From Patescibacteria group bacterium (GTDB taxonomy: Bacteria > Patescibacteriota > Microgenomatia > UBA10105 > UBA927): a DNA stretch of 64,000 bases. Of this stretch, positions 1 to 64,000 are shown piece after piece. Every line of letters begins with the position of its first letter. Within the stretch, counting starts at the first letter, position 1. The position numbers were made by a program, and so were the translations under genes. The notes below the pieces were generated by a model. It ran no database searches, was not told the origin of the DNA, and was given only the letters and a program-made list of their open reading frames with translations. The DNA is taken from NCBI GenBank assembly GCA_035510735.1, contig DATKGN010000008.1, positions 12,466-76,465 on the forward strand, read 5' to 3'.

Positions 1-2
1 TT

Positions 3-560
3 GCCGTTGCCGGCATTGAACAACTTCAGATTCAATATACAAATTTTATGTCGGAAGAGACGCGCCGCAATGCCACCGAGACGCTCGAGCTCATGCAATC
101 ATCATTTCCCCGGGCATCAGACGCGCTTGCCCAAAAGTTCGTTGCATATTTTGATATAGGCGTCACATATAGTTTAGCTGACGCCCACGCAGCAAACCGA
201 TCATGGGAAGTATTAATGGATAATATTATCAGTATTAATCCTGAAGCTCTTATGAATTCAAAATTGACAAATAAACTCATCAGACATGTCGGCGGACTAT
301 TAACCCCAAGATTTGACGCCGACGGCTCCGTAATTGACGATTTATTTCCCGAATATCCGAAAGCCATAGTCTCTGCGTACCAAAGAGAATTATTCTCCAC
401 ATATAAACAAAATATGATTTCTATATTAGGGGCGCGGAAATGGGGAAATAATATGCCGGTTGCATCTATTTATAACCTCAACCGGGAGGATCTTAAAATA
501 TTTCAGACTCTGGGGAAATACGGCTACTATAAAGCCCGGGCTTTCCTCACAGACCCATAA
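3..560 (+). CDS. hypothetical protein (5' end probably outside window)
   Basis: ORF in frame 3 is open from the window start; no recognisable motifs. Confidence 0.4.
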   Translation, partial: AVAGIEQLQIQYTNFMSEETRRNATETLELMQSSFPRASDALAQKFVAYFDIGVTYSLADAHAANRSWEVLMDNIISINPEALMNSKLTNKLIRHVGGLLTPRFDADGSVIDDLFPEYPKAIVSAYQRELFSTYKQNMISILGARKWGNNMPVASIYNLNREDLKIFQTLGKYGYYKARAFLTDP

Positions 561-567
561 AGATCCG

Positions 568-1422
568 TTATAAACTAATCACCACGAGGCTTAAGACCAC
601 TCCCGCGATGCAGGAGATCGCAAGAAGCACGACATTGAGGGTAATCATGGCCTGAATTGAGCTCTTGGCAAGAGGATTCCGGCCTATCGCTTCCATCCCC
701 TTTGTTACATTGGCGCCGAACGTCCGGTAACTCACATAGATGACGATCACTGCAATTAATACGGCTAAAATATACCGGATAATCCGTTCTGCTTGTTTGC
801 TCGATGAAATATTAAACATGATCGCCGTTGCAATCTGTTTGAGGGTGCCGAATATGCCTCCGGCGGCTTTAGTGATAACCGGCGACGCAGGACCGATGCC
901 GATACTTGCGCTAACTCTCCCGAGCGCATAGGTTTTTCCCTGATAGGTTGCGCTCTGTGTCGCACCTTTACCGTCAAATGATGACAACGCGACCCCAAGC
1001 ATATATCCCGCGATCCCTTCTGCTTTTTGCCCTTTACCGGGAATCTCCGAACTCGTAATATAATCTCCGACACCGATAGCCCCGCCCATCATACTCACAT
1101 TCACTATAGCATCACCCTGACGCGAAACCGGAATATTTGCACTCGTCCGATAGACCATCACGGGATCGGCGACTAGTACACCGTACATCCGTTCATCATA
1201 GGATTTGGTTGATAACGATAGCGTCTCCGCGGTATTGGATAACGAAACAATGTCGCCGTCCCCTGCATTTTTATCGCTTATCGCAAGCGTTCGAGCCAAA
1301 TTAAATTGAAGACCTTGGGCAAATACCGGTGAGGCAACCAACAACCAACAACCAACAACCAACAGCTGACAACCGACGATTACCCACTGAAAAAAAATCC
1401 ATTTACGCATGGCTATACCCAT
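568..1422 (-). CDS. hypothetical secreted/membrane-anchored protein
   Basis: N-terminal signal-peptide-like hydrophobic segment ending AQG; two C-terminal TM helices; no catalytic motifs recognised. Confidence 0.5.
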   Translation of the reverse strand: MGIAMRKWIFFQWVIVGCQLLVVGCWLLVASPVFAQGLQFNLARTLAISDKNAGDGDIVSLSNTAETLSLSTKSYDERMYGVLVADPVMVYRTSANIPVSRQGDAIVNVSMMGGAIGVGDYITSSEIPGKGQKAEGIAGYMLGVALSSFDGKGATQSATYQGKTYALGRVSASIGIGPASPVITKAAGGIFGTLKQIATAIMFNISSSKQAERIIRYILAVLIAVIVIYVSYRTFGANVTKGMEAIGRNPLAKSSIQAMITLNVVLLAISCIAGVVLSLVVISL

Positions 1423-1541
1423 CTTACTCAGATTTGATACTTTCTTAAGTGAAAAATCTGATTAGATGGGTTTATACTCAAAAACGATCGTTCAAATCTG
1501 AGTTTTTGTAGTATATAGATAGTATAGCATGGGGCACACCT

Positions 1542-2312
1542 CTACTTCTGAAACGCGGGTTTAAACACGGCCTTGGTCTCGCTAACGTCGCAAACCCAGT
1601 TGGACTGATTACGCGTTAAATATGACCGTAATGAATTCAGATTTTGTCGTAATAACGGCATTGAGAGCGTTGCCTCATCCGCAAGGGTCGTAAGAGGAAT
1701 TCCATTTTCTTTCGATTCCCAATTTTTTGCAAGTAGTTCCAATAATGAATACGAGTCTCTCCCGAGAGCCGGATTAAGTGTGATGTCAGGATTTAATCCG
1801 CTTACGGTAACATGACGGGCTTGATTAAATAGCGGGATGAGAGATGTTGATCTCGCCGTATAATAAACCCAACTCGGTGTGTTACGAAATCCTATTGGAA
1901 TATACGGAGAATCAAGATCCAACTGGTGTTCCATGATATACGCTTTATCCCCGTAAATATCATATACGCGCCAATCACCGGGCACACACTTGCGCATCCG
2001 CGAAACGTTTGCCCAAACCAACTCATTACCATGTGTTTTATGATGATCTGATCTACTAAACTCCCAAACCTCAGCAAGCTCATTATTCGGAACCACACGG
2101 TGTGCATTCCAAGCAAAAAACAGCAAGCCTCTAAGTGCCGCCATTCCATTTGCACCGTCGGATGATTTACCAAGCTTCTCATTTATGCGTTGAACATTTT
2201 CCGGTTTCAATAAATCCGCATACAGCTCCGGCTCATTGGGCTGTTCTGGCAATACAAACTCCGACGACATCATATGAAGCCGCATTATAGGTCTGATCCC
2301 ATCAGAACGCAA
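1542..2312 (-). CDS. hypothetical protein
   Basis: 256-aa ORF, no recognisable motifs. Confidence 0.45.
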   Translation of the reverse strand: MRSDGIRPIMRLHMMSSEFVLPEQPNEPELYADLLKPENVQRINEKLGKSSDGANGMAALRGLLFFAWNAHRVVPNNELAEVWEFSRSDHHKTHGNELVWANVSRMRKCVPGDWRVYDIYGDKAYIMEHQLDLDSPYIPIGFRNTPSWVYYTARSTSLIPLFNQARHVTVSGLNPDITLNPALGRDSYSLLELLAKNWESKENGIPLTTLADEATLSMPLLRQNLNSLRSYLTRNQSNWVCDVSETKAVFKPAFQK

Positions 2313-2388
2313 TGTTTACTTCCTTTGTATCCCACCGTACATACATTTCTTTTTTTTCGCACTATTATTTAGCCGGCCAGGAAGGGGG

Positions 2389-2685
2389 GTGATGCATATG
2401 CTATTTGCCCTCGAGCAAGGCAAAAATATTGTCTCTACGGTCCATACTAAAAATGGAGATATCCCCATTTTTGCTGTTCCCCCGGGTGTCCATTTGTATT
2501 TCGGCGCACGTCCGAAGGAACCTTCTCTTGAAAATCGGGTGAGTGCCGCAGTCACAGAGATGGATGAAAAACTTCATCCAAGCCCCGAACCGTTAGATAA
2601 GCCTGCGACACGCGATGATGTACGCAAATCTGTCGTTCTCTATGAGGCCGCGCGGAGAATAGTCGACTTGGATGATATGAAATAG
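2389..2685 (+). CDS. small hypothetical protein
   Basis: 98-aa ORF preceded by GGAAGGGGGG RBS-like stretch; overlaps a weaker antisense ORF. Confidence 0.35.
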   Translation: MMHMLFALEQGKNIVSTVHTKNGDIPIFAVPPGVHLYFGARPKEPSLENRVSAAVTEMDEKLHPSPEPLDKPATRDDVRKSVVLYEAARRIVDLDDMK

Positions 2686-2777
2686 CCCAAATACGTCCCA
2701 CTCACATGCTCCGGACCCGGAGATCCTTTAACTCTTGCAACTTTGCAATCCCAAGTGTACGATATAGTGCACAATCT

Positions 2778-3443
2778 ATGGAAAAACCACCTACGGTTTG
2801 CGTATTCGCCCACCCTGATGATGAAGCTTTCGGTCCGGCGGGCACGATCGCCCACCTCGCCAAAACGCGGGACGTGTACATTATCTGTGCGACCAACGGC
2901 GACTCCGATCCGCAGTTTACCAAACACAAGACTGATGTTCTTGGTCAAATCCGGCCGCAAGAACTTATCGCGTCATCGAAAATTCTGGGCGTAAAGGACG
3001 TCATATTCTTGAATTTCAAAGACGGGAGCCTAAATAATAATTCGTATCACAAGCTTGCCGATGCACTCAAAAAAACGCTCATAAAACTTGCGCCCGACAC
3101 GCTCTTAACCTACGCCTCAAATGGTATTTCAGGGCATCTGGACCATGTCGCTGTATCACTCGTCACATCCTATGTGTTCTACCGGATGCCGGGAGTCCAC
3201 AAAATCATGTACCTCTTAGAACTTGAGGAAAAGATGAAACGGACCCGCGATGAATACTTTGTCTATATGCCGCCAGGGATTAAAAAATCAGAAGCCGACC
3301 TTGTTATCGACACCACCCCCTACTGGGAAAAGCGCGTGAAGTCAATGTACGCGCATAAGTCGCAAAAATCGGATGCTGATATGATCTACAACGTGATCAA
3401 AGATTTCCCCAAAGAAGAATACTTCAAAATACTGGAAAAATAA
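2778..3443 (+). CDS. PIG-L/LmbE family N-acetylglucosaminyl deacetylase
   Basis: VFAHPDDE motif near N-terminus and downstream HxxH-type (SGHLDHVAV) segment typical of the LmbE/PIG-L fold; start set at MEKPP (ORF opens at 2706). Confidence 0.7.
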   Translation: MEKPPTVCVFAHPDDEAFGPAGTIAHLAKTRDVYIICATNGDSDPQFTKHKTDVLGQIRPQELIASSKILGVKDVIFLNFKDGSLNNNSYHKLADALKKTLIKLAPDTLLTYASNGISGHLDHVAVSLVTSYVFYRMPGVHKIMYLLELEEKMKRTRDEYFVYMPPGIKKSEADLVIDTTPYWEKRVKSMYAHKSQKSDADMIYNVIKDFPKEEYFKILEK

Positions 3444-3505
3444 GCGGCTCAAACCGGAGCACCCAGACTTGACAAACTCGTATTACCCTCTATAATCCGG
3501 AGCAT

Positions 3506-4258
3506 ATGATTAACATCTCCGAAGCTGTACGTACAATTCCTCATGAATTGTTTCAGGATGAAGTAAAAACGCATAATGTAGAAATCGGATTAGCGTCACT
3601 CAAACATGCCTTAAAAATAGGTATGGAGCCAACATCCGGATTACGCTTGCGATTTGGTGATACCGTCGAAATTCAGAGCGGCCCTGGTGTAACGCTTCAT
3701 TTGGGAAATGACACAATAAGGTGTCTGGCGCCGGATTACAGTACGGATGTCCATGGGTGGAGTCGAATGTATGCTGCGTTCGGTGTTACGTTCCAGCCGG
3801 AAAGTCCACTCAAACATATGGCCATGCAATATGATCCCGAACGGACCGGCAACCGGGTAACGTTTTACGCCCGAGATACGCTTGTGGGCGACACAGGCAA
3901 TCATACTTCGGTCGGTGTGATGTACGAACAGGCGCTTCAGGAAATACTGTCCGGGATGATGGTTGCTCCTGATAATGTCATAACATGGGCGCAAACGCAC
4001 GGGGTATGGTTTCGGGAAGAATCTCATAAGTATACGATGAATGAAGCAGTCGCCTTACCCGCAAAAATTTTGTACCCAGAATTGTCCCGCCAAACCCATT
4101 CACATTTCAGTGCAATAAAGGAAATGCCGAAAGTAAGTGATGACACGCTTATTATTCTGGAACCACGGTTTCTTTATGCCGAAACACAGGGACCGGGTAT
4201 GCGCACCGCGCTTCAGAAAGCCCAACCGGCATTAATTCGTACAATCGGTGAATGGTAA
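3506..4258 (+). CDS. hypothetical protein (apparently inserted gene, flanked by duplicated 3' fragment of upstream gene)
   Basis: 250-aa ORF with no motifs; flanked by near-identical ~45 bp copies at 3402-3443 and 4298-4346. Confidence 0.45.
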   Translation: MINISEAVRTIPHELFQDEVKTHNVEIGLASLKHALKIGMEPTSGLRLRFGDTVEIQSGPGVTLHLGNDTIRCLAPDYSTDVHGWSRMYAAFGVTFQPESPLKHMAMQYDPERTGNRVTFYARDTLVGDTGNHTSVGVMYEQALQEILSGMMVAPDNVITWAQTHGVWFREESHKYTMNEAVALPAKILYPELSRQTHSHFSAIKEMPKVSDDTLIILEPRFLYAETQGPGMRTALQKAQPALIRTIGEW

Positions 4259-4297
4259 ATCTTCGCCAACATACCGTGCGAAAATATTGTACGGGGT

Positions 4298-4346
4298 GAT
4301 TTCCCAACTTCCCAAAGAAGAATACTTCAAAATACTGACGAAATAA
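4298..4346 (+). repeat. duplicated copy of the 3' end of the PIG-L deacetylase gene (encodes ...PKEEYFKILTK*)
   Basis: Near-identical to 3402-3443 (GATTTCCC...CAAAGAAGAATACTTCAAAATACTG...AAATAA) with a 6 bp insertion. Confidence 0.7.
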
Positions 4347-4525
4347 TAGCTTGCAACGTTACTTTTTTAAATGCGCCGGGGTAAATGCAAGAGGTAGTAA
4401 CATCTTGAGTGTTACGATCGAAAATATTTTTCCATTGGGTCGCGCAATCACGATGACGGTATTATTCGCATGCTCGGCAATAATACCGGGCCAAGTCAAC
4501 GTGGAACAAGAAGTCGGATCATCCA

Positions 4526-6031
4526 TCATTCATCACCCTTTACCATCCAGGGTCTTTTATCATCAGGATCGTGTTTCATGAACGGGTCATCCCGAACCAA
4601 ACGAGAAAAACTAGGTCGTTGGGGTTTTTCGTGTCTCTCCGTTTCCTCAAGATACATCCTGGTATAATCTTCCGGACTCATACTCCCTGACCGGAGTGCC
4701 GCAATATCCGGCGTATTTAACAGTTGAACTGCCTTCTCTCTCGCGGCAGTAACAATACTTTTCCATAAATCCGGCTGATCTTCGATTCCCCATATGTTTT
4801 TCTTAGGTTGTTTTCGTCGTACCAATTCCGTAGCGATATCAAACGTAATTGAGAGTATCGCTATATCCCATCCCCGCGCTCCATATAGTTTTTCAATTGC
4901 TCCAAACTTTGCGAGCTCTTCCCACTTTCTTCGCGCATCGTCTTTCCATGCAAAAACATTCTTATCAACAATTTCTTCAGAAATATCTTTTATCGTTAAG
5001 GCATCAACCGTAAGGATAGATGGATCCATGCCAAGCGCTTTAATATATGGTCCATAGCTTTTCATCTCCTCTTTATGGTCTATCCCATCCTGACCTGCAG
5101 CTTCTCTCGTATTAGCCATCTCATCAAGCGTCCCGTTCATACAATCGGCAAACCAGTCTACGGTGAAAAGAATCGGTGGAAGACCTTTATACACAATGGT
5201 GTTATCGTTTTCATCTTCATGAAACAGATAATTTGCAAGTGAAAACCCGTATTCGTTCAGTTTCGCATTCACGGCTGGCGCAACAGAAAGAACGATATTG
5301 TCATAATACGGTTTATCGGGAACGTGCGCCTGCTCGGTGATAAATTCTACTGCAGCCTGATAATAATCGACATCCCGACGGTTAAGTTTCACCCACACTT
5401 CGTTCTGTGCCGGATTCTGTACCCAATAATTCGCCATCAATTGGGGGATATATTCACGGAGATACTGATCGCGGTTTTCATCAATCACAAAATTGAAAAT
5501 CATATTGTAGCCTCCGACGTCGCTCTCTTGGAGCCGGTTGCCTACACCCGCGGCAATAGCGTCATCAAGCAGCTGCTGCTTTTTCGGAGGAAGGATATCT
5601 AGCGCGCTAACATAATACGCTGACGCCGAAAGCGGCTCGTTAAAATGCTCTACAACCTCAAAAGATGTTCGTTCAAGGATGTACCATTCCCAGACTGAAA
5701 ACTGTTCAAGTTGCTCCTTTTTCCCTAAGTCCGTAAGTACGCTATATAACTCAATATCAATATCATTGCTCTTGCCATCCGGATCAAATGGTGTTGCTTT
5801 TTCAGCAACCACTTGGTTTATCAACTCATTAATTTTTTTTCTATGGAGGTCGCTATCAACCGTCAAAAGCTCCGCCGTTTCTACTGAAGTTGCAATAATC
5901 AATTCATGTTGGGCAAACAACAGCTCTTCAAAGCGGACGCCCGATTCCTTAAGCGCGTTTGAAAGATACGGGCTAAATTCTTTTACCGGTTGAAATGTTG
6001 GCCGCTCGCCGCCTGATTCAATTTGTGGCAT
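4526..6031 (-). CDS. hypothetical protein
   Basis: 501-aa ORF, acidic, no recognisable catalytic motifs. Confidence 0.45.
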   Translation of the reverse strand: MPQIESGGERPTFQPVKEFSPYLSNALKESGVRFEELLFAQHELIIATSVETAELLTVDSDLHRKKINELINQVVAEKATPFDPDGKSNDIDIELYSVLTDLGKKEQLEQFSVWEWYILERTSFEVVEHFNEPLSASAYYVSALDILPPKKQQLLDDAIAAGVGNRLQESDVGGYNMIFNFVIDENRDQYLREYIPQLMANYWVQNPAQNEVWVKLNRRDVDYYQAAVEFITEQAHVPDKPYYDNIVLSVAPAVNAKLNEYGFSLANYLFHEDENDNTIVYKGLPPILFTVDWFADCMNGTLDEMANTREAAGQDGIDHKEEMKSYGPYIKALGMDPSILTVDALTIKDISEEIVDKNVFAWKDDARRKWEELAKFGAIEKLYGARGWDIAILSITFDIATELVRRKQPKKNIWGIEDQPDLWKSIVTAAREKAVQLLNTPDIAALRSGSMSPEDYTRMYLEETERHEKPQRPSFSRLVRDDPFMKHDPDDKRPWMVKGDE

Positions 6032-6099
6032 AAATTGTGAGAATAGACCGTATTATAGGGTAAATTGAGGAAAAAGCAAGAAAATGAAGAACAAAATGT

Positions 6100-8526
6100 T
6101 TACATCCGTTCTAATGTATTAATTCCCAATAAATACAATCCGTTTTTGAGGATTTGGGCGGTGGCAGTAGTGAGGGCGAGACGATGCAACATGCGACCTG
6201 TGACAAGCGACATGTTTTTTTCTTGCGTGTCACTTGTTGCTTGTTGCTTGTCTCCCAATATACTGTGTTTTGCATAAAACAGATTAAATGCCTGGGCAAG
6301 TTGAAAAAGATACGTACAAAGTGCGTTCGGCGCATACCGGTTGGCGCTATCCGCAACGACGTCCGGAAATTGCATAATATACCGGGCAATGGCGCGTTCC
6401 TCTTCATTAAAATTCAAAGCTCCAAATTCCAAATCCAAAATAAATTCAAATTCTCCAAATTCAATTGTTTTAAACGTTTGAGATTTTATGCTTTGAATTT
6501 TAGATTTATTTTGAATTTTGAGTTTTGGATTTTGTGCTTCCGCTGCCTTACGAAGTACACTTCGACAGCGGGCATACGTGTATTGCAAATACGGTCCTGA
6601 ATCGCCGTTAATGTTGATGGATTCTTTTAAGTCAAATGCGATCTCTGACGGAGTCGAGACCTTCAAAAACGCATATTTTATTGCCCCAATTGCTATGGTT
6701 TCGGCTTGCGCATCTGATGTATTTTTATCTATTTCTTTACTTTTTGAATTATTTTGTAATAGTACTTCTTTGATTTCTTTCTTCACTTCATCAATGAGCC
6801 ACTCGCCCAACACCACGTTACCCAACCGGCTGCTCATTTTTCCGTGTTTCAATTTCACCCAACCGTACGCAAGATGATATGGCACACCGGGTTTTACAAA
6901 ACCCAATAATTCCTCGACCTTAAACGTCACTTTGAAAAAGCTTGCCTGTTCAGGACCGACACAATGAATGAGTCTTTGGAGTTCTCCGAACTCAGTCGCT
7001 TCCATCGGCGCAAGCGCGAGCTCTTTAGCTTCGTAGGTCGGTAATCCGAGACTGTTTACAAAGACCCGCGTATCAATTCCGTACTCTTTACCCCGAAACA
7101 CGATCGCGCCTTCACTTTCTTCCAGTATTTTCTTTTTTACGGCATCCTTCGCAATATCCACGCCGGTTAGACATTCGCTTTCAAAATAGAACCGGTCATA
7201 ATGCGAATACACCCGTTTGTAAATCGTATCGAAATAATCCAGGCTCCACTGGCGCGTTTCTTTCCACAATGTATAGACCGTATCAACAATGCTTTTGTCT
7301 CCCTGGACAAACGAAAGATAATCCGTGGAAGGCTTTTTAAGTCCTCGTTCAACAGCAAACCGTTCAGCTGATGCATAGACGAAATAGTTAAAATCTTTAA
7401 TCCGCTTTTTAACTTTTTCTCCGTCAGCTGACGGATCTTCAAACGCTTTACTACCGGCGGCGTAGGCTTTCCCTAAAAACTCTACGCGGTTTTTTATTCC
7501 TCTCACCGATGTTACCTCTGTTTTAAATGGTGAAACGTTTAAGAGGGCATACAGTGCCTTTGCGATATGCATGCCGACATCGCCTTGATAGTTCGCTCTG
7601 ATAACGCGGTTCCCCTGTGATTCCAATAACCGGACAATCGATTCGCCCGTTGTAATGTTACGCAAATGGCCGATATGAAAGGCTTTATGCGTATTGGGGT
7701 GGGCAAATTCAACCATGATGGTTTGTTGCCCTTGGGACGCTGAGGTCGGCGTGCTTTTTGCTGCGTATCCGTCAACGCTTAGTCTGCTGCGGGTGACGCG
7801 GGTAGGAGGGCCTCCACCGGCCGGGGTCCCCTTTGTGGGTGGCGGTGGAGGAAAACCCGCGGCAGGATCCGCAGAGAGATCGTGCGCTACGACGGTACTC
7901 GAAAAAGTACGCCTCCCCGCGTCATCCAAAACGTTTGCCGACCTCAGTAGTGGTGACGATACACCGACCTCAGCATCGTCAGTGTTTTTATTTTTCCCGA
8001 ATGAGGCTGATTTTCCTACTTTCTCCGCTTTTCCCGAAGAATCGGCATTTGTGCGGAGATTCTCACCTGACTTTATAACTGTTTTTGCACCAATATTTGA
8101 CCCGATTGTCCCATCAATATGGGAAATATTCTCACTTAGCACTTTTCGTTCATCATCTCCTGTTACAGGCTGTGCATATTCAGCATTCTCTCTGAAACCA
8201 TAGTGCTCTTTTTTTTCTAGCACCGCTGACAGCTCACTGCCAAGGACTGCTTCGGACATATAGAAGTTGATGAAGCCAGGACCTGCTATCTCGACCCTAT
8301 CAAGCCACGACAGTGCTGATTTCTTTTGATCCTGATTGATTTGGTTAACAATATTTTCTGCAATTTTCCTGGGCGGAGCCTTGAGATGCTTTGAAAGCAA
8401 CATTGCAACGTTTGTCGTGTAATCTCCGAACTTTGAATTCTCAGGAACATCAACGGCAATTACCGCATCGGTAATTCCCATGTTTTTTACGATTCCCGCA
8501 AGATAATTTTTGATCTCATTTTTCAT
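6100..8526 (-). CDS. argS: arginyl-tRNA synthetase with two large in-frame insertions
   Basis: N-terminal Arg-tRNA-synthetase N domain, class I HIGH motif (AHPNTHKAFHIGHLRN), C-terminal ...LGINTLERM ending in Met as in ArgRS; 808 aa versus typical ~550-600. Confidence 0.85.
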   Translation of the reverse strand: MKNEIKNYLAGIVKNMGITDAVIAVDVPENSKFGDYTTNVAMLLSKHLKAPPRKIAENIVNQINQDQKKSALSWLDRVEIAGPGFINFYMSEAVLGSELSAVLEKKEHYGFRENAEYAQPVTGDDERKVLSENISHIDGTIGSNIGAKTVIKSGENLRTNADSSGKAEKVGKSASFGKNKNTDDAEVGVSSPLLRSANVLDDAGRRTFSSTVVAHDLSADPAAGFPPPPPTKGTPAGGGPPTRVTRSRLSVDGYAAKSTPTSASQGQQTIMVEFAHPNTHKAFHIGHLRNITTGESIVRLLESQGNRVIRANYQGDVGMHIAKALYALLNVSPFKTEVTSVRGIKNRVEFLGKAYAAGSKAFEDPSADGEKVKKRIKDFNYFVYASAERFAVERGLKKPSTDYLSFVQGDKSIVDTVYTLWKETRQWSLDYFDTIYKRVYSHYDRFYFESECLTGVDIAKDAVKKKILEESEGAIVFRGKEYGIDTRVFVNSLGLPTYEAKELALAPMEATEFGELQRLIHCVGPEQASFFKVTFKVEELLGFVKPGVPYHLAYGWVKLKHGKMSSRLGNVVLGEWLIDEVKKEIKEVLLQNNSKSKEIDKNTSDAQAETIAIGAIKYAFLKVSTPSEIAFDLKESININGDSGPYLQYTYARCRSVLRKAAEAQNPKLKIQNKSKIQSIKSQTFKTIEFGEFEFILDLEFGALNFNEEERAIARYIMQFPDVVADSANRYAPNALCTYLFQLAQAFNLFYAKHSILGDKQQATSDTQEKNMSLVTGRMLHRLALTTATAQILKNGLYLLGINTLERM
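6408..6535. repeat. in-frame low-complexity imperfect palindrome inside argS
   Basis: CCAAATTCCAAATCCAAAATAAATTCAAATTC ... GAATTTTAGATTTATTTTGAATTTTGAGTTTTGGATTTTG arms; encodes KLKIQNKSKIQSIKSQTFKTIEFGEFEFILDLEF. Confidence 0.55.
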
Positions 8527-8542
8527 AATTTACTCTAGCGTA

Positions 8543-9250
8543 TCACGAAAGGTCAACGCTCACCAAATTGTTGTTCATAACAACAGTCTGACAGTCGCCA
8601 TGCAACAATTGCTTAACGAGCATCCCCGCTTCTTCCAGTGCCCGGCTCAAAACCTGGTCAGCTACCTCAGGAACCTTTTCCATAACCATGATTGCGCGGG
8701 TTGTTGACTCTGTGATCTTCGTCCGCTCGGCTTCCCGCCAATTCCATCTACGACACACGAAACCAGCCTCGTCAGCATAGACAACTTCACCGATATAACA
8801 CGTTTCGTCGACGTCGCTGCCAAGCGCTCGCCCGCCTTCGGTGCCAGAAGCAAATCGGAGCCACAGATCGCCTTTCATCGCATCTAAATTTTCCGCTCCG
8901 ACAGGCACATGATACTTCAGGGAAATGTAATTATATAAATCGACAAGATTATTTATTTGGGGAAGCGGTTTAGCGCCTCCTCTTGCTCTTCTTAATAGTG
9001 ACTCAACCGAACTCCGGTAGTCATGCGGATCACTGCCGAAGGTTTTATAGATCCGGCGCCATGCAGCGATCTCCGGAAGTGTTCCTAATTCGACATTGGT
9101 AAGCAATTCTTTTTGATGAGTTTCTTCGTTTCTCAAAAGTTTGAGAATTTTCTCCGATGACCCGTTATTATCCATGTGATCAATAATCAAGATGCCGAGA
9201 GAAACTCCAGGAAACGTTTTTAAAATTTGGGGCTCAATAACAAATTTCAT
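8543..9250 (-). CDS. B3/4 (PheT-like) tRNA-binding domain protein
   Basis: MKFVIEPQI...FPG...GIL start and overall pattern typical of stand-alone B3/4 domain proteins. Confidence 0.55.
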   Translation of the reverse strand: MKFVIEPQILKTFPGVSLGILIIDHMDNNGSSEKILKLLRNEETHQKELLTNVELGTLPEIAAWRRIYKTFGSDPHDYRSSVESLLRRARGGAKPLPQINNLVDLYNYISLKYHVPVGAENLDAMKGDLWLRFASGTEGGRALGSDVDETCYIGEVVYADEAGFVCRRWNWREAERTKITESTTRAIMVMEKVPEVADQVLSRALEEAGMLVKQLLHGDCQTVVMNNNLVSVDLS

Positions 9251-10191
9251 ACGCTTTTTCCATGATAGCATCCCAAAAGCCACAACATGAGCGCCTTTTG
9301 GACATGCAGTCTGTTCTCCGCCTGGTGAAAAACGATGGACTGAGCGCCGTCAATAACATCGGCGGTAACCTCCTGCCCACGATACGCCGGTAAATCATGC
9401 ATAAATACCGCATCACGTTTCGCAAGCGACATCAACCAGCTATTTACCTGATACGGAAGGAATTTGCAAAGTCTCGTTGACTTGTCCGCTTCGTCCCCCA
9501 TGCTTACCCAGGTGTCGGTGTAGACAACATCCGCCCCACGCACCGCTTCCTGCGGATCATCGGTAAGAAATACGTTTCCGCCTGACTGGATAGAGATATT
9601 TTGCGCCATAAGAAGTATTTCGGATTTCACTTCATATCCTTTTGGGCTGGCAATACAGATATTCATCCCCCATTGCGCCGATGCGAGAACCAATGAATGA
9701 GCTATATTATTTTCACCATCGCCGATGAATGCGATCTTGAGTCCACCAAGCTTCTTTTTCACTTCAAGGATCGTAAATAGATCGGCAAGCGCCTGGCACG
9801 GATGCTCCCAATCGGATAAACCGTTAATAACCGGAACACGCGAGTGTTTAGCTAATTCATAAATCGTGGAATGGGAAAAAACGCGCGCCATCATAACGTC
9901 TCCCATAGAGGAGGCAACTTTCGCGACGTCGGAGACGGATTCGCGCGTGCCGAGGCCGATATCGTCAGGACCCAAATATACAGCGTGTCCGCCTAATTGC
10001 GTCATCCCCACTTCAAACGAAACCCTGGTACGGAGACTTGGCTTTTCAAAGAGCATGACCATGGTGTTGCCGGCAAGGGCTGTCTTGTAACTTTCCGAGT
10101 GTTTGAGCGTCGCAGCCATGGTAAAAATCCGCTTCATGGCGGCTGTATCCAAATCCGTAATTGATAAAAAATGTTTTAACTCCATAATCAT
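9247..10191 (-). CDS. argF: ornithine carbamoyltransferase
   Basis: SLRTRVSFE (STRTR) carbamoyl-phosphate motif, HPCQALAD (HPxQ), DLPAYRGQEV (HCLP-like, with Asp in place of Cys); arg-cluster context; start chosen at internal Met (ORF opens 10257). Confidence 0.75.
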   Translation of the reverse strand: MIMELKHFLSITDLDTAAMKRIFTMAATLKHSESYKTALAGNTMVMLFEKPSLRTRVSFEVGMTQLGGHAVYLGPDDIGLGTRESVSDVAKVASSMGDVMMARVFSHSTIYELAKHSRVPVINGLSDWEHPCQALADLFTILEVKKKLGGLKIAFIGDGENNIAHSLVLASAQWGMNICIASPKGYEVKSEILLMAQNISIQSGGNVFLTDDPQEAVRGADVVYTDTWVSMGDEADKSTRLCKFLPYQVNSWLMSLAKRDAVFMHDLPAYRGQEVTADVIDGAQSIVFHQAENRLHVQKALMLWLLGCYHGKSV

Positions 10192-10206
10192 TTGTGCCGG
10201 TTGGGA

Positions 10207-10229
10207 GGCCTGCCTGCGCAGGCAGGCTC
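10207..10229. promoter_or_regulatory. perfect GC-rich hairpin between argG and argF
   Basis: GCCTGCCTGCG/CGCAGGCAGGC palindrome. Confidence 0.4.
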
Positions 10230-10253
10230 TAGAAGGCCCCAAATCGGCAACCC

Positions 10254-11537
10254 TCAAACCCCAATCTGACCCGCCCGCTTCGCCGTATCTTCAGCGAGGC
10301 GAGCTAATTTCATCTGCAGGCTATAAATTTCTATAAATCCTGCCGATGCATTCACGTTAAAGTCATACCCCTCACTCTTGGTAAATGATGTATAGGCCAA
10401 AGCATTAGGCGACTCCATCGCGACAACATCAACTTTTCCTTTAAAAATTTTTATGGTCACGACACCCGCCACGTTTGCATTTACCTGATCATTAAACTGG
10501 TTTATCGCCATCATGACCGGGTCATACCAAAGCGCGTTGTAGCAGAGGTATCCCCATTTGACGTCAAGCTCAGCTTTGAGTTCGTTGAGCTTCTGCGTCG
10601 AAACGTATTTCTCCAGCGCCTTATGCGCTTCGATAATGACGGCGGCTCCCGGCAACTCGTAGACGCCGCTATTTTTAAGCCCGACCAGACGGTCCTCTAC
10701 CATGTGGACGACGCCGACACCGTGAGCACCCGCGATCACGTTAAGCTTAATAATGAGATCACTGAGCTTCATTGGTTTTCCGTTTAACCCTACAGGTAAA
10801 CCATTTTTGAATATCAGGGTAAGATATTCCGGTTTGTCTGGTGCATTCGTGGCAAGCGAATAGGTCGTCAAAAATTTCTCAATCGGAGAAATCACCGCAG
10901 GGTCCTCTATCTCCCCGCCTTCCCACGTCATGCCCCACATGTTATCGTCAACACTATAGGGAAAATCTAATGTCGCTGGAACCGGTATACCGTGCTTTAT
11001 GGCAAATTTAATTTCATCATTCCTGTCCATATCCCATTCACGGACGGGTGCGATGATTTTAATTTTGGGATTCAATGCAAGCATATAACCCTCCAACCGC
11101 ACCTGATCGTTCCCCTTCCCTGTGCAGCCGTGCGCAATGGCATCAATGTTGTGCTTCTTTGCCATTTCAACAGCCTTTTTGGCTATGATTGCCCTCCCCA
11201 TCGGAGTCGAGAGATAATAATTACCCTGATAACTTGCGTTCGCCTTGATACCTTTTGCGAGAAATTCGTCGGCAAATTCATCCTTCACATCAAGCGTTAT
11301 CGCCTTGACTGCCCCGAGCTTCAGGGCTTTTTTCTTGATGGCAACAAGGTCATCCTGCTGCTGTCCGATATCAAGGGTAAGAGCAATAATATGAGCTTTA
11401 TACTGATCCTTAATCCATTTGAGCATCACGCTGGTATCAAGCCCGCCGGAGTACAGGAGTAAAACCTTCTTCACGTCTCCGGCTTTGGCTTCATATGACG
11501 ATGTCTTAACATACTTTGTTTTCGTTTTCATATTCAT
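10254..11537 (-). CDS. argG: argininosuccinate synthase
   Basis: LLLYSGGLDTSV PP-loop, full-length similarity pattern to ArgG. Confidence 0.85.
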   Translation of the reverse strand: MNMKTKTKYVKTSSYEAKAGDVKKVLLLYSGGLDTSVMLKWIKDQYKAHIIALTLDIGQQQDDLVAIKKKALKLGAVKAITLDVKDEFADEFLAKGIKANASYQGNYYLSTPMGRAIIAKKAVEMAKKHNIDAIAHGCTGKGNDQVRLEGYMLALNPKIKIIAPVREWDMDRNDEIKFAIKHGIPVPATLDFPYSVDDNMWGMTWEGGEIEDPAVISPIEKFLTTYSLATNAPDKPEYLTLIFKNGLPVGLNGKPMKLSDLIIKLNVIAGAHGVGVVHMVEDRLVGLKNSGVYELPGAAVIIEAHKALEKYVSTQKLNELKAELDVKWGYLCYNALWYDPVMMAINQFNDQVNANVAGVVTIKIFKGKVDVVAMESPNALAYTSFTKSEGYDFNVNASAGFIEIYSLQMKLARLAEDTAKRAGQIGV

Positions 11538-11555
11538 TCACTTCCTCTCATAAAC

Positions 11556-13073
11556 TTACTTCCCTCCCGAAATCAGTTTTGAAATTGCATGAATTGTCGC
11601 TTCATGCGCCAAATGTAATGCGTGCTGCATTTTTGTTGACCACGCAGTAAGATCTTTCAAATCTTTCGAAAGTATCCGGACGGCCTTCTCTCCAGCTTGA
11701 ATACCTGGACCTCCGAAAACTTTGGTAAGTCCGATAATCCGCTCCGGATCCTGCCACGCTGCAACATCTGAGGCAGTAATGGCAATCGTAATATTTTCTT
11801 CCGTAAGCGCTTGTTGGAGCGCCTCAAAGGTCACAATTTCATGACCTTTGGAATATTTCACGCCTTTTTCAATAATAACTTTTGCCTTTCTCATCGGGAG
11901 CCCGAAAACCCCGGTGATTTGCTCCATAAGGCTCGTCGCACCGATAAATCCTTTTTTACTCCAGGCGAGCATAACCTCTTTATTCACCGTAAGGCTTTCA
12001 ATGACGCCCTTCATAACAACCGGCGCCAGGATACATTCCGAAATAACATCCATAACCATATACTTCGTCCACTGCGAATCACGGTTGTAGCCGATAAAAT
12101 TGCTCTTCCCAATGCCGAGTAAACCCGTGAGGGTACCCTGCGCATACGCCGCTTTCCCTTTTATAACTTCCAGAGGATCCGGATTTTTTTTCTGCGGCAT
12201 TACCGAGCTCCCTGTCGAAAATTGGTCAGCAACCGTCGTCATCCCGAACTCGGGCGTCGACAGAAGGATCAATGTCTGGGCCATAAGCGACAAATGATTC
12301 ATGAGGATAACAATGGCGTAGGCCAGGTCAGCCTCCGGTTCCCAACGGTTAGTGACGGGGTCAAGTGAATTGACTTGTGCTCCATCAAAACCCAGAAGTT
12401 TGGCACTGTACGCACGGTCGAGCGGAAATAGCGTGCCGTAGGACGTACTACTTCCAAGCGGACTTGAATTATGAAGGTCAAACCAAAGGGAAAACCGTTT
12501 GGCGTCGCGTACCATCATGGCGGCAAAAGCGGTAAGCATATGCCCATATGTCGTAACCATCGCATGCTGATGATGCGTAAATCCCGGCATAACGGTCCCT
12601 TCATGCTTTTTCGCTTGGCTAAGAAGCGCAATGGCTAATTGAGTTGTTCCATCAATAAAGGCTAATACCTGATCCCTGAGATACATCCGCACGTCGGTGA
12701 CGACCTGATCATTGCGCGAGCGCGCCGTATGGAGCTTACCCGCGGCCTCAATCCCATATTTTTTCGTGAGCCATGATTCAATGTTCGTGTGCACATCCTC
12801 TTTCTTCGGATCAAGGATAAATTTACCGGCCGATGCAAGTTTTTCTATTTCAGACAAACCTTTGAGAATCTTTTTGGCATCAGTAACGGGTATAATCCCC
12901 TGTTTGGCAAGCATCAGGCAATGTGCCTCGTTAAGCCATATGTCGTAGGGAATGAGTTTGGTGTCAGAGGCAGGAATCGGCGCCACATCACGACCTGCGG
13001 CAAATGATATGACCGCTTCGCTTGGCGTCTGGCTAAAAGCCGCGCCCCATAATTGTTTTGTTTGTTGTTTCAT
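11556..13073 (-). CDS. argH: argininosuccinate lyase
   Basis: SRNDQV and GSSVMPQKKNPD fumarate-lyase signatures; start set at MKQQTKQLWG preceded by AAGGAGG RBS (ORF opens at 13268). Confidence 0.85.
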   Translation of the reverse strand: MKQQTKQLWGAAFSQTPSEAVISFAAGRDVAPIPASDTKLIPYDIWLNEAHCLMLAKQGIIPVTDAKKILKGLSEIEKLASAGKFILDPKKEDVHTNIESWLTKKYGIEAAGKLHTARSRNDQVVTDVRMYLRDQVLAFIDGTTQLAIALLSQAKKHEGTVMPGFTHHQHAMVTTYGHMLTAFAAMMVRDAKRFSLWFDLHNSSPLGSSTSYGTLFPLDRAYSAKLLGFDGAQVNSLDPVTNRWEPEADLAYAIVILMNHLSLMAQTLILLSTPEFGMTTVADQFSTGSSVMPQKKNPDPLEVIKGKAAYAQGTLTGLLGIGKSNFIGYNRDSQWTKYMVMDVISECILAPVVMKGVIESLTVNKEVMLAWSKKGFIGATSLMEQITGVFGLPMRKAKVIIEKGVKYSKGHEIVTFEALQQALTEENITIAITASDVAAWQDPERIIGLTKVFGGPGIQAGEKAVRILSKDLKDLTAWSTKMQHALHLAHEATIHAISKLISGGK

Positions 13074-13777
13074 ATATCCTCCTTTTAAAATATCTTTCAA
13101 CGTTATACCACTGTTACGCTCTCTAATACTATCGACAAAACATGGTGCCCTACCTCCTCCACATCCTCCTGCGCTCAAATTCGCCTCGAGGATTACATCC
13201 ACGCCACAATCCCAGTAGAACGCTCGCCGTTCCCGTGCTCGGAGTTTATCCCGCTTGGCGGGATGCACGCGTCACGGTGTCGCGTCTACGGGATTTGTGG
13301 TTTCTAGATTCGCGAATATGAATTCGCTCATCAAGTAACCACAAAAAAATCCCCTTGAGCCTCGATCCCTAAAGAGGGATGGAGGCGCAAAGGGACGTTT
13401 AGGTGTAATTTTCGTTTTCGTTCTTCTATGAACTATTCACTACTCACTATGTACTAATTCGTGGTGCCACCCTGATTTTCAATCAATGTCCTTGGGGGAC
13501 AATAAAAACCTCTGTTTATGCCCCTCGACATTGCTCGGGACTTGCCTTGACAGAAGGTTATGATTGACTCGTTTATGTTTCTACTTTCCCTCGATTTCTC
13601 TCGGGATTTCTTCGAAACTGGCTCCGGAGCTCGACCCCAGCTGCTCGCGAGCGGCTGGGTTCTCCTTCAACGCCAAAACTGCTATTAAATTGTTAGGTAA
13701 TTAATTTACAACTAAATGGACGCCGTGTCAAGAGGCAATTTTTCGTGTATCAATACAGTTGATGGTGATGGGCTGGG

Positions 13778-15115
13778 TCAATACCCCAAAATATTCAGAT
13801 GTTCACCGACCCTTTTCCAAAATTGTTCCACTCCTTTTGATGAGAGTTCCGGACTGTCCACGTAACCGGTAAAACGCACCATTGAAGCAAAAATTTTATG
13901 TTCCAGGCACCAGCCGATAAATTGCGCCGAAACAACTGAATGAACCGGAAGCCGTAAAGCCCGCCACGTTTTCGCCCGCAATAACAGTGTATCGCTTGGT
14001 TTTTTCCCACGGGCCGCTTCATGCCATAATTCCTGCTGTTCCTGTTTGTCTGGGAGAAGTTGGTGGCGCATGAGGAACCGGATGTTATCCCATTCCTGAC
14101 GGCCAACCGGATCGGAGAAGAGAAGTATGGATCCGCCGCGCTCGCGGGGTTTTAAAAGCGCCTTAAACGACTGTTCTGATGGTTTTGTCACCTCAAGCGA
14201 GATGACTTCATGCTCATATAATGCTTCAAATAATTCAACAACCTCCCGATGAGATGAAGATACATGGAGCTTTACATTAGGTTTTCCGATCATATGCCCT
14301 AAAAATGTCGTCGTTGACGGAGATTGCTGCGAAATAATATGGAACATGAAGCGGTCGGTATGCCGGTCTAATTCACTAATAAGTTTCTCAAAATAGGTTA
14401 ACTGCACGGCGGCTCCGGATACAGGAATTGCCATATGAATTGTGGCTAATTTCATTGGATCAAGTTGATGGATGCGCCTCCTGTAGGCCTGTTCAGATAA
14501 TGAAACTCCCAGATTCGGACTTACCATATACGGTAAAACTATATACCGAGAGCTCGGCAGGTCTTTCTGGCTATGGTGATATATTTCTAGCGCCCGTTTC
14601 GTATACTCACTGGGAACAAAAATGAGATCAGCTCCACCGACCGCCCAAAAATGCTGAGGCGAATCATCCGTGACAACGACAATCAAAACCATGCGTATAT
14701 TATTGGTTTTGGCAAATTCATCTTTCATTGCAGCAAGCTGGTGACCTAAAATCATATGCGTCGCAACCACGAGAAGCGTTTTCGGTTTTATCACGTGCTC
14801 CTCAAGGATCGTCTGCAGCTGCTCGGTGATGAGCTTCGTCTGACTTCGGAAATATCGCCGGGCCAAAACGGTAAATACGTCTTCAGCCCACCCGTGCTGG
14901 GTAAACTCCATCACATTACGGAAAAACGGATGGATGCTGGTGAGCGCGTGAATCGAATTGACGCTTTCATCCTGGGACGAGAGGAGAAGTGCGTGCGCGC
15001 CGGGTGGGAGCCCGTGATAGAGAGCATGACTAACGCGTAGATGACCTAAACCAGTGAGTGCCTGGGCAAGCACAATGACTGTATCTGATGATGCGAGCGG
15101 AGATTCATTGGGCAT
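13778..15115 (-). CDS. hypothetical protein (possible GT-B-like / MGDG-synthase-like glycosyltransferase)
   Basis: 445 aa; N-terminal TGLGHLRVSHAL segment weakly reminiscent of GT28-type N-domain; not confirmed. Confidence 0.3.
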   Translation of the reverse strand: MPNESPLASSDTVIVLAQALTGLGHLRVSHALYHGLPPGAHALLLSSQDESVNSIHALTSIHPFFRNVMEFTQHGWAEDVFTVLARRYFRSQTKLITEQLQTILEEHVIKPKTLLVVATHMILGHQLAAMKDEFAKTNNIRMVLIVVVTDDSPQHFWAVGGADLIFVPSEYTKRALEIYHHSQKDLPSSRYIVLPYMVSPNLGVSLSEQAYRRRIHQLDPMKLATIHMAIPVSGAAVQLTYFEKLISELDRHTDRFMFHIISQQSPSTTTFLGHMIGKPNVKLHVSSSHREVVELFEALYEHEVISLEVTKPSEQSFKALLKPRERGGSILLFSDPVGRQEWDNIRFLMRHQLLPDKQEQQELWHEAARGKKPSDTLLLRAKTWRALRLPVHSVVSAQFIGWCLEHKIFASMVRFTGYVDSPELSSKGVEQFWKRVGEHLNILGY

Positions 15116-15161
15116 ATGATTAGTGTAGAACCCTTAAAGATGCTTCGCAAGTAAATAGTTC

Positions 15162-16073
15162 TTATGAATGCAGGATATTCCAATGGTCTCCGTCACTCAC
15201 GACCTCAATATCTCCTGCCTTATCTGTTCTCAGAACCTGGGAACCGATGTTTTGGAGGATAGTAATAATCTCTTTTGCCGGCTGACCATACGAATTATTC
15301 CCGACAGAAATGACTGCGAGCTTCGGGTGTATCCACTCAATAAAATCCTTCGTGAGGCCGGTTTTGCTTCCGTGGTGCGGCACTTTTAATACTTCTACTT
15401 CATTATCTGCTAATGGTAGGCCTGTATAACGCGGCTCCACACGGCTATCCGCATCTCCCGGATATATCACATCAAACGTCCTGTAATGTAATTCAAAAAC
15501 AACACAATAGTCGTTTAATGTCGCAATCACGCTGGCAGGCTCGTCCGTCGAAGCTGCTCCCAGTACGTTGGTAAGACCGACGCCATGGGCTTTAGCAATT
15601 TGAGCACTTGTTGGCCACAGTACCAAGAGGGAAGTGGGACCAATGGTGATTCGGTCACCCTGTGTGAGAAGCTTAACCGGAATATGTCTCTTCTGTATAG
15701 CGCCCATAAACTGTTTATATTCTTCCGAGGTGTTGGCCACATCGCTTTTAAAAACGTAGGAAACATCAAACCGGTTAAGGACCGAAACTAATCCCGCCAT
15801 GTGGTCCTTTTGCGGATGGGAAAGGACAACCATGTCGATGTGGCGGTCCCAAAACGGCATATGACGCCCGAGGCAGGTGAGCACGCGATCATCCGGGCCG
15901 CCGTCAATGAGCATATCGCGGCCGTCCGGAAGTCGCACATAGGAAGCATCGCCCTGGCCAACGTTACAAAAGACCACATGGAGCTTACCGTCAGGCTGCG
16001 TCCAGATAAACGCTAATAGGATAAGTAAGCCTGTAACAATACCGCTCATGAGATACCCGATACGTAATTTCAT
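15162..16073 (-). CDS. comEC: ComEC/Rec2 C-terminal metallo-beta-lactamase domain protein (separate ORF)
   Basis: NVGQGDA and SHPQKDH MBL motifs, VPHHGS; N-terminal TM helix. Confidence 0.75.
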   Translation of the reverse strand: MKLRIGYLMSGIVTGLLILLAFIWTQPDGKLHVVFCNVGQGDASYVRLPDGRDMLIDGGPDDRVLTCLGRHMPFWDRHIDMVVLSHPQKDHMAGLVSVLNRFDVSYVFKSDVANTSEEYKQFMGAIQKRHIPVKLLTQGDRITIGPTSLLVLWPTSAQIAKAHGVGLTNVLGAASTDEPASVIATLNDYCVVFELHYRTFDVIYPGDADSRVEPRYTGLPLADNEVEVLKVPHHGSKTGLTKDFIEWIHPKLAVISVGNNSYGQPAKEIITILQNIGSQVLRTDKAGDIEVVSDGDHWNILHS

Positions 16074-16078
16074 AATAT

Positions 16079-16162
16079 TGTCATCGCGAGACCGTTCCGA
16101 CGGCGCGGCGATCCCATCATGTTTGAGATTGCTTCTCCGTCAGCCGACGGATCGCAATGACA
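16079..16162. repeat. palindromic MITE/REP-like element (copy 1 of 3) filling the gap between the two comEC ORFs
   Basis: TGTCATCGCGAGACCGTTC...GATCGCAATGACA terminal inverted repeats; related copies at 53612-53703 and 54775-54866. Confidence 0.65.
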
Positions 16163-17119
16163 TTAGAAACTAATACTCGCAAACGGAATTTTAGCCGTCA
16201 GATCAATGATCCAAAGCACATACGTAAGTGGCAGCCACACAAACCAAGCGACGAGCTGTGCGAGCGGCATAAAGAACATGCCCATTATTATGACAGTAAA
16301 GCCAAGTGCCATAATCGGTGCCATGAGCCAGCCGATGAGAATATTTGTGAGAGGAGAGATAAGGGAAATCCTGTGAAGCTGAAACAAAATAATCGGGATG
16401 GTAAACGCCTGAGCGGCGAGTGTAACCCGGAGATCATCGGCGATAAGTAACCAAAGCCATCGTATAAGGCGTTGAGGATACGTATTTTGAGGAGCACTGA
16501 AGGTGCGCCCGATATCAACTTTAACATTTCCATCTAAGGATATTGGCGCAGCTTCACTGAGTGAAGCGGTGGTGTGGCGATTGGTAGCTAGATTAATCCG
16601 CTTCGCGCCTCCGAAAAATACTGCATCCGAAACGCCGCTAGTAGAGCCAAAAATAATAATCCCCAGCGTAGCCATAACGGAAAGCTGGAACGAAAGATCG
16701 CCGATCCATGGGGGATTTAGCAATAGCATAATAATGACTGCTAATATCCAACTCAATAACGGCCATTTTTGCCTCCCAAAAGCTACTGATAGAAGTGATA
16801 TTCCGCCCATAATACCGGCCCGTATAACGCTTGGAGAGGGTCCGACAAAGAAAATAAACCCTATAATTATAACTATGGTCAATAAGTTTGCTATAGGACG
16901 TCGAAATACCTTATAGAGTACAAGACCTACCAGTGTTACGAGAATCGAGATATTCATTCCCGACAATGCGATGATGTGAAGCGTACCGGTTTCAATAAGA
17001 GAATTCTTAAGAGACGGATCCAATGTCGCCTTGGTACCGAATATAATTCCGTTAAGAAGTCCGGCCTGCGGTTCATGCAATAGACTGTTAATAAGGCCCG
17101 TTAATGTTTCAAGTGACAT
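16163..17119 (-). CDS. comEC: ComEC competence-domain (membrane channel) protein
   Basis: Polytopic; ALSGMNISIL and GFQLSVMATLGII motifs typical of the ComEC competence domain. Confidence 0.7.
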   Translation of the reverse strand: MSLETLTGLINSLLHEPQAGLLNGIIFGTKATLDPSLKNSLIETGTLHIIALSGMNISILVTLVGLVLYKVFRRPIANLLTIVIIIGFIFFVGPSPSVIRAGIMGGISLLSVAFGRQKWPLLSWILAVIIMLLLNPPWIGDLSFQLSVMATLGIIIFGSTSGVSDAVFFGGAKRINLATNRHTTASLSEAAPISLDGNVKVDIGRTFSAPQNTYPQRLIRWLWLLIADDLRVTLAAQAFTIPIILFQLHRISLISPLTNILIGWLMAPIMALGFTVIIMGMFFMPLAQLVAWFVWLPLTYVLWIIDLTAKIPFASISF

Positions 17120-17160
17120 AGAATTGATAAGCCCGCCGGAAATTAAGCCGTCCTGGACGA

Positions 17161-17892
17161 TTACAGTGACAGGCTGTTTTTCAATTTTTCAAGTAACGAC
17201 GGGCCAATTGCCTTTTTCGCAACCAAGTCATCCAAACTGCCATACGGCCGGTTATCAATAATTTTCTGTGCAGTGATCGGACCGACGCCCGGAAGCGAAT
17301 CTAATTCATCTTTAGAGGCCATATTAACCGAAATAAGAGCGGTATTTTGCGACTGGCCATTCGAACTATTACTGAGATTGTACGACGTCTCGTTGAGACG
17401 TTCGTACGAATCTCCATTGTGCGATGTCTCATCCACCGTCGGAATATATATTTTCATCCCGTCACTAACTTTCATGGCGCGGTTTATATTTTTTGCAACA
17501 TAATCCGTGTCTGCATTTGACAACATCCCGCCGGCAGCAATAATCGCATCCTCTACCCTCGCGTCCACAGGCACCATAGTTACACCGGGATGCACGACCG
17601 CACCCTCAATATCAAGGGTAATTAGCTTCAAATTAGCAGAACCACTAGCTTGATTGCTAGTATTTTGCGAGCCTCCGTCATGCGTAAACTCAATCGGTTG
17701 ATCATTTTGAGTTGATTTCACTAAAAGCACAAGCGAGATACCGATACAGACAAGGCTAACTACGCCCAATAGTATCGGCAGTTTATAAAGTCGCCAAATT
17801 CCCGCAAAAATGTTTTCACTCTCATCTTGGGCAGGATCCATTAGCAGCATTAGAACATAATGGCGAAATAAAGTCTGTGAGCTGGAAGACAA
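17161..17892 (-). CDS. comEA: competence protein ComEA (helix-hairpin-helix DNA binding)
   Basis: C-terminal INMASKDELDSLPGVGPITAQKIIDNRPYGSLDDL HhH motif; N-terminal TM anchor. Confidence 0.75.
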   Translation of the reverse strand: MSSSSQTLFRHYVLMLLMDPAQDESENIFAGIWRLYKLPILLGVVSLVCIGISLVLLVKSTQNDQPIEFTHDGGSQNTSNQASGSANLKLITLDIEGAVVHPGVTMVPVDARVEDAIIAAGGMLSNADTDYVAKNINRAMKVSDGMKIYIPTVDETSHNGDSYERLNETSYNLSNSSNGQSQNTALISVNMASKDELDSLPGVGPITAQKIIDNRPYGSLDDLVAKKAIGPSLLEKLKNSLSL

Positions 17893-17919
17893 ACGCGGTG
17901 ATGAAAAGCAAGAAAGAAG

Positions 17920-20652
17920 CTACACGACGACCAAATTCATGAGTTTTCCCGATATAAATATTGTTTTGACAACCCGTTTTCCTTCAATATGGCGTTTCAC
18001 CCGCTCAGAAGCATGTACAAGAGCTTCTACGTGGGCCTTATCCTGCCCGTCCTTTTGAGATAATGAGATTGTATCTCTAACTTTCCCATTCACCTGAACA
18101 ACAAGTGTAATACGTTCTTCTTTTACCTTGGTCAGATCGAATGCCGGCCATAACTGAACGTGTACCGAGTCTTTTGCGCTGTATTCTGATTCTTTTTTAC
18201 CACTTAGAAGAAACCATAATTCCTCCGCCACGTGCGGTGCAAACGGCGCAAGGAGTAATACGAGTTGCTTGAATTCATTTTTGCCTATTTGACCTTCCTC
18301 GTCAGCGACTAAATTCGTAAATTCCATCATAGAGGCTATTGCGGTATTATACCGTCGTTTTTCAAGATCATCCCCAACCTTTTGGATCAGTTTTTGTAAA
18401 GCAGACTTTACCTTGTCAGAGCAATCTGAATTATTTGTAGCAATCGCCTCCCATAACCGCCAAATCCGCCCAACCCACCGGCTCATACCCTCCATAGCTG
18501 TATCCCGAAAATCGCCGCCCTGGTCAAACGGTCCCATGAACATAAGATACAACCGTAGGCTATCGGCGCCGTAGGACGCGATATATTCATCAGGATTCAC
18601 TACATTTCCTTTACTTTTGCTCATTTTTGCTCCGTCTTTGATAACCAGTCCGTGCGCATAGAAACGGGTAAAAGGTTCTTCAAAATCAACGAGTCCCCAA
18701 TCTTTCAGTGCCATCGTAACGAAGCGGCTGTACATGAGATGGAGGACGCTGTGTTCTGCTCCGCCGGTGTACATATCAACAGGAAGCCATCGCCGTGTGA
18801 CCTTCAGATCCCACGGAAGCTGCGAAGATAGAGGATTGAAGATAGAAGATACATTTTCTCTATCTACCTTCGATCTTCTATTTTCTATCTTCTTGTTGAC
18901 ACTCGGGTATCTCAAAAAATACCATGAGCTATCTAAAAATGTATCTGACACATCTGTTTCCCGTACGGCTTTCGCTTTACATCCCGGACAGGTTGTCTCA
19001 TAAAATTCCTTATGTTTTGCAAGCGGAGCCACACCATCATTACCCGGTTTATAATCATCAATACGCGGTAGAACAACCGGAAGCTTATCATCGGGTACTG
19101 GGTACCAACCAGCCATTTCTGAAGCTGCGGCGAGGCGTGTCTTTTCAAGCACCGTCACGCTCTTTTCAGATCGAGCTGACTGATTGTTTGACTTTGAGCT
19201 TGACGAATGCGCAGTAAAAGATACGCCGAGCGAAGCAGCTTCGTCGGTTGTAAACCACGATTTTCCATTCTTTGCGCATTCTTTACAAAAAATCATGGGA
19301 ATCGGCGGGCCCCAATACCGTTGTCGGGAAATTAACCAATCCCGCAGATGATACGTCACAATACGCTTCCCCCACCCATTTTTCTCCAAATAATCCATCA
19401 TTGCATCTATTGCCTTATGAATATTGAGACCATCCAAAAAGCCTGAATTCATCATCACGCCTTCTTCTTCTTGAACTTGTGCGGACTTTGTTATTGATGA
19501 CATATCTCCGTCAACGCCTTTAACCACTCGAATAATGGGCAGGTGGAACGCGGTCGCAAATTCAAAATCACGAAGATCGTGCCCGGGGACTCCCACGACA
19601 GCACCTGTCCCAAACCCCATAACCACGAAATCTGAGATATATAACGGCATTTTCTGACCGGTTAACTGATTTATGCAGTAAAGACCGGTTTCGGCACCTG
19701 TTTTTTTTCTCCCCTCGGCAATTCGATTAGATTCTGATTTATTATAGGCGGCATTAATGTATTTCGTTATTGCAGCGCGCTTATTTTTTTCTATCACTGA
19801 AAGGAGCTGATTGACAAACGGATGCTCGGGAGCCATTACGACAAATGTTGCACCGAAATTGGTATCAGGTCGTGTGGTAAAACAGATAACTTCCCCAACA
19901 CTCTTCCCTTGTTCATCAACAACGGGGTATGTAATATTTATCCCCTCTTTTTTCCCGATCCAATTCTTTTGGGCTATCCGAACTTTCTCTGACCAGTCGA
20001 GGTTTACTCCGCCTTGGGCGGAGCCTGCGACGTTTTCTAATAATTTTCCCGCATATGCGGTAATTCTAAAAAACCATTGTTCTAACGATCTCTTTTCAAC
20101 GATATTACCGCATCTTTCACACTTACCATCGATGACCTGCTCATCTGCTAATACAGTCTTACAACTGGGGCACCAATTGACCTCCGCCTTGCTCCGATAA
20201 GCTAAACCATGCTTAAACATTTGCACGAATAACCACTGTGTCCATCTATAATAATCTATATCATACGTTTCCACTGTTCTGCTCCAATCAAACATTGCAC
20301 CGATCCTATGAAGCTGACCATAATAATTCTTCTCAGTTATCTTCGCGTGATCCATGGGGTGACGACCTATCTTCAATGCATAATTTTCACTATGAATACC
20401 AAATCCATCCAATCCAATCGGCTCAAACACGTCATATCCTTGCATACGCTTAAACCGCCCGTAAACATCTGAACCGGTAAAGGCATACATATTTCCGACA
20501 TGTAAACCCTCTGCCGACGGATATGGAAACATCATGAGGTTGTAGTATGGCTTCTTTGCCGCTTCTATATTAGTACTATTCAATAGCTTCCGGTCCCACC
20601 AAGTTTGCCACTTCGATTCCAGCTGATTAAAATTGTATGTAACTTTCTTCAT
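17920..20652 (-). CDS. leuS: leucyl-tRNA synthetase
   Basis: Class I HIGH-region (PYPSAEGLHVGN), KMSKSKGN motif, length ~910 aa. Confidence 0.85.
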   Translation of the reverse strand: MKKVTYNFNQLESKWQTWWDRKLLNSTNIEAAKKPYYNLMMFPYPSAEGLHVGNMYAFTGSDVYGRFKRMQGYDVFEPIGLDGFGIHSENYALKIGRHPMDHAKITEKNYYGQLHRIGAMFDWSRTVETYDIDYYRWTQWLFVQMFKHGLAYRSKAEVNWCPSCKTVLADEQVIDGKCERCGNIVEKRSLEQWFFRITAYAGKLLENVAGSAQGGVNLDWSEKVRIAQKNWIGKKEGINITYPVVDEQGKSVGEVICFTTRPDTNFGATFVVMAPEHPFVNQLLSVIEKNKRAAITKYINAAYNKSESNRIAEGRKKTGAETGLYCINQLTGQKMPLYISDFVVMGFGTGAVVGVPGHDLRDFEFATAFHLPIIRVVKGVDGDMSSITKSAQVQEEEGVMMNSGFLDGLNIHKAIDAMMDYLEKNGWGKRIVTYHLRDWLISRQRYWGPPIPMIFCKECAKNGKSWFTTDEAASLGVSFTAHSSSSKSNNQSARSEKSVTVLEKTRLAAASEMAGWYPVPDDKLPVVLPRIDDYKPGNDGVAPLAKHKEFYETTCPGCKAKAVRETDVSDTFLDSSWYFLRYPSVNKKIENRRSKVDRENVSSIFNPLSSQLPWDLKVTRRWLPVDMYTGGAEHSVLHLMYSRFVTMALKDWGLVDFEEPFTRFYAHGLVIKDGAKMSKSKGNVVNPDEYIASYGADSLRLYLMFMGPFDQGGDFRDTAMEGMSRWVGRIWRLWEAIATNNSDCSDKVKSALQKLIQKVGDDLEKRRYNTAIASMMEFTNLVADEEGQIGKNEFKQLVLLLAPFAPHVAEELWFLLSGKKESEYSAKDSVHVQLWPAFDLTKVKEERITLVVQVNGKVRDTISLSQKDGQDKAHVEALVHASERVKRHIEGKRVVKTIFISGKLMNLVVV

Positions 20653-20661
20653 GAGCCTCAT

Positions 20662-21503
20662 TATATACGAATAACGTCGTATTTAACATATATATGAAAG
20701 CAAAGTCGCCTAACGTCATTTCACAGCCTCCGGAGGCAAAGCTAATTGTAATCAGTTTTCACAGTCGGTTATAGATAATATAATTTACTAATTATAAGAT
20801 TGATTAACTTCACTTCGGTTAAAGTAAACCCTATAATTCCACAAGCTGAGTCCATAAAGCTAAATACGCTCACGTTTTCTATGCCCCACTTCCCTATTTT
20901 GTAATACTATAAAAATAAGGCCGTTAGTACGGTCCAAAAAATATATAGCAATAAAAATACTAAACTGCTAATTAATTTGAATTAATTATGCTAGATTCAA
21001 TATGCCTAATTACCTTAATTAAATAATAGAAGAATATAAACTTATAGTGATGTTTTTGCAATATTATCACTGGAAAATAGATTTAGATCATCAAATCGAG
21101 ACATATTACTAATAGCGCTTTGCGCACTTAACTGCCAACTAAAATTATATCAATGGTTATTGATATATATTGCCCAATACTGTATGTTTACGAGTAAAAG
21201 AGCATATCTAACTATAAGCTATAAGAAAACATAATTACAGGATATAGCATACAAAAGGCTCGTACTGACGACATTTCACAACTATTAAAACCTCTTCTCT
21301 ATCTTTACTGTCCAAAGTCTAAAATAAGCAGTTTTTCCGTAATATTAATCAATATTTATTGCTGAATTATTTAATAAGGCCTTCATTACTTTCTATATTA
21401 CAATGCGGTAATTCGTGAAATATGTATGTTTCCGCTACTTATGCACAATTAACGCATGTTTTTTATGTAATCTAAGTACTACTTAACCACATCACGTTTC
21501 CTA
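20662..21503 (+). promoter_or_regulatory. ~840 bp strongly AT-rich non-coding leader upstream of giant gene
   Basis: No ORFs; AT content far above flanks; TTGACG ... TATATA-like elements just upstream of the ORF. Confidence 0.4.
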
Positions 21504-21521
21504 TTGACGGCCTTATTATAT

Positions 21522-30422
<8,901 letters not shown>

Positions 30423-30550
30423 AAGTTTCCGCGACCGCCAAACAATCCTGTTTAAGCCAAACCTGAATGCGATGACAAAGCCTTACCTAAATATTTTGTA
30501 AACTCATTACGGATCTTACGATATGCAATCCGAATAACAACCCGAAGTAA

Positions 30551-31069
30551 TTAATCAGCGCACAATGTATAGTCGGAAGTGGTCAAAGCCGGGTTTGCTG
30601 ATTTACAGGAATCTGCACATTTTGCCTGAGATGCCGTGATATCGGTGTCTGATGCATTATCCAACGTTGCCCAGAGGCAAAAATCATCGCGTGCAACACC
30701 CACCGGCTGATAATGCCATACATAAGAGGCTGCCTGAGGCAAAAGTTTCATATACACATTTGTTCCTGCCGCAAACTCACCGGAATTACAGCTTGCAATT
30801 GGTGGTGTTGCATTACCGCATCCATCCAAATCGTTAGTCGTTGCATCCGGCGGGTAGATATTAAAATCGTTATAATACAGTCTGAGTGCTGTTTTGAGCT
30901 CCTGTAGTTCGGATTTCTTTTTAACGTCTTTCGCCCGCTGCCTGGCTCCCAAATAATTTGTGACCGCAAATGCTATGAGTACGGCGATAATGGCAATCAC
31001 AACAAGAAGTTCAATAAGCGTAAAGCCGCGTTCAAATCTACTGGTTATCCTATTTCGAATATTTTTCAT
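30551..31069 (-). CDS. prepilin-type (type IV pilin / pseudopilin-like) protein
   Basis: N-terminal GFTLIELLVVIAIIAVL class III signal/methylation motif followed by ELQELK...YYND helix. Confidence 0.75.
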   Translation of the reverse strand: MKNIRNRITSRFERGFTLIELLVVIAIIAVLIAFAVTNYLGARQRAKDVKKKSELQELKTALRLYYNDFNIYPPDATTNDLDGCGNATPPIASCNSGEFAAGTNVYMKLLPQAASYVWHYQPVGVARDDFCLWATLDNASDTDITASQAKCADSCKSANPALTTSDYTLCAD

Positions 31070-31092
31070 TTATTGTGGTCCCACTTGTTACT

Positions 31093-31608
31093 TTACAGGG
31101 GTGTGTTACTGCTTGCAATACCATACATACACTCTGCCCCGCCGCCGCAATTGGTGTTCGCGTAGCCCGTGATTTTGACCCCTTTATCCGTATCCATTGT
31201 ATTTTCGATGGTCGAATAGATTTTATAATAGCTCCCATCCAGAGAATCATAATAATAGGCTTCGCCTGGCTGTGGATCCGTTGGCAGCGCGAGCATATAG
31301 ATAGTCTCAGGAGATGCCAAGAGATCACTCCATTTTTTCCCCCATGTACAGTCACTGATGCTTCCGGATCCTAAAATACACCCTTTAATCTGGCCTGCAT
31401 CACCGAGCGGATATTTTCCCTTATCGTTATAATATGTTTCCAACGCCTGGGCAACCTGTCCTAAATCGCTTTTACGCCGGCTGTCTCTGGATTTTTTCAC
31501 CGACGAAATGAAGCTTCCCACACCCGCAACGATCAGCATTCCAAGAAGAGCAATGACAATTAATAACTCTATTAACGTAAATCCGTTTCGTCGTGTATGT
31601 CTTTTCAT
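31093..31608 (-). CDS. prepilin-type (type IV pilin-like) protein
   Basis: GFTLIELLIVIALLGML motif; start set at MKRHTRRNGFTLIELL preceded by GGGAGG RBS. Confidence 0.75.
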   Translation of the reverse strand: MKRHTRRNGFTLIELLIVIALLGMLIVAGVGSFISSVKKSRDSRRKSDLGQVAQALETYYNDKGKYPLGDAGQIKGCILGSGSISDCTWGKKWSDLLASPETIYMLALPTDPQPGEAYYYDSLDGSYYKIYSTIENTMDTDKGVKITGYANTNCGGGAECMYGIASSNTPL

Positions 31609-31628
31609 TGTAACAAGTCCTCCCCGTG

Positions 31629-32309
31629 CTAATGCAGGCACCGGTTCGCCGGATTTCCACATTGATTCACACCATTATATATACATCCGAAGCCGTAACG
31701 GAATGGGCAACCTGCAGCATCGGGGTCTGCATAATTATTGCAATCTCCGGCTTTCGTACACTCCCATTGACCACCGGACGGAGGTGTAGGCGTCGGAACA
31801 TTGGTGGGCGTCGGCGTCGGCGTGCCTGTGGGGGCCCCCGGAATAAAATTCGGGGCAACGACATCTGACCCCATGGCAACGCAATAATTATATCCTACTC
31901 CCCACCCGCACCCCTGTACGGGATCACACCCGATCCGGGTAATATCCGGATCGCTCAAATCCTCCAATTTTGCACAAACATGATAGCCGTCGCAAGCCGT
32001 TGGCGTTCCCGCAACATATAGATAGGGTCCGTTATTGCCGGGATCGCAGGGTACCCTCGGAATATATGGGGCAAGACCGGGTCCTCCGCAGCTCGTGAGA
32101 GGAGATGAAGCGTAATAACAGGCTTTATCATTGTAATATTCTTCAAACGCCTTCTGAATCTTCTCAAGATCGGTTTTTCTCTGCGTATCACGGCCTTTGG
32201 CGAATTGATTCCGGAGATTCATAAGAAGGATAAGGAGCAAGAGGACAAGAAGAGCTATCACGATAAGAAGTTCCATGAGGGTAAATCCGCGATCATTTCG
32301 CTTGCTCAT
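31629..32309 (-). CDS. prepilin-type (type IV pilin-like) protein with Cys-rich, TPTPTP-linker C-terminal domain
   Basis: GFTLMELLIVIALLVLL motif; C-terminal region with 12+ Cys and TGTPTPTPTNVPTPTPP linker. Confidence 0.7.
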   Translation of the reverse strand: MSKRNDRGFTLMELLIVIALLVLLLLILLMNLRNQFAKGRDTQRKTDLEKIQKAFEEYYNDKACYYASSPLTSCGGPGLAPYIPRVPCDPGNNGPYLYVAGTPTACDGYHVCAKLEDLSDPDITRIGCDPVQGCGWGVGYNYCVAMGSDVVAPNFIPGAPTGTPTPTPTNVPTPTPPSGGQWECTKAGDCNNYADPDAAGCPFRYGFGCIYNGVNQCGNPANRCLH

Positions 32310-32376
32310 CGGGGTCAGGAATCTCATATATCAGGTATAATCAGTATGGCAAGACACCAAACAAAAAGCAACCAAT

Positions 32377-33093
32377 ATGGAATCAAAAACATACGGGGAA
32401 ATGTATCAATTAGAGCAAACGTACTTCTGGTTTGTGGGCAAACAGGCATTTATAAGGAACGTGCTCTCAACGTTGCCGCAAAAACATCGGGAGATCCTTG
32501 ATGTGGGCTGCGGAACAGGAGGAACAACAAAGTGTTTAATGGAATTCGGTCGGGTTACTGCGCTTGAAAAAAATCCGGATGCCGCACGATTTGCCCGGTC
32601 GCGGGGAATAAAGGTTGTAGAGGGCAACGCCAATCACCTGCCGTTTCCATCGGAATCGTTTGACCTCACGACATTTATTGACGTTCTGTACCACATAGGG
32701 ATATCAGAACCCAAAGCCCTGTCTGAAGCATTCAGGATCTTATCGCCCCACGGGTATCTTCTTATCACAGATTGTGCCGGCCCGGCATTATTTGGTCCGC
32801 ATGATATCACAATGGATGCAAAATACAGATATACAAAAAATCAACTCGAATCGATGGTCACTCAGGCTGGGTTTCAGATTGATGTGTCAAGATATATATA
32901 CACTTCAGTGTTCCCGCTATTTGCCTTCTCACGAATTCTGGCTAAAATATATCCCAGGCCGTCTACCATACCGCGTTTCCCAAAATTTCTTAATTCTATC
33001 TTTACGGGCATGCTCCGACTGGAAGGACTATTTTCCCCTAAAATTCCGGCACCATTCGGTTCTTCAATTCTCATACTCGCACACAAATCATAG
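32377..33093 (+). CDS. class I SAM-dependent methyltransferase
   Basis: ILDVGCGTGG motif I, Methyltransf_11-like layout. Confidence 0.7.
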   Translation: MESKTYGEMYQLEQTYFWFVGKQAFIRNVLSTLPQKHREILDVGCGTGGTTKCLMEFGRVTALEKNPDAARFARSRGIKVVEGNANHLPFPSESFDLTTFIDVLYHIGISEPKALSEAFRILSPHGYLLITDCAGPALFGPHDITMDAKYRYTKNQLESMVTQAGFQIDVSRYIYTSVFPLFAFSRILAKIYPRPSTIPRFPKFLNSIFTGMLRLEGLFSPKIPAPFGSSILILAHKS

Positions 33094-33246
33094 TGCAGTA
33101 CTATGATATGGTTAAAAGACGTAAACGGAATGATATATATCAATCTATTAATTAAATATAATTACAATATATTTATATAAATTACTATTCTAATCAATAA
33201 CACGCACGAAATTTTTCTTCCCTTTACCCATCAGTCATAATCTACT

Positions 33247-35235
33247 ATGATAAACACTGTGAAACACATCAACCCTTTATCGTCCGCTATTGCAAGATGG
33301 ATCATCGGTATATCATTAGCAGGACTTCCGCTTTTCTTTTTACCGGTAACTCAGGAGTTCTATGACACAAACAAATGGATGCTTCTGTCATGTCTCACGC
33401 TATTCATTATTATCTCCTGGCTATACCAAAGCCTCAGACGAAATACCGCGACATTCTCTCTTACGCCAATAACGACCGGACTTGGCGCCATCACAATCAC
33501 ATCGCTCTTCAGCCTTATTTTTGCCTCAACCAACAGAGTTGAGGCGCTGTTAAGCCCCTTCGGGCCTATCACATTTTTTAATCTGACCGTAATTTCGCTT
33601 TTGCTTCCCTCATTATTTGATCATAAACAGGTCACAAAGATCATATGGCCGCTGTTCGTAAGTACTACCATCCTTGCGCTTCTTTCCATCTACCAACTCT
33701 TCGGATTAGGCAAAGTCATGTTCCCGCAGGTTAGCTACCTTGCCGATCCCCTCTGGACGCCATCAGGCGCTTCAGTTGCGACAATCTCTCTTTTTGTACT
33801 GTTGTTACCCCTTCTTTTCCGGTTTATTAATGATGCCCATAAAGATAAACAGGAGACACCAATGTCACTTCTGGCGCTCATGTCTTTTATCTGCGTCGTG
33901 GGCGTTGGCGCCATAGTGTGGCAGCTCATACCGCGAATAAATGGTACGCTTCTTTCACTTCGTGACGGATGGGGCATTATGCTTGAAATCCTCAAAAACC
34001 CCAAACAAGCACTTGTGGGAGTCGGCGCAGAAAACTTTCTCGCAGCTTTCACCGCGGGGCGGTCTTCACTTATGAATTCTTCTCCGCTGTGGAGCCTCAG
34101 ATTTACCACAAATGCCAACATGCTCCTTCATATCGCAACAATTTACGGCCTTCTCGGGCTGGCAGCTATGATATTGTATATGAAAAACAGCATGACACAG
34201 GCCAAGAAAAGCGTATTCGGGGTTAGCATATTCGTGGGAATCGCTCTCTTTCTGTTGACTCCGCCGAATATAAGTGTTCTCGTTGTTATTGTGCTCCTCA
34301 CGATCCTTGCAGCGTTAGGAAAAAATCAAAAAACACTACACATCGCACACAAAAATATCTTTATCCGGGGCGCTATCTGTTTTGCAACCGTTATCCTGAT
34401 CGGCGCCGCTCTCATGGGAATTGTGCGATCATATAATGCCGAGCTTCTTTTCTATTCATCACTCCAATATGCCCAGGCGAATAATGGCAGCGCAACGTAT
34501 AATACTCAGATTCTCACGATCCGGACAAATCCGTATATAAGCCGGTATCACATTATATTTAGTCAAACAAATCTGGCGCTTGCGGCGTCACTGGCCAACT
34601 CTATTCGCGCCAATACAACGCCTCAAACAAAAGGATTAGCAGACACGACGACAAAGGACCGCCAGCTTGTTGCACAACTATTACAGCAGGCAATCAACGA
34701 AGCAAAGAAGGCAGTAGCGCTTGATCCCGTAAACATCTTATCATGGGAAAATCTCGCAAGAACCTATCAACAGCTCATCGGAGTCGCGCAGGGCGCAGAC
34801 AACTGGACGGTAGCGTCCTATAATCAGGCAATACAACTCGATCCCACCAATCCTGTTCTCTATGTCGACCTAGGAACTGTATTTATGTCAATCAATAATT
34901 ACACGACTGCGATAACGGAATTCCAACGTGCAATTGCACTTAAATCCGATTATGCAAATGCTTACTATAATCTGGCTAATGCCTACAAATCGAACAATGA
35001 TATTACCCAGGCAATAGCAACGATAAAACAAGTTCTTCCACTCATCGACAAGTCATCAGATGATTACAAAGTCATAAACCAAACGTTAAGTGATTATGGA
35101 AAAGAGGCTTCGGGGTCGTCGACAGTAAGCTCCGCGACATACAATACCCTGCCCTCAGCGACTATTCAGCCAAAGCCTATCACCCTGCCTACTGTAACGC
35201 TCCCCGCCAAGTCCACCAACCAAGTAACCAAGTAA
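33247..35235 (+). CDS. polytopic membrane protein with C-terminal TPR repeats (O-antigen ligase / O-oligosaccharyltransferase-like architecture)
   Basis: ~12 predicted TM segments in first ~420 aa; C-terminal TPR-like repeats (AWENLARTYQQL..., YNLANAYKSNND...). Confidence 0.45.
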   Translation: MINTVKHINPLSSAIARWIIGISLAGLPLFFLPVTQEFYDTNKWMLLSCLTLFIIISWLYQSLRRNTATFSLTPITTGLGAITITSLFSLIFASTNRVEALLSPFGPITFFNLTVISLLLPSLFDHKQVTKIIWPLFVSTTILALLSIYQLFGLGKVMFPQVSYLADPLWTPSGASVATISLFVLLLPLLFRFINDAHKDKQETPMSLLALMSFICVVGVGAIVWQLIPRINGTLLSLRDGWGIMLEILKNPKQALVGVGAENFLAAFTAGRSSLMNSSPLWSLRFTTNANMLLHIATIYGLLGLAAMILYMKNSMTQAKKSVFGVSIFVGIALFLLTPPNISVLVVIVLLTILAALGKNQKTLHIAHKNIFIRGAICFATVILIGAALMGIVRSYNAELLFYSSLQYAQANNGSATYNTQILTIRTNPYISRYHIIFSQTNLALAASLANSIRANTTPQTKGLADTTTKDRQLVAQLLQQAINEAKKAVALDPVNILSWENLARTYQQLIGVAQGADNWTVASYNQAIQLDPTNPVLYVDLGTVFMSINNYTTAITEFQRAIALKSDYANAYYNLANAYKSNNDITQAIATIKQVLPLIDKSSDDYKVINQTLSDYGKEASGSSTVSSATYNTLPSATIQPKPITLPTVTLPAKSTNQVTK

Positions 35236-35243
35236 CCGATAAT

Positions 35244-36935
35244 CTATTCTTTTTTCCGAAACACCCAGGCGAAAATCGCCCCCTGCCGCGTCACAGAATA
35301 GACCGGCACATAAGCCCCACCGAGTGTTGCTACAAACTCTTTTTCCGAAAAGTGAGAGGATTTATTCACGAGCACTATGCTATCGGCTTCACCGGAATTA
35401 TAGACATATTGATCGCCGGCTTTGAGATAATACCATGATAAATGTCCTGCAATCGGGACCCAAACGCGTGACGGCGGATAATTTGCATCCAGATACTGCA
35501 TTGCTTCGTGTACTGATAACGCCTCTATATCCCGATCATATTGTATATTGGGATTGACCGCAAAAGCGTTAAAATATCCCGATGAATACGGAACATAGTT
35601 GATATCAATAAATATGAGGTAACCAATAATCGTTAACAAAGTAACAAAGTAACAACATAACAACGTAACCCTGTAATCGGGTAACAAAGGGACAAAGAAT
35701 TTCTTGTGAAGAACATGTACAAAAACCTCAACGCCAAGTGCTGCAAGCAGCATGAGCGGCGGCAGAACTTCCATAAAATGCCGTATTCCGTCATAAAATG
35801 CGGCGCTTGGCATAATGGCGCGGGCCAAAGGAATAAGTATCCACAAAAACAGAAGAAGGGGCATCCGATTCCCAGGATTTTTCTGAAAAATTGCCGCTGC
35901 ACCCTGGAGGAGCCCTAACCCAATCGCAAAAAGGACGACAATCGGCGTTGCCAGAAAAAGATTTGCCCACGGATACCACCATAATGACCTCCCTACTCCC
36001 ACTTGATACAGTGTTCCGTTCCAAAAAATCTGATACCCTTGGCCCACGGTCGTAAAATACCGCACGACTTCGACAATGCGGTGTGTAGGATCAAACCAGA
36101 GATACGGCCACACGATAAACGCAACGGCAAATCCGATAACCATATAGATAATAATGGTTCCTGCGGCGGCAACGAACGGTTTAACGTGAACACTGTTCTT
36201 GGGATTATGCTTAACAAACTCAAGTAAACCGGTACACACGACCCAAATACCTGCAATAACCGGCACATATACCGCATTAAACTTGGTCGCAAGTGCCAAA
36301 CCCCATACAATGGCTCCAATAATCGTGCATGGGTTTGCCGTTTCGGGAGGACGTCTCTCCGACATTCCGGTCAACAAGCTTCGCAGTAATAAATACAGAC
36401 TTAGCGTAAAGAGTGCCACCTGGGCGGTATCTTTGAGGTCTGATAGCCCGTGCCCGAACATAGTGGGGTAAAGGAAAATAGCAAGTGCCGCAAACAGCCG
36501 GACCGCAATTGATAACCCCAAAAGTTCCCCGAATGCATAGACGGTAACGACAAGGATCGCAAAGAAAAAAACCGTGGCAATATGAAATGCGATAATGACA
36601 TTCGGCCCGGTCATCGGCATGCCGAATCTAGCGGCAATGACAGCAAACGCGGTGCCTATATAATTCGGAACCGGCGGATAACGTGCAAGGTCGTGCTCTT
36701 GTGTATAAATAATGTTACCGAATATTGATGCTCCCGCGTCCTTTTGTGTGAGAATCGAAGGCTTGAACCCTGATTGGAAAAAATTCCAATATTGGCCACC
36801 TGAAAATATATTATCCGGCTCATCCCACGCAGGACCGATTGAAGGCGCAAGCGTTATCCCGACAAAAATGACTAATAAGAATAAACATATGGGAATAAAT
36901 ATTTTCGTGAACGGGTGATGCACTTTACTATTCAT
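35244..36935 (-). CDS. GT-C family membrane glycosyltransferase (ArnT/PMT-like)
   Basis: Polytopic; first extracytoplasmic loop PAWDEPDNIF (DE motif) typical of GT-C enzymes using polyprenyl-phosphate sugars. Confidence 0.55.
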   Translation of the reverse strand: MNSKVHHPFTKIFIPICLFLLVIFVGITLAPSIGPAWDEPDNIFSGGQYWNFFQSGFKPSILTQKDAGASIFGNIIYTQEHDLARYPPVPNYIGTAFAVIAARFGMPMTGPNVIIAFHIATVFFFAILVVTVYAFGELLGLSIAVRLFAALAIFLYPTMFGHGLSDLKDTAQVALFTLSLYLLLRSLLTGMSERRPPETANPCTIIGAIVWGLALATKFNAVYVPVIAGIWVVCTGLLEFVKHNPKNSVHVKPFVAAAGTIIIYMVIGFAVAFIVWPYLWFDPTHRIVEVVRYFTTVGQGYQIFWNGTLYQVGVGRSLWWYPWANLFLATPIVVLFAIGLGLLQGAAAIFQKNPGNRMPLLLFLWILIPLARAIMPSAAFYDGIRHFMEVLPPLMLLAALGVEVFVHVLHKKFFVPLLPDYRVTLLCCYFVTLLTIIGYLIFIDINYVPYSSGYFNAFAVNPNIQYDRDIEALSVHEAMQYLDANYPPSRVWVPIAGHLSWYYLKAGDQYVYNSGEADSIVLVNKSSHFSEKEFVATLGGAYVPVYSVTRQGAIFAWVFRKKE

Positions 36936-36944
36936 GTCTTTCCA

Positions 36945-37940
36945 TCATACCACGGAGGTGCGCTGTTTGAGGCTGTAATACAATGATCCCGAGAGGATAA
37001 TGCAATAAAGAATAAGTCCCATGGCGAGCGCTTTTCCCATGAATACCATCCCCTTCTCCCGGTAGACAAACCGGAAAAATTTTTGGAGTAGGAACGTGTG
37101 AATTGCCAATAATATCAAAGCGAAAAGCAAAAATGATGACTTCACAAACGGAAGCGGGACGAAAAAAAATAGTACGATTCCCAAAACAAATGACCCGATT
37201 GCCCCAACACCGGTTGCTGCGGCCATACTTTCCCAAACGGTTGTTGCAACCGGATCAAATTTCCGCCGTTCACGGTAGAGCTTTGTCCAATAAAAACTCC
37301 GCCAGAAATATTTCTTGGCAACGGGCCAAAATCCTTCAAATTCGTGGTGAACACGCACGTCTGGGGCAAAGATGATCGCATAGCGCTTAGCAATGCGATA
37401 CGTAAGCTCGACATCCTCCATCTGCCTAAACGCTTCGTTAAATCCGCCCAGTCGCAGAAACACTTCGCGGCGGATGGCGGCAATACGGGTACTAAATAAG
37501 TAATAATACCCGTCACGATCGCGCTCATTGGTCCAGTAACTCCAGTCCCGGAGGGCCTTAAATTGGGGAAAAAAATCATCGGTTTTCTGATGTTTATCCC
37601 ACACGCCGGTGATGGCGGTTAAATCGTGATCTTCTTTAAATTTTCCTGCAATTTTTGCGAGAGTGTCAGGATAGACGGTCACATCACTATCAAGAAATAC
37701 AAGCACTTCGCCGTGTGCCCGTTTCGCCGCGGCATTTCGTGCCGCCGCCGGCCCTTTATTGCGCGTCAACCGGACAATCTTGACGCCACGCCCGACGAAA
37801 TATTGTTCGTTAGACGCATCATCACCGACGATCACTTCAAACTGTTTATATGTTGATTTTGTAAGCGAAGCCAAAAGCCTCGTAAGCGAAACGCTCGCAT
37901 TGTAAGCAGGGATAATGATGGATAAATACGGCCTTCTCAT
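36945..37940 (-). CDS. family 2 glycosyltransferase
   Basis: LSIIIPAYNAS ... VGDDASNE ... DSDV (DxD) GT-A motifs. Confidence 0.7.
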   Translation of the reverse strand: MRRPYLSIIIPAYNASVSLTRLLASLTKSTYKQFEVIVGDDASNEQYFVGRGVKIVRLTRNKGPAAARNAAAKRAHGEVLVFLDSDVTVYPDTLAKIAGKFKEDHDLTAITGVWDKHQKTDDFFPQFKALRDWSYWTNERDRDGYYYLFSTRIAAIRREVFLRLGGFNEAFRQMEDVELTYRIAKRYAIIFAPDVRVHHEFEGFWPVAKKYFWRSFYWTKLYRERRKFDPVATTVWESMAAATGVGAIGSFVLGIVLFFFVPLPFVKSSFLLFALILLAIHTFLLQKFFRFVYREKGMVFMGKALAMGLILYCIILSGSLYYSLKQRTSVV

Positions 37941-37974
37941 GGCGTATGTGTTTGTATACCGTTCAACTCATTTC

Positions 37975-38262
37975 GTCAAGAAGTAAGCGTGTATTCGCGC
38001 TTTGCTCACCCGCGCGATTTCCGGCGCTCTCGTCAACGCTTAGCTATTTCGTAATGCAAGTTGGACTAATTACGAAGGAGCCAACAACATTGAGTCCGGA
38101 TTCACTTTGCGAGTGAGGGTATCTTGATAGTATAAAAGCCATATTTCATGAGAGAAACTGAAGCCCGGATCTCAATGTTCGTTGGCGACAAAAGCGTAAT
38201 CAGATGTTGTAGTCCCGCGCGGGTGACGGTGCTGCAAATTGTGCGTATTCGCCGCGCGAATA
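37975..38262. repeat. ~290 bp nested imperfect inverted-repeat element (MITE-like or structured RNA) in intergenic gap
   Basis: Outer arms GTATTCGCGC...TCACCCGCGCG vs CGCGCGGGTGAC...GCGCGAATAC; inner arms ATTACG...CCAACAACATTGAGTCCGG vs CCGGATCTCAATGTTCGTTGG...CGTAAT. Confidence 0.5.
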
Positions 38263-38265
38263 CTA

Positions 38266-39168
38266 CTACTTTCTTGCAAATGCAATCATGTCGTCCCAAG
38301 GGTTTATTGGATTTTTGATGTCAAAGTGATCGAATAATTTGCCGAGCGGTTTTAATATCCAAGCAGCCCAGGGGAAATAATCTGCGCCTCTCGTGAAGGC
38401 AAAAGACAAAGGAAACGGGCGCGGACTATCTCTATGGATTTCAATGTCATGAAACCCGGCTTTTTCCAAAAGCATCCGTATAGAATTGAAATCCAGTAGG
38501 ACCACATGCTCCGGGTGGGCAAACCCAAACCAACGCTTCCCCATCACCTTTCTCCAAAATCCGCCGTAATTCGGTGTCGCTAAAATAGCCATTCCGTTAT
38601 CTTTGAGTAACGAATGTATTCTTATCATCATTTTTAGCGGGTCCCGCTCGTGTTCAACGATCTGAAATGCCGTAATTACATCATACGATTGCTTCCTTAG
38701 TTGTTTGACCGTATAGACGGTCCCGTAAAACGCGGTAAGGTTATGTTTCCGACAGTAATTGACTGCATCGCGGGATAAATCGATCCCCTCACTCCTCCAC
38801 CCCACTTTTTTCGCCTCCTCCAAAAGCACTCCGGTGAGACATCCGATATCAAGAAGAGAAAATGGATGATGGACGATAGAAGATAGACTCCCGGTTTTAT
38901 CCACCTTCCATTTTCTATCTTCCATCTTCTCCTTTATATCCTCTATTTTCTGTTTGAAATACGCGTGGTGAACGCTTAGTTGCTCGATATACGGCGCAAA
39001 ATGATCAAAATCCTCATGGTACAAACCCGCAATTTGCGAGGCTGTCAGCATCGGAACAACCTGAACTAACCCACAGGTCTGACACTTTCCCATCTTCAAA
39101 TTCCCGTGATGGGTAAATAATATGGTAAATTCCCTCCCCTGACACACGACACATTTTTTCGTTTTCAT
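38266..39168 (-). CDS. SAM-dependent methyltransferase with N-terminal Cys4 zinc-ribbon
   Basis: CVVCQG...CQTCG ribbon; LLDIGCLTGVLL motif I. Confidence 0.65.
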   Translation of the reverse strand: MKTKKCVVCQGREFTILFTHHGNLKMGKCQTCGLVQVVPMLTASQIAGLYHEDFDHFAPYIEQLSVHHAYFKQKIEDIKEKMEDRKWKVDKTGSLSSIVHHPFSLLDIGCLTGVLLEEAKKVGWRSEGIDLSRDAVNYCRKHNLTAFYGTVYTVKQLRKQSYDVITAFQIVEHERDPLKMMIRIHSLLKDNGMAILATPNYGGFWRKVMGKRWFGFAHPEHVVLLDFNSIRMLLEKAGFHDIEIHRDSPRPFPLSFAFTRGADYFPWAAWILKPLGKLFDHFDIKNPINPWDDMIAFARK

Positions 39169-39178
39169 TGTTAATTGG

Positions 39179-39934
39179 TTAATTGGTTACTTTGTTTATT
39201 GGTCTATTATACACTCCGCACAAATCATTGAGGCGGATCCGGAATAGATCTATGAACGATCCGATACCATCGAGCGGCCGGACTTTACTTCCAGACTTAT
39301 TTGACCACCCGACCGGCATCTCATAAACAGGAATCTTAAACTTTCGGGCCAGATAAATAAGCTCCGTATCAAAAACCCATCGGTTAATCCTGAGCCGTGG
39401 GAACAATATATTTGCCGTTTGACGCGTAAAACCTTTGAAACCGCAGGTAACGTCGGCAACCTGAGTAGTACACATCATATTTGAAAGTTCAGTAAATAAG
39501 CGTCCAGCCGACTCCCGTAACCACGGCTGATGGACAATAATGGCGGAATGGGAAAGTCTCCGGGATGCAATCACCAGTTTTTTCGTCTTCAACAACCGAA
39601 GCATCGTTTGGACCTCTGAAATGGGCACAGAAAGGTCGATATCGGAAAATACTATGTACTTCCCATGGGCGGCTACGACTCCTTCTCTTATCGCCCTCCC
39701 CTTCCCCATGTTGTGGGGCAATCGAAGCGAGATAACGCGCTTCAAATCTTTGGCCTTAAGGTGTGTCAGCAGGGGGTTATCGGATCCGTCATCGATAAGA
39801 ATAACTTCCCAGGTGTACGGCTGCCGCTTAAGGAACGACAATACCGACCGTAAACCGCTTTTTAACCGGACGGTTTCGTTATAGACAGGGATAACAACGG
39901 AGAGGTATACCTGATTAGGGCGCTTTATAGCCAT
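39179..39934 (-). CDS. family 2 glycosyltransferase (polyprenol-phosphate glycosyltransferase / DPM1-like)
   Basis: LSVVIPVYNE ... ILIDDGSDN ... SDIDLS GT-A motifs. Confidence 0.7.
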   Translation of the reverse strand: MAIKRPNQVYLSVVIPVYNETVRLKSGLRSVLSFLKRQPYTWEVILIDDGSDNPLLTHLKAKDLKRVISLRLPHNMGKGRAIREGVVAAHGKYIVFSDIDLSVPISEVQTMLRLLKTKKLVIASRRLSHSAIIVHQPWLRESAGRLFTELSNMMCTTQVADVTCGFKGFTRQTANILFPRLRINRWVFDTELIYLARKFKIPVYEMPVGWSNKSGSKVRPLDGIGSFIDLFRIRLNDLCGVYNRPINKVTN

Positions 39935-41678
39935 AGGTTGTCAATGTTTCATTGCCGCAGCGATAACCGAAATGGGATGTATTTTTATAGACATAAAACA
40001 GGTCGGCACCCGCTCTCTGGACAAGGTAAACGGGCGTTTGCAAATCCCTGGAAAATTTGAGCGGCTCTCCAAACCACGACGGACTGTTCGGCACGAGCGT
40101 ATAGGTTGCATATTCAGGATGATCTCGCATCATCGTCACGTTCGGTGTATTGTAATACATTGTGAGATGCCGCATAAGACAACTATAGACAGAGACCGGA
40201 CCTTCGGCCTGACTGTCGATGTATTCCATTGCTTCGCGGGTCCCGCTGCCCCAATATTCAATGTCAAATAATTGTTTTTGGGCGACCGTTCTACTTCCCC
40301 CGACAAGAAAATTAAAGTAGCTTGGCTCATAGGGGTAAAACATAATGGAAATGATAATTTCATGAATAATTATGCCCGTGATAACGATCATTGTTATTAA
40401 AATTCCCGCGCGGTGAGGCGCGCGTTTTTGATCCCCGTCACGCAGATTATGGACAATCGGAGATGATAGTTTATATTGCTTGACGGATGAGAACAAAACG
40501 CGTGCCGACATAAGCGCGGTTATAAACAATGAAACTATGTATTCCACGCCAACGCCGGTAAGTAAGAAAAATGCCGGCATCACATCAATAAAATGCCGTA
40601 CCTTGGCATAAATAAGGAACCCCGGAAGTAAAAATCGCCCGATACCAAGCCAAAACCATAACAATAAAAAAAGATACCAAATATTCCGTTTTTTTATCAC
40701 TCCCCAGAGTCCGACAAGCATGCCCGTTACCGCAAAAATTGTAATCTCAATCGGCGTCTGAAAAAGGAGTATTGCGTACGGATAACTCTTCGGAAGACTT
40801 ATTCCCGCCCGATACAGATGCCCTAAATATAAAACCGGCATATTGTATCCAACGATCTTAAAAAACGCGAACACCATCTCAATTTTTTTAACGGGATTAT
40901 CCCACAACCACGGCCACGCAAGGAAAAAAATCGCGACAGCCAACAGTCCGAAGCAGGCGACGCTCAACAGGAATAAAGGGAATTGTTTCATCCGTTTACG
41001 GAACGTCTGATTTATGAAAAGACTGATAAATAACCATGGGGCCAGTATCAGCACGATTATCGCCGCAGACGGCTTTGAATCCTCAGCAAGACCCAATGTA
41101 ACCGCCCAAAGAAATCCCCATCCCCATGATTGGCTCACCCCGCGCTCTCGCCAGGAACGTAAAAACCGGAAAAAAACATAGACACTCACGATGAGCATAC
41201 TCATGAGAGGAATATCTTTTGCATCATTTCTCATCTGCCCGAATATGGTTGGATATAAGGCGAATATGAGTGTTGTTCCCGTTGCGATCGGCACAGTTAA
41301 ACCCATCTCGATCGCGAGGCCGTAAAATGCACCAACGCCAATTGATCCCAAGAGGATTTCACCGACATGATACGCATCAATAAAGTTCATAAGATGCGTC
41401 CGTTCAGCAAGAATATACGAGGCAGCGGAAGACACAAGGAATGGAAACGGCGGATACAATTCTTCACCGGAAACAAAATACATGGGGCTTGCGGCAAACC
41501 GTTTTGTATTTACATAATCAATAACGTTTGTCCAATCCAGCGTCTGCCAGAATTGAAGGTTCATGCGCCCGATAAAAAAGCTCGCAGGCTCATCCCAGGT
41601 CATACCCACCCCGCGGATAAGCGAGAGCTGAGTTACAAAAATAATGATTGCTAAAATAATACCGATATACTTTTTCAT
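39915..41678 (-). CDS. GT-C family membrane glycosyltransferase (ArnT/PMT-like)
   Basis: Polytopic 587 aa; MTWDEPASFFIG DE-loop. Confidence 0.55.
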   Translation of the reverse strand: MKKYIGIILAIIIFVTQLSLIRGVGMTWDEPASFFIGRMNLQFWQTLDWTNVIDYVNTKRFAASPMYFVSGEELYPPFPFLVSSAASYILAERTHLMNFIDAYHVGEILLGSIGVGAFYGLAIEMGLTVPIATGTTLIFALYPTIFGQMRNDAKDIPLMSMLIVSVYVFFRFLRSWRERGVSQSWGWGFLWAVTLGLAEDSKPSAAIIVLILAPWLFISLFINQTFRKRMKQFPLFLLSVACFGLLAVAIFFLAWPWLWDNPVKKIEMVFAFFKIVGYNMPVLYLGHLYRAGISLPKSYPYAILLFQTPIEITIFAVTGMLVGLWGVIKKRNIWYLFLLLWFWLGIGRFLLPGFLIYAKVRHFIDVMPAFFLLTGVGVEYIVSLFITALMSARVLFSSVKQYKLSSPIVHNLRDGDQKRAPHRAGILITMIVITGIIIHEIIISIMFYPYEPSYFNFLVGGSRTVAQKQLFDIEYWGSGTREAMEYIDSQAEGPVSVYSCLMRHLTMYYNTPNVTMMRDHPEYATYTLVPNSPSWFGEPLKFSRDLQTPVYLVQRAGADLFYVYKNTSHFGYRCGNETLTTYGYKAP

Positions 41679-41984
41679 ATTCCCTCACTTAGATTCGATC
41701 GCCGACGAAAATTTAGATCCGCCTTCAGACTCTCTCCCTTCGACTTTGCTCAGGGCAAGCGCGAAAAAGCTCGTTTACCCCGAGTCAATCGAGGGGCAAG
41801 GAGAAGCCGGACTAAATTTGTTGGCTCTCTCATCGTTACTTACCAAATGTGCTACAAAGTATCCGCGGAGAGACGCACAATTTGTCAGCACTCTCACGCA
41901 GGATGTGGCTGCAACGAGATGATATATTGTTTTGCTTGAGAGGTGCGCACAAATTGCGCGACGATCCAAGCGGATACCCAAAAT

Positions 41985-43610
41985 TCATTCGCTTCCGATT
42001 CTCTTCCATAATGCATCTCCCCACCCCGGCACCCGTGTGTAATGATCTTTAATATACGGGAAATCTGCAAGCTCCCATAACCTCCCGCTGTCTCCCTGAT
42101 AAATATACGGTACTTTCTTATCCTCTAACACCCCTCCAAGCGGCGCCGGAGGCCGTGAAAGAAACCGGACAAATTCACCGAACGGCAGACAGCAAATGTA
42201 ATATGCATCCTTCCAAAACATCATGCGGCCGTCCAGATCCAACACCTGGGATTGCGGAGGAACCATAGAGAGAAGCGTTTTGGTTTGAGAAAGCTGTACC
42301 GTATTGGACATCGAAAACTTGAGTGAGTTGACCTGTATAGCATCCTGTCCTAACAATAACGCGAAAAAGAGCAACACGATAACGACGCCGATATCTCCCG
42401 CATGACGACGAATCCACACCAATACTGACACAATGAAATCTGCCGCATACCACGCAATAAATATAGCAATAGGGATAAGATACTGGCTGTGTTTAAGCGG
42501 GAAAAAAACAACATACCCAAATACCGACAGAAAAAATATACCGCCGACGAGAAGTTCTGCGTATGTCCGTTTCCGATCCCCGCCTGCGGCGATAAACGGC
42601 GTTAAAAGTCTTAAACACCCGACCATAATACCGATAAACCAGAGCGTATGATTTGTAAGAAGCGGCCTCGTCACGCCCCATCCGCCGTAGAACGACGCAT
42701 TCGGGAAGAAAAATAAATGCGGTTCCATAATGTAAATACGGCCTATCGTGTTTGCCTCAAACGGCAGCTTGGTCAGTGAGTACCAAACGGTCGAAAAATG
42801 ACCGAGTGTGAGGAGATAAAGAAACAGTAAGACAAGCGGTGCCGCGAGTCCTGCGGCAAACATCCAATATTCCCGGGCAATCTTCCACGGAACGATCCGC
42901 TTCCGCTTAATAATGATCCCAACCCACTCAAAAAAACCGGCATCAAGAGCGGCAACCGCCACACCCATACCGACAAACGGCAGCGTTTTCACAAGAACGA
43001 CGAGTGACGCAGCGTACGAAAACCCGGCAGCCAACCATATGAGTATTCGTCGTTTATGCTCGGGGTGAAGCATACCATAAACCTGGAGCACAACCCCAAG
43101 AAGCCCCAAGAGCGCCGCGACGTTATCCGGCCGTATTTCCATATATTTATCAAACGGCATCGGCAAAAACGCGAGAATAACCATAGGGATAAGTGCGTAC
43201 CTTCTATTCCGAAGAAGCGCGAACAACACGCCGGTAAGAACAACCATAAGTGTGAATACGATAAACATGAAAACGCGTGCAGCCGTAAAGATCGCAACGC
43301 TTCTCCCAAGAATCCAAAAGAGCGGGATAAGCATCCAATAAAATCCTGGGGTGAAGAATGTGAAAAAATCAACGTACGGCTTCTGTCCCTGCGCCATATT
43401 AGCTGCCCAGTGGAGATGCGTAAATTCATCAACGTCAAAAAACCGTGTCAGACCGACCTGTAGGTGCCAATACAACAAAAACACCAATAGTCCTACTAAA
43501 ATAAGGCTCTCAAAAATGTATGCGAGAGACCGGGAATTCCACTTCATAGATTGATTGGTATAAATATATACTAGGGTCAGGGAAATAGGCAATCCACAAT
43601 TTTTCGCCAA
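41985..43610 (-). CDS. GT-C family membrane glycosyltransferase (putative)
   Basis: Polytopic 541 aa; FFDVDEFTHLHWA loop after first TM; start may be internal Met at ~43547. Confidence 0.45.
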   Translation of the reverse strand: MAKNCGLPISLTLVYIYTNQSMKWNSRSLAYIFESLILVGLLVFLLYWHLQVGLTRFFDVDEFTHLHWAANMAQGQKPYVDFFTFFTPGFYWMLIPLFWILGRSVAIFTAARVFMFIVFTLMVVLTGVLFALLRNRRYALIPMVILAFLPMPFDKYMEIRPDNVAALLGLLGVVLQVYGMLHPEHKRRILIWLAAGFSYAASLVVLVKTLPFVGMGVAVAALDAGFFEWVGIIIKRKRIVPWKIAREYWMFAAGLAAPLVLLFLYLLTLGHFSTVWYSLTKLPFEANTIGRIYIMEPHLFFFPNASFYGGWGVTRPLLTNHTLWFIGIMVGCLRLLTPFIAAGGDRKRTYAELLVGGIFFLSVFGYVVFFPLKHSQYLIPIAIFIAWYAADFIVSVLVWIRRHAGDIGVVIVLLFFALLLGQDAIQVNSLKFSMSNTVQLSQTKTLLSMVPPQSQVLDLDGRMMFWKDAYYICCLPFGEFVRFLSRPPAPLGGVLEDKKVPYIYQGDSGRLWELADFPYIKDHYTRVPGWGDALWKRIGSE

Positions 43611-44557
43611 CTCCTATCCGATAAGCCAAGCTTCTTCCGTGATTCACTCCCATCAATTGCGCAATATTTCGCGTACCGTTTTGGCAGGGAAACATGCTTT
43701 ACAAATGCATCAAACGTTGTCTTAGGCAACTTAGGATCCTTGACTCCCTTCGCCTTCGAAATCGCATACCGCGCAAGTTCAAACGGTGAAACTCCATCGA
43801 CGCTTACAACATGATATACCTCGCGGTAAGGCGCACAATTTCGAGCACCGTCACTGCGCAAAATCTGTAAACCACTCGTATATGAAGAATGCCTAAGCGC
43901 TGACGGATGCACAGTAAATTCGTGCGCCGAGCTCAGCGAGGTTATAATATTTATTATCGCGGCAGCAAGATCAGGAAGATATGTTATCGGAAATATCTGA
44001 TCGGTAAAAAGCGGATATAATTTCCCCTTGTCATACAGCCCAAGGATAGTATGAATATAATCAAAATGTTTCGTCTGATTATCTTTTGAAACCGGATGGC
44101 TCAACCTAATAATCGCACCATTGGTAACCAGCGTCTCGGCAACCGCTTTCGTCCATGCATACCAGGATAAAGATGATTGGGGCGATGTCGGATCCTCTTC
44201 TTTAAACGGACCCTGATGTGTATCATCGCCCGCAAACACCGACCCGGTTGAAATATAAATAACGTAGGCGCCAACTTTTTTGGCTGCATCGACAATATTT
44301 TTCGTCCCGTCGACATTTACCTGCCAACACCTGCCCTTTTTATCTCCCCGCTCCTCTTCTGCTGTGTCATTATCGGTAAACGCTGCAGCGTGAATAATTA
44401 CCCGTGGGGCATGGGCAGAAATCAATGCATTGACCTCTTGCTTATTCGTAATATCAAACGCATCATGTGTCGGTGCAATAATCTCTGTGTGCCGGGAAAG
44501 ACCTGCAAAAAGCTGGCTTCCGATTAAACCTGTTTTACCCGTCAATACAATAGCCAT
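43577..44557 (-). CDS. NAD(P)-dependent sugar-nucleotide reductase/epimerase (RmlD-like extended SDR)
   Basis: IVLTGKTGLIGSQL Rossmann start, DITN..., IIHAAAFTDND, YISTGSVF as in dTDP-4-dehydrorhamnose reductase family. Confidence 0.6.
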   Translation of the reverse strand: MAIVLTGKTGLIGSQLFAGLSRHTEIIAPTHDAFDITNKQEVNALISAHAPRVIIHAAAFTDNDTAEEERGDKKGRCWQVNVDGTKNIVDAAKKVGAYVIYISTGSVFAGDDTHQGPFKEEDPTSPQSSLSWYAWTKAVAETLVTNGAIIRLSHPVSKDNQTKHFDYIHTILGLYDKGKLYPLFTDQIFPITYLPDLAAAIINIITSLSSAHEFTVHPSALRHSSYTSGLQILRSDGARNCAPYREVYHVVSVDGVSPFELARYAISKAKGVKDPKLPKTTFDAFVKHVSLPKRYAKYCAIDGSESRKKLGLSDRSWRKIVDCLFP

Positions 44558-44645
44558 AACTCCTTACCTACACATTAAAAGAAGCGTGTGTTACATTTAA
44601 CTATTGATATATCAACGATCAAAAAAATAATCCTCACGTATTGCT

Positions 44646-46271
44646 ATGTCAAAAGATAGACCTTTATCACTCTTGCGTCAACACGCATTCACGATACTCT
44701 TTATCATTTTTTCGCTGTTCATTATCCGCAATGATATCGTTTACTACCGAAGCGTTTCACTGCGCGCCACACCGGATTTCTTTCCCGCCCACACTGTTGG
44801 AAATGCGGATGATTATCATCAATATATCTTTCTCATAAAAACAGGCCGCGAAGGCAAGTTGCTTTACCACAATGCGTATTCCGAAGAGCCCATACCCGAT
44901 GTTCTTCTCCAACCTATCTATAATGTCGTCGGATTGTTATCCCGACCATTTCCGGTCTCTCTGTATACTGTTTATTTCATATTTCATGTCGTATCTCTTA
45001 TTATTCTTTTTGTCAGTATATATTTACTTATCTCCCGGGTATTCAACCCGATTATACCGAAGATATTTGCCACAATTCTGTATTTTACGGCAATCGGTTT
45101 TTGGAGCATCGTGTCTTTTGCTCCGTTCCAAATCAAGAGGTATGATCTCGCGGATTATAACTTTGATCTTTTTTCAAAATTTCATGTCATCGCCCCGCAT
45201 CATAACATTGCGATTGCTCTCGTCATCCTTGTATTCATAGTGCTCACTTCCACCAAACACCACGCAGGTATTGTTGCGGGTTTGTTGAGTCTCCTATTAG
45301 GTCTCATCCACCCCTATATCCAACTCATGATGTTCTTAATGCTTTTCGCAAATGCACTCATTCAAACAATTTTGGAACGAAAACTGTTAACGCGCGCATT
45401 TAGAGATTTTTTTATTATTATCGTTATCTCATCACCGCTCATCGTCTATTATCTTTATCTCACCAATGTCATACTTCATTTTACTGTCGCTACTGACGGT
45501 ATTCTCACGTTTCTACCGAGAACAATATCGTTTCTTTCGTACCTTCAGGCGCTTGGTCCGCTTTTTATCTTTGCATTACCATCGCTCGTTTTCTTTATAT
45601 ATTCAAAACCGTATTCAATCATACGATTTCTTTTACTTTGGGCTTTTCTGCCGATTCTTCTGTTCTTTTTCCCTGATTTCCATCTGCCGTTTGCTGTATG
45701 GCGGCTCTCACAGATCTATCAGCACATTCCGCTTGCTATACTCGGTGCATATTGGGTATATATATTAATTCGGAACAAACGATTTGCTCTCTCTTTAATG
45801 ATACTCGTTGGCGGCATAACGCTCTTATATGGATTTACTGCATATAACTATGTATTCCAAGCCAGCGCAGACACCCATGATGCCGGTGGCTATATATTCA
45901 CTTACTATGTGCCGACACCAGTCATACATGCATTTACATATCTCGACCGGGAAACGCCCAGAGACTCAGTCGTTCTCGCAAGCCAGATGGTGTCAAGTAT
46001 GATTCCGTCGTTCACTCACAATCGCGTCATTATCGGACACAACGGCAATAACAGGGATTATTATCAGAAATTAGCTGAGGCTAACATGTTTTTTACCGGC
46101 ACGATGAGCTATGATGATGCCCACGCCTATCTTCTGAAACGTCATGTCTCATATATAATCTTCGGACTTGATATGCCGGGATTTACGGCAATGTCTTACG
46201 CCAATATGGGTTTTTTGAAACTCGTCTACGGGAACCCTTATGATATTTCAGTGGTGAAGGTGCTTCGATAA
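44646..46271 (+). CDS. polytopic membrane protein (possible glycosyltransferase/polymerase; unassigned)
   Basis: ~12 TM segments, C-terminal soluble domain; no diagnostic motif. Confidence 0.4.
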   Translation: MSKDRPLSLLRQHAFTILFIIFSLFIIRNDIVYYRSVSLRATPDFFPAHTVGNADDYHQYIFLIKTGREGKLLYHNAYSEEPIPDVLLQPIYNVVGLLSRPFPVSLYTVYFIFHVVSLIILFVSIYLLISRVFNPIIPKIFATILYFTAIGFWSIVSFAPFQIKRYDLADYNFDLFSKFHVIAPHHNIAIALVILVFIVLTSTKHHAGIVAGLLSLLLGLIHPYIQLMMFLMLFANALIQTILERKLLTRAFRDFFIIIVISSPLIVYYLYLTNVILHFTVATDGILTFLPRTISFLSYLQALGPLFIFALPSLVFFIYSKPYSIIRFLLLWAFLPILLFFFPDFHLPFAVWRLSQIYQHIPLAILGAYWVYILIRNKRFALSLMILVGGITLLYGFTAYNYVFQASADTHDAGGYIFTYYVPTPVIHAFTYLDRETPRDSVVLASQMVSSMIPSFTHNRVIIGHNGNNRDYYQKLAEANMFFTGTMSYDDAHAYLLKRHVSYIIFGLDMPGFTAMSYANMGFLKLVYGNPYDISVVKVLR

Positions 46272-47558
46272 AAATGACTCTACGATTGTTTTTATATACG
46301 TAATCATTGGTGGGGTAATTCCGGGATAAACTCCAATCCAAAATGCGTCGTTCATGAGTTTATCGGAATTGGTAAGGTCTTCTACTTTCCGGATATCCGG
46401 GCGGTTGAGATAGGCCGGATGACGGGTTAAGTTTCCTGCAAAGATGCTTCGTGTGGCAATTTTGTGATTTTCAAGATATTTTACTAATTCTAATTTGGCG
46501 AAGGGCGCTCCGTCTTTTACCACCAACGGGAATCCGAACCAACTCGGCTTTGCACCAACGAGCGGTTCAGGAAGAATAAAATAGTCTTGATATTTTGTAA
46601 AAAACAAATGTAATGCGGCAAAGTTTTCTCGCCTCTTTTTAATAAACCCTTTGAGCTTTTTAAGCTGTGCAAGACCAAGTGACGCCTGCATATCGGTAAG
46701 CTTCAGATTATAGCCAATTTGGGAATAGGTATATTTATGATCATAACCGTAGGGCAATTCCCCAAGCTTCCACCCGAAACGCATGCCACAGGTATTATCT
46801 TTTCCCGTGTCACACCAACAGTCGCGGCCCCAGTCCCTAAACTGCCGGATGGCGCGGTGAATCATATGATTGTTGGTCACAACTGCTCCCCCCTCGCCCA
46901 TCGTAATCTGATGCGCGGGGTAAAAGGAGAATGTTGCAATATGCCCGAATGTTCCTGCCAATTTTCCTTTATACTCCCCGCCTAATGCATCGCAACAATC
47001 TTCGATAAACCAAAGTTTATGTTTCTCAACGAGCGCCATGATGTCATCAAGCGGCATCAGGTTGCCGAGTGTATGGGCCATCATGATAACCTTCGTCTTC
47101 GGAGTGATGGCCTTTTCCAAATCCTTTGGGTTAACGTTTTTCGTGACTAAATCGTTATCAAGAAGAACGGCGGTACACCGGTTTTGAAGCGTCGGGTTAA
47201 CCGTCGTTGGGAATCCCGTGCCCACGGATATTACTTCATCCCCCGGCATAAGCGCCCGGTCGCGGAATATTTTCGACGTAAGTGACGTAAGCGCGACCAA
47301 ATTAGCGGATGATCCGGAATTGACCAGGGAAACATATTTCACCCCGAGGAATTTCCCGAATTCGCGTTCAAATTCCAGTGCAAACCGCCCCTCGGTCCAC
47401 CACCCATCCAATACCGCCTCAACACCACTCAGTAATTCCTTTTCATCAAACACTTTACCGGAAACGGGAACGGGTGAAACCCCGGGGACAAATTTCTTCT
47501 TTTGGAAGTTTTTCTTAGAATACCGTACAATCTGGTCAACGAGAGCTTTTGAAAGCAT
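46248..47558 (-). CDS. rfbH: CDP-6-deoxy-D-xylo-4-hexulose-3-dehydrase (RfbH/DdhC, PLP/PMP DegT-family)
   Basis: N-terminal KKKFVPGVSPVPVSGKVFDEKELLSGVEAVLDGWWTEGRFALEFEREF closely parallels RfbH; 436 aa as in RfbH. Confidence 0.75.
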   Translation of the reverse strand: MLSKALVDQIVRYSKKNFQKKKFVPGVSPVPVSGKVFDEKELLSGVEAVLDGWWTEGRFALEFEREFGKFLGVKYVSLVNSGSSANLVALTSLTSKIFRDRALMPGDEVISVGTGFPTTVNPTLQNRCTAVLLDNDLVTKNVNPKDLEKAITPKTKVIMMAHTLGNLMPLDDIMALVEKHKLWFIEDCCDALGGEYKGKLAGTFGHIATFSFYPAHQITMGEGGAVVTNNHMIHRAIRQFRDWGRDCWCDTGKDNTCGMRFGWKLGELPYGYDHKYTYSQIGYNLKLTDMQASLGLAQLKKLKGFIKKRRENFAALHLFFTKYQDYFILPEPLVGAKPSWFGFPLVVKDGAPFAKLELVKYLENHKIATRSIFAGNLTRHPAYLNRPDIRKVEDLTNSDKLMNDAFWIGVYPGITPPMITYIKTIVESFLSKHLHH

Positions 47559-47610
47559 ACGTACTATATATACATGTAGTCTTGAAAATTATCAATTCCG
47601 AACATAATCT

Positions 47611-48444
47611 ATGCAAGATCATGATGGTGGCGAAGAATCTGTTAATGTTGCCGAATATATAACGCGGATACAAGAACCCTTACCCGATAAATTAGATATC
47701 GACAATGGCATACTGATCTTTTCACCACAGTCACCAATCATTATTCAAGATGGATCGATACAAAAATCAATTAACGCATATTCCGGATTATTTATCTCGG
47801 ATGAATCTGAACGATCCGAACTTTCGCAACCTCTCATAGGTAATACTGACTTCCATGTTTTGTTTAGCGGAACACATGGTGACACATTCACAATTTCACC
47901 TGCTACTGCAGTTCATCCGTTAACGCAAGTCGTCTGTCTTGACGTTGACCATGTTCAAAGAAGAAAATTTAGCCTTCCCCATGAACTGGGGCATGCGTAT
48001 TTAAATTGGAAACATATCGGCTTACTCCTTGCGCAATCGGCATTAACAGGTCAAAACAACAAAGGCATTGCTCATCTTCCGGAAATACAAAATTATGTGT
48101 CATTCATACGTTCTGTTTGCGAAAAAAATCACGTCACTCAAATACCTACAGACGAAAACGAATTGCTTCAGCTAAGGCGACGGTCCTCCCCATTTTTTGA
48201 AGCATTAGCTGTATTTGATGAACGATACGCCTGGGGGGTCGGTCTTGCATTATCATCTCTTTATCCGGGATTTTCAACAGATTGGCTGCAGCGTGACGGG
48301 CTTGAGCAGGCAACGAAAGGTTTAATTAACTATGGATTAAAATTTAATGAACAACTATTTGTTAATGGCTTTTCTAAAGAAGATTCCATCGGAAACATAG
48401 CCTTTTTCTTTAGAAATCAATTTAGTGAAAACGCCTCGGGTTAA
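47611..48444 (+). CDS. hypothetical protein with HELGH (HExxH) motif, possible ImmA/IrrE-like metallopeptidase
   Basis: FSLPHELGHAYLNWKH. Confidence 0.35.
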   Translation: MQDHDGGEESVNVAEYITRIQEPLPDKLDIDNGILIFSPQSPIIIQDGSIQKSINAYSGLFISDESERSELSQPLIGNTDFHVLFSGTHGDTFTISPATAVHPLTQVVCLDVDHVQRRKFSLPHELGHAYLNWKHIGLLLAQSALTGQNNKGIAHLPEIQNYVSFIRSVCEKNHVTQIPTDENELLQLRRRSSPFFEALAVFDERYAWGVGLALSSLYPGFSTDWLQRDGLEQATKGLINYGLKFNEQLFVNGFSKEDSIGNIAFFFRNQFSENASG

Positions 48445-49127
48445 TTACCCTGCGGATAATATTTCTGTAAAAATTTCTCCGTATCCTGATAACAAAGAAG
48501 AATCCGGCCCATTGCTTCATTATTAATCCCAACATCATCAAATCGTCTATAAACCCTCTCGATACCCCGGCGAATATCATTTGGAACCTGAGGTTCAACA
48601 ATGGTAAACCCCTGCCGTTTGGATACCCGGGCTAGCTTTTCAAAGGTAACGCCCATTATATATTTTGGGTGCAAATCTTGTTTCACTATATATTGTGCTA
48701 TTAAGTGCATGGAATCATTGATATATTTAAACGGGTTTTTACGCTGTTCATCATCAGTTATAGGCGGTAAGTGTAAATCAAGAATACGGTCTCCTTCGTT
48801 AATTTCTAAACCGCTTTTAGGATCTGAAAAATGTATTTTTGATGTGCTGTCTATGACAATAAATAATCCTAATTGCTTCCAGTGTTGATAAGAAGATATA
48901 TCATTTTTCCCTTTATCAATCTCATCAACTAGATCCTTAATATCTAATTTTTCACGGATCTTTACGGCTATTTCAAGGGCAAATGGATCTCGACTTAACT
49001 CTAAAATACGATCCACCTCTCCCCTCAACTCGTTTCTAAACCGTTTCTCAGGAGTTTCCGGTGGTCTGGAATATTTTTCGAAACTAAATCCGCCTTCACC
49101 GCTATTCATATGAGGGCATTCTAGCAC
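48441..49127 (-). CDS. hypothetical protein
   Basis: 228-aa ORF, no motifs. Confidence 0.4.
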   Translation of the reverse strand: MLECPHMNSGEGGFSFEKYSRPPETPEKRFRNELRGEVDRILELSRDPFALEIAVKIREKLDIKDLVDEIDKGKNDISSYQHWKQLGLFIVIDSTSKIHFSDPKSGLEINEGDRILDLHLPPITDDEQRKNPFKYINDSMHLIAQYIVKQDLHPKYIMGVTFEKLARVSKRQGFTIVEPQVPNDIRRGIERVYRRFDDVGINNEAMGRILLCYQDTEKFLQKYYPQGN

Positions 49128-49214
49128 AAAATGTGGATGAAATCAATATTATAGGCTATAATCTATACAATATAGGCTCCGTATTTATGAATCCAAATCA
49201 TCTTAACCCCACAA

Positions 49215-49895
49215 TCACACCTGTAACAACTTCTCATAATTTTGTACTTTATCTAATAAAAATATCCTTAATTTATTATCCGCCTCTAAATGTCCAATTT
49301 CCGATAATGTCATGTTTTTCATAAACGAGAGGAGATCGTGTGCAAATTTTTGTGCTAATAATTCACCCTCATCCTGCTCGTATAATTCCCTATTGCCAAT
49401 AAATCTTAACACCAGACCCATGGCCATCGATTTCATATATGAATCTTTATCAAAGACATACTGCCACGAATGAGGCAATTCGTTTGCAATAGTTTTCTCT
49501 ATGTATACTATATCTCGAGCAAATTGAAATTGATGCGTATCCTTATGTCCATCCGGTTGCCTGAATACACTCATGTTTCGAATGAGATCCGCGTTCAATA
49601 ATATAACGGGCTTCTCATTCCGTACAATTACCGAACCCTGCGCTGATTGCTTACCGTCAGCAAATTTTATATCTCTCATTTCAATCAATGGAACTTCCGG
49701 TAATTTCAGCACAAAGCTGCCGATCGTTGTTATCCTTTCAACACTATCCAATAAGGTATTTACGGAAGCCAAATCATGGATTTGTTCAAGAAGACCGGCA
49801 TTTTTTATTTGATGAAGCAAATGATCTTTCACAGGAGTATTTTTGGGGATTTCTCCGGTTGACGGGTCTTGAAAATCATATGAAAATTCCGTCAT
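49215..49895 (-). CDS. hypothetical protein
   Basis: 226-aa ORF, no motifs. Confidence 0.4.
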   Translation of the reverse strand: MTEFSYDFQDPSTGEIPKNTPVKDHLLHQIKNAGLLEQIHDLASVNTLLDSVERITTIGSFVLKLPEVPLIEMRDIKFADGKQSAQGSVIVRNEKPVILLNADLIRNMSVFRQPDGHKDTHQFQFARDIVYIEKTIANELPHSWQYVFDKDSYMKSMAMGLVLRFIGNRELYEQDEGELLAQKFAHDLLSFMKNMTLSEIGHLEADNKLRIFLLDKVQNYEKLLQV

Positions 49896-49919
49896 ATATT
49901 ATTTAGAGTGATTTTTATC

Positions 49920-51149
49920 TCAGATTATTTGAACCAGCACCCTGCACACAAAATCAACATCTTTTTCCGTCATGTTGAGGGCGGAAGGCAGGTTGAAGCC
50001 GTCTTTTTCGACCCGTGATGCCACAGGATTGGGAAACCTCGCGGTATACATAGGAAACCTGCTCATCCGCGGAAACCCTTCCCGTGCGTGAATATTGTAC
50101 GTGCGAAGCCGGGTAATAAGATCATTTCTCGATATTTTTTTCGTTTGCAGGAGTACCGCCGGATACGCATAATTTGACCGCATGCCTTCTTTTTCTTTCA
50201 ATAACGTAAGTTCCGGCACGTCTTTCAGCCGGTCCCAATACCAGTTGAAAATTTTCCGCTTCATTGCGACCAACTCTTCGATGCGCTCAACCTGGGCAAG
50301 CGCGAGCGCCGCTGTGACATTGGACATCTGGTATTCGAACCCCAACGTGTCGCACCAAAAGTTCGCGAGCCGGTTGGTTCTTCCCATATTACTCATGAGT
50401 ACCGCCTCATCAAGCATTTTCTTATTATTCGTTAAAAACATACCACCTTCTCCCGATGCCGCAATTTTTGCGCCATGAAATGATATACATGAGACATCAC
50501 CGAAACTCCCTACTTTCTTCCCCTTATAGAGCGATCCTATTGAGGGAGCCGCATCTTCAATGAGTTTCAACTTATATTTTTTTACAATCTTCATAATCGC
50601 ATCCATATCGCAGGGCATGCCAAACGTATGGACAATCATAATGCCTTTCGTCTTTTTGGTAATGGCGTTTTCGATCGCTTTGGGATCAATACACCACGTA
50701 TCAGGGTCTATATCGACAAATACCGGAGTCGCGCCTGTGTAGGCGATCACATGAGCCGTCGCTGCCCAGCTAAAGTCAGTCACGATCACTTCATCACCTT
50801 TAGTAAATCCGCAGACCAGGCACGCCAGATGCATGCAGTGCGTCGCACAAAATCCTGCAAGCGCGTAGGTTGTTCCGATGTAAGAAGCTGTTGCCGCTTC
50901 GAGTTTTTTAATGTGTTTATCAAACGTTTCATAAAACCCCTGTTTAACACCCTCTATGACATAGCGTACTTCTTTGTCTGTAATCGACGGGCCGGCAAAA
51001 CTAATCTTTTTTTTACTCGGACTTAATAATCGTTTTCCAAAACGAGTATTATAGTCCGAGTTACCCCTCGTAGCTTTTAGCGAAGTGGGGTTACGATTCG
51101 GTCGAGATGCCTCCATAGCCTTGCGCGAAGGAGGGTTACGCTTTTTCAT
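49920..51149 (-). CDS. DegT/DnrJ/EryC1/StrS family sugar aminotransferase (PLP-dependent), with basic N-terminal extension
   Basis: ISFAGPSITDKEVRYVIEGVKQG start block, ...SFHGAKIAASGEGGM... Lys-PLP region. Confidence 0.75.
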   Translation of the reverse strand: MKKRNPPSRKAMEASRPNRNPTSLKATRGNSDYNTRFGKRLLSPSKKKISFAGPSITDKEVRYVIEGVKQGFYETFDKHIKKLEAATASYIGTTYALAGFCATHCMHLACLVCGFTKGDEVIVTDFSWAATAHVIAYTGATPVFVDIDPDTWCIDPKAIENAITKKTKGIMIVHTFGMPCDMDAIMKIVKKYKLKLIEDAAPSIGSLYKGKKVGSFGDVSCISFHGAKIAASGEGGMFLTNNKKMLDEAVLMSNMGRTNRLANFWCDTLGFEYQMSNVTAALALAQVERIEELVAMKRKIFNWYWDRLKDVPELTLLKEKEGMRSNYAYPAVLLQTKKISRNDLITRLRTYNIHAREGFPRMSRFPMYTARFPNPVASRVEKDGFNLPSALNMTEKDVDFVCRVLVQII

Positions 51150-51810
51150 ATATTCCTTTCCATTTCATAAATACATCATACCGTTGTATTGACCTTTTAT
51201 ACCCCATCGGCGCCGTAATCCATTCTCCCCCATCTCGTGTTGTTCGATGGATAAGTCGTATGCGCTTTGTCTCAACAAATCCTAATTTATTATATAAACG
51301 CAATGCCCGCTCATTATCCGATGTCGTCTGGAGCGTGTATCCGTTGAGCCCAAACGTACTCATTCCCCACTGCATCATCTGCCGGATTGCCGCCGTCACA
51401 AGCCCCGGATACCCCTTGCGCCCACGGACAATATTGTCAATCTCACATGTTTTCTTTTCAAAATCAAACCGGTATAACCCAACATGACCTATATATGTAT
51501 CATGAACACGTATCATAAACAAGAGCCGGTCCTGTGTATTTATAACGTTATTTTTTAACCACCCCTTTGTCCGTTTGCGGGTCACCGGAAATTGCGTTGG
51601 AAACCACGTTTCATGTTTTTTCCTCCAGCGCGAAAGAAGGGCAACGATGTGATCATCAGTGATTGAATCGCGGGTAAGGAGTATAAGATCATAGTTCGTC
51701 CGGCGGATTATTCCCCGAATCGATACGGAGCCAAACGATTTGTTTTTCAATCGTGCGATGATTGCGCGTATCTTTTGTCCTGGTGGCGAAGAATATAAAG
51801 CGTCCTTCAT
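51136..51810 (-). CDS. GNAT family N-acetyltransferase
   Basis: IGHVGLY ... RGRKGYPGLVTAAIRQMMQW ... YNKLGFVE acetyl-CoA binding pattern. Confidence 0.6.
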   Translation of the reverse strand: MKDALYSSPPGQKIRAIIARLKNKSFGSVSIRGIIRRTNYDLILLTRDSITDDHIVALLSRWRKKHETWFPTQFPVTRKRTKGWLKNNVINTQDRLLFMIRVHDTYIGHVGLYRFDFEKKTCEIDNIVRGRKGYPGLVTAAIRQMMQWGMSTFGLNGYTLQTTSDNERALRLYNKLGFVETKRIRLIHRTTRDGGEWITAPMGYKRSIQRYDVFMKWKGIYEKA

Positions 51811-53594
51811 TCTTTCATCGCGGTCATTTTTTCAAATTCTTTGCGATCCAAAAACGGAAAAAGGTCTTCGTACGGTTTTGAAACAAGTCTGCCGTCGGGC
51901 ATTTTATCCGATGCAACACGCGGAATGATGAGTTGCCATTCAGGGGAAAGGACATCACAGACGACCGGCCCCTTGTACGAAAGGACTTCTTTGATTTTAC
52001 GATCCAATTCGCCCACATTCTTAATGCGCACTGCTTTTATCCCATATGCTTTGGCAATCTTCATGCTGTCAGGACACCAAAGCCCGCTTTTGGGACTCTC
52101 CCCCAATAATCGTCCTTCCATATGCACGCGCTGTGTATGGCGGATCAACAAATACCCGTTATTGTTGATAACGAATAATTTTATCGGTAATTTGTTATGT
52201 TTCATCGTTGCAAGCTCCTGCAAATTCATCTGCAGACAGCCGTCACCCGTCACGATAATCGTGTTCCCTTTCGGACGGGCCATGCATGCGCCGATGCCTG
52301 CCGGCCAATATCCCATCGTCGATATCCCACCGGTTGTCAAAAACCGCTGTCCTTTTTTAATTTTCCACGCCTGACATACAACATGAAACGGCGAACTCGT
52401 ATCCACGACGACCGTATCTTTTGATGACGCAAAGCGGGATAACCGATCACTTAAGTAATACGAATTCACCGTTTTTTCTTTTTTATATTCGGGGAGGGAC
52501 ATCGGATAACGTTTATTCCACAGATTACACCGGGCAATCCACGAGGCGTAGGAATGCAATTTTGTATGTGGTAACGACGCAAGGAGAAGTTCGAAAAATT
52601 GTTTTGCATCACCGTAAATTTTAACTGTAGGCTCAAGACCGGGTTTTTCAAGTTCTTTCGTATCGATATCAACGACGACTTTCATCGCCCGTCTGCCCCA
52701 ATCTTTCGCATCATAACCGACAATTCCCGGATCAAGCCGTGCGCCAACCGCGATAATGAGATCAGCAAGCTGTACGGCAAAATTCGCGGGCCGGTCACCA
52801 TACAGTCCGGGACGTCCCACAAATTGTCTGTTGTCTGATTCGATAAGATCAATACCTAACCGCGTCGTGATGACGGGCATATGCGTTTTACGTAAAAATG
52901 TTTGAGCAAGCTCTCTTGCGCCCGCAATATGCACGCCGTGTCCCAAAAGAAGAAGCGGACGTTTAGCATTGGTGAGAAGCGTCATTACACGCGCAACATC
53001 TTCTTTTTGTATAACCGGTAATACACGTTCGAATTCCGACGGATCAAAATGAAACGACATTTTTTCGGGCACCGTCATCCGTTGCGTATCAAGCGGCACT
53101 TCTATCCATACCGGCCCCGGCCGTCCATGGGTCGCCAGATAATAGGCTTTTTCCATGTGATACTGAATTTTTGCCGGGTCATCTATTGAAATAAAATATT
53201 TCGTCACCGTTTGTACAATGGGTTTGAGGTAAATACCCTGAAGTCCATATTGACGGATACCGGTTTTTTCCATGTAGGAGACGTTACCGGTTCCTGATTG
53301 CCCGGAAATCACCATCATGGGGGCAGAATCAACATATGCGCCGACAACCCCTGTTAACGCATTGATACCTGCCGGTCCGGCTGTCACCATGGCAACGCCG
53401 ATTGATTTCCCGATACGACCATACGCTTCAGCCGCCATGGCAGCTGCCTGTTCGTGATGATGAAAGATTGGGTGAATGCGTTTGTTTTTATATACCGCGT
53501 CGTTGAGGAACATCGCCTGACCGCCGGTTATCATAAATACCGTATCAACACCTTTTTGAGCGATAAAATCAACGATGTATTCTGCAATATTCAT
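51807..53594 (-). CDS. thiamine-pyrophosphate-dependent enzyme, acetolactate-synthase/YerE/Xsc family
   Basis: N-terminal TPP-enzyme pyrimidine-binding domain (ITGGQAMFLNDAV...HEQAAAMAAEAYGR), central domain, C-terminal TPP-binding GDGxx...NN motif region (VTGDGCLQMNLQELATM...VINNNGY). Confidence 0.75.
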   Translation of the reverse strand: MNIAEYIVDFIAQKGVDTVFMITGGQAMFLNDAVYKNKRIHPIFHHHEQAAAMAAEAYGRIGKSIGVAMVTAGPAGINALTGVVGAYVDSAPMMVISGQSGTGNVSYMEKTGIRQYGLQGIYLKPIVQTVTKYFISIDDPAKIQYHMEKAYYLATHGRPGPVWIEVPLDTQRMTVPEKMSFHFDPSEFERVLPVIQKEDVARVMTLLTNAKRPLLLLGHGVHIAGARELAQTFLRKTHMPVITTRLGIDLIESDNRQFVGRPGLYGDRPANFAVQLADLIIAVGARLDPGIVGYDAKDWGRRAMKVVVDIDTKELEKPGLEPTVKIYGDAKQFFELLLASLPHTKLHSYASWIARCNLWNKRYPMSLPEYKKEKTVNSYYLSDRLSRFASSKDTVVVDTSSPFHVVCQAWKIKKGQRFLTTGGISTMGYWPAGIGACMARPKGNTIIVTGDGCLQMNLQELATMKHNKLPIKLFVINNNGYLLIRHTQRVHMEGRLLGESPKSGLWCPDSMKIAKAYGIKAVRIKNVGELDRKIKEVLSYKGPVVCDVLSPEWQLIIPRVASDKMPDGRLVSKPYEDLFPFLDRKEFEKMTAMKE

Positions 53595-53611
53595 GTATGA
53601 ATTACACACCT

Positions 53612-53703
53612 TGTCATTGCGAGTCGAGTCTCACGAGACGCGGCAATCTCAATATAAATTATAGTGAGATCGCTTCGCCATAAGAACGGTCTCGCGATGA
53701 CAG
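53612..53703. repeat. palindromic MITE/REP-like element (copy 2 of 3)
   Basis: TGTCATTGCGAG...GGCAATC...GCTTCG...CTCGCGATGACAG. Confidence 0.65.
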
Positions 53704-53715
53704 TGCATATACCAT

Positions 53716-54762
53716 TTATGTTAACGATTCTAATTGAAAGTCTTCCGGTTTGCCTTCTTTTTTCTGTTTTAAATACAACGCAACTTCAACAATGATATCT
53801 TCCTGACCCGCTACCACTTTTCTTCCCCCCAGCTCTACGAGTATATCACGAACGTCAACTCCGAAGCGCTCTGCTGCGCGTTTCGCGAGCGGTGCAAAAC
53901 CGGAAAATACACCCGAAAGACCGCTTGTGAGTGTCACGGAATTAATTTCCGGAGTCGTATTATTGGTTTTTTCGCGGATTAGCTCAGCATTATCCATAAG
54001 CTGATAAAGATCCAATCCCGTCTGCCTACCGGTTTTTTGAAGAACTGCCACGATAACTTCAAGCGGACAGTTGCCTGCACCCGCGCCCAAACCACGGCTC
54101 GTACCATCGATGATAGTCGCCCCCGCTTCAACAGCACGAAGAGCGTTGCCGATCGCAAGCCCGAGATTATTGTGTGAATGGAAACCGACGGCAACAGACA
54201 GACCGCCCACGAGTGCACTGACTTTTTCCGTCACCTCCGACGGCACGTAAGCGCCGGCCGAATCCATAAGGATGATGCCTTGTGCTCCGTATCCTTCCAT
54301 CAGCTTCGCCTGTTCTAATAGCTCGTTCGCACCTATCATGTGAGACATCATGAGAACCCCATACGTCGCGAGGTCATGCGAGATCCCGTAGCCAATATGC
54401 TGCCTTGTAACATTTGCCTCAGTACAGTGACACGCGACAATGAGGGCTTCTATTCCCGCGTCAATTGCCGGAGCAATATCATTTTTGATCGTTCCGAACC
54501 CCGGAATCAAAAAACCTGCAAGCTTCGTATGCTTTAATTCTTTTTTGGCAATTGTAAGCATCTGGACATCAGAAAGCCGCGATTCACCTAAATGCAGCGA
54601 TGAAGCGCCCAACCCGTTACCATGCCCGACGACCAGAAGTTTCATTCCGGCGGCTTCTGCCCCTCTTGCGTATGCGTGAACCGTCTCTTCATTAAATTGA
54701 TGATGCATCGCATGGGATCCGTCACGAAGAGTTGAATCAATAATGGTTATTTGCGTATTCAT
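53716..54762 (-). CDS. 4-hydroxy-2-oxovalerate aldolase-like (DmpG/MhpE/BphI family)
   Basis: IIDSTLRDGSHAMHH, HGNGLG, CTEANVTRQHI, LMMSHMI, GFHSHNNLGLAIGNALRAVEAGA, GLGAGAGNCPLEV — near-colinear with DmpG. Confidence 0.8.
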   Translation of the reverse strand: MNTQITIIDSTLRDGSHAMHHQFNEETVHAYARGAEAAGMKLLVVGHGNGLGASSLHLGESRLSDVQMLTIAKKELKHTKLAGFLIPGFGTIKNDIAPAIDAGIEALIVACHCTEANVTRQHIGYGISHDLATYGVLMMSHMIGANELLEQAKLMEGYGAQGIILMDSAGAYVPSEVTEKVSALVGGLSVAVGFHSHNNLGLAIGNALRAVEAGATIIDGTSRGLGAGAGNCPLEVIVAVLQKTGRQTGLDLYQLMDNAELIREKTNNTTPEINSVTLTSGLSGVFSGFAPLAKRAAERFGVDVRDILVELGGRKVVAGQEDIIVEVALYLKQKKEGKPEDFQLESLT

Positions 54763-54774
54763 AGCTGGTATTCA

Positions 54775-54866
54775 TGTCATTGCGAGACCGTTCTTACGGC
54801 GTGGCAATCCATCTTATTATAGAGATTGCTTCGTCTTCGCCAATTGGCGTATCCTCGCAATGACAA
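54775..54866. repeat. palindromic MITE/REP-like element (copy 3 of 3)
   Basis: TGTCATTGCGAGACCGTTCTTACGGCG ... CTCGCAATGACAA; 5' arm is the reverse complement of the 3' arm of copy 2. Confidence 0.65.
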
Positions 54867-54875
54867 CTGATACGC

Positions 54876-55763
54876 TCACTCTTTCCTCTTTACTCTCTGC
54901 TTTGCATATTCTTCCGCAACCGCGATAGCCGCACAGTTTATAATATCCAAATTCCCGGCATATACCGGCAAAAAATCGCCGAGTCCCACGACTTCCGTCA
55001 TTATCATAACGCAGTCAGAGGTGTTCACCGGTTCGACGATAACGCGAAAGCCCGGAACGTATTTTTGAAGCCTTTTAGCTGTATCACGGATTTCTTTCAC
55101 AATAGCATCCATTTTAGGCTTGCCAATCTTTGCGTATATTGTATTATGCATAAGAATTGGAGGGTCAGCAGGATTGAGAATGATGATCGTTTTGGCTCTC
55201 GGAACTCCGGCAATAGCCATAATTGCTTCGCTTGTTGTTTGTGTATACTCATCAATATTATCACGGGTCCCGATGCCTGCCGATTTGGACGAAATACTCG
55301 AGACGACCTCAATATAGGGAGTTTCGGGGTGTACGGACATGATGGCCGCAATAAGCGGAATATTCGCCTGGCCCCCGCACGAGATCATATTGACGTTGTG
55401 AGACCTGATGCTCTTTTTTAAATTAATAAGCGGCACGCACAATACTCCGATTTTTGAAGGCGTCATGTCGATGGTAAATTTATTTAGTCTCCGAAGGATC
55501 GGCGCATGAATCCGATGACTTACTGCATTTGTCGCGTCAAAGACTATATCACAAATATGAGGATTACTGACAATTGCATTGATGGAATCTGATGAGGTGG
55601 CCACCCCCATCCGCTTGGCATTCGCTATCCCGGGCGATGCAGCATTTTGTCCAGTAAAAAGTGTGCACATAAGATAAGGAGAGCGTTCTACTTTCATTAG
55701 TAAATCGCTTCCGATATTTCCCGTCCCGATAATCGCAACATGAAGTTTTTTTTGCTTTTTCAT
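54876..55763 (-). CDS. acetaldehyde dehydrogenase (acetylating), DmpF/MhpF family
   Basis: VAIIGTGNIGSDLLMKV, VNMISCGGQANIPLIAAI, SSISSKSAGIGTRDNIDEYTQTTSEAI, IILNPADPPILM — colinear with DmpF. Confidence 0.8.
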   Translation of the reverse strand: MKKQKKLHVAIIGTGNIGSDLLMKVERSPYLMCTLFTGQNAASPGIANAKRMGVATSSDSINAIVSNPHICDIVFDATNAVSHRIHAPILRRLNKFTIDMTPSKIGVLCVPLINLKKSIRSHNVNMISCGGQANIPLIAAIMSVHPETPYIEVVSSISSKSAGIGTRDNIDEYTQTTSEAIMAIAGVPRAKTIIILNPADPPILMHNTIYAKIGKPKMDAIVKEIRDTAKRLQKYVPGFRVIVEPVNTSDCVMIMTEVVGLGDFLPVYAGNLDIINCAAIAVAEEYAKQRVKRKE

Positions 55764-55794
55764 ACGGCGTATGGAGTTGTATTATATGGTCCTT

Positions 55795-56760
55795 TTACCT
55801 TATTTTCTTTATGTTCACGGTTGTTCTCACAATATAGCGCGGCCGCCGTTTAACTTCCAAAAATATTTTCGCCAAATATTCAGCAATAACACTCAACGAT
55901 AATAGCTGCACACCCCCTAAAAATAAAATGAGTATAACAACGGTGGGTATCCCCCTGGGGGAATTATGAAACAGGATAATAGTAACAAGATCAAAAACCA
56001 TAAGAAGAAAAGTAAAAATCATAACAAAAAATGCGATAGTTGATATCCACTCCAGTGGTTTGAACGAAAAATTAACAAGTATTGTTTTTGCCCACCAGAA
56101 TCCCGAAAGGACGCTTTCATTTGTTTGACCGTGAGAACGCGCGTCGCGCACATACGGAACACCGATTTGTTTGAACCCTACGTATGCACGAAGACATCTG
56201 AGATAATAATCATATTCATCAATCGCCAATAATTCATCTACGACCCGCCGATCAAGAAGCGAAAAATCACCGGCATCAAGTGGAATACTAATATATGCCA
56301 ATTTGTTGAGGACATAATAAAACCCTTTATACAGCATGTTCCATATGATTCCGTAGCCTTTACGGGAAGTCCGTACGCCATACACCACCGAATACCCCTG
56401 TTTCCACCGCTCAACAAATTTTGATAAGAGTTCCGGGGGATCCTGAATATCTCCATGAAGAAGAAACGCCATATCACCCGTTGAATATTCCAGTCCCGCA
56501 AGGAAGCTTGGCTGCGGCGAGCCAAAATTGCGGCTCATAACAATGAGCTTGACGCGTCGATCCTTCTTTGTGAGACGAAGGTAAATTTTTTCTGATCTGT
56601 CCGTTGACGCATTGTCTACATAGATCAATTCAAAGTCGTAGCGTGGAATTTTTTTAAAAACGGCAACAATCCTGCGATACATCTCTTCAATATTTTCTTC
56701 CTCGTTATAACACGTAACGATGATGGATATACGTTTCTTTTTCATGATCCTTAATGTCAT
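55795..56760 (-). CDS. family 2 glycosyltransferase (polyprenol-phosphate glycosyltransferase, ArnC/GtrB-like) with C-terminal TM helices
   Basis: ISIIVTCYNEEENI ... YVDNASTD ... two C-terminal TM helices. Confidence 0.7.
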   Translation of the reverse strand: MTLRIMKKKRISIIVTCYNEEENIEEMYRRIVAVFKKIPRYDFELIYVDNASTDRSEKIYLRLTKKDRRVKLIVMSRNFGSPQPSFLAGLEYSTGDMAFLLHGDIQDPPELLSKFVERWKQGYSVVYGVRTSRKGYGIIWNMLYKGFYYVLNKLAYISIPLDAGDFSLLDRRVVDELLAIDEYDYYLRCLRAYVGFKQIGVPYVRDARSHGQTNESVLSGFWWAKTILVNFSFKPLEWISTIAFFVMIFTFLLMVFDLVTIILFHNSPRGIPTVVILILFLGGVQLLSLSVIAEYLAKIFLEVKRRPRYIVRTTVNIKKIR

Positions 56761-56781
56761 CCTCGGGCTTGACCCGAGGAT
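56759..56781. promoter_or_regulatory. perfect 10-bp-stem hairpin between rfbG-like gene and GT2
   Basis: ATCCTCGGGC ttga GCCCGAGGAT. Confidence 0.4.
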
Positions 56782-57771
56782 CTATTCTTTATGTTTTATG
56801 GATTCCCGATTAGGTCGGAATGACAAAAACATACTGCTTTTTTTATACCATTTATATGTCTCCTTTAATCCTTTTTCGAGTGAATACGCTGGTTTCCATC
56901 CAAGCCCAGCGATTTTACTCCAGTTCAAATGCTGATATGGTATCTCATTTTTCTGATTATTATCAATCTGGTGCGGAACGGATATACGAAGTATCTTCTG
57001 CGCCCTCTTTATAAGATCAAGGACAGAAATATTTGTATCACTCGCAACATTAAACACCTCTCCCTTAATCTCATCTACATGATCTTCTAAAAATACATAT
57101 GCCGAAACGACATCGCCGACATATACATAATCCCTCATAAATGTGCCGTCGCTTCTCAGATGAAGTGTTTCGTGAGTTAGCGCGGCATTCATAATCCCGG
57201 GTATAATTCGCGACATATTAAGATCCCCGCCACCATAAATATTACCAAACCGAACGGTAACGACGGGCGCTCCATACGTTTTCACATAGGCTTTCGTCAC
57301 CATGTCTCCGGCGGCTTTACTTGCTTCATAGGGATGATCCCCCAGTAAGGGACTATCTTCCGTATACGTTTCGCTGCTTTTCCCGTATGCTTTATCGGAT
57401 GAAGTAATGATAATCCTGCGTACGGTGCCGCTATTCAACGCTGCATCGAGTATATGCGTTGTCCCTAAGACATTAGTCGTAATTGTCTCCACAGGATTGT
57501 AGTAAGCCGTATCAACAATCGGTTGAGCAGCGAGGTGAAAGATATCTTCTATTTCGTATTTGGTAACAATATCGGCTATTCTTCTTCGATCTGTAACGTC
57601 TCCATTCGCGAGAATTACTTTTTTTTCTAGTCCCCGGGTAACAAAATACGACTGCGGGTCAAGACTCCTGTACGGCACAACGACACGCGCTCCCCTTTTG
57701 ACGAGTTCTTCAACTAAATGACTTCCGACAAACCCCGTCCCGCCGGTGACTAAAATTCTACGTCCGTTCAT
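56782..57771 (-). CDS. rfbG: CDP-glucose 4,6-dehydratase (RfbG/DdhB-like extended SDR)
   Basis: ILVTGGTGFVGSHL, FHLAAQPIV (AAQP), TSSDKAYG, HPYEASKAAGDM, FGNIYGGGD — matches CDP-glucose 4,6-dehydratase rather than dTDP-type. Confidence 0.7.
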   Translation of the reverse strand: MNGRRILVTGGTGFVGSHLVEELVKRGARVVVPYRSLDPQSYFVTRGLEKKVILANGDVTDRRRIADIVTKYEIEDIFHLAAQPIVDTAYYNPVETITTNVLGTTHILDAALNSGTVRRIIITSSDKAYGKSSETYTEDSPLLGDHPYEASKAAGDMVTKAYVKTYGAPVVTVRFGNIYGGGDLNMSRIIPGIMNAALTHETLHLRSDGTFMRDYVYVGDVVSAYVFLEDHVDEIKGEVFNVASDTNISVLDLIKRAQKILRISVPHQIDNNQKNEIPYQHLNWSKIAGLGWKPAYSLEKGLKETYKWYKKSSMFLSFRPNRESIKHKE

Positions 57772-57975
57772 AATAGAGTCTCCCGATTGGTATATAAACA
57801 TGCACAACCCTTCTGTTTTCGTGTGGGATAAAAGAGTTTCCGATTATTAAATGAGCACGTGCAAACCCGAGCCAATTGCCTCGAATTATCAACCAAAGGG
57901 ATACATTTGAGGAGAAAATATACCACAAAGAAAACTCCGGCAAGTGCGAATTAAATAATCGGGAAACTCCCCGTG

Positions 57976-58758
57976 TTAGTCCTTCCATACTTTCCACTGT
58001 GGGCCGGTTTTCCAAAAGGTGTTGAGATTCGTAACGTCTGCATATGTATCCATCGCATGCCAAAATCCATTATGGACGTAAAGCGATAACTCATGATTTT
58101 TCACTAAGCGGTGTAATGCGGCATGATCAAATTCTCCGGGTCGAATGTAGTCAAAAAATTTCTTTTTGAAAATCATATACCCGCCGTTCACCCATTCCCG
58201 GAGGGACGGCTTCTCCACAAACTGTGTAACTCCGTTCTTTTCGTCAATGCGGACCTGTCCGAACCGGGACCGCGGGTGAACTCCGGTGATAGTTCCAACT
58301 AAGTTATGTTTACGGTGAAAAGCCACAAGTTTTTTAATATCAACATCTCCCAAACCATCACCATACGTCACCATAAAATCCTCATCTTCTTTCGGAATAT
58401 AATCGCGGACGCGGAGTATCCGTTCTCCCGTTAATGTTTCCTGACCCGTATCAACGAATGTAATGGTAAAATCATCTATCCCCTCTCCAGCTGACGCGCG
58501 GTGTATATGTGTCCTGCCGCTTTTCGTGTGAAGCGTAAAGTCGTGGAGGAAATATTTTTGATTCAGAAAATAATCCTTGATGTAATCTCCTTTATACCCA
58601 AGCGCGATAATAAATTCGTTAAAACCGAAGTGACTGTATATTTTCATGATATGCCAGAGAATCGGTTTATTGCCGATGAGGACCATGGGCTTTGGTTTAA
58701 ATTCCGTTTCTTCTTTTAACCGGTATCCGATTCCACCGCAGAGTATCACTGTTTTCAT
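57976..58758 (-). CDS. rfbF: glucose-1-phosphate cytidylyltransferase (RfbF/DdhA)
   Basis: MKTVILCGGIGYRLKEETEFKPKPMVLIGNKPILWHIMKIYSHFGFNEFIIALGYKG nearly colinear with RfbF N-terminus. Confidence 0.85.
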   Translation of the reverse strand: MKTVILCGGIGYRLKEETEFKPKPMVLIGNKPILWHIMKIYSHFGFNEFIIALGYKGDYIKDYFLNQKYFLHDFTLHTKSGRTHIHRASAGEGIDDFTITFVDTGQETLTGERILRVRDYIPKEDEDFMVTYGDGLGDVDIKKLVAFHRKHNLVGTITGVHPRSRFGQVRIDEKNGVTQFVEKPSLREWVNGGYMIFKKKFFDYIRPGEFDHAALHRLVKNHELSLYVHNGFWHAMDTYADVTNLNTFWKTGPQWKVWKD

Positions 58759-58799
58759 GGTGAGGTCATTATAAAGAACTAAACACCAAAAGCAAGAGC

Positions 58800-60485
58800 C
58801 TAACTATTATTTCTTTGTATCAAATTATGCTTTCGTAAATAGGTAACAATTTTTTGTACACTCATCATCCGCGATTGATGTGCCGTATTGATTGTCATCT
58901 CGGGATGTTTTGGTTTTTCATACGGATCATCAACACCGGTAACTCCCTTAATCTCACCCATCTCCTGGCGTTTATACAATCCTTTCACATCCCGTTTCCG
59001 ACAAACTGATAAGGGTGTGGCCACATACACTTCAACATATGTCCCATACGTTTTGATAAGCTGGCGATTAACTAATCTTGGTTCTTCATACGGAGCAACA
59101 ACAGCGCAAATGGCAATACCTCCGTGTTTTGTTATTTCAGAAGCAACAAATCCGATCCGTTTAATATTTGTGTCTCTGTCTTCTTTGGAAAATCCTAATC
59201 CTTTTGAAAGATTCCGTCTTACAACATCACCATCAAGGATGGTTACTTTTTTATCCTGGATTTCGATGAGTTGACTATAAAGCATTTGTGCTATCGTTGA
59301 TTTTCCTGCACTGGGCAATCCGGTAAAAAATACCGTCAGACCTCTTTTTGCATCTCGCACAGCCCCCGCCCTAAGTTCCCGAACTACCTCGGGAAATGAT
59401 ATCCACTCAGGTACTTGTGACTTCGAGCGGATAAGTTTCCTGAGTTTAGTTCCCGATATTTTTTTCACCTGCACGTTTTTGGAAACGTCCTGAATCTGCA
59501 TATATATTTTTTTATCCGTCCGGTACACCATTTCTTTAAACGGAATTATTATCATATCAAGTTCCGGTGCAAAATGACCGACTAACTCTTCCGCGTCGTA
59601 ATGACCGTAAAAAGGTCGCCCTGATTTGTCTTCTCCAGGTCCTGCATGATCCCGTCCGACGATAAAATGGGTGCATCCGTAGTTCTTCCGAATTATCGCG
59701 TGCCAGAGCGCTTCCTTCGGTCCCGCCATCCGCATCGCAAGAGGCAATAAACTCAACGTTGCGAACTGTTGCATATGACGCGTATAAACCGCAATATATG
59801 AACGGACGCGGGTCACGTAATCAATATCGCCGTCTTTTGTGACACCCACCGACGGATGAAAGAGTATATGGGCGTGATACTCATGGGCTGCCTGTTGCAT
59901 CATCGCAAAATGGACTTTATGGATCGGGTTTCTGGTTTGAAAACCGATAACTGATTCCCATGTATGTTTACGAAAATATGACCGCAGCTCCTGCGGGGTA
60001 TGCCGGTACTGTGCAAAATCGAACCGGTCTACGCGTGATATTCCTTTCAAAGTTCCGCCTAAATAATAGTCACCGGTTTCTTTGAGAAGATACTGTACAC
60101 CATAATGATCAGTATTCGTTGTACCGTAAACCAACTTTGCTTCCTGCTTTTTATCGGGGTGATATATGGAATTGATAGTAAATTTTGCAACCGGTTTACC
60201 GTACTGGTCACATAGAACAACGCTCATCCCACCCCGGTACGGACTAATATCGGGAACATCCAGCACCACAGGGATCGGCCAAAGTGTCCCATTCTTTAAC
60301 CGCATATTCTTGATAACGCTCTCGTATTCTTCTTCTTCGAGAAAACCGGTAAGTGGTAAAAAGGAGCTATCGAGAATTAATTCAAGGTCGCATAATTGCC
60401 GTGCATTAAGGTACACACGCGGAAGAGAAAATATTTCGCGTACGAGTTCCTTCTGTTCATTCCCATTCGTAAATAAATTTTTCAC
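58800..60485 (-). CDS. bifunctional sulfate adenylyltransferase / adenylylsulfate kinase (PAPS synthesis)
   Basis: ATP-sulfurylase GFQTRNPIHKVH and GRDHAGPG motifs; C-terminal APS-kinase P-loop FFTGLPSAGKST and DGD. Confidence 0.8.
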   Translation of the reverse strand: MKNLFTNGNEQKELVREIFSLPRVYLNARQLCDLELILDSSFLPLTGFLEEEEYESVIKNMRLKNGTLWPIPVVLDVPDISPYRGGMSVVLCDQYGKPVAKFTINSIYHPDKKQEAKLVYGTTNTDHYGVQYLLKETGDYYLGGTLKGISRVDRFDFAQYRHTPQELRSYFRKHTWESVIGFQTRNPIHKVHFAMMQQAAHEYHAHILFHPSVGVTKDGDIDYVTRVRSYIAVYTRHMQQFATLSLLPLAMRMAGPKEALWHAIIRKNYGCTHFIVGRDHAGPGEDKSGRPFYGHYDAEELVGHFAPELDMIIIPFKEMVYRTDKKIYMQIQDVSKNVQVKKISGTKLRKLIRSKSQVPEWISFPEVVRELRAGAVRDAKRGLTVFFTGLPSAGKSTIAQMLYSQLIEIQDKKVTILDGDVVRRNLSKGLGFSKEDRDTNIKRIGFVASEITKHGGIAICAVVAPYEEPRLVNRQLIKTYGTYVEVYVATPLSVCRKRDVKGLYKRQEMGEIKGVTGVDDPYEKPKHPEMTINTAHQSRMMSVQKIVTYLRKHNLIQRNNS

Positions 60486-60503
60486 CGTGGCGATTATAAC
60501 AAG

Positions 60504-61010
60504 TTAGAGCAAGGAATTGATGTGCTTTTCTGGAAATATCTGACGAAAAAGAATCAGAAGATATTCCCGTACCGAATAAAATGAAATGTGATTTTTTTCA
60601 TATGCCCCCCTTTTGTACATGATTTCGCCAGTTGATAACAAACGGTTGATGCGGCATTTCACGATACTCGCCCGATTGTATCGTCGGGTCAATTGTTGAC
60701 GGGTTAATCCGCTCCTCCCTGCCGTTACAATTTCGGCTAATATACGAAGTGTCAATGACGCCTCAACGGCGCTATAGACGCCAAAGACAAACAGCGCCAC
60801 CATAAGAAGATATAGCGTCATCCAATAAATAAGTTCATTCAGTCCAAAATAACGCGATAGATACCACCCCTCTCCGATTCCTATGATCACACACGCTCTA
60901 ACTACCCAATGGAGCGCTTCATCCTGTGCGGTCATGTGGAAAAGGACAATAAGTGTGAGAATAAATAAAATAAACGATGTTAATGCCATTATTACAATTT
61001 GATAATCCAT
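60504..61010 (-). CDS. small membrane protein (paralog pair, unknown function)
   Basis: 3-4 TM helices plus basic ~60-aa C-terminal domain; same architecture as adjacent ORF. Confidence 0.4.
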   Translation of the reverse strand: MDYQIVIMALTSFILFILTLIVLFHMTAQDEALHWVVRACVIIGIGEGWYLSRYFGLNELIYWMTLYLLMVALFVFGVYSAVEASLTLRILAEIVTAGRSGLTRQQLTRRYNRASIVKCRINRLLSTGEIMYKRGAYEKNHISFYSVREYLLILFRQIFPEKHINSLL

Positions 61011-61012
61011 AA

Positions 61013-61498
61013 TTACTCGGTCATCGACCGATGAAAAACCCGCTGATACAGACTAATACAATAAATACTCGCTCTCCCCTTCGTGGTCGTTATGTACTTC
61101 GCCCGACGTACTTCAATTAACCCGCTCCTTTTTAAGTCGTCTACCCGTTTCCAGAATAAACCGGAGTCTGTAAATAAGTGCATCAGATCCGCCTCTGTTT
61201 GACGTTTTTTCTTTTTAAAAGATGCAAGTATCATCGACGCGGGCGTTTCTCCACCTAAGTAAGGACCAAGATAAAAAAGAGAGGCCGTCAGAGCCAAAAG
61301 CATATACAAAACCAGTGAAGTAAAAACATAGTGTGATGGCCTAAGCAGCACATACGCACACATGACGCATCCTCCGGGAATATATACCGTCAAGCTAATG
61401 AGTGGATCGTATCTGATACGCTGCATCCACCTATGAACGATACTGTGGGCGGAAAAGGTCAGAATAAAAATTCCGACTGTTATGACGAATGTGTTCAT
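61013..61498 (-). CDS. small membrane protein (paralog pair, unknown function)
   Basis: 3-4 TM helices plus basic C-terminal domain. Confidence 0.4.
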   Translation of the reverse strand: MNTFVITVGIFILTFSAHSIVHRWMQRIRYDPLISLTVYIPGGCVMCAYVLLRPSHYVFTSLVLYMLLALTASLFYLGPYLGGETPASMILASFKKKKRQTEADLMHLFTDSGLFWKRVDDLKRSGLIEVRRAKYITTTKGRASIYCISLYQRVFHRSMTE

Positions 61499-61598
61499 AC
61501 AGGCTAGCGTGAGTAAATCACGGAGGGCCGCAATTTGTCAAATCATATGGATAAAAATTCCGATCACATAAGCTGTTTTTGTAGGATATAATGGATGC

Positions 61599-63233
61599 AT
61601 GTTCTTAACGAAAAAAACCGGATTAATCATCGTAATAGTGCTTCTTATTCTGATGTTCGCTTTTATCATCAAAGAAATTTTTCCGTATGCAAATGTCCTT
61701 TGGGACGAAGCAGAATTCTTACTTCAAACGTATTGGACCGTGAAACCGATCCAACTTCATGATTGGGTCGGAGTATTGACGCAACTCCATAATCAAATTA
61801 GTTATCCTCCGCTTCAATATGCGATATTAGCACCCATTCTGGATGTAATCGGATTCAGTATTGAAAAAGCGCGGATAGTGTCTATGATATTCCCTTTTAT
61901 CACCGGGGTACTCATATATGTTCTCGGAATTCAGGTCGGCCAATCTGTGTTTTCTACAAAAAAGCAATTGCCACAGCTCGTTGGACTTCTTGCTGTCGTT
62001 TTTTTTGTCACATCACCGGTCTTACTATATCTCCATACAATAATTCTCAAGGAACCAATGTCGACAACGTGGACCATCTTAGCAATTCTTGTTTATTTTA
62101 AGGCCCGCACGTCGAAGAAACTCCAATGGTTCTTATTAACTGGAGTTTTGGTCGCAATTTCGTTTCTGACGAAATATCCTTACGGCATCATGAATTTGGC
62201 TTTTTTTGGTATAGAAGCGTGTATTAGTCTAGTAACCGCAAAAAATGGGAAAGAACGTGTACATCTCATTACTTCACATTTACTCATTCTTCTTCCGGTC
62301 GTAATCGGAGCGCTCTTATGGGTGGCAACGTCTCCTGAACGGTTCAATCAATTTTTGTACATTATAGAAAATAATGAAATTCCGAACGAAATGGCAGGAT
62401 GGGATTTGCCGACGTATCTGTTTTATTATCCCAAAGGAATCGTTTACATGTATGGCATAACCATTCCGGTCGGCATCGTTCTTTTGGCATCTTTTATATT
62501 TTCAACGCAATATATAAAAAAACTGAAACCCCGATTATTGTGGTTATCATTTGTTACCTACGTTATTTTTTTAACACCTCATATGATCAACTTACAGGAG
62601 CGCTATATTGCTCCCGTGTCACCCGGTTTATTCATCCTTGTGTCAATCGTCCTTATTGATGTTGTAAGACGATCATTCAAATCTCCTCTTTGGACACGTA
62701 TCGTCGTTTGTACTCTGGCTATCGGATTGGGAATCCATATACTCATAAGTCTTAAGAATCTGCCAATTCGCGTCTATGACGTCGGCACAAAAACAATTTT
62801 CGCCATCGCATTCAACCAACCGGATGTTAATCCCACATGGTTTGATTACAACACGGCGGCTTGGGGGAAGCTCTCTCCCGCGCTCGCAACGGAAAATCCA
62901 AAAGATATTCTTACGTGGGTCTTCAATCGCATCGATACAACGAAACCCGTCTACGTAAAAGGCAGATTTACGGAACTCTCTCCCCCGTATTTCCTTTTAT
63001 CCGTATTAACAGAGAAAGATCATTCAAAACCAAAAAATCTTCCCTATAAAGAATATTATGTTACCCTGACAGTTCTTCCGACCTCGCGATACTATACCCA
63101 TGAATATCGCCTGATCAATGAGTGGGTCCAGTGGGAGGTTCAGACAACAGCGGCAGATCCGAGTTTGACTCTGGTGGACGCGAAGACATTTAAACAACTT
63201 GGTATCAGCGTTTCTATTTACGGCAGACTGTAA
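61599..63233 (+). CDS. GT-C family membrane glycosyltransferase (ArnT/PMT-like)
   Basis: Polytopic 544 aa; NVLWDEAEF DE-loop after first TM. Confidence 0.55.
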   Translation: MFLTKKTGLIIVIVLLILMFAFIIKEIFPYANVLWDEAEFLLQTYWTVKPIQLHDWVGVLTQLHNQISYPPLQYAILAPILDVIGFSIEKARIVSMIFPFITGVLIYVLGIQVGQSVFSTKKQLPQLVGLLAVVFFVTSPVLLYLHTIILKEPMSTTWTILAILVYFKARTSKKLQWFLLTGVLVAISFLTKYPYGIMNLAFFGIEACISLVTAKNGKERVHLITSHLLILLPVVIGALLWVATSPERFNQFLYIIENNEIPNEMAGWDLPTYLFYYPKGIVYMYGITIPVGIVLLASFIFSTQYIKKLKPRLLWLSFVTYVIFLTPHMINLQERYIAPVSPGLFILVSIVLIDVVRRSFKSPLWTRIVVCTLAIGLGIHILISLKNLPIRVYDVGTKTIFAIAFNQPDVNPTWFDYNTAAWGKLSPALATENPKDILTWVFNRIDTTKPVYVKGRFTELSPPYFLLSVLTEKDHSKPKNLPYKEYYVTLTVLPTSRYYTHEYRLINEWVQWEVQTTAADPSLTLVDAKTFKQLGISVSIYGRL

Positions 63234-63240
63234 GGATGGA

Positions 63241-64000
63241 TTAAATTTTTTCTTCCACAATATACGAGGGACGGCCTTTCGTTTCTTCAACGATTACCTG
63301 AACGTATTTACCGACAAAACTGAGCGCCAACAACTGTACGCCTCCGAAAAAAAGTGTAATTCCTACAATGATAATGGGAATGCTGGCATTATGAGTATGG
63401 TCATAAAAGAAATAGTATATGAGATACAGGGAAAAAATGATCACTGCGAGAAATACGAGGAGAATTCCGAGATAAACAATAAAATCAAGCGGCATATAGG
63501 AAAATCCGAAAAAACTGCGTTCGGCATGGTGAAAGTATTCCAATAAATTGTATGAACTCTTACCCCGGGCCCGGCGCTTACGCGCGTAGGTGATATATGC
63601 CCGTTTAAATCCAACCCAAGCCCGTAACCCCCTATAGAAACGGTACCGTTCGGGGAGCGCACGCATCGCATCAAGCGGCCGCTTCCCCACCAAACTGAAA
63701 CTTCCGGCGTTAACTGGCACGTCGATATTTGAGATTGCTTTAAATACCCGATAAAACGATTTTCGAAACATCGTCATGACGATGTTGTCTTCTATTTTCG
63801 TACGGATCCCGACGACAACATCATATCCTTCTTCCCATTTTTTAATAAATTTTGGGATGATATCGACCGGGTCCTGCATATCACTCTCGTAGTAGATAAA
63901 TGCATCTCCCCGGGCGAAATCCATCGTTGCTTCCCCTGAAGATTCCGGACCGAAATTTCTTGACAAAAATATTCCCCGGACTCGTTTATCTTTCTTAACC
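63241..64000 (-). CDS. family 2 glycosyltransferase (polyprenol-phosphate glycosyltransferase-like), 5' end beyond window
   Basis: Frame stays open to window edge (…RGIFLSRNFGPESSGEAT… = LSRNFG motif), DxD-like YYESDMQDP, two C-terminal TM helices. Confidence 0.65.
   Translation of the reverse strand, partial: VKKDKRVRGIFLSRNFGPESSGEATMDFARGDAFIYYESDMQDPVDIIPKFIKKWEEGYDVVVGIRTKIEDNIVMTMFRKSFYRVFKAISNIDVPVNAGSFSLVGKRPLDAMRALPERYRFYRGLRAWVGFKRAYITYARKRRARGKSSYNLLEYFHHAERSFFGFSYMPLDFIVYLGILLVFLAVIIFSLYLIYYFFYDHTHNASIPIIIVGITLFFGGVQLLALSFVGKYVQVIVEETKGRPSYIVEEKI

Follow-up and report, generated by a model that had tools for sequence, protein, structure and literature searches.

The genome of Rickettsia felis contains 728 RPEs, 85 of which lie within ORFs (PMC1166351). 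RPEs are imperfect palindromes of ~100-150 nt that occur in many dispersed copies, in coding as well as non-coding DNA, and the host protein withstands their in-frame insertion. According to Ogata, Claverie and colleagues, the peptides they encode reportedly lie at the protein surface.

A second group of repeats is built from tandem 7-nt units and includes the cyanobacterial STRR and SDR repeats and the TAACTGA repeats of Beggiatoaceae, Cyanobacteria and Bacteroidetes. Elhai et al., in 2008, are said to have described SDRs as very small hairpin elements that nest in each other and in heptamer arrays. Heptamer repeats comprise several sequences, often adjacent, mostly intergenic and of unknown origin, and translated TAACTGA repeats give rise to LSVISYQ-type peptides (PMC4679880).

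REP and REPIN sequences are dispersed intergenic hairpin palindromes that behave as non-autonomous mobile DNA (PMC3116915, PMC3733652), REPs being extragenic palindromes of 20-40 nt with a conserved GTAG or CGTC end (PMC3733652). The enterobacterial RU-1/2/3 and ERIC-like MITEs form intergenic families of ~100-170 nt, with occasional intragenic copies that contribute peptide sequence (PMC2759123, PMC3184786). Long translated inverted repeats are also found in the mitochondrial genes of Nematomorpha (PMC6649704).

In the open-access full-text literature we found no description of in-frame palindromic repeats in the CPR, although prior work in subscription journals may exist; within the same literature, Rickettsia-like selfish DNA in an essential gene appears to be without an earlier report for Patescibacteria. 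Members of this phylum are regarded as extremely streamlined. Here, we analyze a 64-kb stretch of a contig from an ultra-small Patescibacteria bacterium (hereafter, the window), in which an essential tRNA synthetase gene carries three such candidate elements.

Results

A complete arginyl-tRNA synthetase with three in-frame inserts

The gene under study is the following:

6100-8526, minus strand: argS, 808 aa, host of three inserts (ORF and Pfam domains)

Its product is a complete class I arginyl-tRNA synthetase (ArgRS), in which the Pfam domains Arg_tRNA_synt_N (aa 4-89), tRNA-synt_1d and DALR_1 all score above their cut-offs, and the HIGH motif (aa 284-287) is invariant in 66 sequences. The DALR_1 match is stretched, covering aa 647-808 against a profile of 117 positions. 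Insert-free homologues span 574-600 aa and the E. coli enzyme 578 aa, so the protein is ~200 aa longer than usual, as an earlier sequence-only reading had stated. In an AlphaFold2 model, the core reaches pLDDT values above 90 and resembles the crystal structures 2ZUE, 6AO8, 4OBY and 1F7U, with target-normalised TM scores of 0.77-0.86. Relative to L001, the closest relative, dN/dS is 0.05 for the core and 0.05-0.14 for the domains.

The extra length resides in three in-frame inserts, all hairpin-folding, of which the sequence-only reading had recognized two and missed site 3:

7723-8193, minus strand: site 1, whole insert, aa 112-268 (occupancy profile, pLDDT and E. coli alignment)
6408-6535, minus strand: site 2, AT-rich imperfect palindrome, ~35 extra aa, roughly aa 667-701
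6186-6252, minus strand: site 3, small palindrome encoding GDKQQATSDTQEKNMSLVTGRML, with a (TTGCTTG)n 7-nt tract

Site 1 links the N-terminal domain to the first strand ahead of the HIGH motif, with ~160 residues in place of 8 in E. coli ArgRS. Site 2 separates helices 1 and 2 of the DALR anticodon-binding domain (46 residues in the region against 16 in the E. coli alignment), and site 3 separates the last two long helices of the same domain. All three coincide with low-occupancy columns in an alignment of 120 homologues, site 3 as a column block of its own. In the AlphaFold2 model they form low-pLDDT loops flanked by confidently predicted elements (pLDDT below 50 for aa 121-264 of site 1, 55-73 for site 2 and ~61 for site 3). 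The inserts are predicted loops, probably at the surface, beside a core fold that is predicted to be intact; a structure prediction to see whether they loop out had been proposed in the sequence-only reading.

Short-read assemblers are notoriously prone to error at palindromes and low-complexity repeats, and a chimeric contig, a collapsed repeat, a mis-joined read or faulty gene calling would be a trivial source of such inserts. We consider this extremely improbable: three independent assemblies, which come from different sequencing runs or samples, agree at every one of the 2427 nt of argS, the reading frame is unbroken through all three inserts, and dozens of independently assembled relatives carry comparable inserts. 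Given the intact frame, the insert peptides are presumably translated. We discount an intein, an intron or translational bypass, since all inserts are in-frame, stop-free and freely variable in sequence, and also an RNase III-type excised intervening sequence of the kind known from CPR rRNA, since cleavage would destroy the mRNA.

Site 1 consists of an older and a younger layer

The GC-rich insert had been placed at ~7700-8100 and described only as disordered. Such an insert exists and is predicted to be disordered, but it extends over 7723-8193, is GC-rich (66-68% GC) only within 7750-7900, and is also a palindrome, the whole composite stretch (7735-7985) folding with z = -5.0. Its parts are:

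7969-8193, minus strand: older layer, Lys/Ser-rich linker, aa 112-186, ending ...SSGKAEKVGKSASFGKNK (motifs common to many homologues)
7739-7920, minus strand: younger layer, mobile composite palindrome encoding AGRRTFSSTVVAHDLSADPAAGFPPPPPTKGTPAGGGPPTRVTRSRLSVDGYAAKSTPTSA (match to the comEC insert of metagenome contig L085)
7783-7875, minus strand: GC-rich palindromic core nested in a family A element, 66-68% GC (inverted repeat 7783-7803/7855-7875)

The older layer (~75 aa, ending ...SASFGKNK) is present, with variation, in many related ArgRS, in which the motifs ..NVDKKGK..AGK..SASFGN.KTIMVEFA recur. With aa 112-186 shared by many orthologues, this segment is a linker of the whole clade and not an insertion private to one genome. 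The observation that the sequence-only reading had named as refuting insertion, orthologous ArgRS of distant lineages with the same segments, is therefore made in part, for this layer, while the palindromes are not conserved as peptides. Its dN/dS relative to L001 is 0.53, against 0.05 in the core, a value that is relaxed yet not neutral.

The conserved Lys-rich motifs (KNVDKKGK, AGK, SASFGN) and a dN/dS below 1 could mean that the older layer has acquired a function, and they are what speaks for the inserts as lineage-specific ArgRS appendages serving in tRNA binding or protein interaction, as in eukaryotic synthetases. For the inserts as a whole we find this reading very unlikely. The palindromic parts are unconserved even between cores that are 89% identical, the inserts are predicted to be disordered or of low confidence, their peptide sequence is dictated by DNA symmetry, and the elements recur in unrelated enzymes (leuS, comEC, an rmlD-like gene and a methyltransferase).

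The outer arms of the younger layer belong to family A (GGCGTACTTTTTCGAG...CAAAAAGCACGCC), and the single stop-free sense frame of the composite, out of three, is the frame in use. The core segment 7775-7885 folds with z = -3.3. The leuS and rmlD-like copies of family A lack this core, as does the one in L001 argS; L085 has it, while L092 carries a different core at the same place. Over ~185 nt, argS 7739-7920 and the comEC insert of L085 share ~88% identity and the same reading frame, whereas the LeuRS of that genome is only 64% identical to the LeuRS encoded here. By sequence comparison, at least this GC-rich composite among the argS elements is mobile, occurring also in unrelated genes.

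Scanning metagenomes for the arm pattern of family A returned 16 loci, of which L085 and L092 are real; the other 14 are chance matches in genomes of high GC content, in which this pattern codes for a common peptide, TVLE(N/K)(V/M)R. With the peptide of the GC-rich element as query, an exhaustive phmmer search yielded one credible extra host, the unrelated protein fragment P0121 with a 55%-identical version, from target proteins clustered at 50% identity, which hides most carriers. Three further matches are proline-rich and probably compositional.

Family A and further families occupy other genes and intergenic spaces

Family A and two further families, B and E, recur across the window:

19134-19227, minus strand: family A palindrome in leuS, GVSFTAHSSSSKSNNQSARSEKSVTVLEKTRLAAAS (in-frame, hairpin)
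43830-43928, minus strand: family A palindrome in an rmlD-like gene (43577-44557), encoding SAHEFTVHPSALRHSSYTSGLQILRSDGARNCAPY (arm-pattern match, in-frame)
18823-18895, minus strand: family B palindrome in leuS, (GAAGATA)n / (TATCTTC)n, encoding KKIENRRSKVDRENVSSIFNPLSS (in-frame, z -5.3)
38855-38932, minus strand: family B palindrome in a SAM-methyltransferase gene (38266-39168), encoding KMEDRKWKVDKTGSLSSIVHHPFS (in-frame, z -5.4)
16080-16161, unstranded: intergenic family E palindrome (GTCATTGCGAG..GCAATC..GATTGC..CTCGCAATGAC)
53613-53701, unstranded: intergenic family E palindrome
54776-54864, unstranded: intergenic family E palindrome

The family A copy in leuS (folding z = -2.1) is the Ser-rich insert noticed before, and leuS holds a second insert, of family B, besides. 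Over 104 nt, the former shares 76% identity with the site-1 insert of L001 argS. The copy in the rmlD-like gene is read in the same frame as that in leuS, and its arm differences from the leuS copy are mutually complementary. The two family B copies are 75% identical over 73 nt, and the one in the methyltransferase gene lies directly ahead of the SAM-binding motif, Pfam Methyltransf_23 beginning at aa 104. At the leuS sites, the LeuRS of L085 has a shorter version of the family A element and, in place of family B, a different element (VIPASEPES..WIPGQARDD). For all elements the frame in use is stop-free; it is the only such sense frame of three in the leuS copies of families A and B, while two of three are stop-free in the methyltransferase and rmlD-like copies.

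Family E comprises the three intergenic copies in the window and one in-frame copy at site 2 of L001 argS; for its sequence, the open-access literature yielded nothing but unrelated primers and mentions of CRISPR. Dispersed copies are thus found for family A with the GC-rich core (argS, leuS, the rmlD-like gene, comEC of L085 and L092, and P0121), for family B and for family E, and all copy numbers are minimum counts that refer to 64 kb of a 184-kb contig. Among 40 ORFs of the window examined with Pfam, there was neither a transposase, RAYT or IS200/IS605-type gene nor a parent IS. MITEs have terminal inverted repeats flanked by a target-site duplication and a related full-length insertion sequence; the present elements are palindromic over their whole length, and around the argS and L085 copies no target-site duplication or direct-repeat flanks can be made out, complementarity continuing into the flanks. 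Rfam gave no match, with the window at the gathering threshold and argS at an E-value threshold, save for one sub-threshold chance match.

Separately, the 570-aa argH ORF starts at an upstream GTG and its likely start is Met 66, for which reason we discount an extra N-terminal insert in that protein.

Heptamer arrays at sites 2 and 3

Site 2 translates in frame as ...NPKLKIQNKSKIQSIKSQTFKTIEFGEFEFILDLEFGALNF. As described before, it is an in-frame, AT-rich, imperfect palindrome: its GC content is 25-28%, against ~44% for argS, and its arms are 75% (6415-6450/6499-6534) and 81% (6408-6433/6477-6502) complementary. On the coding strand, (CAAAATY)n is followed by its complement, giving two inverted arrays of 7-nt units. 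Site 2 has the top ungapped inverted-repeat score of the 64-kb window (17), in which four sites score at least 14 compared with 0 in a shuffle. Its folding z is only -2.4, a value reached by 5 of 200 shuffles, and of its three sense frames the one in use is the sole stop-free one. The palindrome is real but imperfect. Site 3 has arms (6186-6208/6225-6247) that are 78% complementary and a folding z of -3.5, none of 200 shuffles being as good; two of its three sense frames are stop-free.

Seven-nucleotide tracts of at least three tandem units number 8 in the window and 0 in shuffles:

1330-1377: 7-nt tract
6223-6255: 7-nt tract
6414-6441: 7-nt tract
6505-6536: 7-nt tract
18823-18854: 7-nt tract
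18863-18895: 7-nt tract
38858-38889: 7-nt tract
38900-38929: 7-nt tract

In 1.2 Mb of related loci there are 165 period-7 tracts, against 2-65 for periods 5, 6 and 8-11. Of these 7-nt tracts, 37% fall outside long ORFs, a fraction that makes up 8% of the sequence, and 50 tracts in argS cluster at six loops. Tandem 7-nt units, in excess over other periods, are thus present here as in STRR repeats.

Exact and 3-mismatch searches of the window with a site-2 arm matched the query alone, and there was no other near-identical copy of the AT-rich palindrome, for which the sequence-only reading had proposed a search. The closest lookalikes occupy the same site in the orthologues L002, L004, L009, L022 and L029, and others are terminator-like intergenic hairpins in relatives; in L050, a hairpin of the same architecture directly follows the argS stop codon (z -5.2). 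Matches elsewhere are of low complexity and ~70% identical, near the compositional expectation for AT-rich heptamer arrays, and across orthologues the low-complexity 7-nt arrays of site 2 permit no unambiguous alignment.

The site-2 palindrome, and that of site 3, may therefore have grown in place by 7-nt slippage and hairpin-templated strand switching, orthologue inserts being inherited or convergent. Besides the missing second copy, lineages differ in the 7-nt unit at the same loop, as in (GCAAATG)4, (CAAATCC)4 and (AAAGCTC)4(TTGGTCA)4, and in uninserted relatives site 2 already shows small stems and sequence of the AEIQN|GAL type. Among the long simple repeats of prokaryotes, moreover, heptanucleotides are reported as the most abundant, and earlier work summarised in the same paper has attributed them to slippage of the polymerase (PMC4679880). 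We hold such a local origin to be possible but doubtful, given that L001 has the unrelated, clearly dispersed family E element at the very same site, that intergenic hairpins of relatives share the architecture and nearly the unit of site 2, that the site-1 element of argS is demonstrably mobile by its matches, and that 7-nt slippage in an essential gene usually breaks the frame. Most likely, site 2 derives from a class of intergenic terminator-like heptamer hairpins and was either inserted or grown in place by slippage and hairpin-templated copying.

The same loops are reoccupied in close relatives

At least 10 extra aa are found at site 1 in 59, at site 2 in 44 and at site 3 in 40 of the 120 closest homologues. 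L001, with 89% core identity, has a different site-2 element and a different site-1 centre; the palindromes are not conserved as peptides. Peptide classes such as VIA..LAMT, IPGQARDD and DSRLRGND appear at differing sites in differing proteins. Some ArgRS homologues carry SYQLSAISYQL, which derives from a one-base variant of the TAACTGA repeat, and at site 2 of L010 (AATTACG)2 is followed by a hairpin and by (AATTACG)3, which looks exactly like an SDR nested within a heptamer array.

The hairpins themselves might be what is selected, by slowing the ribosome at domain boundaries, stabilising or processing the mRNA, or attenuating internally, with the peptide as a by-product. The folding potential of site 2 is indeed kept in diverged orthologues with differing sequences (z of -5.2 in L029, -4.3 in L009, -4.1 in L002 and -3.3 in L004), the family A arms differ in a matching way between copies, and the inserts sit at domain junctions. 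This RNA- or DNA-level selection seems unlikely to us, because many orthologues lack any insert at these sites, the occupants share neither sequence nor length, the elements themselves turn up in either orientation as well as intergenically, and Rfam recognizes none of them; young copies of any palindromic repeat, besides, show arm complementarity without selection.

Discussion

The extra segments of this ArgRS are probably RPE-like selfish hairpin repeat DNA tolerated in permissive loops, and not enzyme domains. The elements of argS are RPE-like in kind, being palindromic, dispersed, in-frame and stop-free, with the AT-rich site 2 standing outside the claim of dispersal. The sequence-only reading was right about this kind of insertion, but it had pointed to the AT-rich palindrome, and the strongest proof of dispersal and mobility comes from the GC-rich insert. 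The window elements are imperfect palindromes of ~70-250 nt able to form hairpins (z -2.1 to -5.4), and their hosts are housekeeping enzymes, tRNA synthetases included. The likeness is one of kind, and we do not count the elements among the Rickettsia families proper (RPE-1 to RPE-8), which are defined by homology to the RPE consensus sequences and by their host genus. The phyla are unrelated, Patescibacteria (free-living or episymbiotic MAGs) as opposed to Alphaproteobacteria. Several families coexist and nest here, some elements are inverted 7-nt arrays, and the same loops hold differing families in close relatives, a rapid turnover that, to our knowledge, is no described feature of RPEs.

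Compared with the STRR, SDR and TAACTGA repeats, with which they share tandem 7-nt units, the arrays described here often form inverted pairs that give hairpins of 70-130 nt, lie often in frame in essential genes although 7 is no multiple of 3, and belong to Patescibacteria. REP and REPIN sequences are likewise short hairpin-forming palindromes, dispersed intergenically as non-autonomous mobile DNA, and family E looks REP-like. REPs, however, usually measure 20-40 nt and by definition lie outside genes, while the present elements span 70-250 nt and many are intragenic, in coding sequence; family E starts with GTCATTGCGAG, and CGTC occurs inside the family A arms (..CCGTCA) rather than as a defined terminus. 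The RU-1/2/3 and ERIC-like families are similar in occasionally entering ORFs and adding peptide, but their hosts are mostly hypothetical or fused ORFs, whereas the insertions described here recur in fixed loops of essential enzymes and turn over fast. In Nematomorpha, long inverted repeats are also translated within functional protein-coding genes; those are perfect and both arms encode conserved protein parts, whereas the palindromes here are imperfect and unconserved and encode extra sequence that is predicted to loop out.

The selfish-repeat reading can be laid out as a sequence of steps. Several repeat families, intergenic and intragenic, populate the genome and its relatives, with like palindromes and inverted 7-nt arrays in the intergenic spaces of a Microgenomates/Gottesmanbacteria-like lineage. 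Elements move among unrelated genes and genomes, as the matches of the GC-rich composite show and as may hold for the others. A copy in an essential gene would survive only if its length is a multiple of three, its frame is stop-free and it falls in a surface loop, so that a few ArgRS loops (three main, six in all) would be hit repeatedly and independently across the clade. Loop occupants are replaced quickly, as the orthologues show, and can nest inside one another. The encoded peptide would be a passenger, disordered or loosely structured and under relaxed constraint, and the mRNA hairpin would be read through by the ribosome.

A bolder proposal, which we put forward as speculation and think rather unlikely, is that Microgenomates-type Patescibacteria possess an undescribed, transposase-independent process that continually creates, inverts, nests and replaces heptamer-array hairpins and palindromes at pre-existing small hairpins, such that the hot spots in ArgRS, LeuRS and ComEC would be targeted and not merely tolerated. 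Novel peptide segments would then arise in large part from this process, in genomes that are otherwise streamlined.

In a lineage regarded as streamlined, an essential enzyme carries ~25% extra sequence from what is probably hairpin-forming repeat DNA, and different elements re-occupy the same loops in close relatives. If general, this would account for many odd low-complexity inserts and length differences in annotated CPR proteins, and phylogenies and structure predictions would need such segments masked. Nature would also have mapped, in this way, where tRNA synthetases permit insertions, and there would be a tractable case for how very small palindromic and 7-nt repeats move, a question that is open for their cyanobacterial and Rickettsia analogues.

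Insertion sites in the arginyl-tRNA synthetase

The argS gene (6100-8526, minus strand) encodes an 808-aa product in which all three ArgRS domains are detected by Pfam, the 117 positions of the DALR profile being spread across aa 647-808. An identical protein record exists, named as the arginine--tRNA ligase of a Patescibacteria-group MAG, and the nearest named relatives belong to Gottesmanbacteria and other Microgenomates. An artefactual origin of the extra sequence described below is the less likely reading, as no base of the argS DNA differs among three independent assemblies from different samples, and the inserts are therefore not a product of assembly.

When the product was aligned with its 120 best homologues (574-965 aa), length variation fell mainly in three blocks.

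Blocks of length variation in ArgRS
Site 1, aa ~112-268: separating the N-terminal domain from the strand that precedes HIGH
Site 2, aa ~667-701: between DALR-domain helices 1 and 2
Site 3, aa ~759-777: ahead of the last long helix

At least 10 extra residues are present at site 1 in 59, at site 2 in 44 and at site 3 in 40 of the 120 homologues, while E. coli ArgRS has 8 residues against ~160 at site 1 and 16 against 46 at site 2. In an AlphaFold2 model built from 66 aligned sequences, the core is confident (493 residues with pLDDT of at least 90) and matches ArgRS crystal structures with target-normalised TM scores of 0.77-0.86; pLDDT stays below 50 at aa 121-264, reaches 55-73 at site 2 and is ~61 at site 3. 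That the inserts serve as a functional protein appendage is considered less likely.

Read from the intact frame, the predicted insert peptides of the argS product include TFSSTVVAHDLSADPAAGFPPPPPTK and IQSIK/TIEFGEFEFILDLEFGALNFNEEER. Those of the homologues are translations typical of palindromes and 7-nt tandem repeats, occurring at the three sites as VIARSE..AIP..IASLSLAMT, VIPA.EPES..WIPGQARDD, DSRLRGND, SYQLSAISYQL, ANGKWQMANG and EIRNSK..FEFVSDFDIR, and the same peptide class recurs at differing sites in differing proteins. Across 80 genomes, 50 heptamer tracts lie within argS, grouped at six loops (residues ~49, ~67, 110-264, ~335, 664-701 and 758-777 of the 808-aa product). Many GTDB genome records of the closest ArgRS relatives (loci L001-L080) bear titles such as "uncultured Gammaproteobacteria", "Pseudomonadales" and even "archaeon". 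Both the ArgRS and its neighbouring genes in these records are plainly of Microgenomates type, and the titles look like mislabelled submissions.

Directly upstream of argS lie a B3_4-domain gene and argF (OTCase), argG and argH (8543-13268), so that an arginine-biosynthesis cluster adjoins the arginine tRNA ligase gene, in an order shared by independent contigs. The cluster stands out, as descriptions of this lineage usually credit it with little amino-acid biosynthesis. Upstream of argH, two neighbouring intergenic hairpins (13294-13345 and 13350-13395; scores 14 and 13.5) are among the window's highest-scoring inverted repeats.

The AT-rich palindrome at site 2

The sequence-only reading had translated 6408-6535 in frame as part of argS, and its peptide agrees exactly with ours. 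This segment has a GC content of 25-28%, against ~44% across argS, and forms an imperfect palindrome (arm complementarity 75-81%) built of two inverted arrays of 7-nt units. In an ungapped inverted-repeat scan it is the top hairpin of the entire window (score 17), where four inverted repeats score at least 14, against none in the shuffled window. Its folding z is a modest -2.4. No Rfam family was matched in the window, and a function of the hairpins at the RNA level is regarded as less likely. Site 3 (6186-6252), which had escaped the sequence-only reading, is also palindromic (z -3.5).

Among 79 related loci, many site-2 inserts are long hairpins (z as low as -7.9), and others consist simply of tandem heptamers, for example (GCAAATG)4, (CAAATCC)4 and (AAAGCTC)4(TTGGTCA)4. 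AT-rich palindromes of the window type occupy site 2 in L002 and L004 (both 73%) and in L009, L022 and L029 (53-61%), all more distant than the closest ArgRS relative, L001, and are missing from orthologues of intermediate distance. The argS stop codon of L050 is directly followed by a hairpin (z -5.2) that shares the architecture of the window's palindrome and has a near-identical unit. No second near-identical copy of the palindrome was found in the window, and its ~70% identity to orthologous and intergenic lookalikes is close to compositional expectation. It may have arisen by insertion or have grown in place through slippage and strand switching. At site 2 of L010 argS (locus ~4900-4980), (AATTACG)2 is followed by a 29-nt hairpin, CCAGCCAAAGGC..GCTTTTGGTGG, and then by (AATTACG)3, which looks like either a heptamer array that received a small palindrome or a palindrome flanked by a duplicated array.

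A GC-rich composite element shared between unrelated genes

Site 1 consists of two layers, the second of which belongs with repeat families found elsewhere in the window.

Layers of argS site 1 and family A and B copies (window coordinates)
7969-8193, minus strand: site-1 layer 1 (aa 112-186), a Lys/Ser-rich linker ending in SASFGKNK, common to many relatives
7723-7968, minus strand: site-1 layer 2 (remaining ~82 aa), a large composite hairpin (z -5.0) with family A outer arms
7783-7875, minus strand: GC-rich palindrome nested in the argS family A copy, from inverted repeat and folding
19134-19227, minus strand: family A, in leuS (the "Ser-rich insert"), with 76% identity across 104 nt to the L001 argS site-1 insert
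43830-43928, minus strand: family A in an rmlD-like gene, in frame, both arms differing complementarily from the leuS copy
18823-18895, minus strand: family B, second leuS insert, (GAAGATA)n / (TATCTTC)n, z -5.3
38855-38932, minus strand: family B in a SAM-methyltransferase gene, in frame, 75% identical over 73 nt to the leuS copy

Measured against L001, dN/dS is 0.53 in the linker and 0.05 in the core; judged from such sequence comparison, the linker evolves under relaxed constraint.

Scanning metagenomes with the family A arm pattern returned mostly chance matches and two relevant contigs, L085 and L092. L085 is a syntenic leuS-comEA-comEC contig, its comEC identified by the Pfam Competence domain, and the insert in this gene aligns with window 7739-7920 over ~185 nt at ~88% identity, sharing the argS reading frame (NAGRRTFSSTVTAWNLSAGPVAGFPPAPPTKGTPAAGGPPTRATR...AAKSTPTSA). 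LeuRS identity between the two genomes is only 64%, and so close a match in unrelated genes of such divergent genomes implies that the element has moved recently. Sequence comparison thus demonstrates that the GC-rich composite element is mobile. In L092, comEC carries family A arms around a different GC-rich core, and an exhaustive phmmer search yielded one further host, the protein fragment P0121, with a version 55% identical.

comEC has an insertion hot spot of its own after ...LSFQLS..LGII.FG (window 16163-17119, L085 3501-4130, L092 889-1923), occupied by the composite element in L085, by the variant with another core in L092, and in the window by one insert with a GRTFSAP stretch recalling family A. 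Three consecutive genes at 30551-32327 bear the N-terminal methylation motif of type IV pilins, and one of them weakly matches the ComP DNA-uptake receptor, below the Pfam cutoff; with the nearby comEA and comEC (16163-17892), they resemble a gene set for natural competence or pilus formation.

Antisense to site 1 runs a 169-aa ORF (7694-8203, plus strand), which exists only because the palindrome is stop-free in the mirror frame too. Its peptide (..AEVGVLFAAYPS..TVLEKVRLPAS) is the sense-frame reading in L092 comEC, and this ORF probably gives rise to spurious "hypothetical protein" annotations. Downstream of the methyltransferase gene, the 326-nt intergenic region forms a long palindrome with nested structure (37986-38262), including a family A-like arm at 38223-38245.

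Turnover of occupants and heptamer repeats

The family B inserts of leuS and the methyltransferase gene encode similar peptides, KKIENRRSKVDRENVSSIFNPLSS and KMEDRKWKVDKTGSLSSIVHHPFS, and in L085 leuS a VIPASEPES..WIPGQARDD element stands at the family B site instead. Family E, a GTCATTGCGAG...CTCGCAATGAC palindrome, has three intergenic copies in the window. It also occurs in frame at site 2 of L001 argS, in the exact position of the window's AT-rich palindrome, the two ArgRS proteins being 89% identical over 527 core columns. Mobility of families A, B and E is strongly suggested.

The window has 8 period-7 tracts and its shuffles have 0; in 1.2 Mb of related loci there are 165 such tracts, where neighbouring periods give 2-65. 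Sequence outside long ORFs, 8% of the total, holds 37% of these 165. An in-frame (CAACAAC)n tract at 1330-1377, a heptamer array that lacks an inverted counterpart, encodes part of an N-terminal hydrophobic segment (VGCQLLVVGCWLLVAS) of a hypothetical protein (568-1422). A giant 2972-aa ORF (21504-30422, plus strand) has internal tandem repeats, at roughly 22.4-24.5 kb, that are ~63-65% identical to one another by self-BLAST.

Relation to known repeats and interpretation

The nesting of these elements resembles that of the cyanobacterial small dispersed repeats reportedly described in Elhai et al. 2008. The 7-nt arrays resemble heptanucleotide repeats of Cyanobacteria, Beggiatoaceae and Bacteroidetes (PMC4679880). 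Similar in kind are the Rickettsia palindromic elements, which insert into genes as well as non-coding DNA; in R. felis, ORFs contain 85 of the 728 copies (PMC1166351). Unlike these systems, the present elements belong to a Patescibacteria lineage, where several families co-exist and nest in one another, inverted heptamer arrays serve as coding inserts, and the element occupying a given loop of an essential enzyme is rapidly replaced by a different one. Open-access full text, of incomplete coverage, yielded no account of in-frame palindromic repeats in the candidate phyla radiation, and Pfam identified no mobilising gene among 40 window ORFs.

At site 2, in the site-1 composite and in both leuS elements, a single sense frame of three is stop-free and is the frame used; two frames are open at site 3 and in the methyltransferase and rmlD-like copies. 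The best-supported reading is that the inserts are selfish or neutral hairpin-forming repeat DNA. Such DNA is abundant between genes in this lineage, and copies inside essential genes would persist only if in frame, stop-free and placed in a loop.

Follow-up and report, generated by a model that had tools for sequence, protein, structure and literature searches.

Palindromic elements in operon spacers of a Patescibacteria genome as probable gene-less doublets of CGTC/TGTC-tagged hairpin units with a likely Ssn-type nuclease partner

Introduction

What are the palindromes that nearly fill three short spacers between operon genes in this Patescibacteria genome, and how did they get there? The stretch of DNA that we analyzed, hereafter the window, is 64 kb long. 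An initial annotation, made from its sequence alone, had described three copies of a palindromic element of about 90 bp and had likened them to REP/BIME or Correia-type elements that modulate mRNA stability and translational coupling.

Two bodies of literature bear on the question. The first concerns CGTC-tagged REPs (Di Nocera, De Gregorio & Rocco, BMC Genomics 2013; PMC3733652). These repeats carry a CGTC or TGTC tag, a contiguous stem of 8 to 9 bp that begins with the pairs A-T and T-A, a loop of 4 to 5 nt, and a CCA-like tail of 3 nt. They occur mostly as inverted dimers, often heterodimers, in five phyla, and include Neisseria dRS3 and Rickettsia RPE-4 and RPE-6; the survey states outright that they have no dedicated transposase.

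The second concerns Ssn nucleases (Chenal et al., Nat Commun 2025; PMC11893778), GIY-YIG enzymes that cut single-stranded DNA (ssDNA) beside NTS/Ssn-related motifs (SRM). SsnA of N. meningitidis (94 aa, cd10448) binds its unit, CGTCATTCCCGCGMAVGCGGGAATCYRG, as ssDNA only, not as the reverse strand, double-stranded DNA, or RNA, and cuts a few nucleotides upstream of it. The three bases before the palindrome (GTC) govern cleavage and the C after it governs binding. [quoted passage not shown] Ssn-related motifs were found in 71% of homolog regions and on both sides in 42%, the unit-ssnA-unit layout resembles an insertion sequence, and in Neisseria SsnA limits the integration of transforming DNA (PMC11893778). 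Patescibacteria, Bradyrhizobium, and the 2013 work on CGTC repeats go unmentioned in that study. The present analysis connects the two: CGTC REPs, which the 2013 survey presented as having no enzyme of their own, and the Ssn nucleases of 2025.

Results

Three inverted doublets and a fourth of simpler type

All three palindromes (c1 to c3; Table 1) are present, although the second and third are one base shorter than first reported and end at 53702 and 54865. The termini that they were said to share, TGTCAT(T/C)GCGAG...CTCGC(A/G)ATGACA, recur in all of them with 0 to 1 mismatch per terminus, and the six exact or near-exact termini in the window form three inverted pairs 84 to 91 nt apart. The inner motif GGCAATC was likewise found, within the more general pair GGC(A/G)ATC and GAT(T/C)GC, and GATTGCYYCG is also present. 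As had been noticed, the 3' arm of c2 is the reverse complement of the 5' arm of c3, at 25 of 27 positions. In c3 itself, the distal hairpins of the two arms (CCGT/ACGG and CGCC/GGCG) are unrelated, and these parts of the arms lack complementarity. A looser search with the 12-mer terminus (two mismatches allowed) returned 10 matches in the window against 4.9 expected, which is not significant alone. The loose matches at 13975 and 27106-27185 lack the repeat structure and were set aside as chance.

Table 1. Repeat units and neighboring genes in the window
Feature	Position	Strand	Length	Description
Doublet c1	16079-16162		84 nt	Between Competence-domain ORF and MBL ORF
c1 left unit	16079-16115	+		TGTC-ATCGC...GCGAT-CCC; C-G type
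c1 right unit	16125-16162	-		TGTC-ATTGC...GCAAT-CTC; T-A type
Doublet c2	53612-53702		91 nt	Between DmpG-like aldolase gene and TPP-enzyme gene
c2 left unit	53612-53650	+		T-A type
c2 right unit	53666-53702	-		C-G type; distal stem CCGT/ATGG
Doublet c3	54775-54865		91 nt	Between DmpF-like dehydrogenase gene and DmpG-like gene
c3 left unit	54775-54811	+		Distal stem CCGT/ACGG
c3 right unit	54822-54865	-		Distal stem CGCC/GGCG
Fourth doublet, classical (simpler) type	56755-56825			Overlaps 3' end of epimerase ORF
Classical doublet, unit 1	56755-56784	+		TGTC-ATCCTCGGG-CTTGA-CCCGAGGAT-CTA
Classical doublet, unit 2 (degenerate)	56799-56825	-		TGTC-ATTCCGACCTAATCGGGAAT-CCA
Gene context of c1, whole	15162-17892	-		
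MBL (metallo-beta-lactamase) ORF	15162-16073	-		c1 context; separate ORF
Competence-domain ORF	16163-17119	-		c1 context
comEA	17161-17892	-		c1 context
Nucleotide-sugar-type operon (epimerase, GT2, DmpF-like, DmpG-like, TPP enzyme)	51807-57807	-		Holds c2, c3, and classical doublet
TPP-enzyme gene	ATG at 53594	-		
DmpG-like aldolase gene	53716-54762	-		
DmpF-like dehydrogenase gene	54876-55763	-		
Epimerase ORF	56782-57801	-		

With respect to the minus-strand genes around them, c1 begins 0 nt after a stop codon and ends 5 nt before the next ATG; the corresponding distances are 12 and 17 nt for c2 and 9 and 12 nt for c3. The description of the copies as REP-like dispersed palindromes that nearly fill very short operon spacers is therefore borne out, at 0 to 17 nt from stops and starts. 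The window is part of a Patescibacteria MAG, and named homologs of the proteins that it encodes include those of Gottesmanbacteria and other lineages of the Microgenomates group.

A shorter hairpin at 56759-56781 had been noted alongside the family. The hairpin is real, but it belongs to a different and simpler repeat unit (56755-56784) with a degenerate inverted partner. It is the only unit in the window with the contiguous 8- to 9-bp stem given for CGTC REPs (PMC3733652), and a textbook member of that class. This classical repeat supplies the final 17 codons of the epimerase ORF.

Each arm is a hairpin unit of its own

Each of the elements c1 to c3 is an inverted pair of hairpin units of about 37 to 44 nt, with tags pointing outward and tails inward. 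Read 5' to 3', a unit consists of an unpaired tag YGTC, the stem strand ATYGC, GAG, a variable distal hairpin, CGNN, the complementary stem strand GCRAT, and a short tail starting with C; the 5-bp basal stem ATYGC/GCRAT, whose first two positions are invariant, is separated from the distal hairpin by an internal loop. We refer to such units as complex, as opposed to the classical units with contiguous stems. The subfamily can be written TGTCATTGCGAG...GCAATC or, more generally, YGTCATYGCGAG...GCRATC, with GTCATTGCGAG as its head; an example unit as ssDNA is TGTCATTGCGAGACCGTTCTTACGGCGTGGCAATCCA. Between the head and GCAATC there is either a short arm, CGNAGCGAA, or a long arm built as GA-(variable hairpin)-GA-CGNN. 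The short arm contains GCGNAGC, a very stable GNA-triloop DNA mini-hairpin. Arm-length combinations of 15/9 and 9/15 are as common as 9/9.

The six complex units of the window all begin with TGTC and end with CCC, CTC, or CCA. Across 142 copies of the family, GTCAT is preceded by C (93 copies) or T (41), which gives YGTC in 134/142, and ATGAC is followed by G (99) or A (40). The 42 distinct combinations of head and tail never vary at G2, T3, or C4, and conservation of C20 among them is at least 90%. Dimers outnumbered unpaired heads by 144 to 27, a count that is biased upward because loci were picked by the dimer pattern.

When folded, c1 to c3 proved far more stable than shuffled sequences: -37 to -42 kcal/mol as RNA, with z-scores of -4.0 to -7.8, and z-scores of -2.1 to -6.6 as DNA. 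As DNA, all six units adopt a shape in which an internal loop joins a 5-bp basal stem to a distal hairpin of 4 to 6 bp, leaving the 4-nt tag and the 3-nt tail unpaired, though single units are only weakly stabler than shuffles (z from +0.3 to -3.1).

Covariation distinguishes pairing within an arm from pairing between arms. Head position 6 and position 3 of GCRATC on the same arm are T-A in 200 cases, C-G in 63, and otherwise in 4 (Fisher 1e-57). In 57 of 119 dereplicated doublets, and likewise in c1 and c2, a C-G arm is combined with a T-A arm. C.A and G.T then stand opposite each other between the arms, yet pairing within each arm stays perfect. Doublets of two C-type arms were absent from the 119. 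Over the 42 distinct head and tail combinations, 99.5% of cells are paired and the covariation score was reached by 0 of 500 shuffles. Since only one of the five basal-stem pairs varies, this covariation may trace to few events. The distal hairpin adds a second line of evidence: a perfect distal stem of at least 4 bp occurs in 42% of 279 distinct long arms versus 15% in shuffles, and the stems use 72 different sequences, so they are conserved as structure and not as sequence. Mismatches in distal stems, read on the tag strand, are A.C in 8 cases and G.T in 1, at odds with the prediction for tag-strand folding but in small numbers. Because same-arm covariation coexists with inter-arm mismatches, two separate hairpins are preferred, and a cloverleaf or one long hairpin is ruled out as the selected structure. 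Each arm folds on itself, on its own strand, and the element is two independent hairpin units.

These results bear on the possibility that the elements are REP/BIME-like stem-loops of polycistronic mRNAs, kept because they protect against 3' exonucleases, attenuate read-through, or uncouple translation. The great stability of the RNA folds and the position of c1 to c3 inside minus-strand operons, close to stops and starts, both suit such a role. However, covariation preserves the hairpin of each arm and tolerates mismatches between arms, and in any transcript one of the two arms is antisense.

The family is dispersed across phyla, and c2 and c3 are insertions in operon spacers

The pattern GTCATTGCGAG-N45-75-CTCGCAATGAC occurs in at least 120 stretches of contigs from a collection with one genome per species, in many phyla. 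The matches listed include Pseudomonadota, Bacteroidota, Chloroflexota, Patescibacteria, Planctomycetota, and Cyanobacteria, with Bradyrhizobium, sphingomonads, Mucilaginibacter, Pedobacter, Flavobacterium, Microcoleus, and delta- and gammaproteobacteria as hosts. A 26-nt arm specific to the window was found in 111 metagenome stretches, joined to many different partner arms and loops, and flanks were non-orthologous in almost all compared pairs of genome loci. The elements are thus dispersed, as had been proposed, rather than locally duplicated DNA. Matches in viral contigs were considered as signs of phage carriage and rejected, as they fall mostly in alphaproteobacterial clusters resembling gene transfer agents (GTA). 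In the population from which the window comes, contigs break off within c3 and within the doublet at 56755-56825; two metagenome contigs (L121 and L125) begin inside c3. A literature search by repeat sequence string returned unrelated primers only.

Copies of the family lie between co-directional genes in 52 cases, between convergent genes in 21, and between divergent genes in 7. The rarity of divergent contexts counts in favor of an mRNA element, but a position downstream of genes is also what purifying selection would leave after any insertion. Moreover, the order of long and short arms relative to transcription (23/12/14) has no clear bias, and an Rfam search of the window gave no match at the gathering threshold and, for 53400-57000 at E values up to 10, chance-level matches only. 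The enzyme specific to this class of repeats does not bind RNA (PMC11893778). An RNA role is weakened as the primary function because the arms are selected on opposite strands, orientation has no clear bias, and the enzyme acts on ssDNA only. We consider it unlikely as the reason for the elements, and a secondary effect on operon mRNAs is possible.

Element-free orthologous loci, a comparison suggested at the outset, were available for c2 and c3 but not, as a clean empty site, for c1. Three relatives with syntenic operons (L127-L129; DmpG 71 to 73% identical) lack the elements at both junctions. At the c2 junction, these relatives have a 4-nt ATGA in which the stop of dmpG overlaps the start of the TPP-enzyme gene; in the window the two are 121 nt apart. 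The insertion of c2 broke this ancestral overlap, which can also be counted in favor of a role at the RNA level. At the c3 junction, the spacer between dmpF and dmpG measures 4 to 39 nt in the relatives and 113 nt in the window. Protein ends at both junctions are unchanged. A sister-strain contig (L159) carries a variant of c2 with two 1-nt indels, both in loops.

At the c1 site, the comEC/MBL junction of relatives holds a long unrelated spacer of 133 to 156 nt, and insertion is therefore demonstrated for c2 and c3 only. We also rejected the idea that c1 had split comEC. The best 120 homologs of the MBL ORF are all stand-alone proteins of about 300 aa, and the gene order around c1 is repeated in another contig (L405), which indicates that a split ComEC is typical of the lineage and not caused by c1. 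A comparison of empty and filled sites between Bradyrhizobium and Tardiphaga, at 75 to 78% identity, was too diverged to define boundaries.

If the elements were classical MITEs, that is, internally deleted copies of a DDE insertion sequence mobilized in trans through 12-bp terminal inverted repeats, as in Correia or other IS-derived elements, then a target duplication and a source transposase would be expected. Several features resemble such elements: the perfect or near-perfect 12-bp inverted ends (TG...CA), the size of about 90 bp, the dispersed copies, and an 8-nt imperfect direct repeat, ACATRAAT, that flanks c2 at the dmpG/TPP junction. However, the mean length of the longest flanking repeat over 142 copies, 3.31 nt, compares with a null value of 3.18 ± 0.07 nt, and target-site duplication was not found; the flanking bases follow a Y...R pattern. 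Clustering of ORFs in about 2.5 Mb of flanking DNA revealed no recurring transposase family. The termini are conserved across phyla together with the internal GCRATC that pairs with them, which is the signature of a hairpin unit and not of a terminal inverted repeat, and the only gene found between such ends encodes a 96-aa GIY-YIG nuclease. The likeness to Correia-type elements was not upheld, since what had been called termini are the outer halves of two hairpin units, and we regard an origin as classical MITEs as very improbable.

A small GIY-YIG gene lies between inverted units in metagenome loci

The same ORF clustering uncovered one small family around the repeats, a GIY-YIG protein of 93 to 98 aa (about 96 aa) assigned by Pfam PF01541 with E values of about 1e-14. 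In eight metagenome loci its gene fills the loop of a doublet, giving a composite of unit, GIY-YIG ORF, and inverted unit. The upstream unit is in the sense orientation, the start codon follows 15 to 45 nt past GCAATC, and the stop codon abuts GATTGC. At least one arm is the window's own in five of these eight (L166, L174, L191, L204, and L220). Complex-type heads flank 5 of 8 GIY-YIG segments compared with 4 of 1,701 other open segments (Fisher 6e-11), and the remaining three are flanked by classical units of the type TGTC-ATTCCCGC.

The association was also seen at sites chosen by protein similarity alone. A sense unit lies just upstream of the ATG at four of four such sites, one of them in a Nitrospirota MAG at 80% amino acid identity, and an inverted unit or a complete doublet lies downstream at three of the four. 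Homologs in Azospirillum lipoferum (between sufB and sufC), Neisseria gonorrhoeae, and Aeromonas caviae are flanked by the host's own CGTC-, TGTC-, or CCTC-tagged units. Flanking units likewise accompany homologs in Novosphingobium aromaticivorans, Sinorhizobium meliloti, Planktothrix agardhii, and Spirosoma oryzicola, and six further loci (L164, L194, and L393-L396) have their own tagged units; the Photobacterium homolog has a unit on one side only.

Over 87 aa, the protein from Patescibacteria shares 41% identity with the SsnA ortholog of N. gonorrhoeae, and its catalytic residues (Tyr, Tyr, Arg, His, Glu, and Asn) are conserved. Its AF2 model has a pLDDT of 93.9, and the nearest solved folds are UPF0213 BH0048 and Slx1. 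The family is large: at E ≤ 1e-3 it comprises 10,643 sequences, each standing for one cluster at 50% identity, and within it the Ssn subfamily follows the unit type: proteins with '..IKAGSRKKK..' (e.g., P0241) accompany complex units and those with '..KKWNR..' accompany classical units. The bases on which cleavage and binding by SsnA depend (GTC and C) coincide exactly with conserved positions of the window's units. The 64-kb window itself contains no gene for Ssn or any other GIY-YIG protein. Because related arms flank an SsnA homolog with its catalytic residues kept, we interpret the window elements as gene-less Ssn-type doublets.

It is conceivable that a different enzyme moves the doublets, either a RAYT or IS200-IS605-type HUH tyrosine transposase, as in REPINs, or another host enzyme, and that ssn merely homes into their loops. 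The doublet layout, the lack of target duplications, and the hairpin with a 5' tetranucleotide recall REP/RAYT systems. The ssn genes of Azospirillum and Neisseria have complete doublets on either side instead of occupying the loop of one, which fits insertion beside pre-existing repeats. Every exact Ssn sequence was traced to one genomic site only, which gives no hint of a very recent transposition. On the other hand, the tag is YGTC and not GT[AG]G, no gene for such a transposase recurs in the roughly 2.5 Mb of flanking loci clustered above, and Di Nocera et al. saw no CGTC repeats flanking a tyrosine transposase (PMC3733652). Ssn has, moreover, been shown by experiment to be specific for such units (PMC11893778), and its subfamilies track the unit type. 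We therefore think it improbable that ssn is a passenger in doublets moved by another enzyme.

Complex units escape the published motif

The published SRM pattern, HGTCWYN(0-2)YYVSBRHN(0-5)WNVSBRGN(0-2)RNCYNB (PMC11893778), matches none of the six complex units of the window, nor a Bradyrhizobium-type unit. Its sole match in the window is the classical unit, at 56755-56785 (0.23 expected). Because a large, conserved subfamily present in multiple phyla escapes the pattern, counts of SRM and of pairs of Ssn and repeats have been underestimated. The undercount is notable in Bradyrhizobium, sphingomonads, Sphingobacteriia, and candidate phyla.

Discussion

We conclude, with a probability of roughly 0.7, that the palindromes in the window are gene-less doublets of CGTC/TGTC-tagged REP (Ssn-related) units, with a likely Ssn partner, that have been inserted in operon spacers. 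This conclusion draws on the observed anatomy of the units, the covariation within arms, the dispersal of the family, the absence of c2 and c3 from syntenic relatives, and the physical link between arms and ssn. By analogy with the characterized enzymes, the partner of the window's units is likely a single-domain GIY-YIG nuclease of the Ssn family, of about 95 aa, and we infer that the Ssn enzyme of this lineage would cut units of the complex subfamily. Judging from the composites, the window's doublets are most likely non-autonomous derivatives, or satellites, of a unit-ssn-unit element.

A mechanism can be proposed along these lines. A unit would fold on its own strand when the DNA is single stranded and would be recognized by Ssn, which would cut 5' of the tag. 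Paired cuts outside both tags, on opposite strands, or the repair of such cuts, could spread doublets. Gene-less doublets would derive from unit-ssn-unit elements and would have been inserted into the near-zero operon spacers of a compact Patescibacteria genome. The system may also have a cellular role, for example on incoming ssDNA.

The link between GIY-YIG proteins and such repeats has already been published (PMC11893778), and the novelty here is modest: a subfamily with a complex stem, outside the SRM pattern, in many phyla including Patescibacteria, and with its own ssn in an IS-like layout. If a distinct unit architecture is indeed matched by its own Ssn subfamily, it would offer a new specificity for programmable cutting of ssDNA. 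For annotation, the repeats matter in three ways. They split assemblies, they yield spurious ORFs (with peptides such as CHCERSEAI and LAMT), and they can rewrite gene ends, as at the C terminus of the epimerase in the window.

A bolder proposal, which we offer tentatively and would not favor at present, is that YGTCATYGCGAG...GCRATC units form a separate specificity class of Ssn repeats that has moved horizontally across phyla, in which the unit-ssn-unit composite is autonomous and the doublets of about 85 nt are still-mobile, MITE-like derivatives. If so, an IS/MITE-type system driven by a 96-aa GIY-YIG ssDNA nuclease would be on record for the first time, and in Patescibacteria that keep comEA/comEC and type IV pilins it could act on incoming ssDNA as SsnA does in Neisseria.

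Among known systems, Correia/NEMIS elements, ERIC, and other bacterial MITEs resemble c1 to c3 in size (about 90 to 150 bp), terminal inverted repeats, intergenic location in operons, and possible effects on mRNA. They differ in having target duplications (TA for Correia) and an origin from, or dependence on, a DDE transposase, neither of which applies to the elements described here. REPINs and their RAYTs (Bertels & Rainey 2011; Nunvar 2010; Ton-Hoang 2012) come closer. In both systems two inverted REP hairpins form a larger palindrome with a tetranucleotide at the 5' foot of the hairpin, recognition is at the level of ssDNA, target duplication is absent, and the gene for the cognate nuclease is flanked by its own repeats. 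In contrast to REPINs, the tag is YGTC and not GT[AG]G, the partner is a GIY-YIG nuclease and not an HUH-Y1 transposase, and ssn genes are multi-copy and diverged rather than single-copy.

CGTC REPs, as described in the 2013 survey, share with the complex units the unpaired tag, the first pairs A-T and T-A, the 3-nt tail, and the habit of forming inverted dimers. Both lie between co-directional or convergent genes, with occasional intragenic copies and no transposase nearby. The complex units are set apart from the stems described there by an interrupted stem, and they are found in further phyla.

The closest comparison is with SRM and Ssn. In both cases the units are oriented hairpins with (C/T)GTC just 5' and C just 3' of the palindrome, there are hundreds of intergenic copies, and inverted units flank a single-domain GIY-YIG gene of about 95 aa in an IS-like arrangement, which for the complex units is seen in related contigs and not in the window. 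The differences are that complex units measure 37 to 44 nt and have an internal loop separating a 5-bp basal stem from a variable distal hairpin that evolves freely; that their head, GTCATTGCGAG, is conserved in phyla from Patescibacteria to Pseudomonadota, in contrast to classical stems, which vary from genus to genus; and that the window carries units without an ssn gene. The elements of the window are thus a divergent variant of the class whose enzyme was characterized in 2025.

Repeat units at gene ends

The classical doublet, an inverted pair of hairpin repeat units of the contiguous-stem, CGTC-tagged type, forms part of the coding sequence at one gene junction in the window. Homology between the epimerase ORF and its counterpart in relative L127 stops at residue 322 of 339, and the doublet supplies the final 17 residues (SMFLSFRPNRESIKHKE), with the TAG stop codon lying within the tail of unit 1. 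The ATGACA tag of the same doublet contains the ATG at which the downstream GT2 gene is called to start; homology, in contrast, suggests an internal Met, 15 nt beyond that ATG, as the start.

At the c2 junction, relatives have one ACATGAAY, versus two imperfect copies flanking the insert in the window. This 8-nt imperfect direct repeat keeps both stop and start intact. In contrast, no target duplication was seen across the repeat family as a whole.

The nucleotide-sugar cluster that houses the epimerase and GT2 genes also encodes an NTP-transferase, an acetyltransferase, and aminotransferases. For dmpFG-type genes these surroundings are unusual, and the arrangement is kept in relatives L127 to L129.

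Features of the window and of other loci
Feature	Position	Strand	Remark
comEA, Competence-domain ORF, separate MBL ORF	15162-17892	minus	DNA-uptake gene set
2972-aa ORF	21504-30422	plus	Numerous collagen triple-helix repeats (PF01391, 9e-68); N-terminal part resembles Phage_int_SAM_1
Three prepilin-type ORFs	30551-32327	minus	DNA-uptake gene set; N-termini GFTLIELLVVIA
Nucleotide-sugar cluster	49920-58758	minus	Contains a DmpF-like dehydrogenase gene, a DmpG-like aldolase gene, and a TPP-enzyme gene
c2 flanks	53590-53720	minus	ACATAAAT...118-nt insert...ACATGAAT
Classical doublet	56755-56825		
Epimerase ORF	56782-57801	minus	
~33-nt nested module			e.g., L136, L143, L179, L187, L190, L192, L199, L208, L213
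Locus of ssn homolog and its doublets, Azospirillum lipoferum 4B plasmid AZO_p3 (L397)	255018-256290		Between sufB and sufC
GIY-YIG genes, L216	2254-2559, 6897-7127		Within tRNA gene array
comEC/MBL spacer of a relative (L406)	229-384		CCCGTCCGACG...CGACGGG, TGTCATACGCAAG within

Doublet composition and carriers

Among 119 dereplicated doublets from metagenomes and the window, 60 paired two T-type arms (T-A head-tail pair) and 57 a C-type arm (C-G head-tail pair) with a T-type arm; none paired two C-type arms. Some metagenomic doublets carry an additional module (GGAGCCTGTCCCGARC...GAGATTGC) nested beside the right-hand GATTGC, so that the GAGATTGC junction is present in duplicate.

The Azospirillum homolog of ssn, the GIY-YIG ssDNA nuclease gene, has a full repeat doublet at either side. 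The GIY-YIG genes of L216 belong to a more distant, different family, and no CGTC-type units were found at their ends.

Most of the IMG/VR "viral" contigs with the repeat share head-tail connector and major tail genes along with others of this kind, a content typical for alphaproteobacterial gene-transfer-agent clusters. These matches therefore do not demonstrate phage carriage of the repeat.

DNA-uptake genes

The Competence-domain and separate MBL ORFs represent a split ComEC, as is usual for the lineage. In one relative, the spacer between these genes holds a different GC-rich inverted repeat, which may represent another repeat family. The presence of a DNA-uptake gene set in the window is noteworthy because Ssn restricts transformation in Neisseria (PMC11893778).

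Follow-up and report, generated by a model that had tools for sequence, protein, structure and literature searches.

Our analyses support a conserved three-pilin cassette of Microgenomatia, whose products P1, P2 and P3 are almost certainly type IV pilins, and which appears to include a new modular pilin design composed of an eight-cysteine head, a Pro/Thr stalk and a six-cysteine knob. The cassette was examined in a window of 64,000 nucleotides, the whole stretch of DNA analysed here, from a Candidatus Gottesmanbacteria (Microgenomatia, CPR) genome, where the three paralogous genes would form a conserved operon in a recurrent partnership with a WaaL-fold/TPR enzyme and a glycan locus; this explanation, taken as a whole, we regard as fairly probable. 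Host attachment and DNA uptake in CPR/Patescibacteria are believed to depend centrally on type IV pili, whose subunits are, to our knowledge, uncharacterised in this radiation outside Saccharibacteria. The positions of the features discussed below are collected in Table 1.

Table 1. Features of the 64-kb window considered in this study.
Feature	Position	Strand	Remarks
Giant membrane-anchored fibre protein with (GxT)n collagen-like repeats	21504..30422	+	2972 aa, from translation
P1, type IV pilin	30551..31069	-	172 aa, 6 Cys; N_methyl 34.8 bits
P2, type IV pilin	31093..31608	-	171 aa from corrected start, 4 Cys; N_methyl 32.7 bits
P3, type IV pilin of probable bimodular build	31629..32327	-	232 aa, 14 Cys; N_methyl 31.3 bits
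6-Cys C-terminal mini-domain of P3	31632..31772	-	residues 186-232, ~47 aa; pLDDT 91-96
Pro/Thr-rich flexible linker of P3	31773..31850	-	~residues 160-185; pLDDT 55-74
SAM-dependent methyltransferase	32377..33093	+	divergent from P3; Methyltransf_11 at 5e-19
WaaL-fold (divergent Wzy_C) polytopic membrane domain and C-terminal TPR	33247..35235	+	residues ~1-450 and ~460-620
Divergent GT-C (PMT_2/ArnT-like) glycosyltransferase candidate	35244..36935	-	563 aa, polytopic, ~9 hydrophobic segments
Glycan biosynthesis locus	36945..63966	.	Pfam scans, membrane-protein comparison
PMT_2-like GT-C gene	61599-63233		in glycan locus

A first-pass annotation of this DNA had proposed three tandem type IV pilin-like genes with class III prepilin starts, convergent with a giant fibre gene. 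All of this was recovered: the three minus-strand reading frames are separated from the fibre gene by 128 bp between the two stop codons, and each product carries a short basic leader, Gly-1, Phe+1 and Glu+5 within the segment G↓FTL(I/M)ELL. P1, P2 and P3 score above the gathering threshold of the Pfam N_methyl model (PF07963, 21.2 bits) and also pass the NCBIfam model IV_pilin_GFxxxE (TIGR02532), and they are paralogues with ~30% identity over the pilin module. The start of P2 is most likely at 31608 and not at 31662, giving MKRHTRRNG↓FTLIELL with GGGGAGGA upstream (ribosome-binding site and start reassigned), and the gene therefore does not overlap that of P3. Orthologues of P1 keep its C-terminus DY[VT]xCAD, while a Ser/Thr-rich C-terminal tail, C[TM]YGI[AS]SxN[TA]xP, is common to the orthologues of P2. 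A promoter and terminator scan of positions 30300-33300 returned sites no commoner than in shuffled sequence.

The leader and the residues Gly-1, Phe+1 and Glu+5 are shared with type IVa pilins and GspG-class pseudopilins (for example, P. aeruginosa PilA, T. thermophilus PilA4, Vibrio EpsG), as are the long alpha1 helix and small beta head of P3, and the alpha1C motif RD..RK.DL..I..A...YY.D is GspG-like. The globular part, in contrast, lacks significant sequence similarity to these proteins, and no equivalog threshold is reached. The donor-strand-exchange pili described in a preprint on the CPR Pam pilus (10.64898/2026.03.03.709456) were also considered and differ from P1-P3.

The order P3-P2-P1 was found in ~80 Microgenomatia genomes, and in Shapirobacteria-like relatives it stands directly 3' of pilB-pilT-pilC-pilin-pilD. 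Locus L057 has this arrangement, with PilB (T2SSE and MshEN), PilT, PilC (T2SSF), a pilin and PilD (Peptidase_A24) followed by the homologues of P3, P2 and P1, an order shared by ~20 further loci. Since the array lies behind a type IV pilus operon in these relatives, its products are type IV pilus subunits and not type II secretion pseudopilins. Genes for PilB, PilC, PilD and PilMNO were not found within the 64-kb window, so that the assembly machine of the trio has to be assumed: a PilD would process the prepilins, and type IV pilus machinery from elsewhere in the genome would polymerise them. Within a single class, a shared gene order may be a product of common ancestry and not of function.

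The type II secretion reading, which the first-pass annotation had itself raised as a counter-hypothesis, is suggested by the best sub-threshold NCBIfam match, GspG (in P2 at residues 9-133), and by the names 'PulG' or 'type II secretion system protein' that some databases give to the homologues. The GspG equivalog TIGR01710, however, scores 45.2, 47.4 and 35.8 bits against a cut-off of 88.85, GspD, GspE, GspF, GspL and GspM are absent from the window, PilT is present in the operons that hold homologous arrays, and CPR bacteria have neither the secretin PilQ nor, apparently, a Gram-negative envelope (PMC6744442); equivalog scores and context rule this reading out, leaving it hardly any credence. 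An improbable role for the trio is that of a competence (DNA-uptake) pilus working with ComEA (17161-17892) and a split ComEC (15162-17119), which lie 13 kb away in the window. The order of pilins, fibre, LeuRS and ComEA recurs in L015 and L033, and CPR bacteria are thought to depend on DNA uptake (PMC6744442), but a 9-kb fibre gene and LeuRS stand between the pilins and comEA, the ComGC, ComGD and ComGE models give 17-29 bits, far under the NCBIfam cut-offs of 49-75, and the ComP_DUS match, which concerns P2 only, remains at 23.6 bits, below the gathering score of 27.3. The ComG assignment was rejected on these equivalog scores and on context, and mutants of the non-essential T4P-2 pilus system of Saccharibacteria TM7x retain wild-type competence (PMC11623550). 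More room has to be left, even if we think it unlikely, for the view that P3-P2-P1 are minor pilins of a priming or tip complex, with the major subunit encoded elsewhere and the P3 module acting as a tip adhesin. In relatives the array follows pilD and is accompanied by 2-3 further pilins, with a separate 239-aa pilin between pilC and pilD, and PilX1 and PilX2 of TM7x, modular pilins extended at the C-terminus by additional domains, serve as minor subunits of the tip type (PMC11623550). Against this, Glu5 is present in all three proteins, the best sub-threshold match is to a major pseudopilin, GspG, and the P3 profile aligns only to major pilins in the PDB, where minor-pilin structures usually lack alpha1N. 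A minor-pilin role is compatible with the operon of type IV pilins that we favour, from which it differs only in the roles of the subunits.

P3 opens with a leader and G↓FTLMELL, continues through an alpha1 helix into a head with eight cysteines, and ends in a C-terminal module with six, attached through a Pro/Thr linker. More than 12 cysteines had initially been attributed to its C-terminal domain; P3 has 14 in total, eight in the head (residues 70-149) and six in the module (190-230), and that count therefore does not apply to the C-terminal domain. The linker string singled out at the same time, TGTPTPTPTNVPTPTPP, is indeed found at residues 166-182. P3 has more than 190 homologues, and all 14 cysteines are kept in 81-100% of 121 of them, those of the module (Cys190, 196, 207, 215, 223 and 230) being 88-99% conserved. 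The linker is variable in length across the family (15-69 residues), and it is Pro/Thr-rich with at least two ([ST]P) repeats in 96 of 104 members. Because the cysteines are conserved across homologues and the linker is consistently Pro/Thr-rich, these features are not attributable to chance.

In the AF2 model of P3, the only one of the three pilins modelled, a long N-terminal helix (residues 17-68) is predicted to sit on a small beta head, giving the lollipop fold of pilins at an overall pLDDT of 90.7, and the linker, with the low values listed in Table 1, connects two parts with pLDDT >90. The best Foldseek neighbours of the model were EpsG/GspG, PilA1, PilA4 and TcpA, with E-values of 0.02 at best, and the P3-family profile aligned, among PDB sequences, to the alpha1 helix of the major pilins PilA and PilE and of PulG. 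On the strength of this model, of the conserved cysteines and of the consistently Pro/Thr-rich linker, it is very probable that P3 is bimodular, with a pilin module and an independently folded extra domain. Its head would be stapled by four predicted disulfides, as compared with the single head disulfide of a typical pilin, and its flexible Pro/Thr stalk would end in a small three-disulfide module that may project from the filament surface or tip. The module is probably a binding or adhesion element.

Distant homologues of P3 carry other Cys-rich C-terminal extensions. A search of the 50-aa C-terminal module against 1.84 billion representatives revealed no credible relative outside the pilin family; its only two matches were one family member and P0239, a repeat protein rejected as unrelated. 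A few Foldseek matches of 34 columns to beta-trefoil lectins, with E >2, were likewise discarded as noise. Modular type IV pilins, among which we count PilB and PilC of S. sanguinis, are among the closest known counterparts of P3. As in PilX1 and PilX2 of TM7x, a pilin module is joined in P3 to a folded C-terminal domain of presumed binding function (PMC11623550). Whereas the extra domain is a vWA, lectin, jelly-roll or beta-propeller domain in the modular pilins, in P3 it is a 6-Cys domain of ~47 aa with no fold relative identified, and the long Pro/Thr-rich linker that joins it is a further difference. Type IV pili are over-represented in CPR genomes, as are disulfide oxidoreductases with a presumed role in pilin folding (PMC6744442).

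Upstream of the trio, one methyltransferase gene alone, found in the same position in L001, L005, L007, L008, L010 and L049, separates the pilins from the WaaL-fold/TPR protein. The earlier description of the latter as an O-antigen-ligase-like TPR protein is borne out by its WaaL-type polytopic fold and by remote homology, but not by a Wzy_C match of the window copy itself: its membrane domain matched nothing in Pfam, including Wzy_C (PF04932), even at E=10, and none of 28 pilin-adjacent copies tested singly gave a Wzy_C match. Among full-length homologues, 6 of 73 match Wzy_C, one of them (P0079) with 35.3 bits against a gathering score of 31.7 over the region equivalent to residues 175-308 of the query. 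Moreover, hhalign connects the family with genuine Wzy_C genes found at the equivalent position of other genomes (probability 72%), and in that alignment H295 falls on the conserved His of the slot-equivalent family. The position of R272 holds R or K in 73/73 members, and R285 and H295 are each kept in 60 of the 73. An Arg/His active site is common to WaaL and O-oligosaccharyltransferases (O-OTases), with a catalytic His proposed both for WaaL and for the O-OTases PglS and PglL (PMC12800693). A profile of the 28 membrane domains retrieved no WaaL from PDB sequences, only one spurious opsin match, and TPR matches dominated both the Foldseek comparison with the PDB and the search of PDB sequences with the whole-protein profile. 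We therefore treat the protein as a candidate O-oligosaccharyltransferase, ligase or polymerase.

The glycan locus proposed in the first-pass annotation was substantiated by Pfam, with four GT2 genes, two DegT, RmlD (RmlD-like), an epimerase, an NTP transferase, PMT_2 and PAPS synthesis; it further holds a GNAT, a TPP enzyme, an aldolase with acetaldehyde dehydrogenase, ATP sulfurylase/APS kinase and additional polytopic proteins. The GT2 genes near the pilins include polyprenyl-phosphate-sugar-synthase-like ones. The window copy of the GT-C candidate adjoining the WaaL-fold/TPR gene had no Pfam match and found nothing among PDB sequences; many of its homologues, at 40-55% identity, match PMT_2 (PF13231), and a gene of this type adjoins the Wzy-TPR gene in L003 as well. 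Families of the Wzx flippase, Wzz and the initiating phosphoglycosyltransferase were not detected in the 64-kb window.

A TfpO/PglL-like glycosylation of the pilins had been suggested in the first-pass annotation, and the idea is partly supported by context; the attachment of sugars is plausible. The WaaL-fold/TPR protein would combine a WaaL/Wzy_C-fold membrane domain bearing the conserved Arg/Arg/His with an extracytoplasmic TPR domain, and since the organism lacks LPS, it most plausibly moves a lipid-linked glycan onto a surface acceptor. The glycan would be the product of the adjacent locus, and candidate acceptors are the Pro/Thr stalk of P3 or the Ser/Thr tail of P2, and/or the Thr-rich (GxT)n giant fibre, which is at least as good an acceptor as the pilins; a polysaccharide of the cell surface could serve equally well. 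That the pilins are the target is a tentative proposition to which we give less than an even chance, and the PMT_2-like GT-C enzymes of the locus are alternative transferases. Like TfpO/PilO of P. aeruginosa and Acinetobacter, PglL of Neisseria and PglS of A. baylyi (PMC12800693), the WaaL-fold/TPR protein has a polytopic WaaL/Wzy_C-type fold, with conserved Arg and His that may correspond to those of their extracytoplasmic loop, and it lies by pilin genes, the placement of TfpO/PilO beside its pilin substrate, with a glycan locus nearby. In contrast to these enzymes it has a C-terminal TPR and fails the Wzy_C HMM, and its host is a monoderm-like CPR bacterium. TfpO substrates end in Ser, whereas P1, P2 and P3 end in CAD, NTPL and CLH, respectively. 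A different type of pilin transferase is represented by TfpW, a GT-C arabinosyltransferase acting on the group IV pilins of P. aeruginosa. Comparable to TfpW and to PMT-type protein O-mannosyltransferases are the PMT_2-like GT-C proteins near the pilins here (at 35244-36935, recognised through homologues, and at 61599-63233), although they show no direct homology to TfpW.

The principal rival explanation accepts real pilins that are unglycosylated, the Pro/Thr segment of P3 being only a flexible spacer. The protein at 33247-35235 would then be a Wzy-like polymerase or an envelope ligase which, together with the GT-C enzymes and the glycan locus, makes or attaches a surface polysaccharide or glycosylates the (GxT)n fibre, the genes clustering because they belong to a conserved surface-structure island. 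We consider this a serious possibility, if one that falls short of probable. Unglycosylated Pro/Thr linkers also exist, the Wzy_C family spans polymerases, ligases and O-OTases that are inseparable by sequence, and the very Thr-rich giant fibre is itself conserved beside the trio. The distribution of the Wzy_C-type gene bears on both sides of the question: among 64 loci whose flanks are long enough, 29 have it divergent and at most 4 kb upstream of the trio, whereas in 22 of the 64 neither this gene nor pilD lies upstream, and it is missing from most pilus operons of the Shapirobacteria type, L057 being the only one in which it follows the pilins. Arguing for a link with the pilins, the slot beside the trio persists in two subtypes and even where identity falls to 23-25%, and in L057 the Wzy_C gene closes the pilin array inside the pilus operon, where no giant fibre lies closer than 10 kb. 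The lack of detectable Wzx, Wzz and initiating phosphoglycosyltransferase in the window also speaks against this rival.

A more specific and rather doubtful form of pilin glycosylation is an undescribed O-glycosylation system of Microgenomatia, dedicated to surface proteins, in which the WaaL-fold/TPR enzyme loads the P3 stalk, and perhaps the fibre, both forming an attachment apparatus. In that case, the TPR would serve substrate recognition, the glycans for the P3 stalk would be drawn from the adjacent locus, and glycosylated pili and fibre would serve the attachment of ultra-small, host-dependent bacteria; CPR would thereby gain a first defined pathway of protein glycosylation, and the O-OTases a new architecture. 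A literature search joining Patescibacteria, pilin and O-antigen ligase found no paper. If the partnership of the trio with the enzyme and the glycan locus is functional, it offers a testable entry to how uncultured ultra-small bacteria glycosylate proteins and recognise hosts, and possibly a new O-oligosaccharyltransferase scaffold that glyco-engineering could use; otherwise, the locus still provides a useful annotation of a widespread, ordinary pilin family.

The (GxT)n collagen-like repeats of BclA from the Bacillus exosporium are classical O-glycosylation substrates. The giant fibre likewise contains long GxT collagen-like repeats, but it differs from BclA in being N-terminally membrane-anchored, ~3000 aa long and encoded in a CPR genome. 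A convergent giant reading frame occurs 3' of the trio in most loci of the Gottesmanbacteria type, and homologues of the fibre carry Collagen (weak) and Laminin_G_3 domains.

In the first-pass annotation, the three tandem minus-strand genes that converge with the giant fibre gene were described as pilin-like, with a GFTL(I/M)ELL segment, and the open reading frames, domain models and motifs bear this out. P1, P2 and P3, as these genes are called here, all scored above the gathering score for Pfam N_methyl and also passed NCBIfam IV_pilin_GFxxxE, and in each a short, basic leader runs up to a Gly, after which comes FTL(I/M)ELL, with Glu at +5. For P2, the start as listed is an in-frame ATG further upstream; the ATG at 31608 (leader MKRHTRRNG, then FTLIELL) has a GGGGAGGA ribosome-binding site in front of it, and the start was reassigned to that codon, most likely giving P2 a length of 171 aa with no overlap with P3. 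The three are paralogues, with a mutual identity of about 30% over the pilin module and a common alpha1C motif, RD..RK.DL..I..A...YYND, and their array converges with the 2972-aa gene at 21504-30422, the stop codons lying 128 bp apart. P1 orthologues have a conserved C-terminal end, DY[VT]xCAD, while P2 orthologues (L005-L049) and the window copy (31093-31130) carry beyond the last Cys a Ser/Thr-rich tail, C[TM]YGI[AS]SxN[TA]xP, which could be a modification site.

Coordinates of the pilin trio and of selected genes and domains in the window
Feature	Position	Strand	Length	Basis or location
P1	30551-31069	minus	172 aa	ORF
P2	31093-31662 as listed, start most likely 31608	minus	171 aa from new start	RBS + leader
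P3	31629-32327	minus	232 aa	ORF
ComEC metallo-beta-lactamase domain	15162-16073	minus		domain match
ComEC Competence domain	16163-17119	minus		domain match
TPP-dependent enzyme	51807-53609			glycan locus
DmpG-like aldolase with acetaldehyde dehydrogenase	53716-55763			glycan locus
Fused ATP sulfurylase/APS kinase	58800-60485			glycan locus

The trio passes generic pilin domain models only, scoring far under the cut-offs of the GspG, ComGC, ComGD, ComGE and PilA equivalogs, and no PilB, PilC, PilD, secretin or Gsp genes were found in the 64-kb window. When one genome per species was scanned, 80 loci were recovered, almost all of which preserve the P3-P2-P1 order. At one of these (L057), the homologous array lies directly 3' of genes for PilB (T2SSE+MshEN, 432 bits), PilT, PilC (T2SSF), a 239-aa pilin and PilD (A24_N_bact + Peptidase_A24), with more pilins beyond it. 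The arrangement pilB-pilT-pilC-pilin-pilD-P3 recurs in about 20 other Shapirobacteria-like loci, where 5-6 tandem pilins follow pilD and the Cys-rich P3 homologue comes first; the Gottesmanbacteria array is down to three pilin genes, detached from the pilus machinery. These comparative data are decisive in showing that the trio forms a conserved cassette of type IV pilin genes and is not part of a T2SS; a role in competence (Com) is not demonstrable. The alternative of T2SS pseudopilins fails, given that the window holds no Gsp genes and that the arrays of relatives follow pilB-pilT-pilC-pilD. The machine that would process P1-P3 and assemble them into a pilus is presumably encoded in another part of the genome. 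On the minus strand at 15162-17892, ComEA (SLBB + HHH_3) is followed by ComEC, seemingly split into two ORFs, and the order pilins-fibre-LeuRS-ComEA is found again in loci L015 and L033.

P3 contains 14 Cys: the pilin head (residues 70-149) has eight, and the stretch past the linker (190-230) another six, so that the earlier figure of more than 12 in its C-terminal domain was a miscount. Of 190 homologues found, the best 120 were aligned, and each Cys is 81-100% conserved among them; linker length ranges between 15 and 69 residues, with at least two ([ST]P) repeats kept in 96 of 104 members. The AlphaFold2 model built on a 104-sequence alignment (pLDDT 90.7) has an N-terminal helix of 52 residues and a small beta head; pLDDT falls to 55-74 over residues 160-185 before a confident C-terminal mini-domain. 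The best Foldseek neighbours were EpsG (the T2SS major pseudopilin), C. difficile PilA1 and T. thermophilus PilA4, with weak E-values (0.02 and above) yet consistently pilins, and a profile of the family hits the alpha1 helix in major pilins from Geobacter, Thermus, Myxococcus, Pseudomonas and Neisseria, and in PulG. On the strength of the model, structural neighbours, profile and conserved cysteines, P3 is therefore predicted to be a bimodular pilin. Sequence searches detected no relative of its C-terminal module outside the P3 family, a match to P0239 being spurious. In Shapirobacteria-like genomes, distant homologues retain the pilin module, followed by a different Cys-rich tail that comes without a Pro/Thr linker; those heading the arrays contain 10-16 Cys (L053, L054, L057, L059, L062, L063, L072, L077, L080).

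The divergent gene at 33247-35235 had been called O-antigen-ligase-like, a label that stands as a remote similarity and not as a direct Pfam match of the window copy. TPR repeats were its sole match in direct Pfam and NCBIfam scans, the membrane domain alone gave zero Pfam matches even at E=10, and TPR matches drown out everything else in whole-protein searches. Wzy_C is nevertheless matched by 6 of 73 full-length family members, among them P0079 (34% identity over 94% of the query), which clears the gathering score in the region of query residues 175-308. A profile of 28 pilin-adjacent copies aligned to a bona fide Wzy_C profile, made from genes in the same genomic slot of other Gottesmanbacteria, with an hhalign E of 3.5e-5 and a probability of 72%; the alignment spans GxGxxxF...H..L..L.E.G..G and places H295 of the query on the conserved His. 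Residue 272 is R or K in 73/73 members (R272 in the query), and R285 and H295 are each conserved in 60/73. Arg residues (pyrophosphate) and a catalytic His have been proposed for WaaL and the O-OTases PglS and PglL (PMC12800693). The membrane domain thus appears to belong, remotely, to the WaaL/Wzy_C superfamily, and because both P0079 and the profile comparison show this similarity, the objection that the protein has no Wzy_C/O-OTase likeness does not hold.

The WaaL-fold/TPR protein and the glycan locus are recurrent neighbours of the trio. Among 64 loci whose sequence extends 3.5 kb or more upstream of P3, 29 carry a Wzy_C-type gene on the opposite strand within 4 kb, either TPR-fused (down to 23-25% identity) or of a TPR-less 543-aa type; pilD is directly upstream in 13/64, and neither is present in 22/64. 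One locus (L085) has Wzy_C and then a run of glycosyltransferase genes, another (L064) brings together P3, the Wzy-TPR gene and pilB-pilT-pilC, and the L057 array ends in a 618-aa Wzy_C protein (35.9 bits vs 31.7), with no giant fibre gene within 10 kb. A SAM methyltransferase separates P3 from the Wzy-TPR gene in several genomes and in the window, and in Gottesmanbacteria RBG_13_45_10 a homologue of 35244-36935 (A2Z00_03880) lies, judging from tag numbers, near the P3 homologue (A2Z00_03870). Most Gottesmanbacteria-type loci have a giant convergent ORF 3' of the trio: the fibre was found by tblastn in 19/29, and ORF calling revealed a minus-strand ORF of at least 1000 aa just downstream in most of those missed.

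CPR bacteria are not known to have LPS. Their genomes are missing the secretin PilQ and seemingly have no Gram-negative envelope (PMC6744442), and for these reasons a WaaL-fold enzyme would ligate onto something besides lipid A-core. The most attractive candidate acceptor, by analogy with PglL, TfpO and S-layer O-OTases, would be a protein, with the TPR domain as a plausible acceptor-recognition element. Candidate sites are the Pro/Thr stalk of P3, on which the knob may be displayed flexibly and bind something, and the Ser/Thr tail conserved in P2. The first-pass reading of a surface attachment module with glycosylated pilins is partly supported by fold, by remote homology and by the synteny that is conserved; that the pilins would be the glycosylated substrate is tentative, and we lean somewhat against it. 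The (GxT)n fibre would be at least as good a substrate.

It is also possible that 33247-35235 is a polysaccharide polymerase or ligase, or that a second, TfpW/PMT-like route operates through GT-C/PMT_2 enzymes paired with GT2 genes. The polytopic product of 35244-36935, adjoining the Wzy-TPR gene, has homologues that often match PMT_2 (GT-C family), while no Wzx, Wzz, ABC exporter or initiating phosphoglycosyltransferase families were detected in the glycan locus; together, these observations suggest glycosylation through GT2/GT-C pairs that use polyprenyl-phosphate monosaccharides. The locus has five polytopic membrane proteins of 540-590 aa (35244-46271 and 61599-63233), of which only 61599-63233 matches PMT_2 directly, 35244-36935 doing so via homologues; the latter and 39915-41678 share 26% identity. 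Genes for unusual chemistry at 46248-60485, namely the three glycan-locus entries of the table, two DegT aminotransferases and a GNAT, together give a hint that the product is an amino sugar, branched-chain and acylated, and/or a glycan that is sulfated.

Named homologues belong to Candidatus Gottesmanbacteria and, more distantly, to Shapirobacteria and Woesebacteria (Microgenomatia, CPR/Patescibacteria), and the rest of the window, with aminoacyl-tRNA synthetases, arginine biosynthesis, ComEA/ComEC and the large glycan locus, fits a small CPR genome. CPR are enriched in type IV pili and in disulfide oxidoreductases thought to fold pilins (PMC6744442), and Saccharibacteria TM7x has two characterised pili with modular minor pilins, for which O-glycosylation was predicted in silico only (PMC11623550). 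In the literature covered, which was incomplete, we found no papers tying Patescibacteria pilins to O-antigen-ligase-type genes. Modular type IV pilins and pilin-adjacent Wzy_C enzymes are both known kinds, of which the trio and its Wzy_C-like neighbour are a variant and not a new category.

In the giant fibre (21504-22400, plus strand), residues 31-164 are similar to the SAM-like domain at the N-terminus of XerC/XerD recombinases, at about 45 bits and far under cut-offs, and would be an unusual means of anchoring a surface fibre in the cytoplasm; a Pro/Ile-rich stretch, one transmembrane helix and the (GxT)n repeats follow. Accessory proteins of diversity-generating retroelements (DGR) include bAvd. 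In Ca. Gottesmanbacteria RIFCSPLOWO2_01_FULL_43_11b, a 119-aa bAvd / 23S_rRNA_IVP gene (L004:11813-12172, minus strand) lies between the fibre 3' end and the trio and may mark a DGR, or its remnant, targeting the fibre C-terminus; the window has no such gene. In the 2-kb bin at 20001-22000, which covers the divergent intergenic region separating LeuRS from the fibre gene, G+C drops to 0.36, compared with a mean of about 0.45 for the window. The arginyl-tRNA synthetase (6100-8526, minus strand) is unusually long (808 aa), its catalytic domain matched as two separate stretches, and adjoins a stand-alone 246-aa B3_4-domain protein (8543-9283, minus strand).

Follow-up and report, generated by a model that had tools for sequence, protein, structure and literature searches.

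Erwiniose is a C4-branched 3,6-dideoxy sugar whose gene set in Pectobacterium atrosepticum comprises ErwE, ErwI, ErwJ and the reductase ErwF together with keto-sugar genes, and its trio of ThDP enzyme, aldolase and dehydrogenase defines the erwiniose-type acyl-branched route (Steitz et al., 2022; PMC9306805). ErwE accepts 4-hydroxy-2-oxopentanoate but rejects pyruvate (PMC9306805), and JanthE accepts 4-hydroxy-2-oxovalerate (PMC12188165). In the biosynthesis of yersiniose A (YerE/YerF, Yersinia pseudotuberculosis O:VI), as with PpYerE and JanthE, a ThDP-dependent acyl-anion addition takes place at C-4 of a CDP-3,6-dideoxy-4-ketohexose; YerE uses pyruvate as donor and gives a C2 branch. On the side of sugar transfer, the GtrA/GtrB/GtrC and ArnC/ArnT systems combine a GT2 polyprenyl-phosphate synthase, carrying two C-terminal TM helices, with a polytopic GT-C enzyme acting outside, their donors being UDP-glucose and UDP-Ara4FN. 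Polyprenyl-phosphate-monosaccharide donors and PMT_2-like GT-C enzymes are also found in actinobacterial O-mannosylation (Ppm1/Pmt, GT39), in Firmicutes wall-polymer glycosylation (CsbB/YfhO) and in Pseudomonas aeruginosa pilin glycosylation (TfpW), with Ser/Thr-rich secreted proteins, pilins or wall polymers as targets.

In the window, i.e., the whole stretch of 64,000 nucleotides that was analyzed, we found a gene island whose parts are of familiar kinds and whose combination is undescribed. We propose, with moderate confidence, that it serves extracytoplasmic glycosylation, in which an erwiniose-like branched dideoxy sugar would reach surface targets through a lipid-linked relay of the Gtr/Arn type. 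The enzyme families and the recurrent gene neighborhoods are observed; substrates, reaction order, passage of CDP-sugars to the lipid and acceptors are inferred.

Sugar-Nucleotide Genes

Families were assigned by Pfam and NCBIfam scans of the window ORFs. The RfbF-like glucose-1-phosphate cytidylyltransferase (57976–58758, minus strand) matched TIGR02623 over its full length with 280.7 bits, under the cutoff of 300, the next family scoring 84 bits. An NDP-hexose 4,6-dehydratase with CDP-glucose as its probable substrate (56782–57807, minus strand) reached 197 bits with TIGR02622 (cutoff 278); a gene of this kind lies beside RfbF and RfbH in 59–63 of the 80 RfbH loci that we compared, which span many phyla. 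RfbH/DdhC (E1), the CDP-4-keto-6-deoxyglucose 3-dehydrase (46248–47558, minus strand), scored 632.8 bits with NF011936 (cutoff 423) and 507 bits with the Yersinia E1 (PDB 3bcx). It keeps His216 and the Fe-S cysteines C189-X57-C247-X-C249-X7-C257, and judged by its sequence it is an E1 orthologue. The rfbF-rfbG-rfbH set named in the preliminary description is therefore present, RfbH above its cutoff and the two others below their equivalog cutoffs. Its choice of a CDP- over a dTDP-pathway was not contradicted, with RfbH as E1 orthologue and RfbF as cytidylyltransferase-like. An E3 (ddhD-like) gene was sought by scanning the window with Pfam models and for cysteine motifs, and none came up, as had been noted before, though RfbH retains its Fe-S motif.

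The same cluster contains a ThDP-dependent carboligase (51807–53609, minus strand) with three TPP domains and the canonical GDG motif at residue 455. Its best solved match was JanthE (8rph, 394 bits), as against 239 bits for AHAS and 211 bits for PpYerE (5ahk), and by these scores this putative branching enzyme is YerE-like and not AHAS-like. A DmpG/BphI-type 4-hydroxy-2-oxovalerate aldolase (53716–54762, minus strand; TIGR03217, 381 bits, cutoff 286) and a DmpF/BphJ-type acetylating acetaldehyde dehydrogenase (54876–55763, minus strand; TIGR03215, 360 bits, cutoff 282) are located immediately upstream with about 110 bp between them, in a same-strand run where the ThDP gene is overlapped by a GNAT gene. 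The aldolase/dehydrogenase pair adjoins a ThDP gene in all five other loci that bear it (CPR, Bryobacteraceae, Methanoregula). One locus, L005, is a compact 13-kb module of RfbF, RfbG, ThDP enzyme, aldolase, dehydrogenase, GT2, RfbH and GT-C. These three enzymes, as well as a PAPS synthase described below, had been overlooked in the preliminary description.

ErwE, ErwI, ErwJ and the enzymes of the keto-sugar, E3 excepted, all have counterparts in the window. The sole ErwF candidate is an RmlD-like SDR reductase (43577–44557, minus strand; PF04321, 136 bits), which scored 124 bits with the rmlD model (cutoff 224) and could be a ketoreductase of the YerF/ErwF type or a C4 reductase. Homologues with 26–29% identity that immediately follow the ThDP gene in loci L046 and L024 weakly suggest an ErwF-like role; in locus L084 the SDR is paired with an orthologue of the gene at 41985.

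Since the erwiniose-type trio is also in the cluster, CDP-4-keto-3,6-dideoxyglucose is most likely an intermediate rather than the direct source of a plain dideoxyhexose. The earlier view, taken further, would have the RmlD-like SDR reduce it to a CDP-3,6-dideoxyhexose (abequose, paratose, tyvelose or ascarylose type), with the trio left to unrelated metabolism. RfbF, the dehydratase, RfbH and the RmlD-like reductase are indeed all there, and 43 of the 80 RfbH loci have no ThDP gene within the stretch fetched, the other 37 having one. We nevertheless find this version unlikely, because the ThDP enzyme resembles YerE and not AHAS, its gene sits in the same-strand run of sugar genes under overlap with GNAT, the pair keeps to the ThDP gene in the five other loci, the trio matches the erwiniose signature in the literature (PMC9306805) and no catabolic setting for the DmpFG pair is apparent in the window. 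The keto-sugar part of the earlier pathway is retained; as a full account the pathway is incomplete.

In the branched-sugar route that we prefer, RfbF would supply CDP-glucose in the cytoplasm and the SDR dehydratase would convert it to CDP-4-keto-6-deoxyglucose. RfbH would then strip the 3-hydroxyl to give CDP-4-keto-3,6-dideoxy-D-glucose, with electrons from a reductase presumably encoded elsewhere. From acetyl-CoA and pyruvate, acetaldehyde dehydrogenase and aldolase would form 4-hydroxy-2-oxopentanoate. The YerE-like enzyme would decarboxylate this acid and attach the C4 unit at position C-4 of the keto-sugar, and a reductase, for which the RmlD-like SDR is the candidate, would complete the erwiniose-like sugar.

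A DegT-family sugar aminotransferase (49920–51149, minus strand; PF01041, 336 bits) and the GNAT N-acetyltransferase (51136–51810, minus strand; PF13302, 58 bits) probably form a parallel branch, which would turn the same keto-sugar into a 4-acetamido-3,4,6-trideoxyhexose. GNAT overlaps both of its neighbors (ThDP/GNAT, 51807/51810; GNAT/aminotransferase, 51136/51149), and this suggests translational coupling of the three genes, in keeping with a single elaborate sugar: aminotransferase and GNAT would act on the side-chain carbonyl after the ThDP step and give an acetamido C4 branch instead of, or besides, the reduced erwiniose-type one. Transaminases are known to modify acyl branches further (PMC9306805). 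We hold this variant to be rather doubtful, as homologues of both genes adjoin RfbH in loci L001 and L047, where the sequence retrieved showed no ThDP gene; they can therefore act on an unbranched keto-sugar.

Two class I SAM methyltransferases (32377–33093, plus strand, PF08241, 69 bits; 38266–39168, minus strand, PF13489, 74 bits) were, like the RmlD-like reductase, the aminotransferase and GNAT, correctly recognized in the preliminary description and have Pfam support. A bifunctional ATP sulfurylase/APS kinase (58800–60485, minus strand; NF004040, 747 bits, cutoff 669) is a PAPS synthase, and family scans identified no sulfotransferase. Methylation and PAPS-dependent sulfation may further decorate the glycan. 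A soluble orphan protein with a HELGH motif (47611–48444, plus strand) and two further soluble orphans in a low-GC stretch (48441–49127 and 49215–49895, minus strand) gave no Pfam or NCBIfam match.

Glycosyltransferases and a Proposed Lipid-Carrier Link

GT-C fold or superfamily was established for five genes, the upper figure of the four or five proposed earlier. Direct HMM support came only for 61599–63233 (plus strand), with 37.9 bits for PF13231 (PMT_2; cutoff 26.1), a WDE motif in the first loop, and hhalign values of 90.8% to the family of 35244 (A1) and 93.5% to the A4 family. The other four, all polytopic, had no Pfam or NCBIfam match even at E ≤ 10; such a failure of HMM annotation had been named in advance as speaking against the assignment, and deeper methods overturned it. 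For 35244–36935 (minus strand), a divergent PMT_2-like enzyme with W37-D38-E39 in its first loop, the AF2 model had a pLDDT of 92.5, the best 22 Foldseek matches in the PDB were all GT-C, and PF13231 is present in about one third of the homologues. Its paralogue at 39915–41678 (minus strand), again with a first-loop WDE motif, matched it by blastp (E = 1e-35) and the A1 family HMM with 502 bits. The divergent PMT_2-superfamily member at 41985–43610 (minus strand), which gene callers start about 21 codons later (520 aa), has D59, D61 and E62 invariant; of 33 distant members of its family, 23 match PF13231, and hhalign to the family of 35244 gave 96.7%. The GT-C fold enzyme at 44646–46271 (plus strand) belongs to a small family outside Pfam of only about 23 known members. 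Two small membrane proteins with TM helices (168 and 161 aa; 60504–61498, minus strand) matched no family, and orthologues of both adjoin the 41985 orthologue in a relative's island (L084).

Of the five GT2 enzymes claimed previously, four were found and the fifth is not in the window. That at 55795–56760 (minus strand), with two C-terminal TM helices, is of the GtrB/ArnC polyprenyl-phosphate type, matching Synechocystis GtrB (5ekp) over its full length at E = 1e-57 and ArnC at E = 1e-29. Its GtrB-type paralogue (63241–64000, minus strand; 36% identity) is an open frame running to the window end, which cuts off its N-terminus; the full gene, complete in locus L090, encodes 311 aa. The GT2 at 39179–39934 (minus strand; PF00535, 81 bits) lacks TM helices and overlaps the upstream GT-C gene, its catalytic domain being nearest to ArnC/GtrB/DPMS (ArnC, E = 7e-11). 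The last, at 36945–37940 (minus strand; PF00535, 96.9 bits), has C-terminal TM helices and generic GT2 matches in the PDB, and is not GtrB-type. Adjacent or overlapping GT2/GT-C pairs are formed by 36945/35244, 39179/39915 and 63241/61599.

The lipid-linked relay suggested in the preliminary description is supported as far as sequence reaches by the likeness of 55795 to GtrB and ArnC, the paralogue 63241, the GT2/GT-C pairs, and the lack of any Pfam match to initiating phosphoglycosyltransferase, Wzx, Wzy or ABC exporter families among the window ORFs scanned. The GtrB/ArnC-type enzymes 55795, 63241 and perhaps 39179 would each load polyprenyl phosphate with a single sugar taken from a nucleotide donor. 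We know of no GtrB- or ArnC-type enzyme that uses a CDP-sugar. A flippase, for which the family scans gave no candidate, would turn the lipid-linked sugars outward, and on the far side of the membrane five or more GT-C enzymes would pass them to acceptors. The likeliest are Thr/Ser-rich surface proteins, a wall polymer being the alternative. Neighboring candidates are a membrane-anchored giant protein with 231 collagen-like G-X-T triplets (21504–30422, plus strand; Collagen, 224 bits), which may form a fiber, and three type IV pilins with N_methyl motifs, one with a Pro/Thr-rich linker (30551–32327, minus strand). To our knowledge, CPR bacteria are expected to make no LPS; if so, the acceptor would not be lipid A or O-antigen.

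A polytopic protein of about 10 TM helices with a C-terminal TPR domain (33247–35235, plus strand; TPR_11, 68 bits) had escaped the earlier reading. Its membrane part has no Pfam, PDB or hhalign link, and GT-C is not demonstrable for it. It adjoins the pilin genes, and could be an O-antigen-ligase-like enzyme in a conventional envelope polysaccharide locus (O-antigen, capsule or secondary wall polymer type) whose polytopic proteins are polymerases, ligases and flippases, with en bloc transfer, for example to pilins. The generic GT2 36945 could lengthen a lipid-linked oligosaccharide, and an unassigned protein of 457 aa and nine TM helices, without family match, lies just past the window. That fold or profile places five polytopic proteins in GT-C, that GtrB-type synthases are there, and that the scans detected no initiating phosphoglycosyltransferase, Wzx, Wzy_C or ABC exporter family makes such a locus improbable.

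Extent, Host and Conservation of the Island

The island spans at least 40 kb, and the window end at 64000 is a mere edge. The genes of the roughly 30-kb island first described are where they had been placed, and its right-hand boundary has to be given up: the same contig in SRR8676594 runs at least 8.6 kb further, adding one GT-C paralogue and two GT2 genes. The host, a tiny-genome, groundwater-type bacterium of the CPR (Candidate Phyla Radiation), probably belongs to the Gottesmanbacteria, which are its nearest relatives. Comparison across related genomes, as had been recommended, showed that the GT-C/GT2/methyltransferase core is syntenic in Gottesmanbacteria and that the sugar genes differ among genomes.

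This pattern would also be expected if the core were housekeeping envelope glycosylation and the inserted sugar cassette served other enzymes, and few of the 80 RfbH loci have a detectable GT-C gene within 10 kb. We consider mere co-location to have a low probability. Coupled glycan loci usually consist of a variable sugar cassette in a conserved transferase frame; GtrB-like GT2 genes track RfbH and ThDP genes across phyla (36 of 80 RfbH loci, directly beside a pathway gene in 15 of the 36; 25 of the 37 loci with ThDP), and L005 fits pathway, GT2 and GT-C into its 13 kb. Such adjacency could mean a common glycan and not a common substrate. In CPR relatives the pathway-adjacent GT2 is of the 63241 type (52–56% identical), not of the 55795 type, so that either of the two may serve the branched sugar.

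Comparison With Known Systems

By enzyme families, the island shares with the erwiniose cluster (Steitz et al., 2022; PMC9306805) the CDP-4-keto-3,6-dideoxyglucose genes, the YerE-like ThDP carboligase, the BphI/DmpG-type aldolase, the ThDP-adjacent BphJ/DmpF-type dehydrogenase and an NAD(P)H reductase candidate. That cluster belongs to an LPS-bearing proteobacterium, whereas here the host is a CPR bacterium and the E3 gene is missing. The island also adds an aminotransferase, GNAT and PAPS synthase, and its neighboring transferases are GtrB-type and GT-C enzymes instead of an O-antigen assembly set. With yersiniose A synthesis, PpYerE and JanthE it would have in common the ThDP-dependent addition at C-4. 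Unlike YerE, which takes pyruvate, its carboligase would use a C4 donor, to judge by the aldolase and dehydrogenase encoded alongside, and the ThDP-binding motif is GDG where JanthE has CDG.

The pairing of GT2 synthase and GT-C enzyme is that of the Gtr and Arn systems. The island differs in having many GT-C enzymes (at least five to six) and several GT2 in one locus, in lacking a recognizable GtrA or ArnE/F-type flippase, and in its proposed donors, which would be CDP-linked rare sugars. Compared with Ppm1/Pmt, CsbB/YfhO and TfpW, four of the five GT-C enzymes have diverged beyond the reach of every Pfam model and the acceptors are candidates only; as in those systems, Thr-rich candidate substrates are at hand, encoded next to the transferases.

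Predicted Keto-Sugar Pathway and Branching Genes

The ORF listing, together with Pfam and NCBIfam annotation, showed a dense block of glycan genes running from position 32377 to the end of the window, in agreement with the glycosylation island proposed in the preliminary description. The accessory genes that it had named were also recovered, namely two class I SAM methyltransferases (32377 and 38266), an RmlD-like SDR (43577), a DegT aminotransferase (49920) and a GNAT (51136). The block had further been read as encoding a CDP-3,6-dideoxyhexose pathway. An RfbF-like gene, a putative dehydratase gene and RfbH are indeed present, but the end product assigned to them probably needs revision, since three overlooked genes, located between RfbH and the dehydratase, are predicted to add a branching step.

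The RfbF-like protein (57976), a putative glucose-1-phosphate cytidylyltransferase, matched TIGR02623 over its full length with 280.7 bits (cutoff 300.25), and the next-best family reached 84 bits. The dehydratase (56782), of the NDP-hexose 4,6-dehydratase type and putatively specific for CDP-glucose, scored 197 bits with TIGR02622, the CDP model (cutoff 278), and 183 bits with the dTDP model; it keeps its place beside RfbF and RfbH in the majority of 80 RfbH loci from other genomes that served for comparison. RfbH (46248) scored 632.8 bits with NF011936 (cutoff 423) and was closer to the Yersinia 3-dehydrase E1 (3bcx, 507 bits) than to ColD (168 bits). It carries His216 in the place of the lysine and the cysteine pattern C-X57-C-X-C-X7-C; we take the replacement of the PLP lysine by histidine, combined with this iron-sulfur motif, to be the signature of E1. 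Judged from its sequence, RfbH is a true E1.

No E3 reductase (2Fe-2S ferredoxin and FNR-like domains), the DdhD/AscD-type partner of E1, was found with Pfam among the window ORFs scanned, and the plant-type 2Fe-2S motif occurred in no real ORF of the window, which agrees with the earlier remark that ddhD was not evident there. The search for a ddhD homologue elsewhere was also negative in the 80 RfbH loci, scanned by motif alone. Therefore, the absence of E3 from the neighbourhood appears to be the norm in environmental genomes. The related dehydrase SpnQ functions with general ferredoxin or flavodoxin reductases.

The three branching genes all lie on the reverse strand. The first (51807-53609) encodes a YerE-like ThDP enzyme with three domains, which among enzymes of solved structure comes closest to JanthE (394 bits vs. 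239 for acetohydroxyacid synthases); a GTG start, five codons ahead of that chosen by the gene callers, would lengthen the protein from 595 to 600 aa. Beside it, a 4-hydroxy-2-oxovalerate aldolase of the BphI/DmpG type (53716-54762; TIGR03217, 381 bits, cutoff 286) and an acetylating acetaldehyde dehydrogenase of the BphJ/DmpF type (54876-55763; TIGR03215, 360 bits, cutoff 282) are contiguous over 53716-55763. JanthE, itself YerE-like, is a carboligase that accepts ketones and uses 4-hydroxy-2-oxovalerate (PMC12188165). In Pectobacterium atrosepticum, the same trio and the genes for CDP-4-keto-3,6-dideoxyglucose constitute the erwiniose gene set, in which ErwE uses 4-hydroxy-2-oxopentanoate and rejects pyruvate (PMC9306805). 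The window shares with this cluster the YerE-like carboligase, the aldolase and the dehydrogenase, ErwE itself being likened through its published description; a tblastn search of plasmids for the ErwE comparison returned ordinary acetolactate synthases alone. The RmlD-like SDR (43577-44557) is the sole candidate in the window for the NAD(P)H-dependent side-chain reductase (ErwF/YerF), and weak homologues of it directly follow the ThDP gene in two other loci (L046 and L024). In our opinion the pathway assignment needs upgrading, the predicted product being an erwiniose-type acyl-branched sugar.

Occurrence of the Pathway Genes in Other Genomes

The set of 80 RfbH loci covers Acidobacteriota, Chloroflexota, Verrucomicrobiota, Clostridia, CPR and Methanoregula. 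Of these loci, 59-63 possess the cytidylyltransferase and the dehydratase, and 37 the ThDP enzyme. A GtrB-like GT2 was present in 36 of the 80, at no more than 300 bp from a pathway gene in 15 cases, and in 25 of the 37 loci bearing the ThDP enzyme. The aldolase/dehydrogenase pair was detected in L002, L004, L005, L054 and L057, always beside the ThDP gene (5/5), and the ThDP enzymes most similar to that of the window (46-60% identity) come from four of these five loci. In L005, from a Shapirobacteria genome, pathway, GT2 and GT-C genes are gathered within about 13 kb. Among reference genomes, those of Gottesman-, Roizman- and Shapirobacteria supplied the best relatives of RfbH (59-64% identity); the named homologues of the window membrane proteins were from Gottesmanbacteria, and the window sequence itself was present again in several metagenome assemblies.

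Two loci from Methanoregula MAGs (L023 and L057) contain a module made of RfbF, RfbG, a GtrB-like GT2, the ThDP enzyme and RfbH, to which L057 adds the aldolase/dehydrogenase pair. Also, three loci attributed to "uncultured Gammaproteobacteria" (L003, L004 and L007) encode RfbH, ThDP enzyme and aldolase 59-70% identical to those of the CPR window, a likeness pointing to horizontal transfer or else to CPR contigs placed in the wrong bin.

In L001 and L047, homologues of the aminotransferase and of the GNAT stand beside RfbH, and no ThDP gene was detected in the stretch fetched. This arrangement suggests that the two enzymes may form a parallel 4-amino branch off the same keto-sugar.

A PAPS synthase (58800-60485, reverse strand) was identified in the window with 747 bits. 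For the sulfotransferase, the protein of L003 had no relative in the window and no PAPS-binding motif was found there. In L003 (2889-6251), an RfbH/ThDP operon includes a Sulfotransfer_3 protein along with a PAPS synthase (57% identical) and a CysQ-like phosphatase, a grouping that hints at sulfation of the branched sugars.

GT-C and GT2 Glycosyltransferases

Four or five GT-C genes had been proposed from the sequence (35244, 39915, 41985, 61599 and possibly 44646). A hydropathy scan gave 8-14 TM segments for each of the five, the expectation for GT-C enzymes being about 8-13. Direct support from curated profiles was obtained for 61599, which matched PF13231 with 37.9 bits (cutoff 26.1), but not for 35244, 39915, 41985 and 44646, which had zero matches in Pfam or NCBIfam even at E<=10. 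Failure of HMM annotation was the refuting condition set in the preliminary description, and by that measure these four genes would have been lost. Nevertheless, deeper tests restored all four.

Acidic residues conserved in the extracytoplasmic loop that follows TM1 provided a first line of evidence. In 35244, D38 is invariant and its neighbours W37 and E39 are conserved at 90% or more; 39915, a paralogue of 35244, and 61599 both show a WDE motif in the first loop, and D59, D61 and E62 of 41985 are invariant in 34 sequences. The case of 44646 is weaker than that of the other GT-C genes, with D56 alone nearly invariant. Among the homologues that share 40-55% identity with 35244, roughly one in three has a PF13231 match. 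The 35244 family profile gave only a marginal Pmt4 match against PDB sequences, and those of 44646 and 41985 gave no useful match. The AF2 model of 35244 (pLDDT 92.5) was searched with Foldseek, and its top 22 matches were exclusively GT-C enzymes (ArnT, STT3, ALG12, AglB, PglB, AftD, Pmt, DPY19), with a probability of 1.00 against ArnT, STT3, ALG12, AglB and PglB.

The two remaining families were linked to 35244 by hhalign. The 44646 family comprises 23 detectable proteins in all, none of which has a Pfam domain (0/23), and aligned with the 35244 family at 97.6%. For 41985, a first comparison based on close homologues yielded 25%. Searching the full library by profile then brought in 2450 relatives; PF13231 was matched by 23 of 33 distant full-length members, and the alignment broadened with distant members reached 96.7% with the 35244 family. 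The assignment of 39915, 41985 and 61599 as putative GT-C enzymes is based on profiles. As four of the five GT-C enzymes were missed by Pfam and NCBIfam, the glycosylation capacity of CPR is probably underestimated by standard annotation.

Of five GT2 enzymes announced, four were located in the window (36945, 39179, 55795 and 63241) and the fifth was not. Residues 10-312 of 55795 align with residues 27-327 of the Synechocystis GtrB (5ekp, E=1e-57), and the alignment with ArnC runs end to end (E=1e-29); the protein ends with two C-terminal TM helices. Its paralogue 63241, also with 2 TM helices, is cut by the window end. The 39179 product consists of the catalytic domain alone, without TM helices, and is nearest to ArnC and GtrB, and 36945 is a generic GT2 outside the GtrB/ArnC/DPM1 type. 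The GT2 and GT-C genes are arranged as adjacent or overlapping pairs.

Extent and Conservation of the Island

Past position 64000, the sequence could be followed for at least 8.6 kb (L090, 6487-15101) on a contig otherwise identical to the window. This continuation encodes the complete 63241 GT2 (311 aa), two further GT2 and a second 44646-type GT-C (E=1e-46 to the 44646 family), as well as an epimerase, two GFO/IDH/MocA oxidoreductases and a protein of 457 aa that has 9 TM helices.

Gottesmanbacteria RBG_13_45_10 presents the same order of genes: 41985-type, GT2, methyltransferases, GT2, 35244-type. A relative with a 1.22-Mb sequence (L084) retains eleven orthologues, and at 16553-21566, in the place of the erwiniose-type genes, another ThDP enzyme (37% identical) accompanies a class I/II aminotransferase and a split transketolase. 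The gene order kept in the former, and the orthologues kept beside other sugar genes in the latter, indicate a conserved GT-C/GT2/methyltransferase frame and a variable sugar cassette, which answers the comparison across related genomes called for in the preliminary description. According to a 2025 review, the split transketolases of sugar clusters in one bioinformatic survey were all from Streptomycetes (PMC12247030).

The GC content of the island (0.42-0.47) was much like that of the rest of the window, and the compositional reading of a horizontally acquired island was dropped. The exception is a stretch at 48-50 kb, the lowest of the island (0.377), where three orphan soluble proteins are encoded (47611-49895). 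These had no homologues among the 80 loci; the first (47611-48444) presents a zinc-protease-like HELGH motif.

A pair of small membrane proteins of 168 and 161 aa (60504-61498, reverse strand) was also observed, in each of which 2-3 TM helices at the N-terminus precede a basic C-terminal domain with faint winged-helix matches. The pair is kept beside the 41985 orthologue in the 1.22-Mb relative (L084, 11724-12729). These proteins could be a flippase, a regulator or a chaperone.

Upstream of the island, the window contains housekeeping genes, ComEC/ComEA, three type IV pilins and an ORF of 2972 aa. Genes for DNA uptake (15162-17892, reverse strand) adjoin LeuRS; they are ComEC-like, with metallo-beta-lactamase and Competence domains, and ComEA-like. 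A PIG-L/LmbE-family deacetylase lies far upstream (2706-3443, forward strand).

Relay Model and Candidate Acceptors

A Gtr/Arn-type relay is the best-supported model for the predicted functions of these genes. The rare sugars would be made in the cytoplasm as CDP derivatives, then loaded onto polyprenyl phosphate by GtrB-type GT2 enzymes. The lipid-linked sugars would flip across the membrane, on the outside of which several GT-C enzymes would pass them on from the predicted polyprenyl-phosphate-linked donors. The lipid-linked relay advanced earlier is a reasonable reading in view of the GtrB/ArnC alignment of 55795 and of the GT2/GT-C pairs. A classical polysaccharide route is disfavoured, since no Pfam family of an initiating phosphoglycosyltransferase, Wzx, Wzy or ABC exporter was detected among the window ORFs scanned. 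Two polytopic proteins belong to no family, the 457-aa protein beyond the window end and the membrane and TPR protein at 33247-35235. For the latter, no link to GT-C or to another family was found; a G-x-G-x-N-F-like motif would recall O-antigen ligases, a resemblance that we do not assert.

Two neighbouring genes attracted attention as to the acceptors of the Gtr/Arn-type relay. The 2972-aa ORF (21504-30422, forward strand) shows a phage-integrase SAM-like match at residues 32-123 and a TM helix near residue 240, followed by 231 collagen-like G-X-T triplets (GPT, GST, GTT) and, last, by a long tail rich in Thr, Ser and Asn. It is unusual for a surface fibre to bear a cytoplasmic integrase-like domain, and possibly the TTG start has been placed too far upstream. 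The third pilin (31629-32327, reverse strand) possesses a Pro/Thr-rich linker, PTGTPTPTPTNVPTPTPP, typical of O-glycosylated linkers. The G-X-T giant protein and the adjacent pilin with this linker are two candidate acceptors. In Bacillus, similar G-P-T repeats of BclA are O-glycosylated.

A wider proposal is made here tentatively, and we hold it to be rather unlikely. A widespread module common to bacteria and archaea (RfbF, RfbG, RfbH, YerE-like ThDP enzyme and GtrB-like GT2) would make carbon-branched 3,6-dideoxy sugars in CDP-activated form, and a CDP-sugar-using GtrB-type synthase would load them onto polyprenyl phosphate. Highly divergent CPR GT-C enzymes, some of them from families that no Pfam model covers, would then coat the G-X-T fibre and the type IV pili with a variable, possibly sulfated glycan. 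If true, the sugars so loaded would represent a class of lipid-linked donor not described before.

Comparison with Known Systems

CPR bacteria live attached to other microbes, and their surface chemistry is almost unknown. The locus offers a testable model of the CPR surface, one that combines a rare branched dideoxy sugar with a lipid carrier step and puts forward individual transferases and acceptors as candidates. In Saccharibacteria, another CPR group, pilin glycosylation has been predicted by bioinformatics only (PMC12206443).

All the components described here are of known kinds, and the new variants lie in their combination, in their host and in the cross-phylum link of RfbH/YerE genes to a GtrB-like gene. 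The acyl-branched sugars characterised in the cited cases are those of proteobacterial and mycobacterial glycolipids, and the gene content of the compared loci points to the same chemistry in CPR, Acidobacteriota, Chloroflexota, Verrucomicrobiota and Methanoregula. Since the genes for these sugars are often joined to a GtrB-like gene, a mode of delivery unlike classical O-antigen assembly is suggested.
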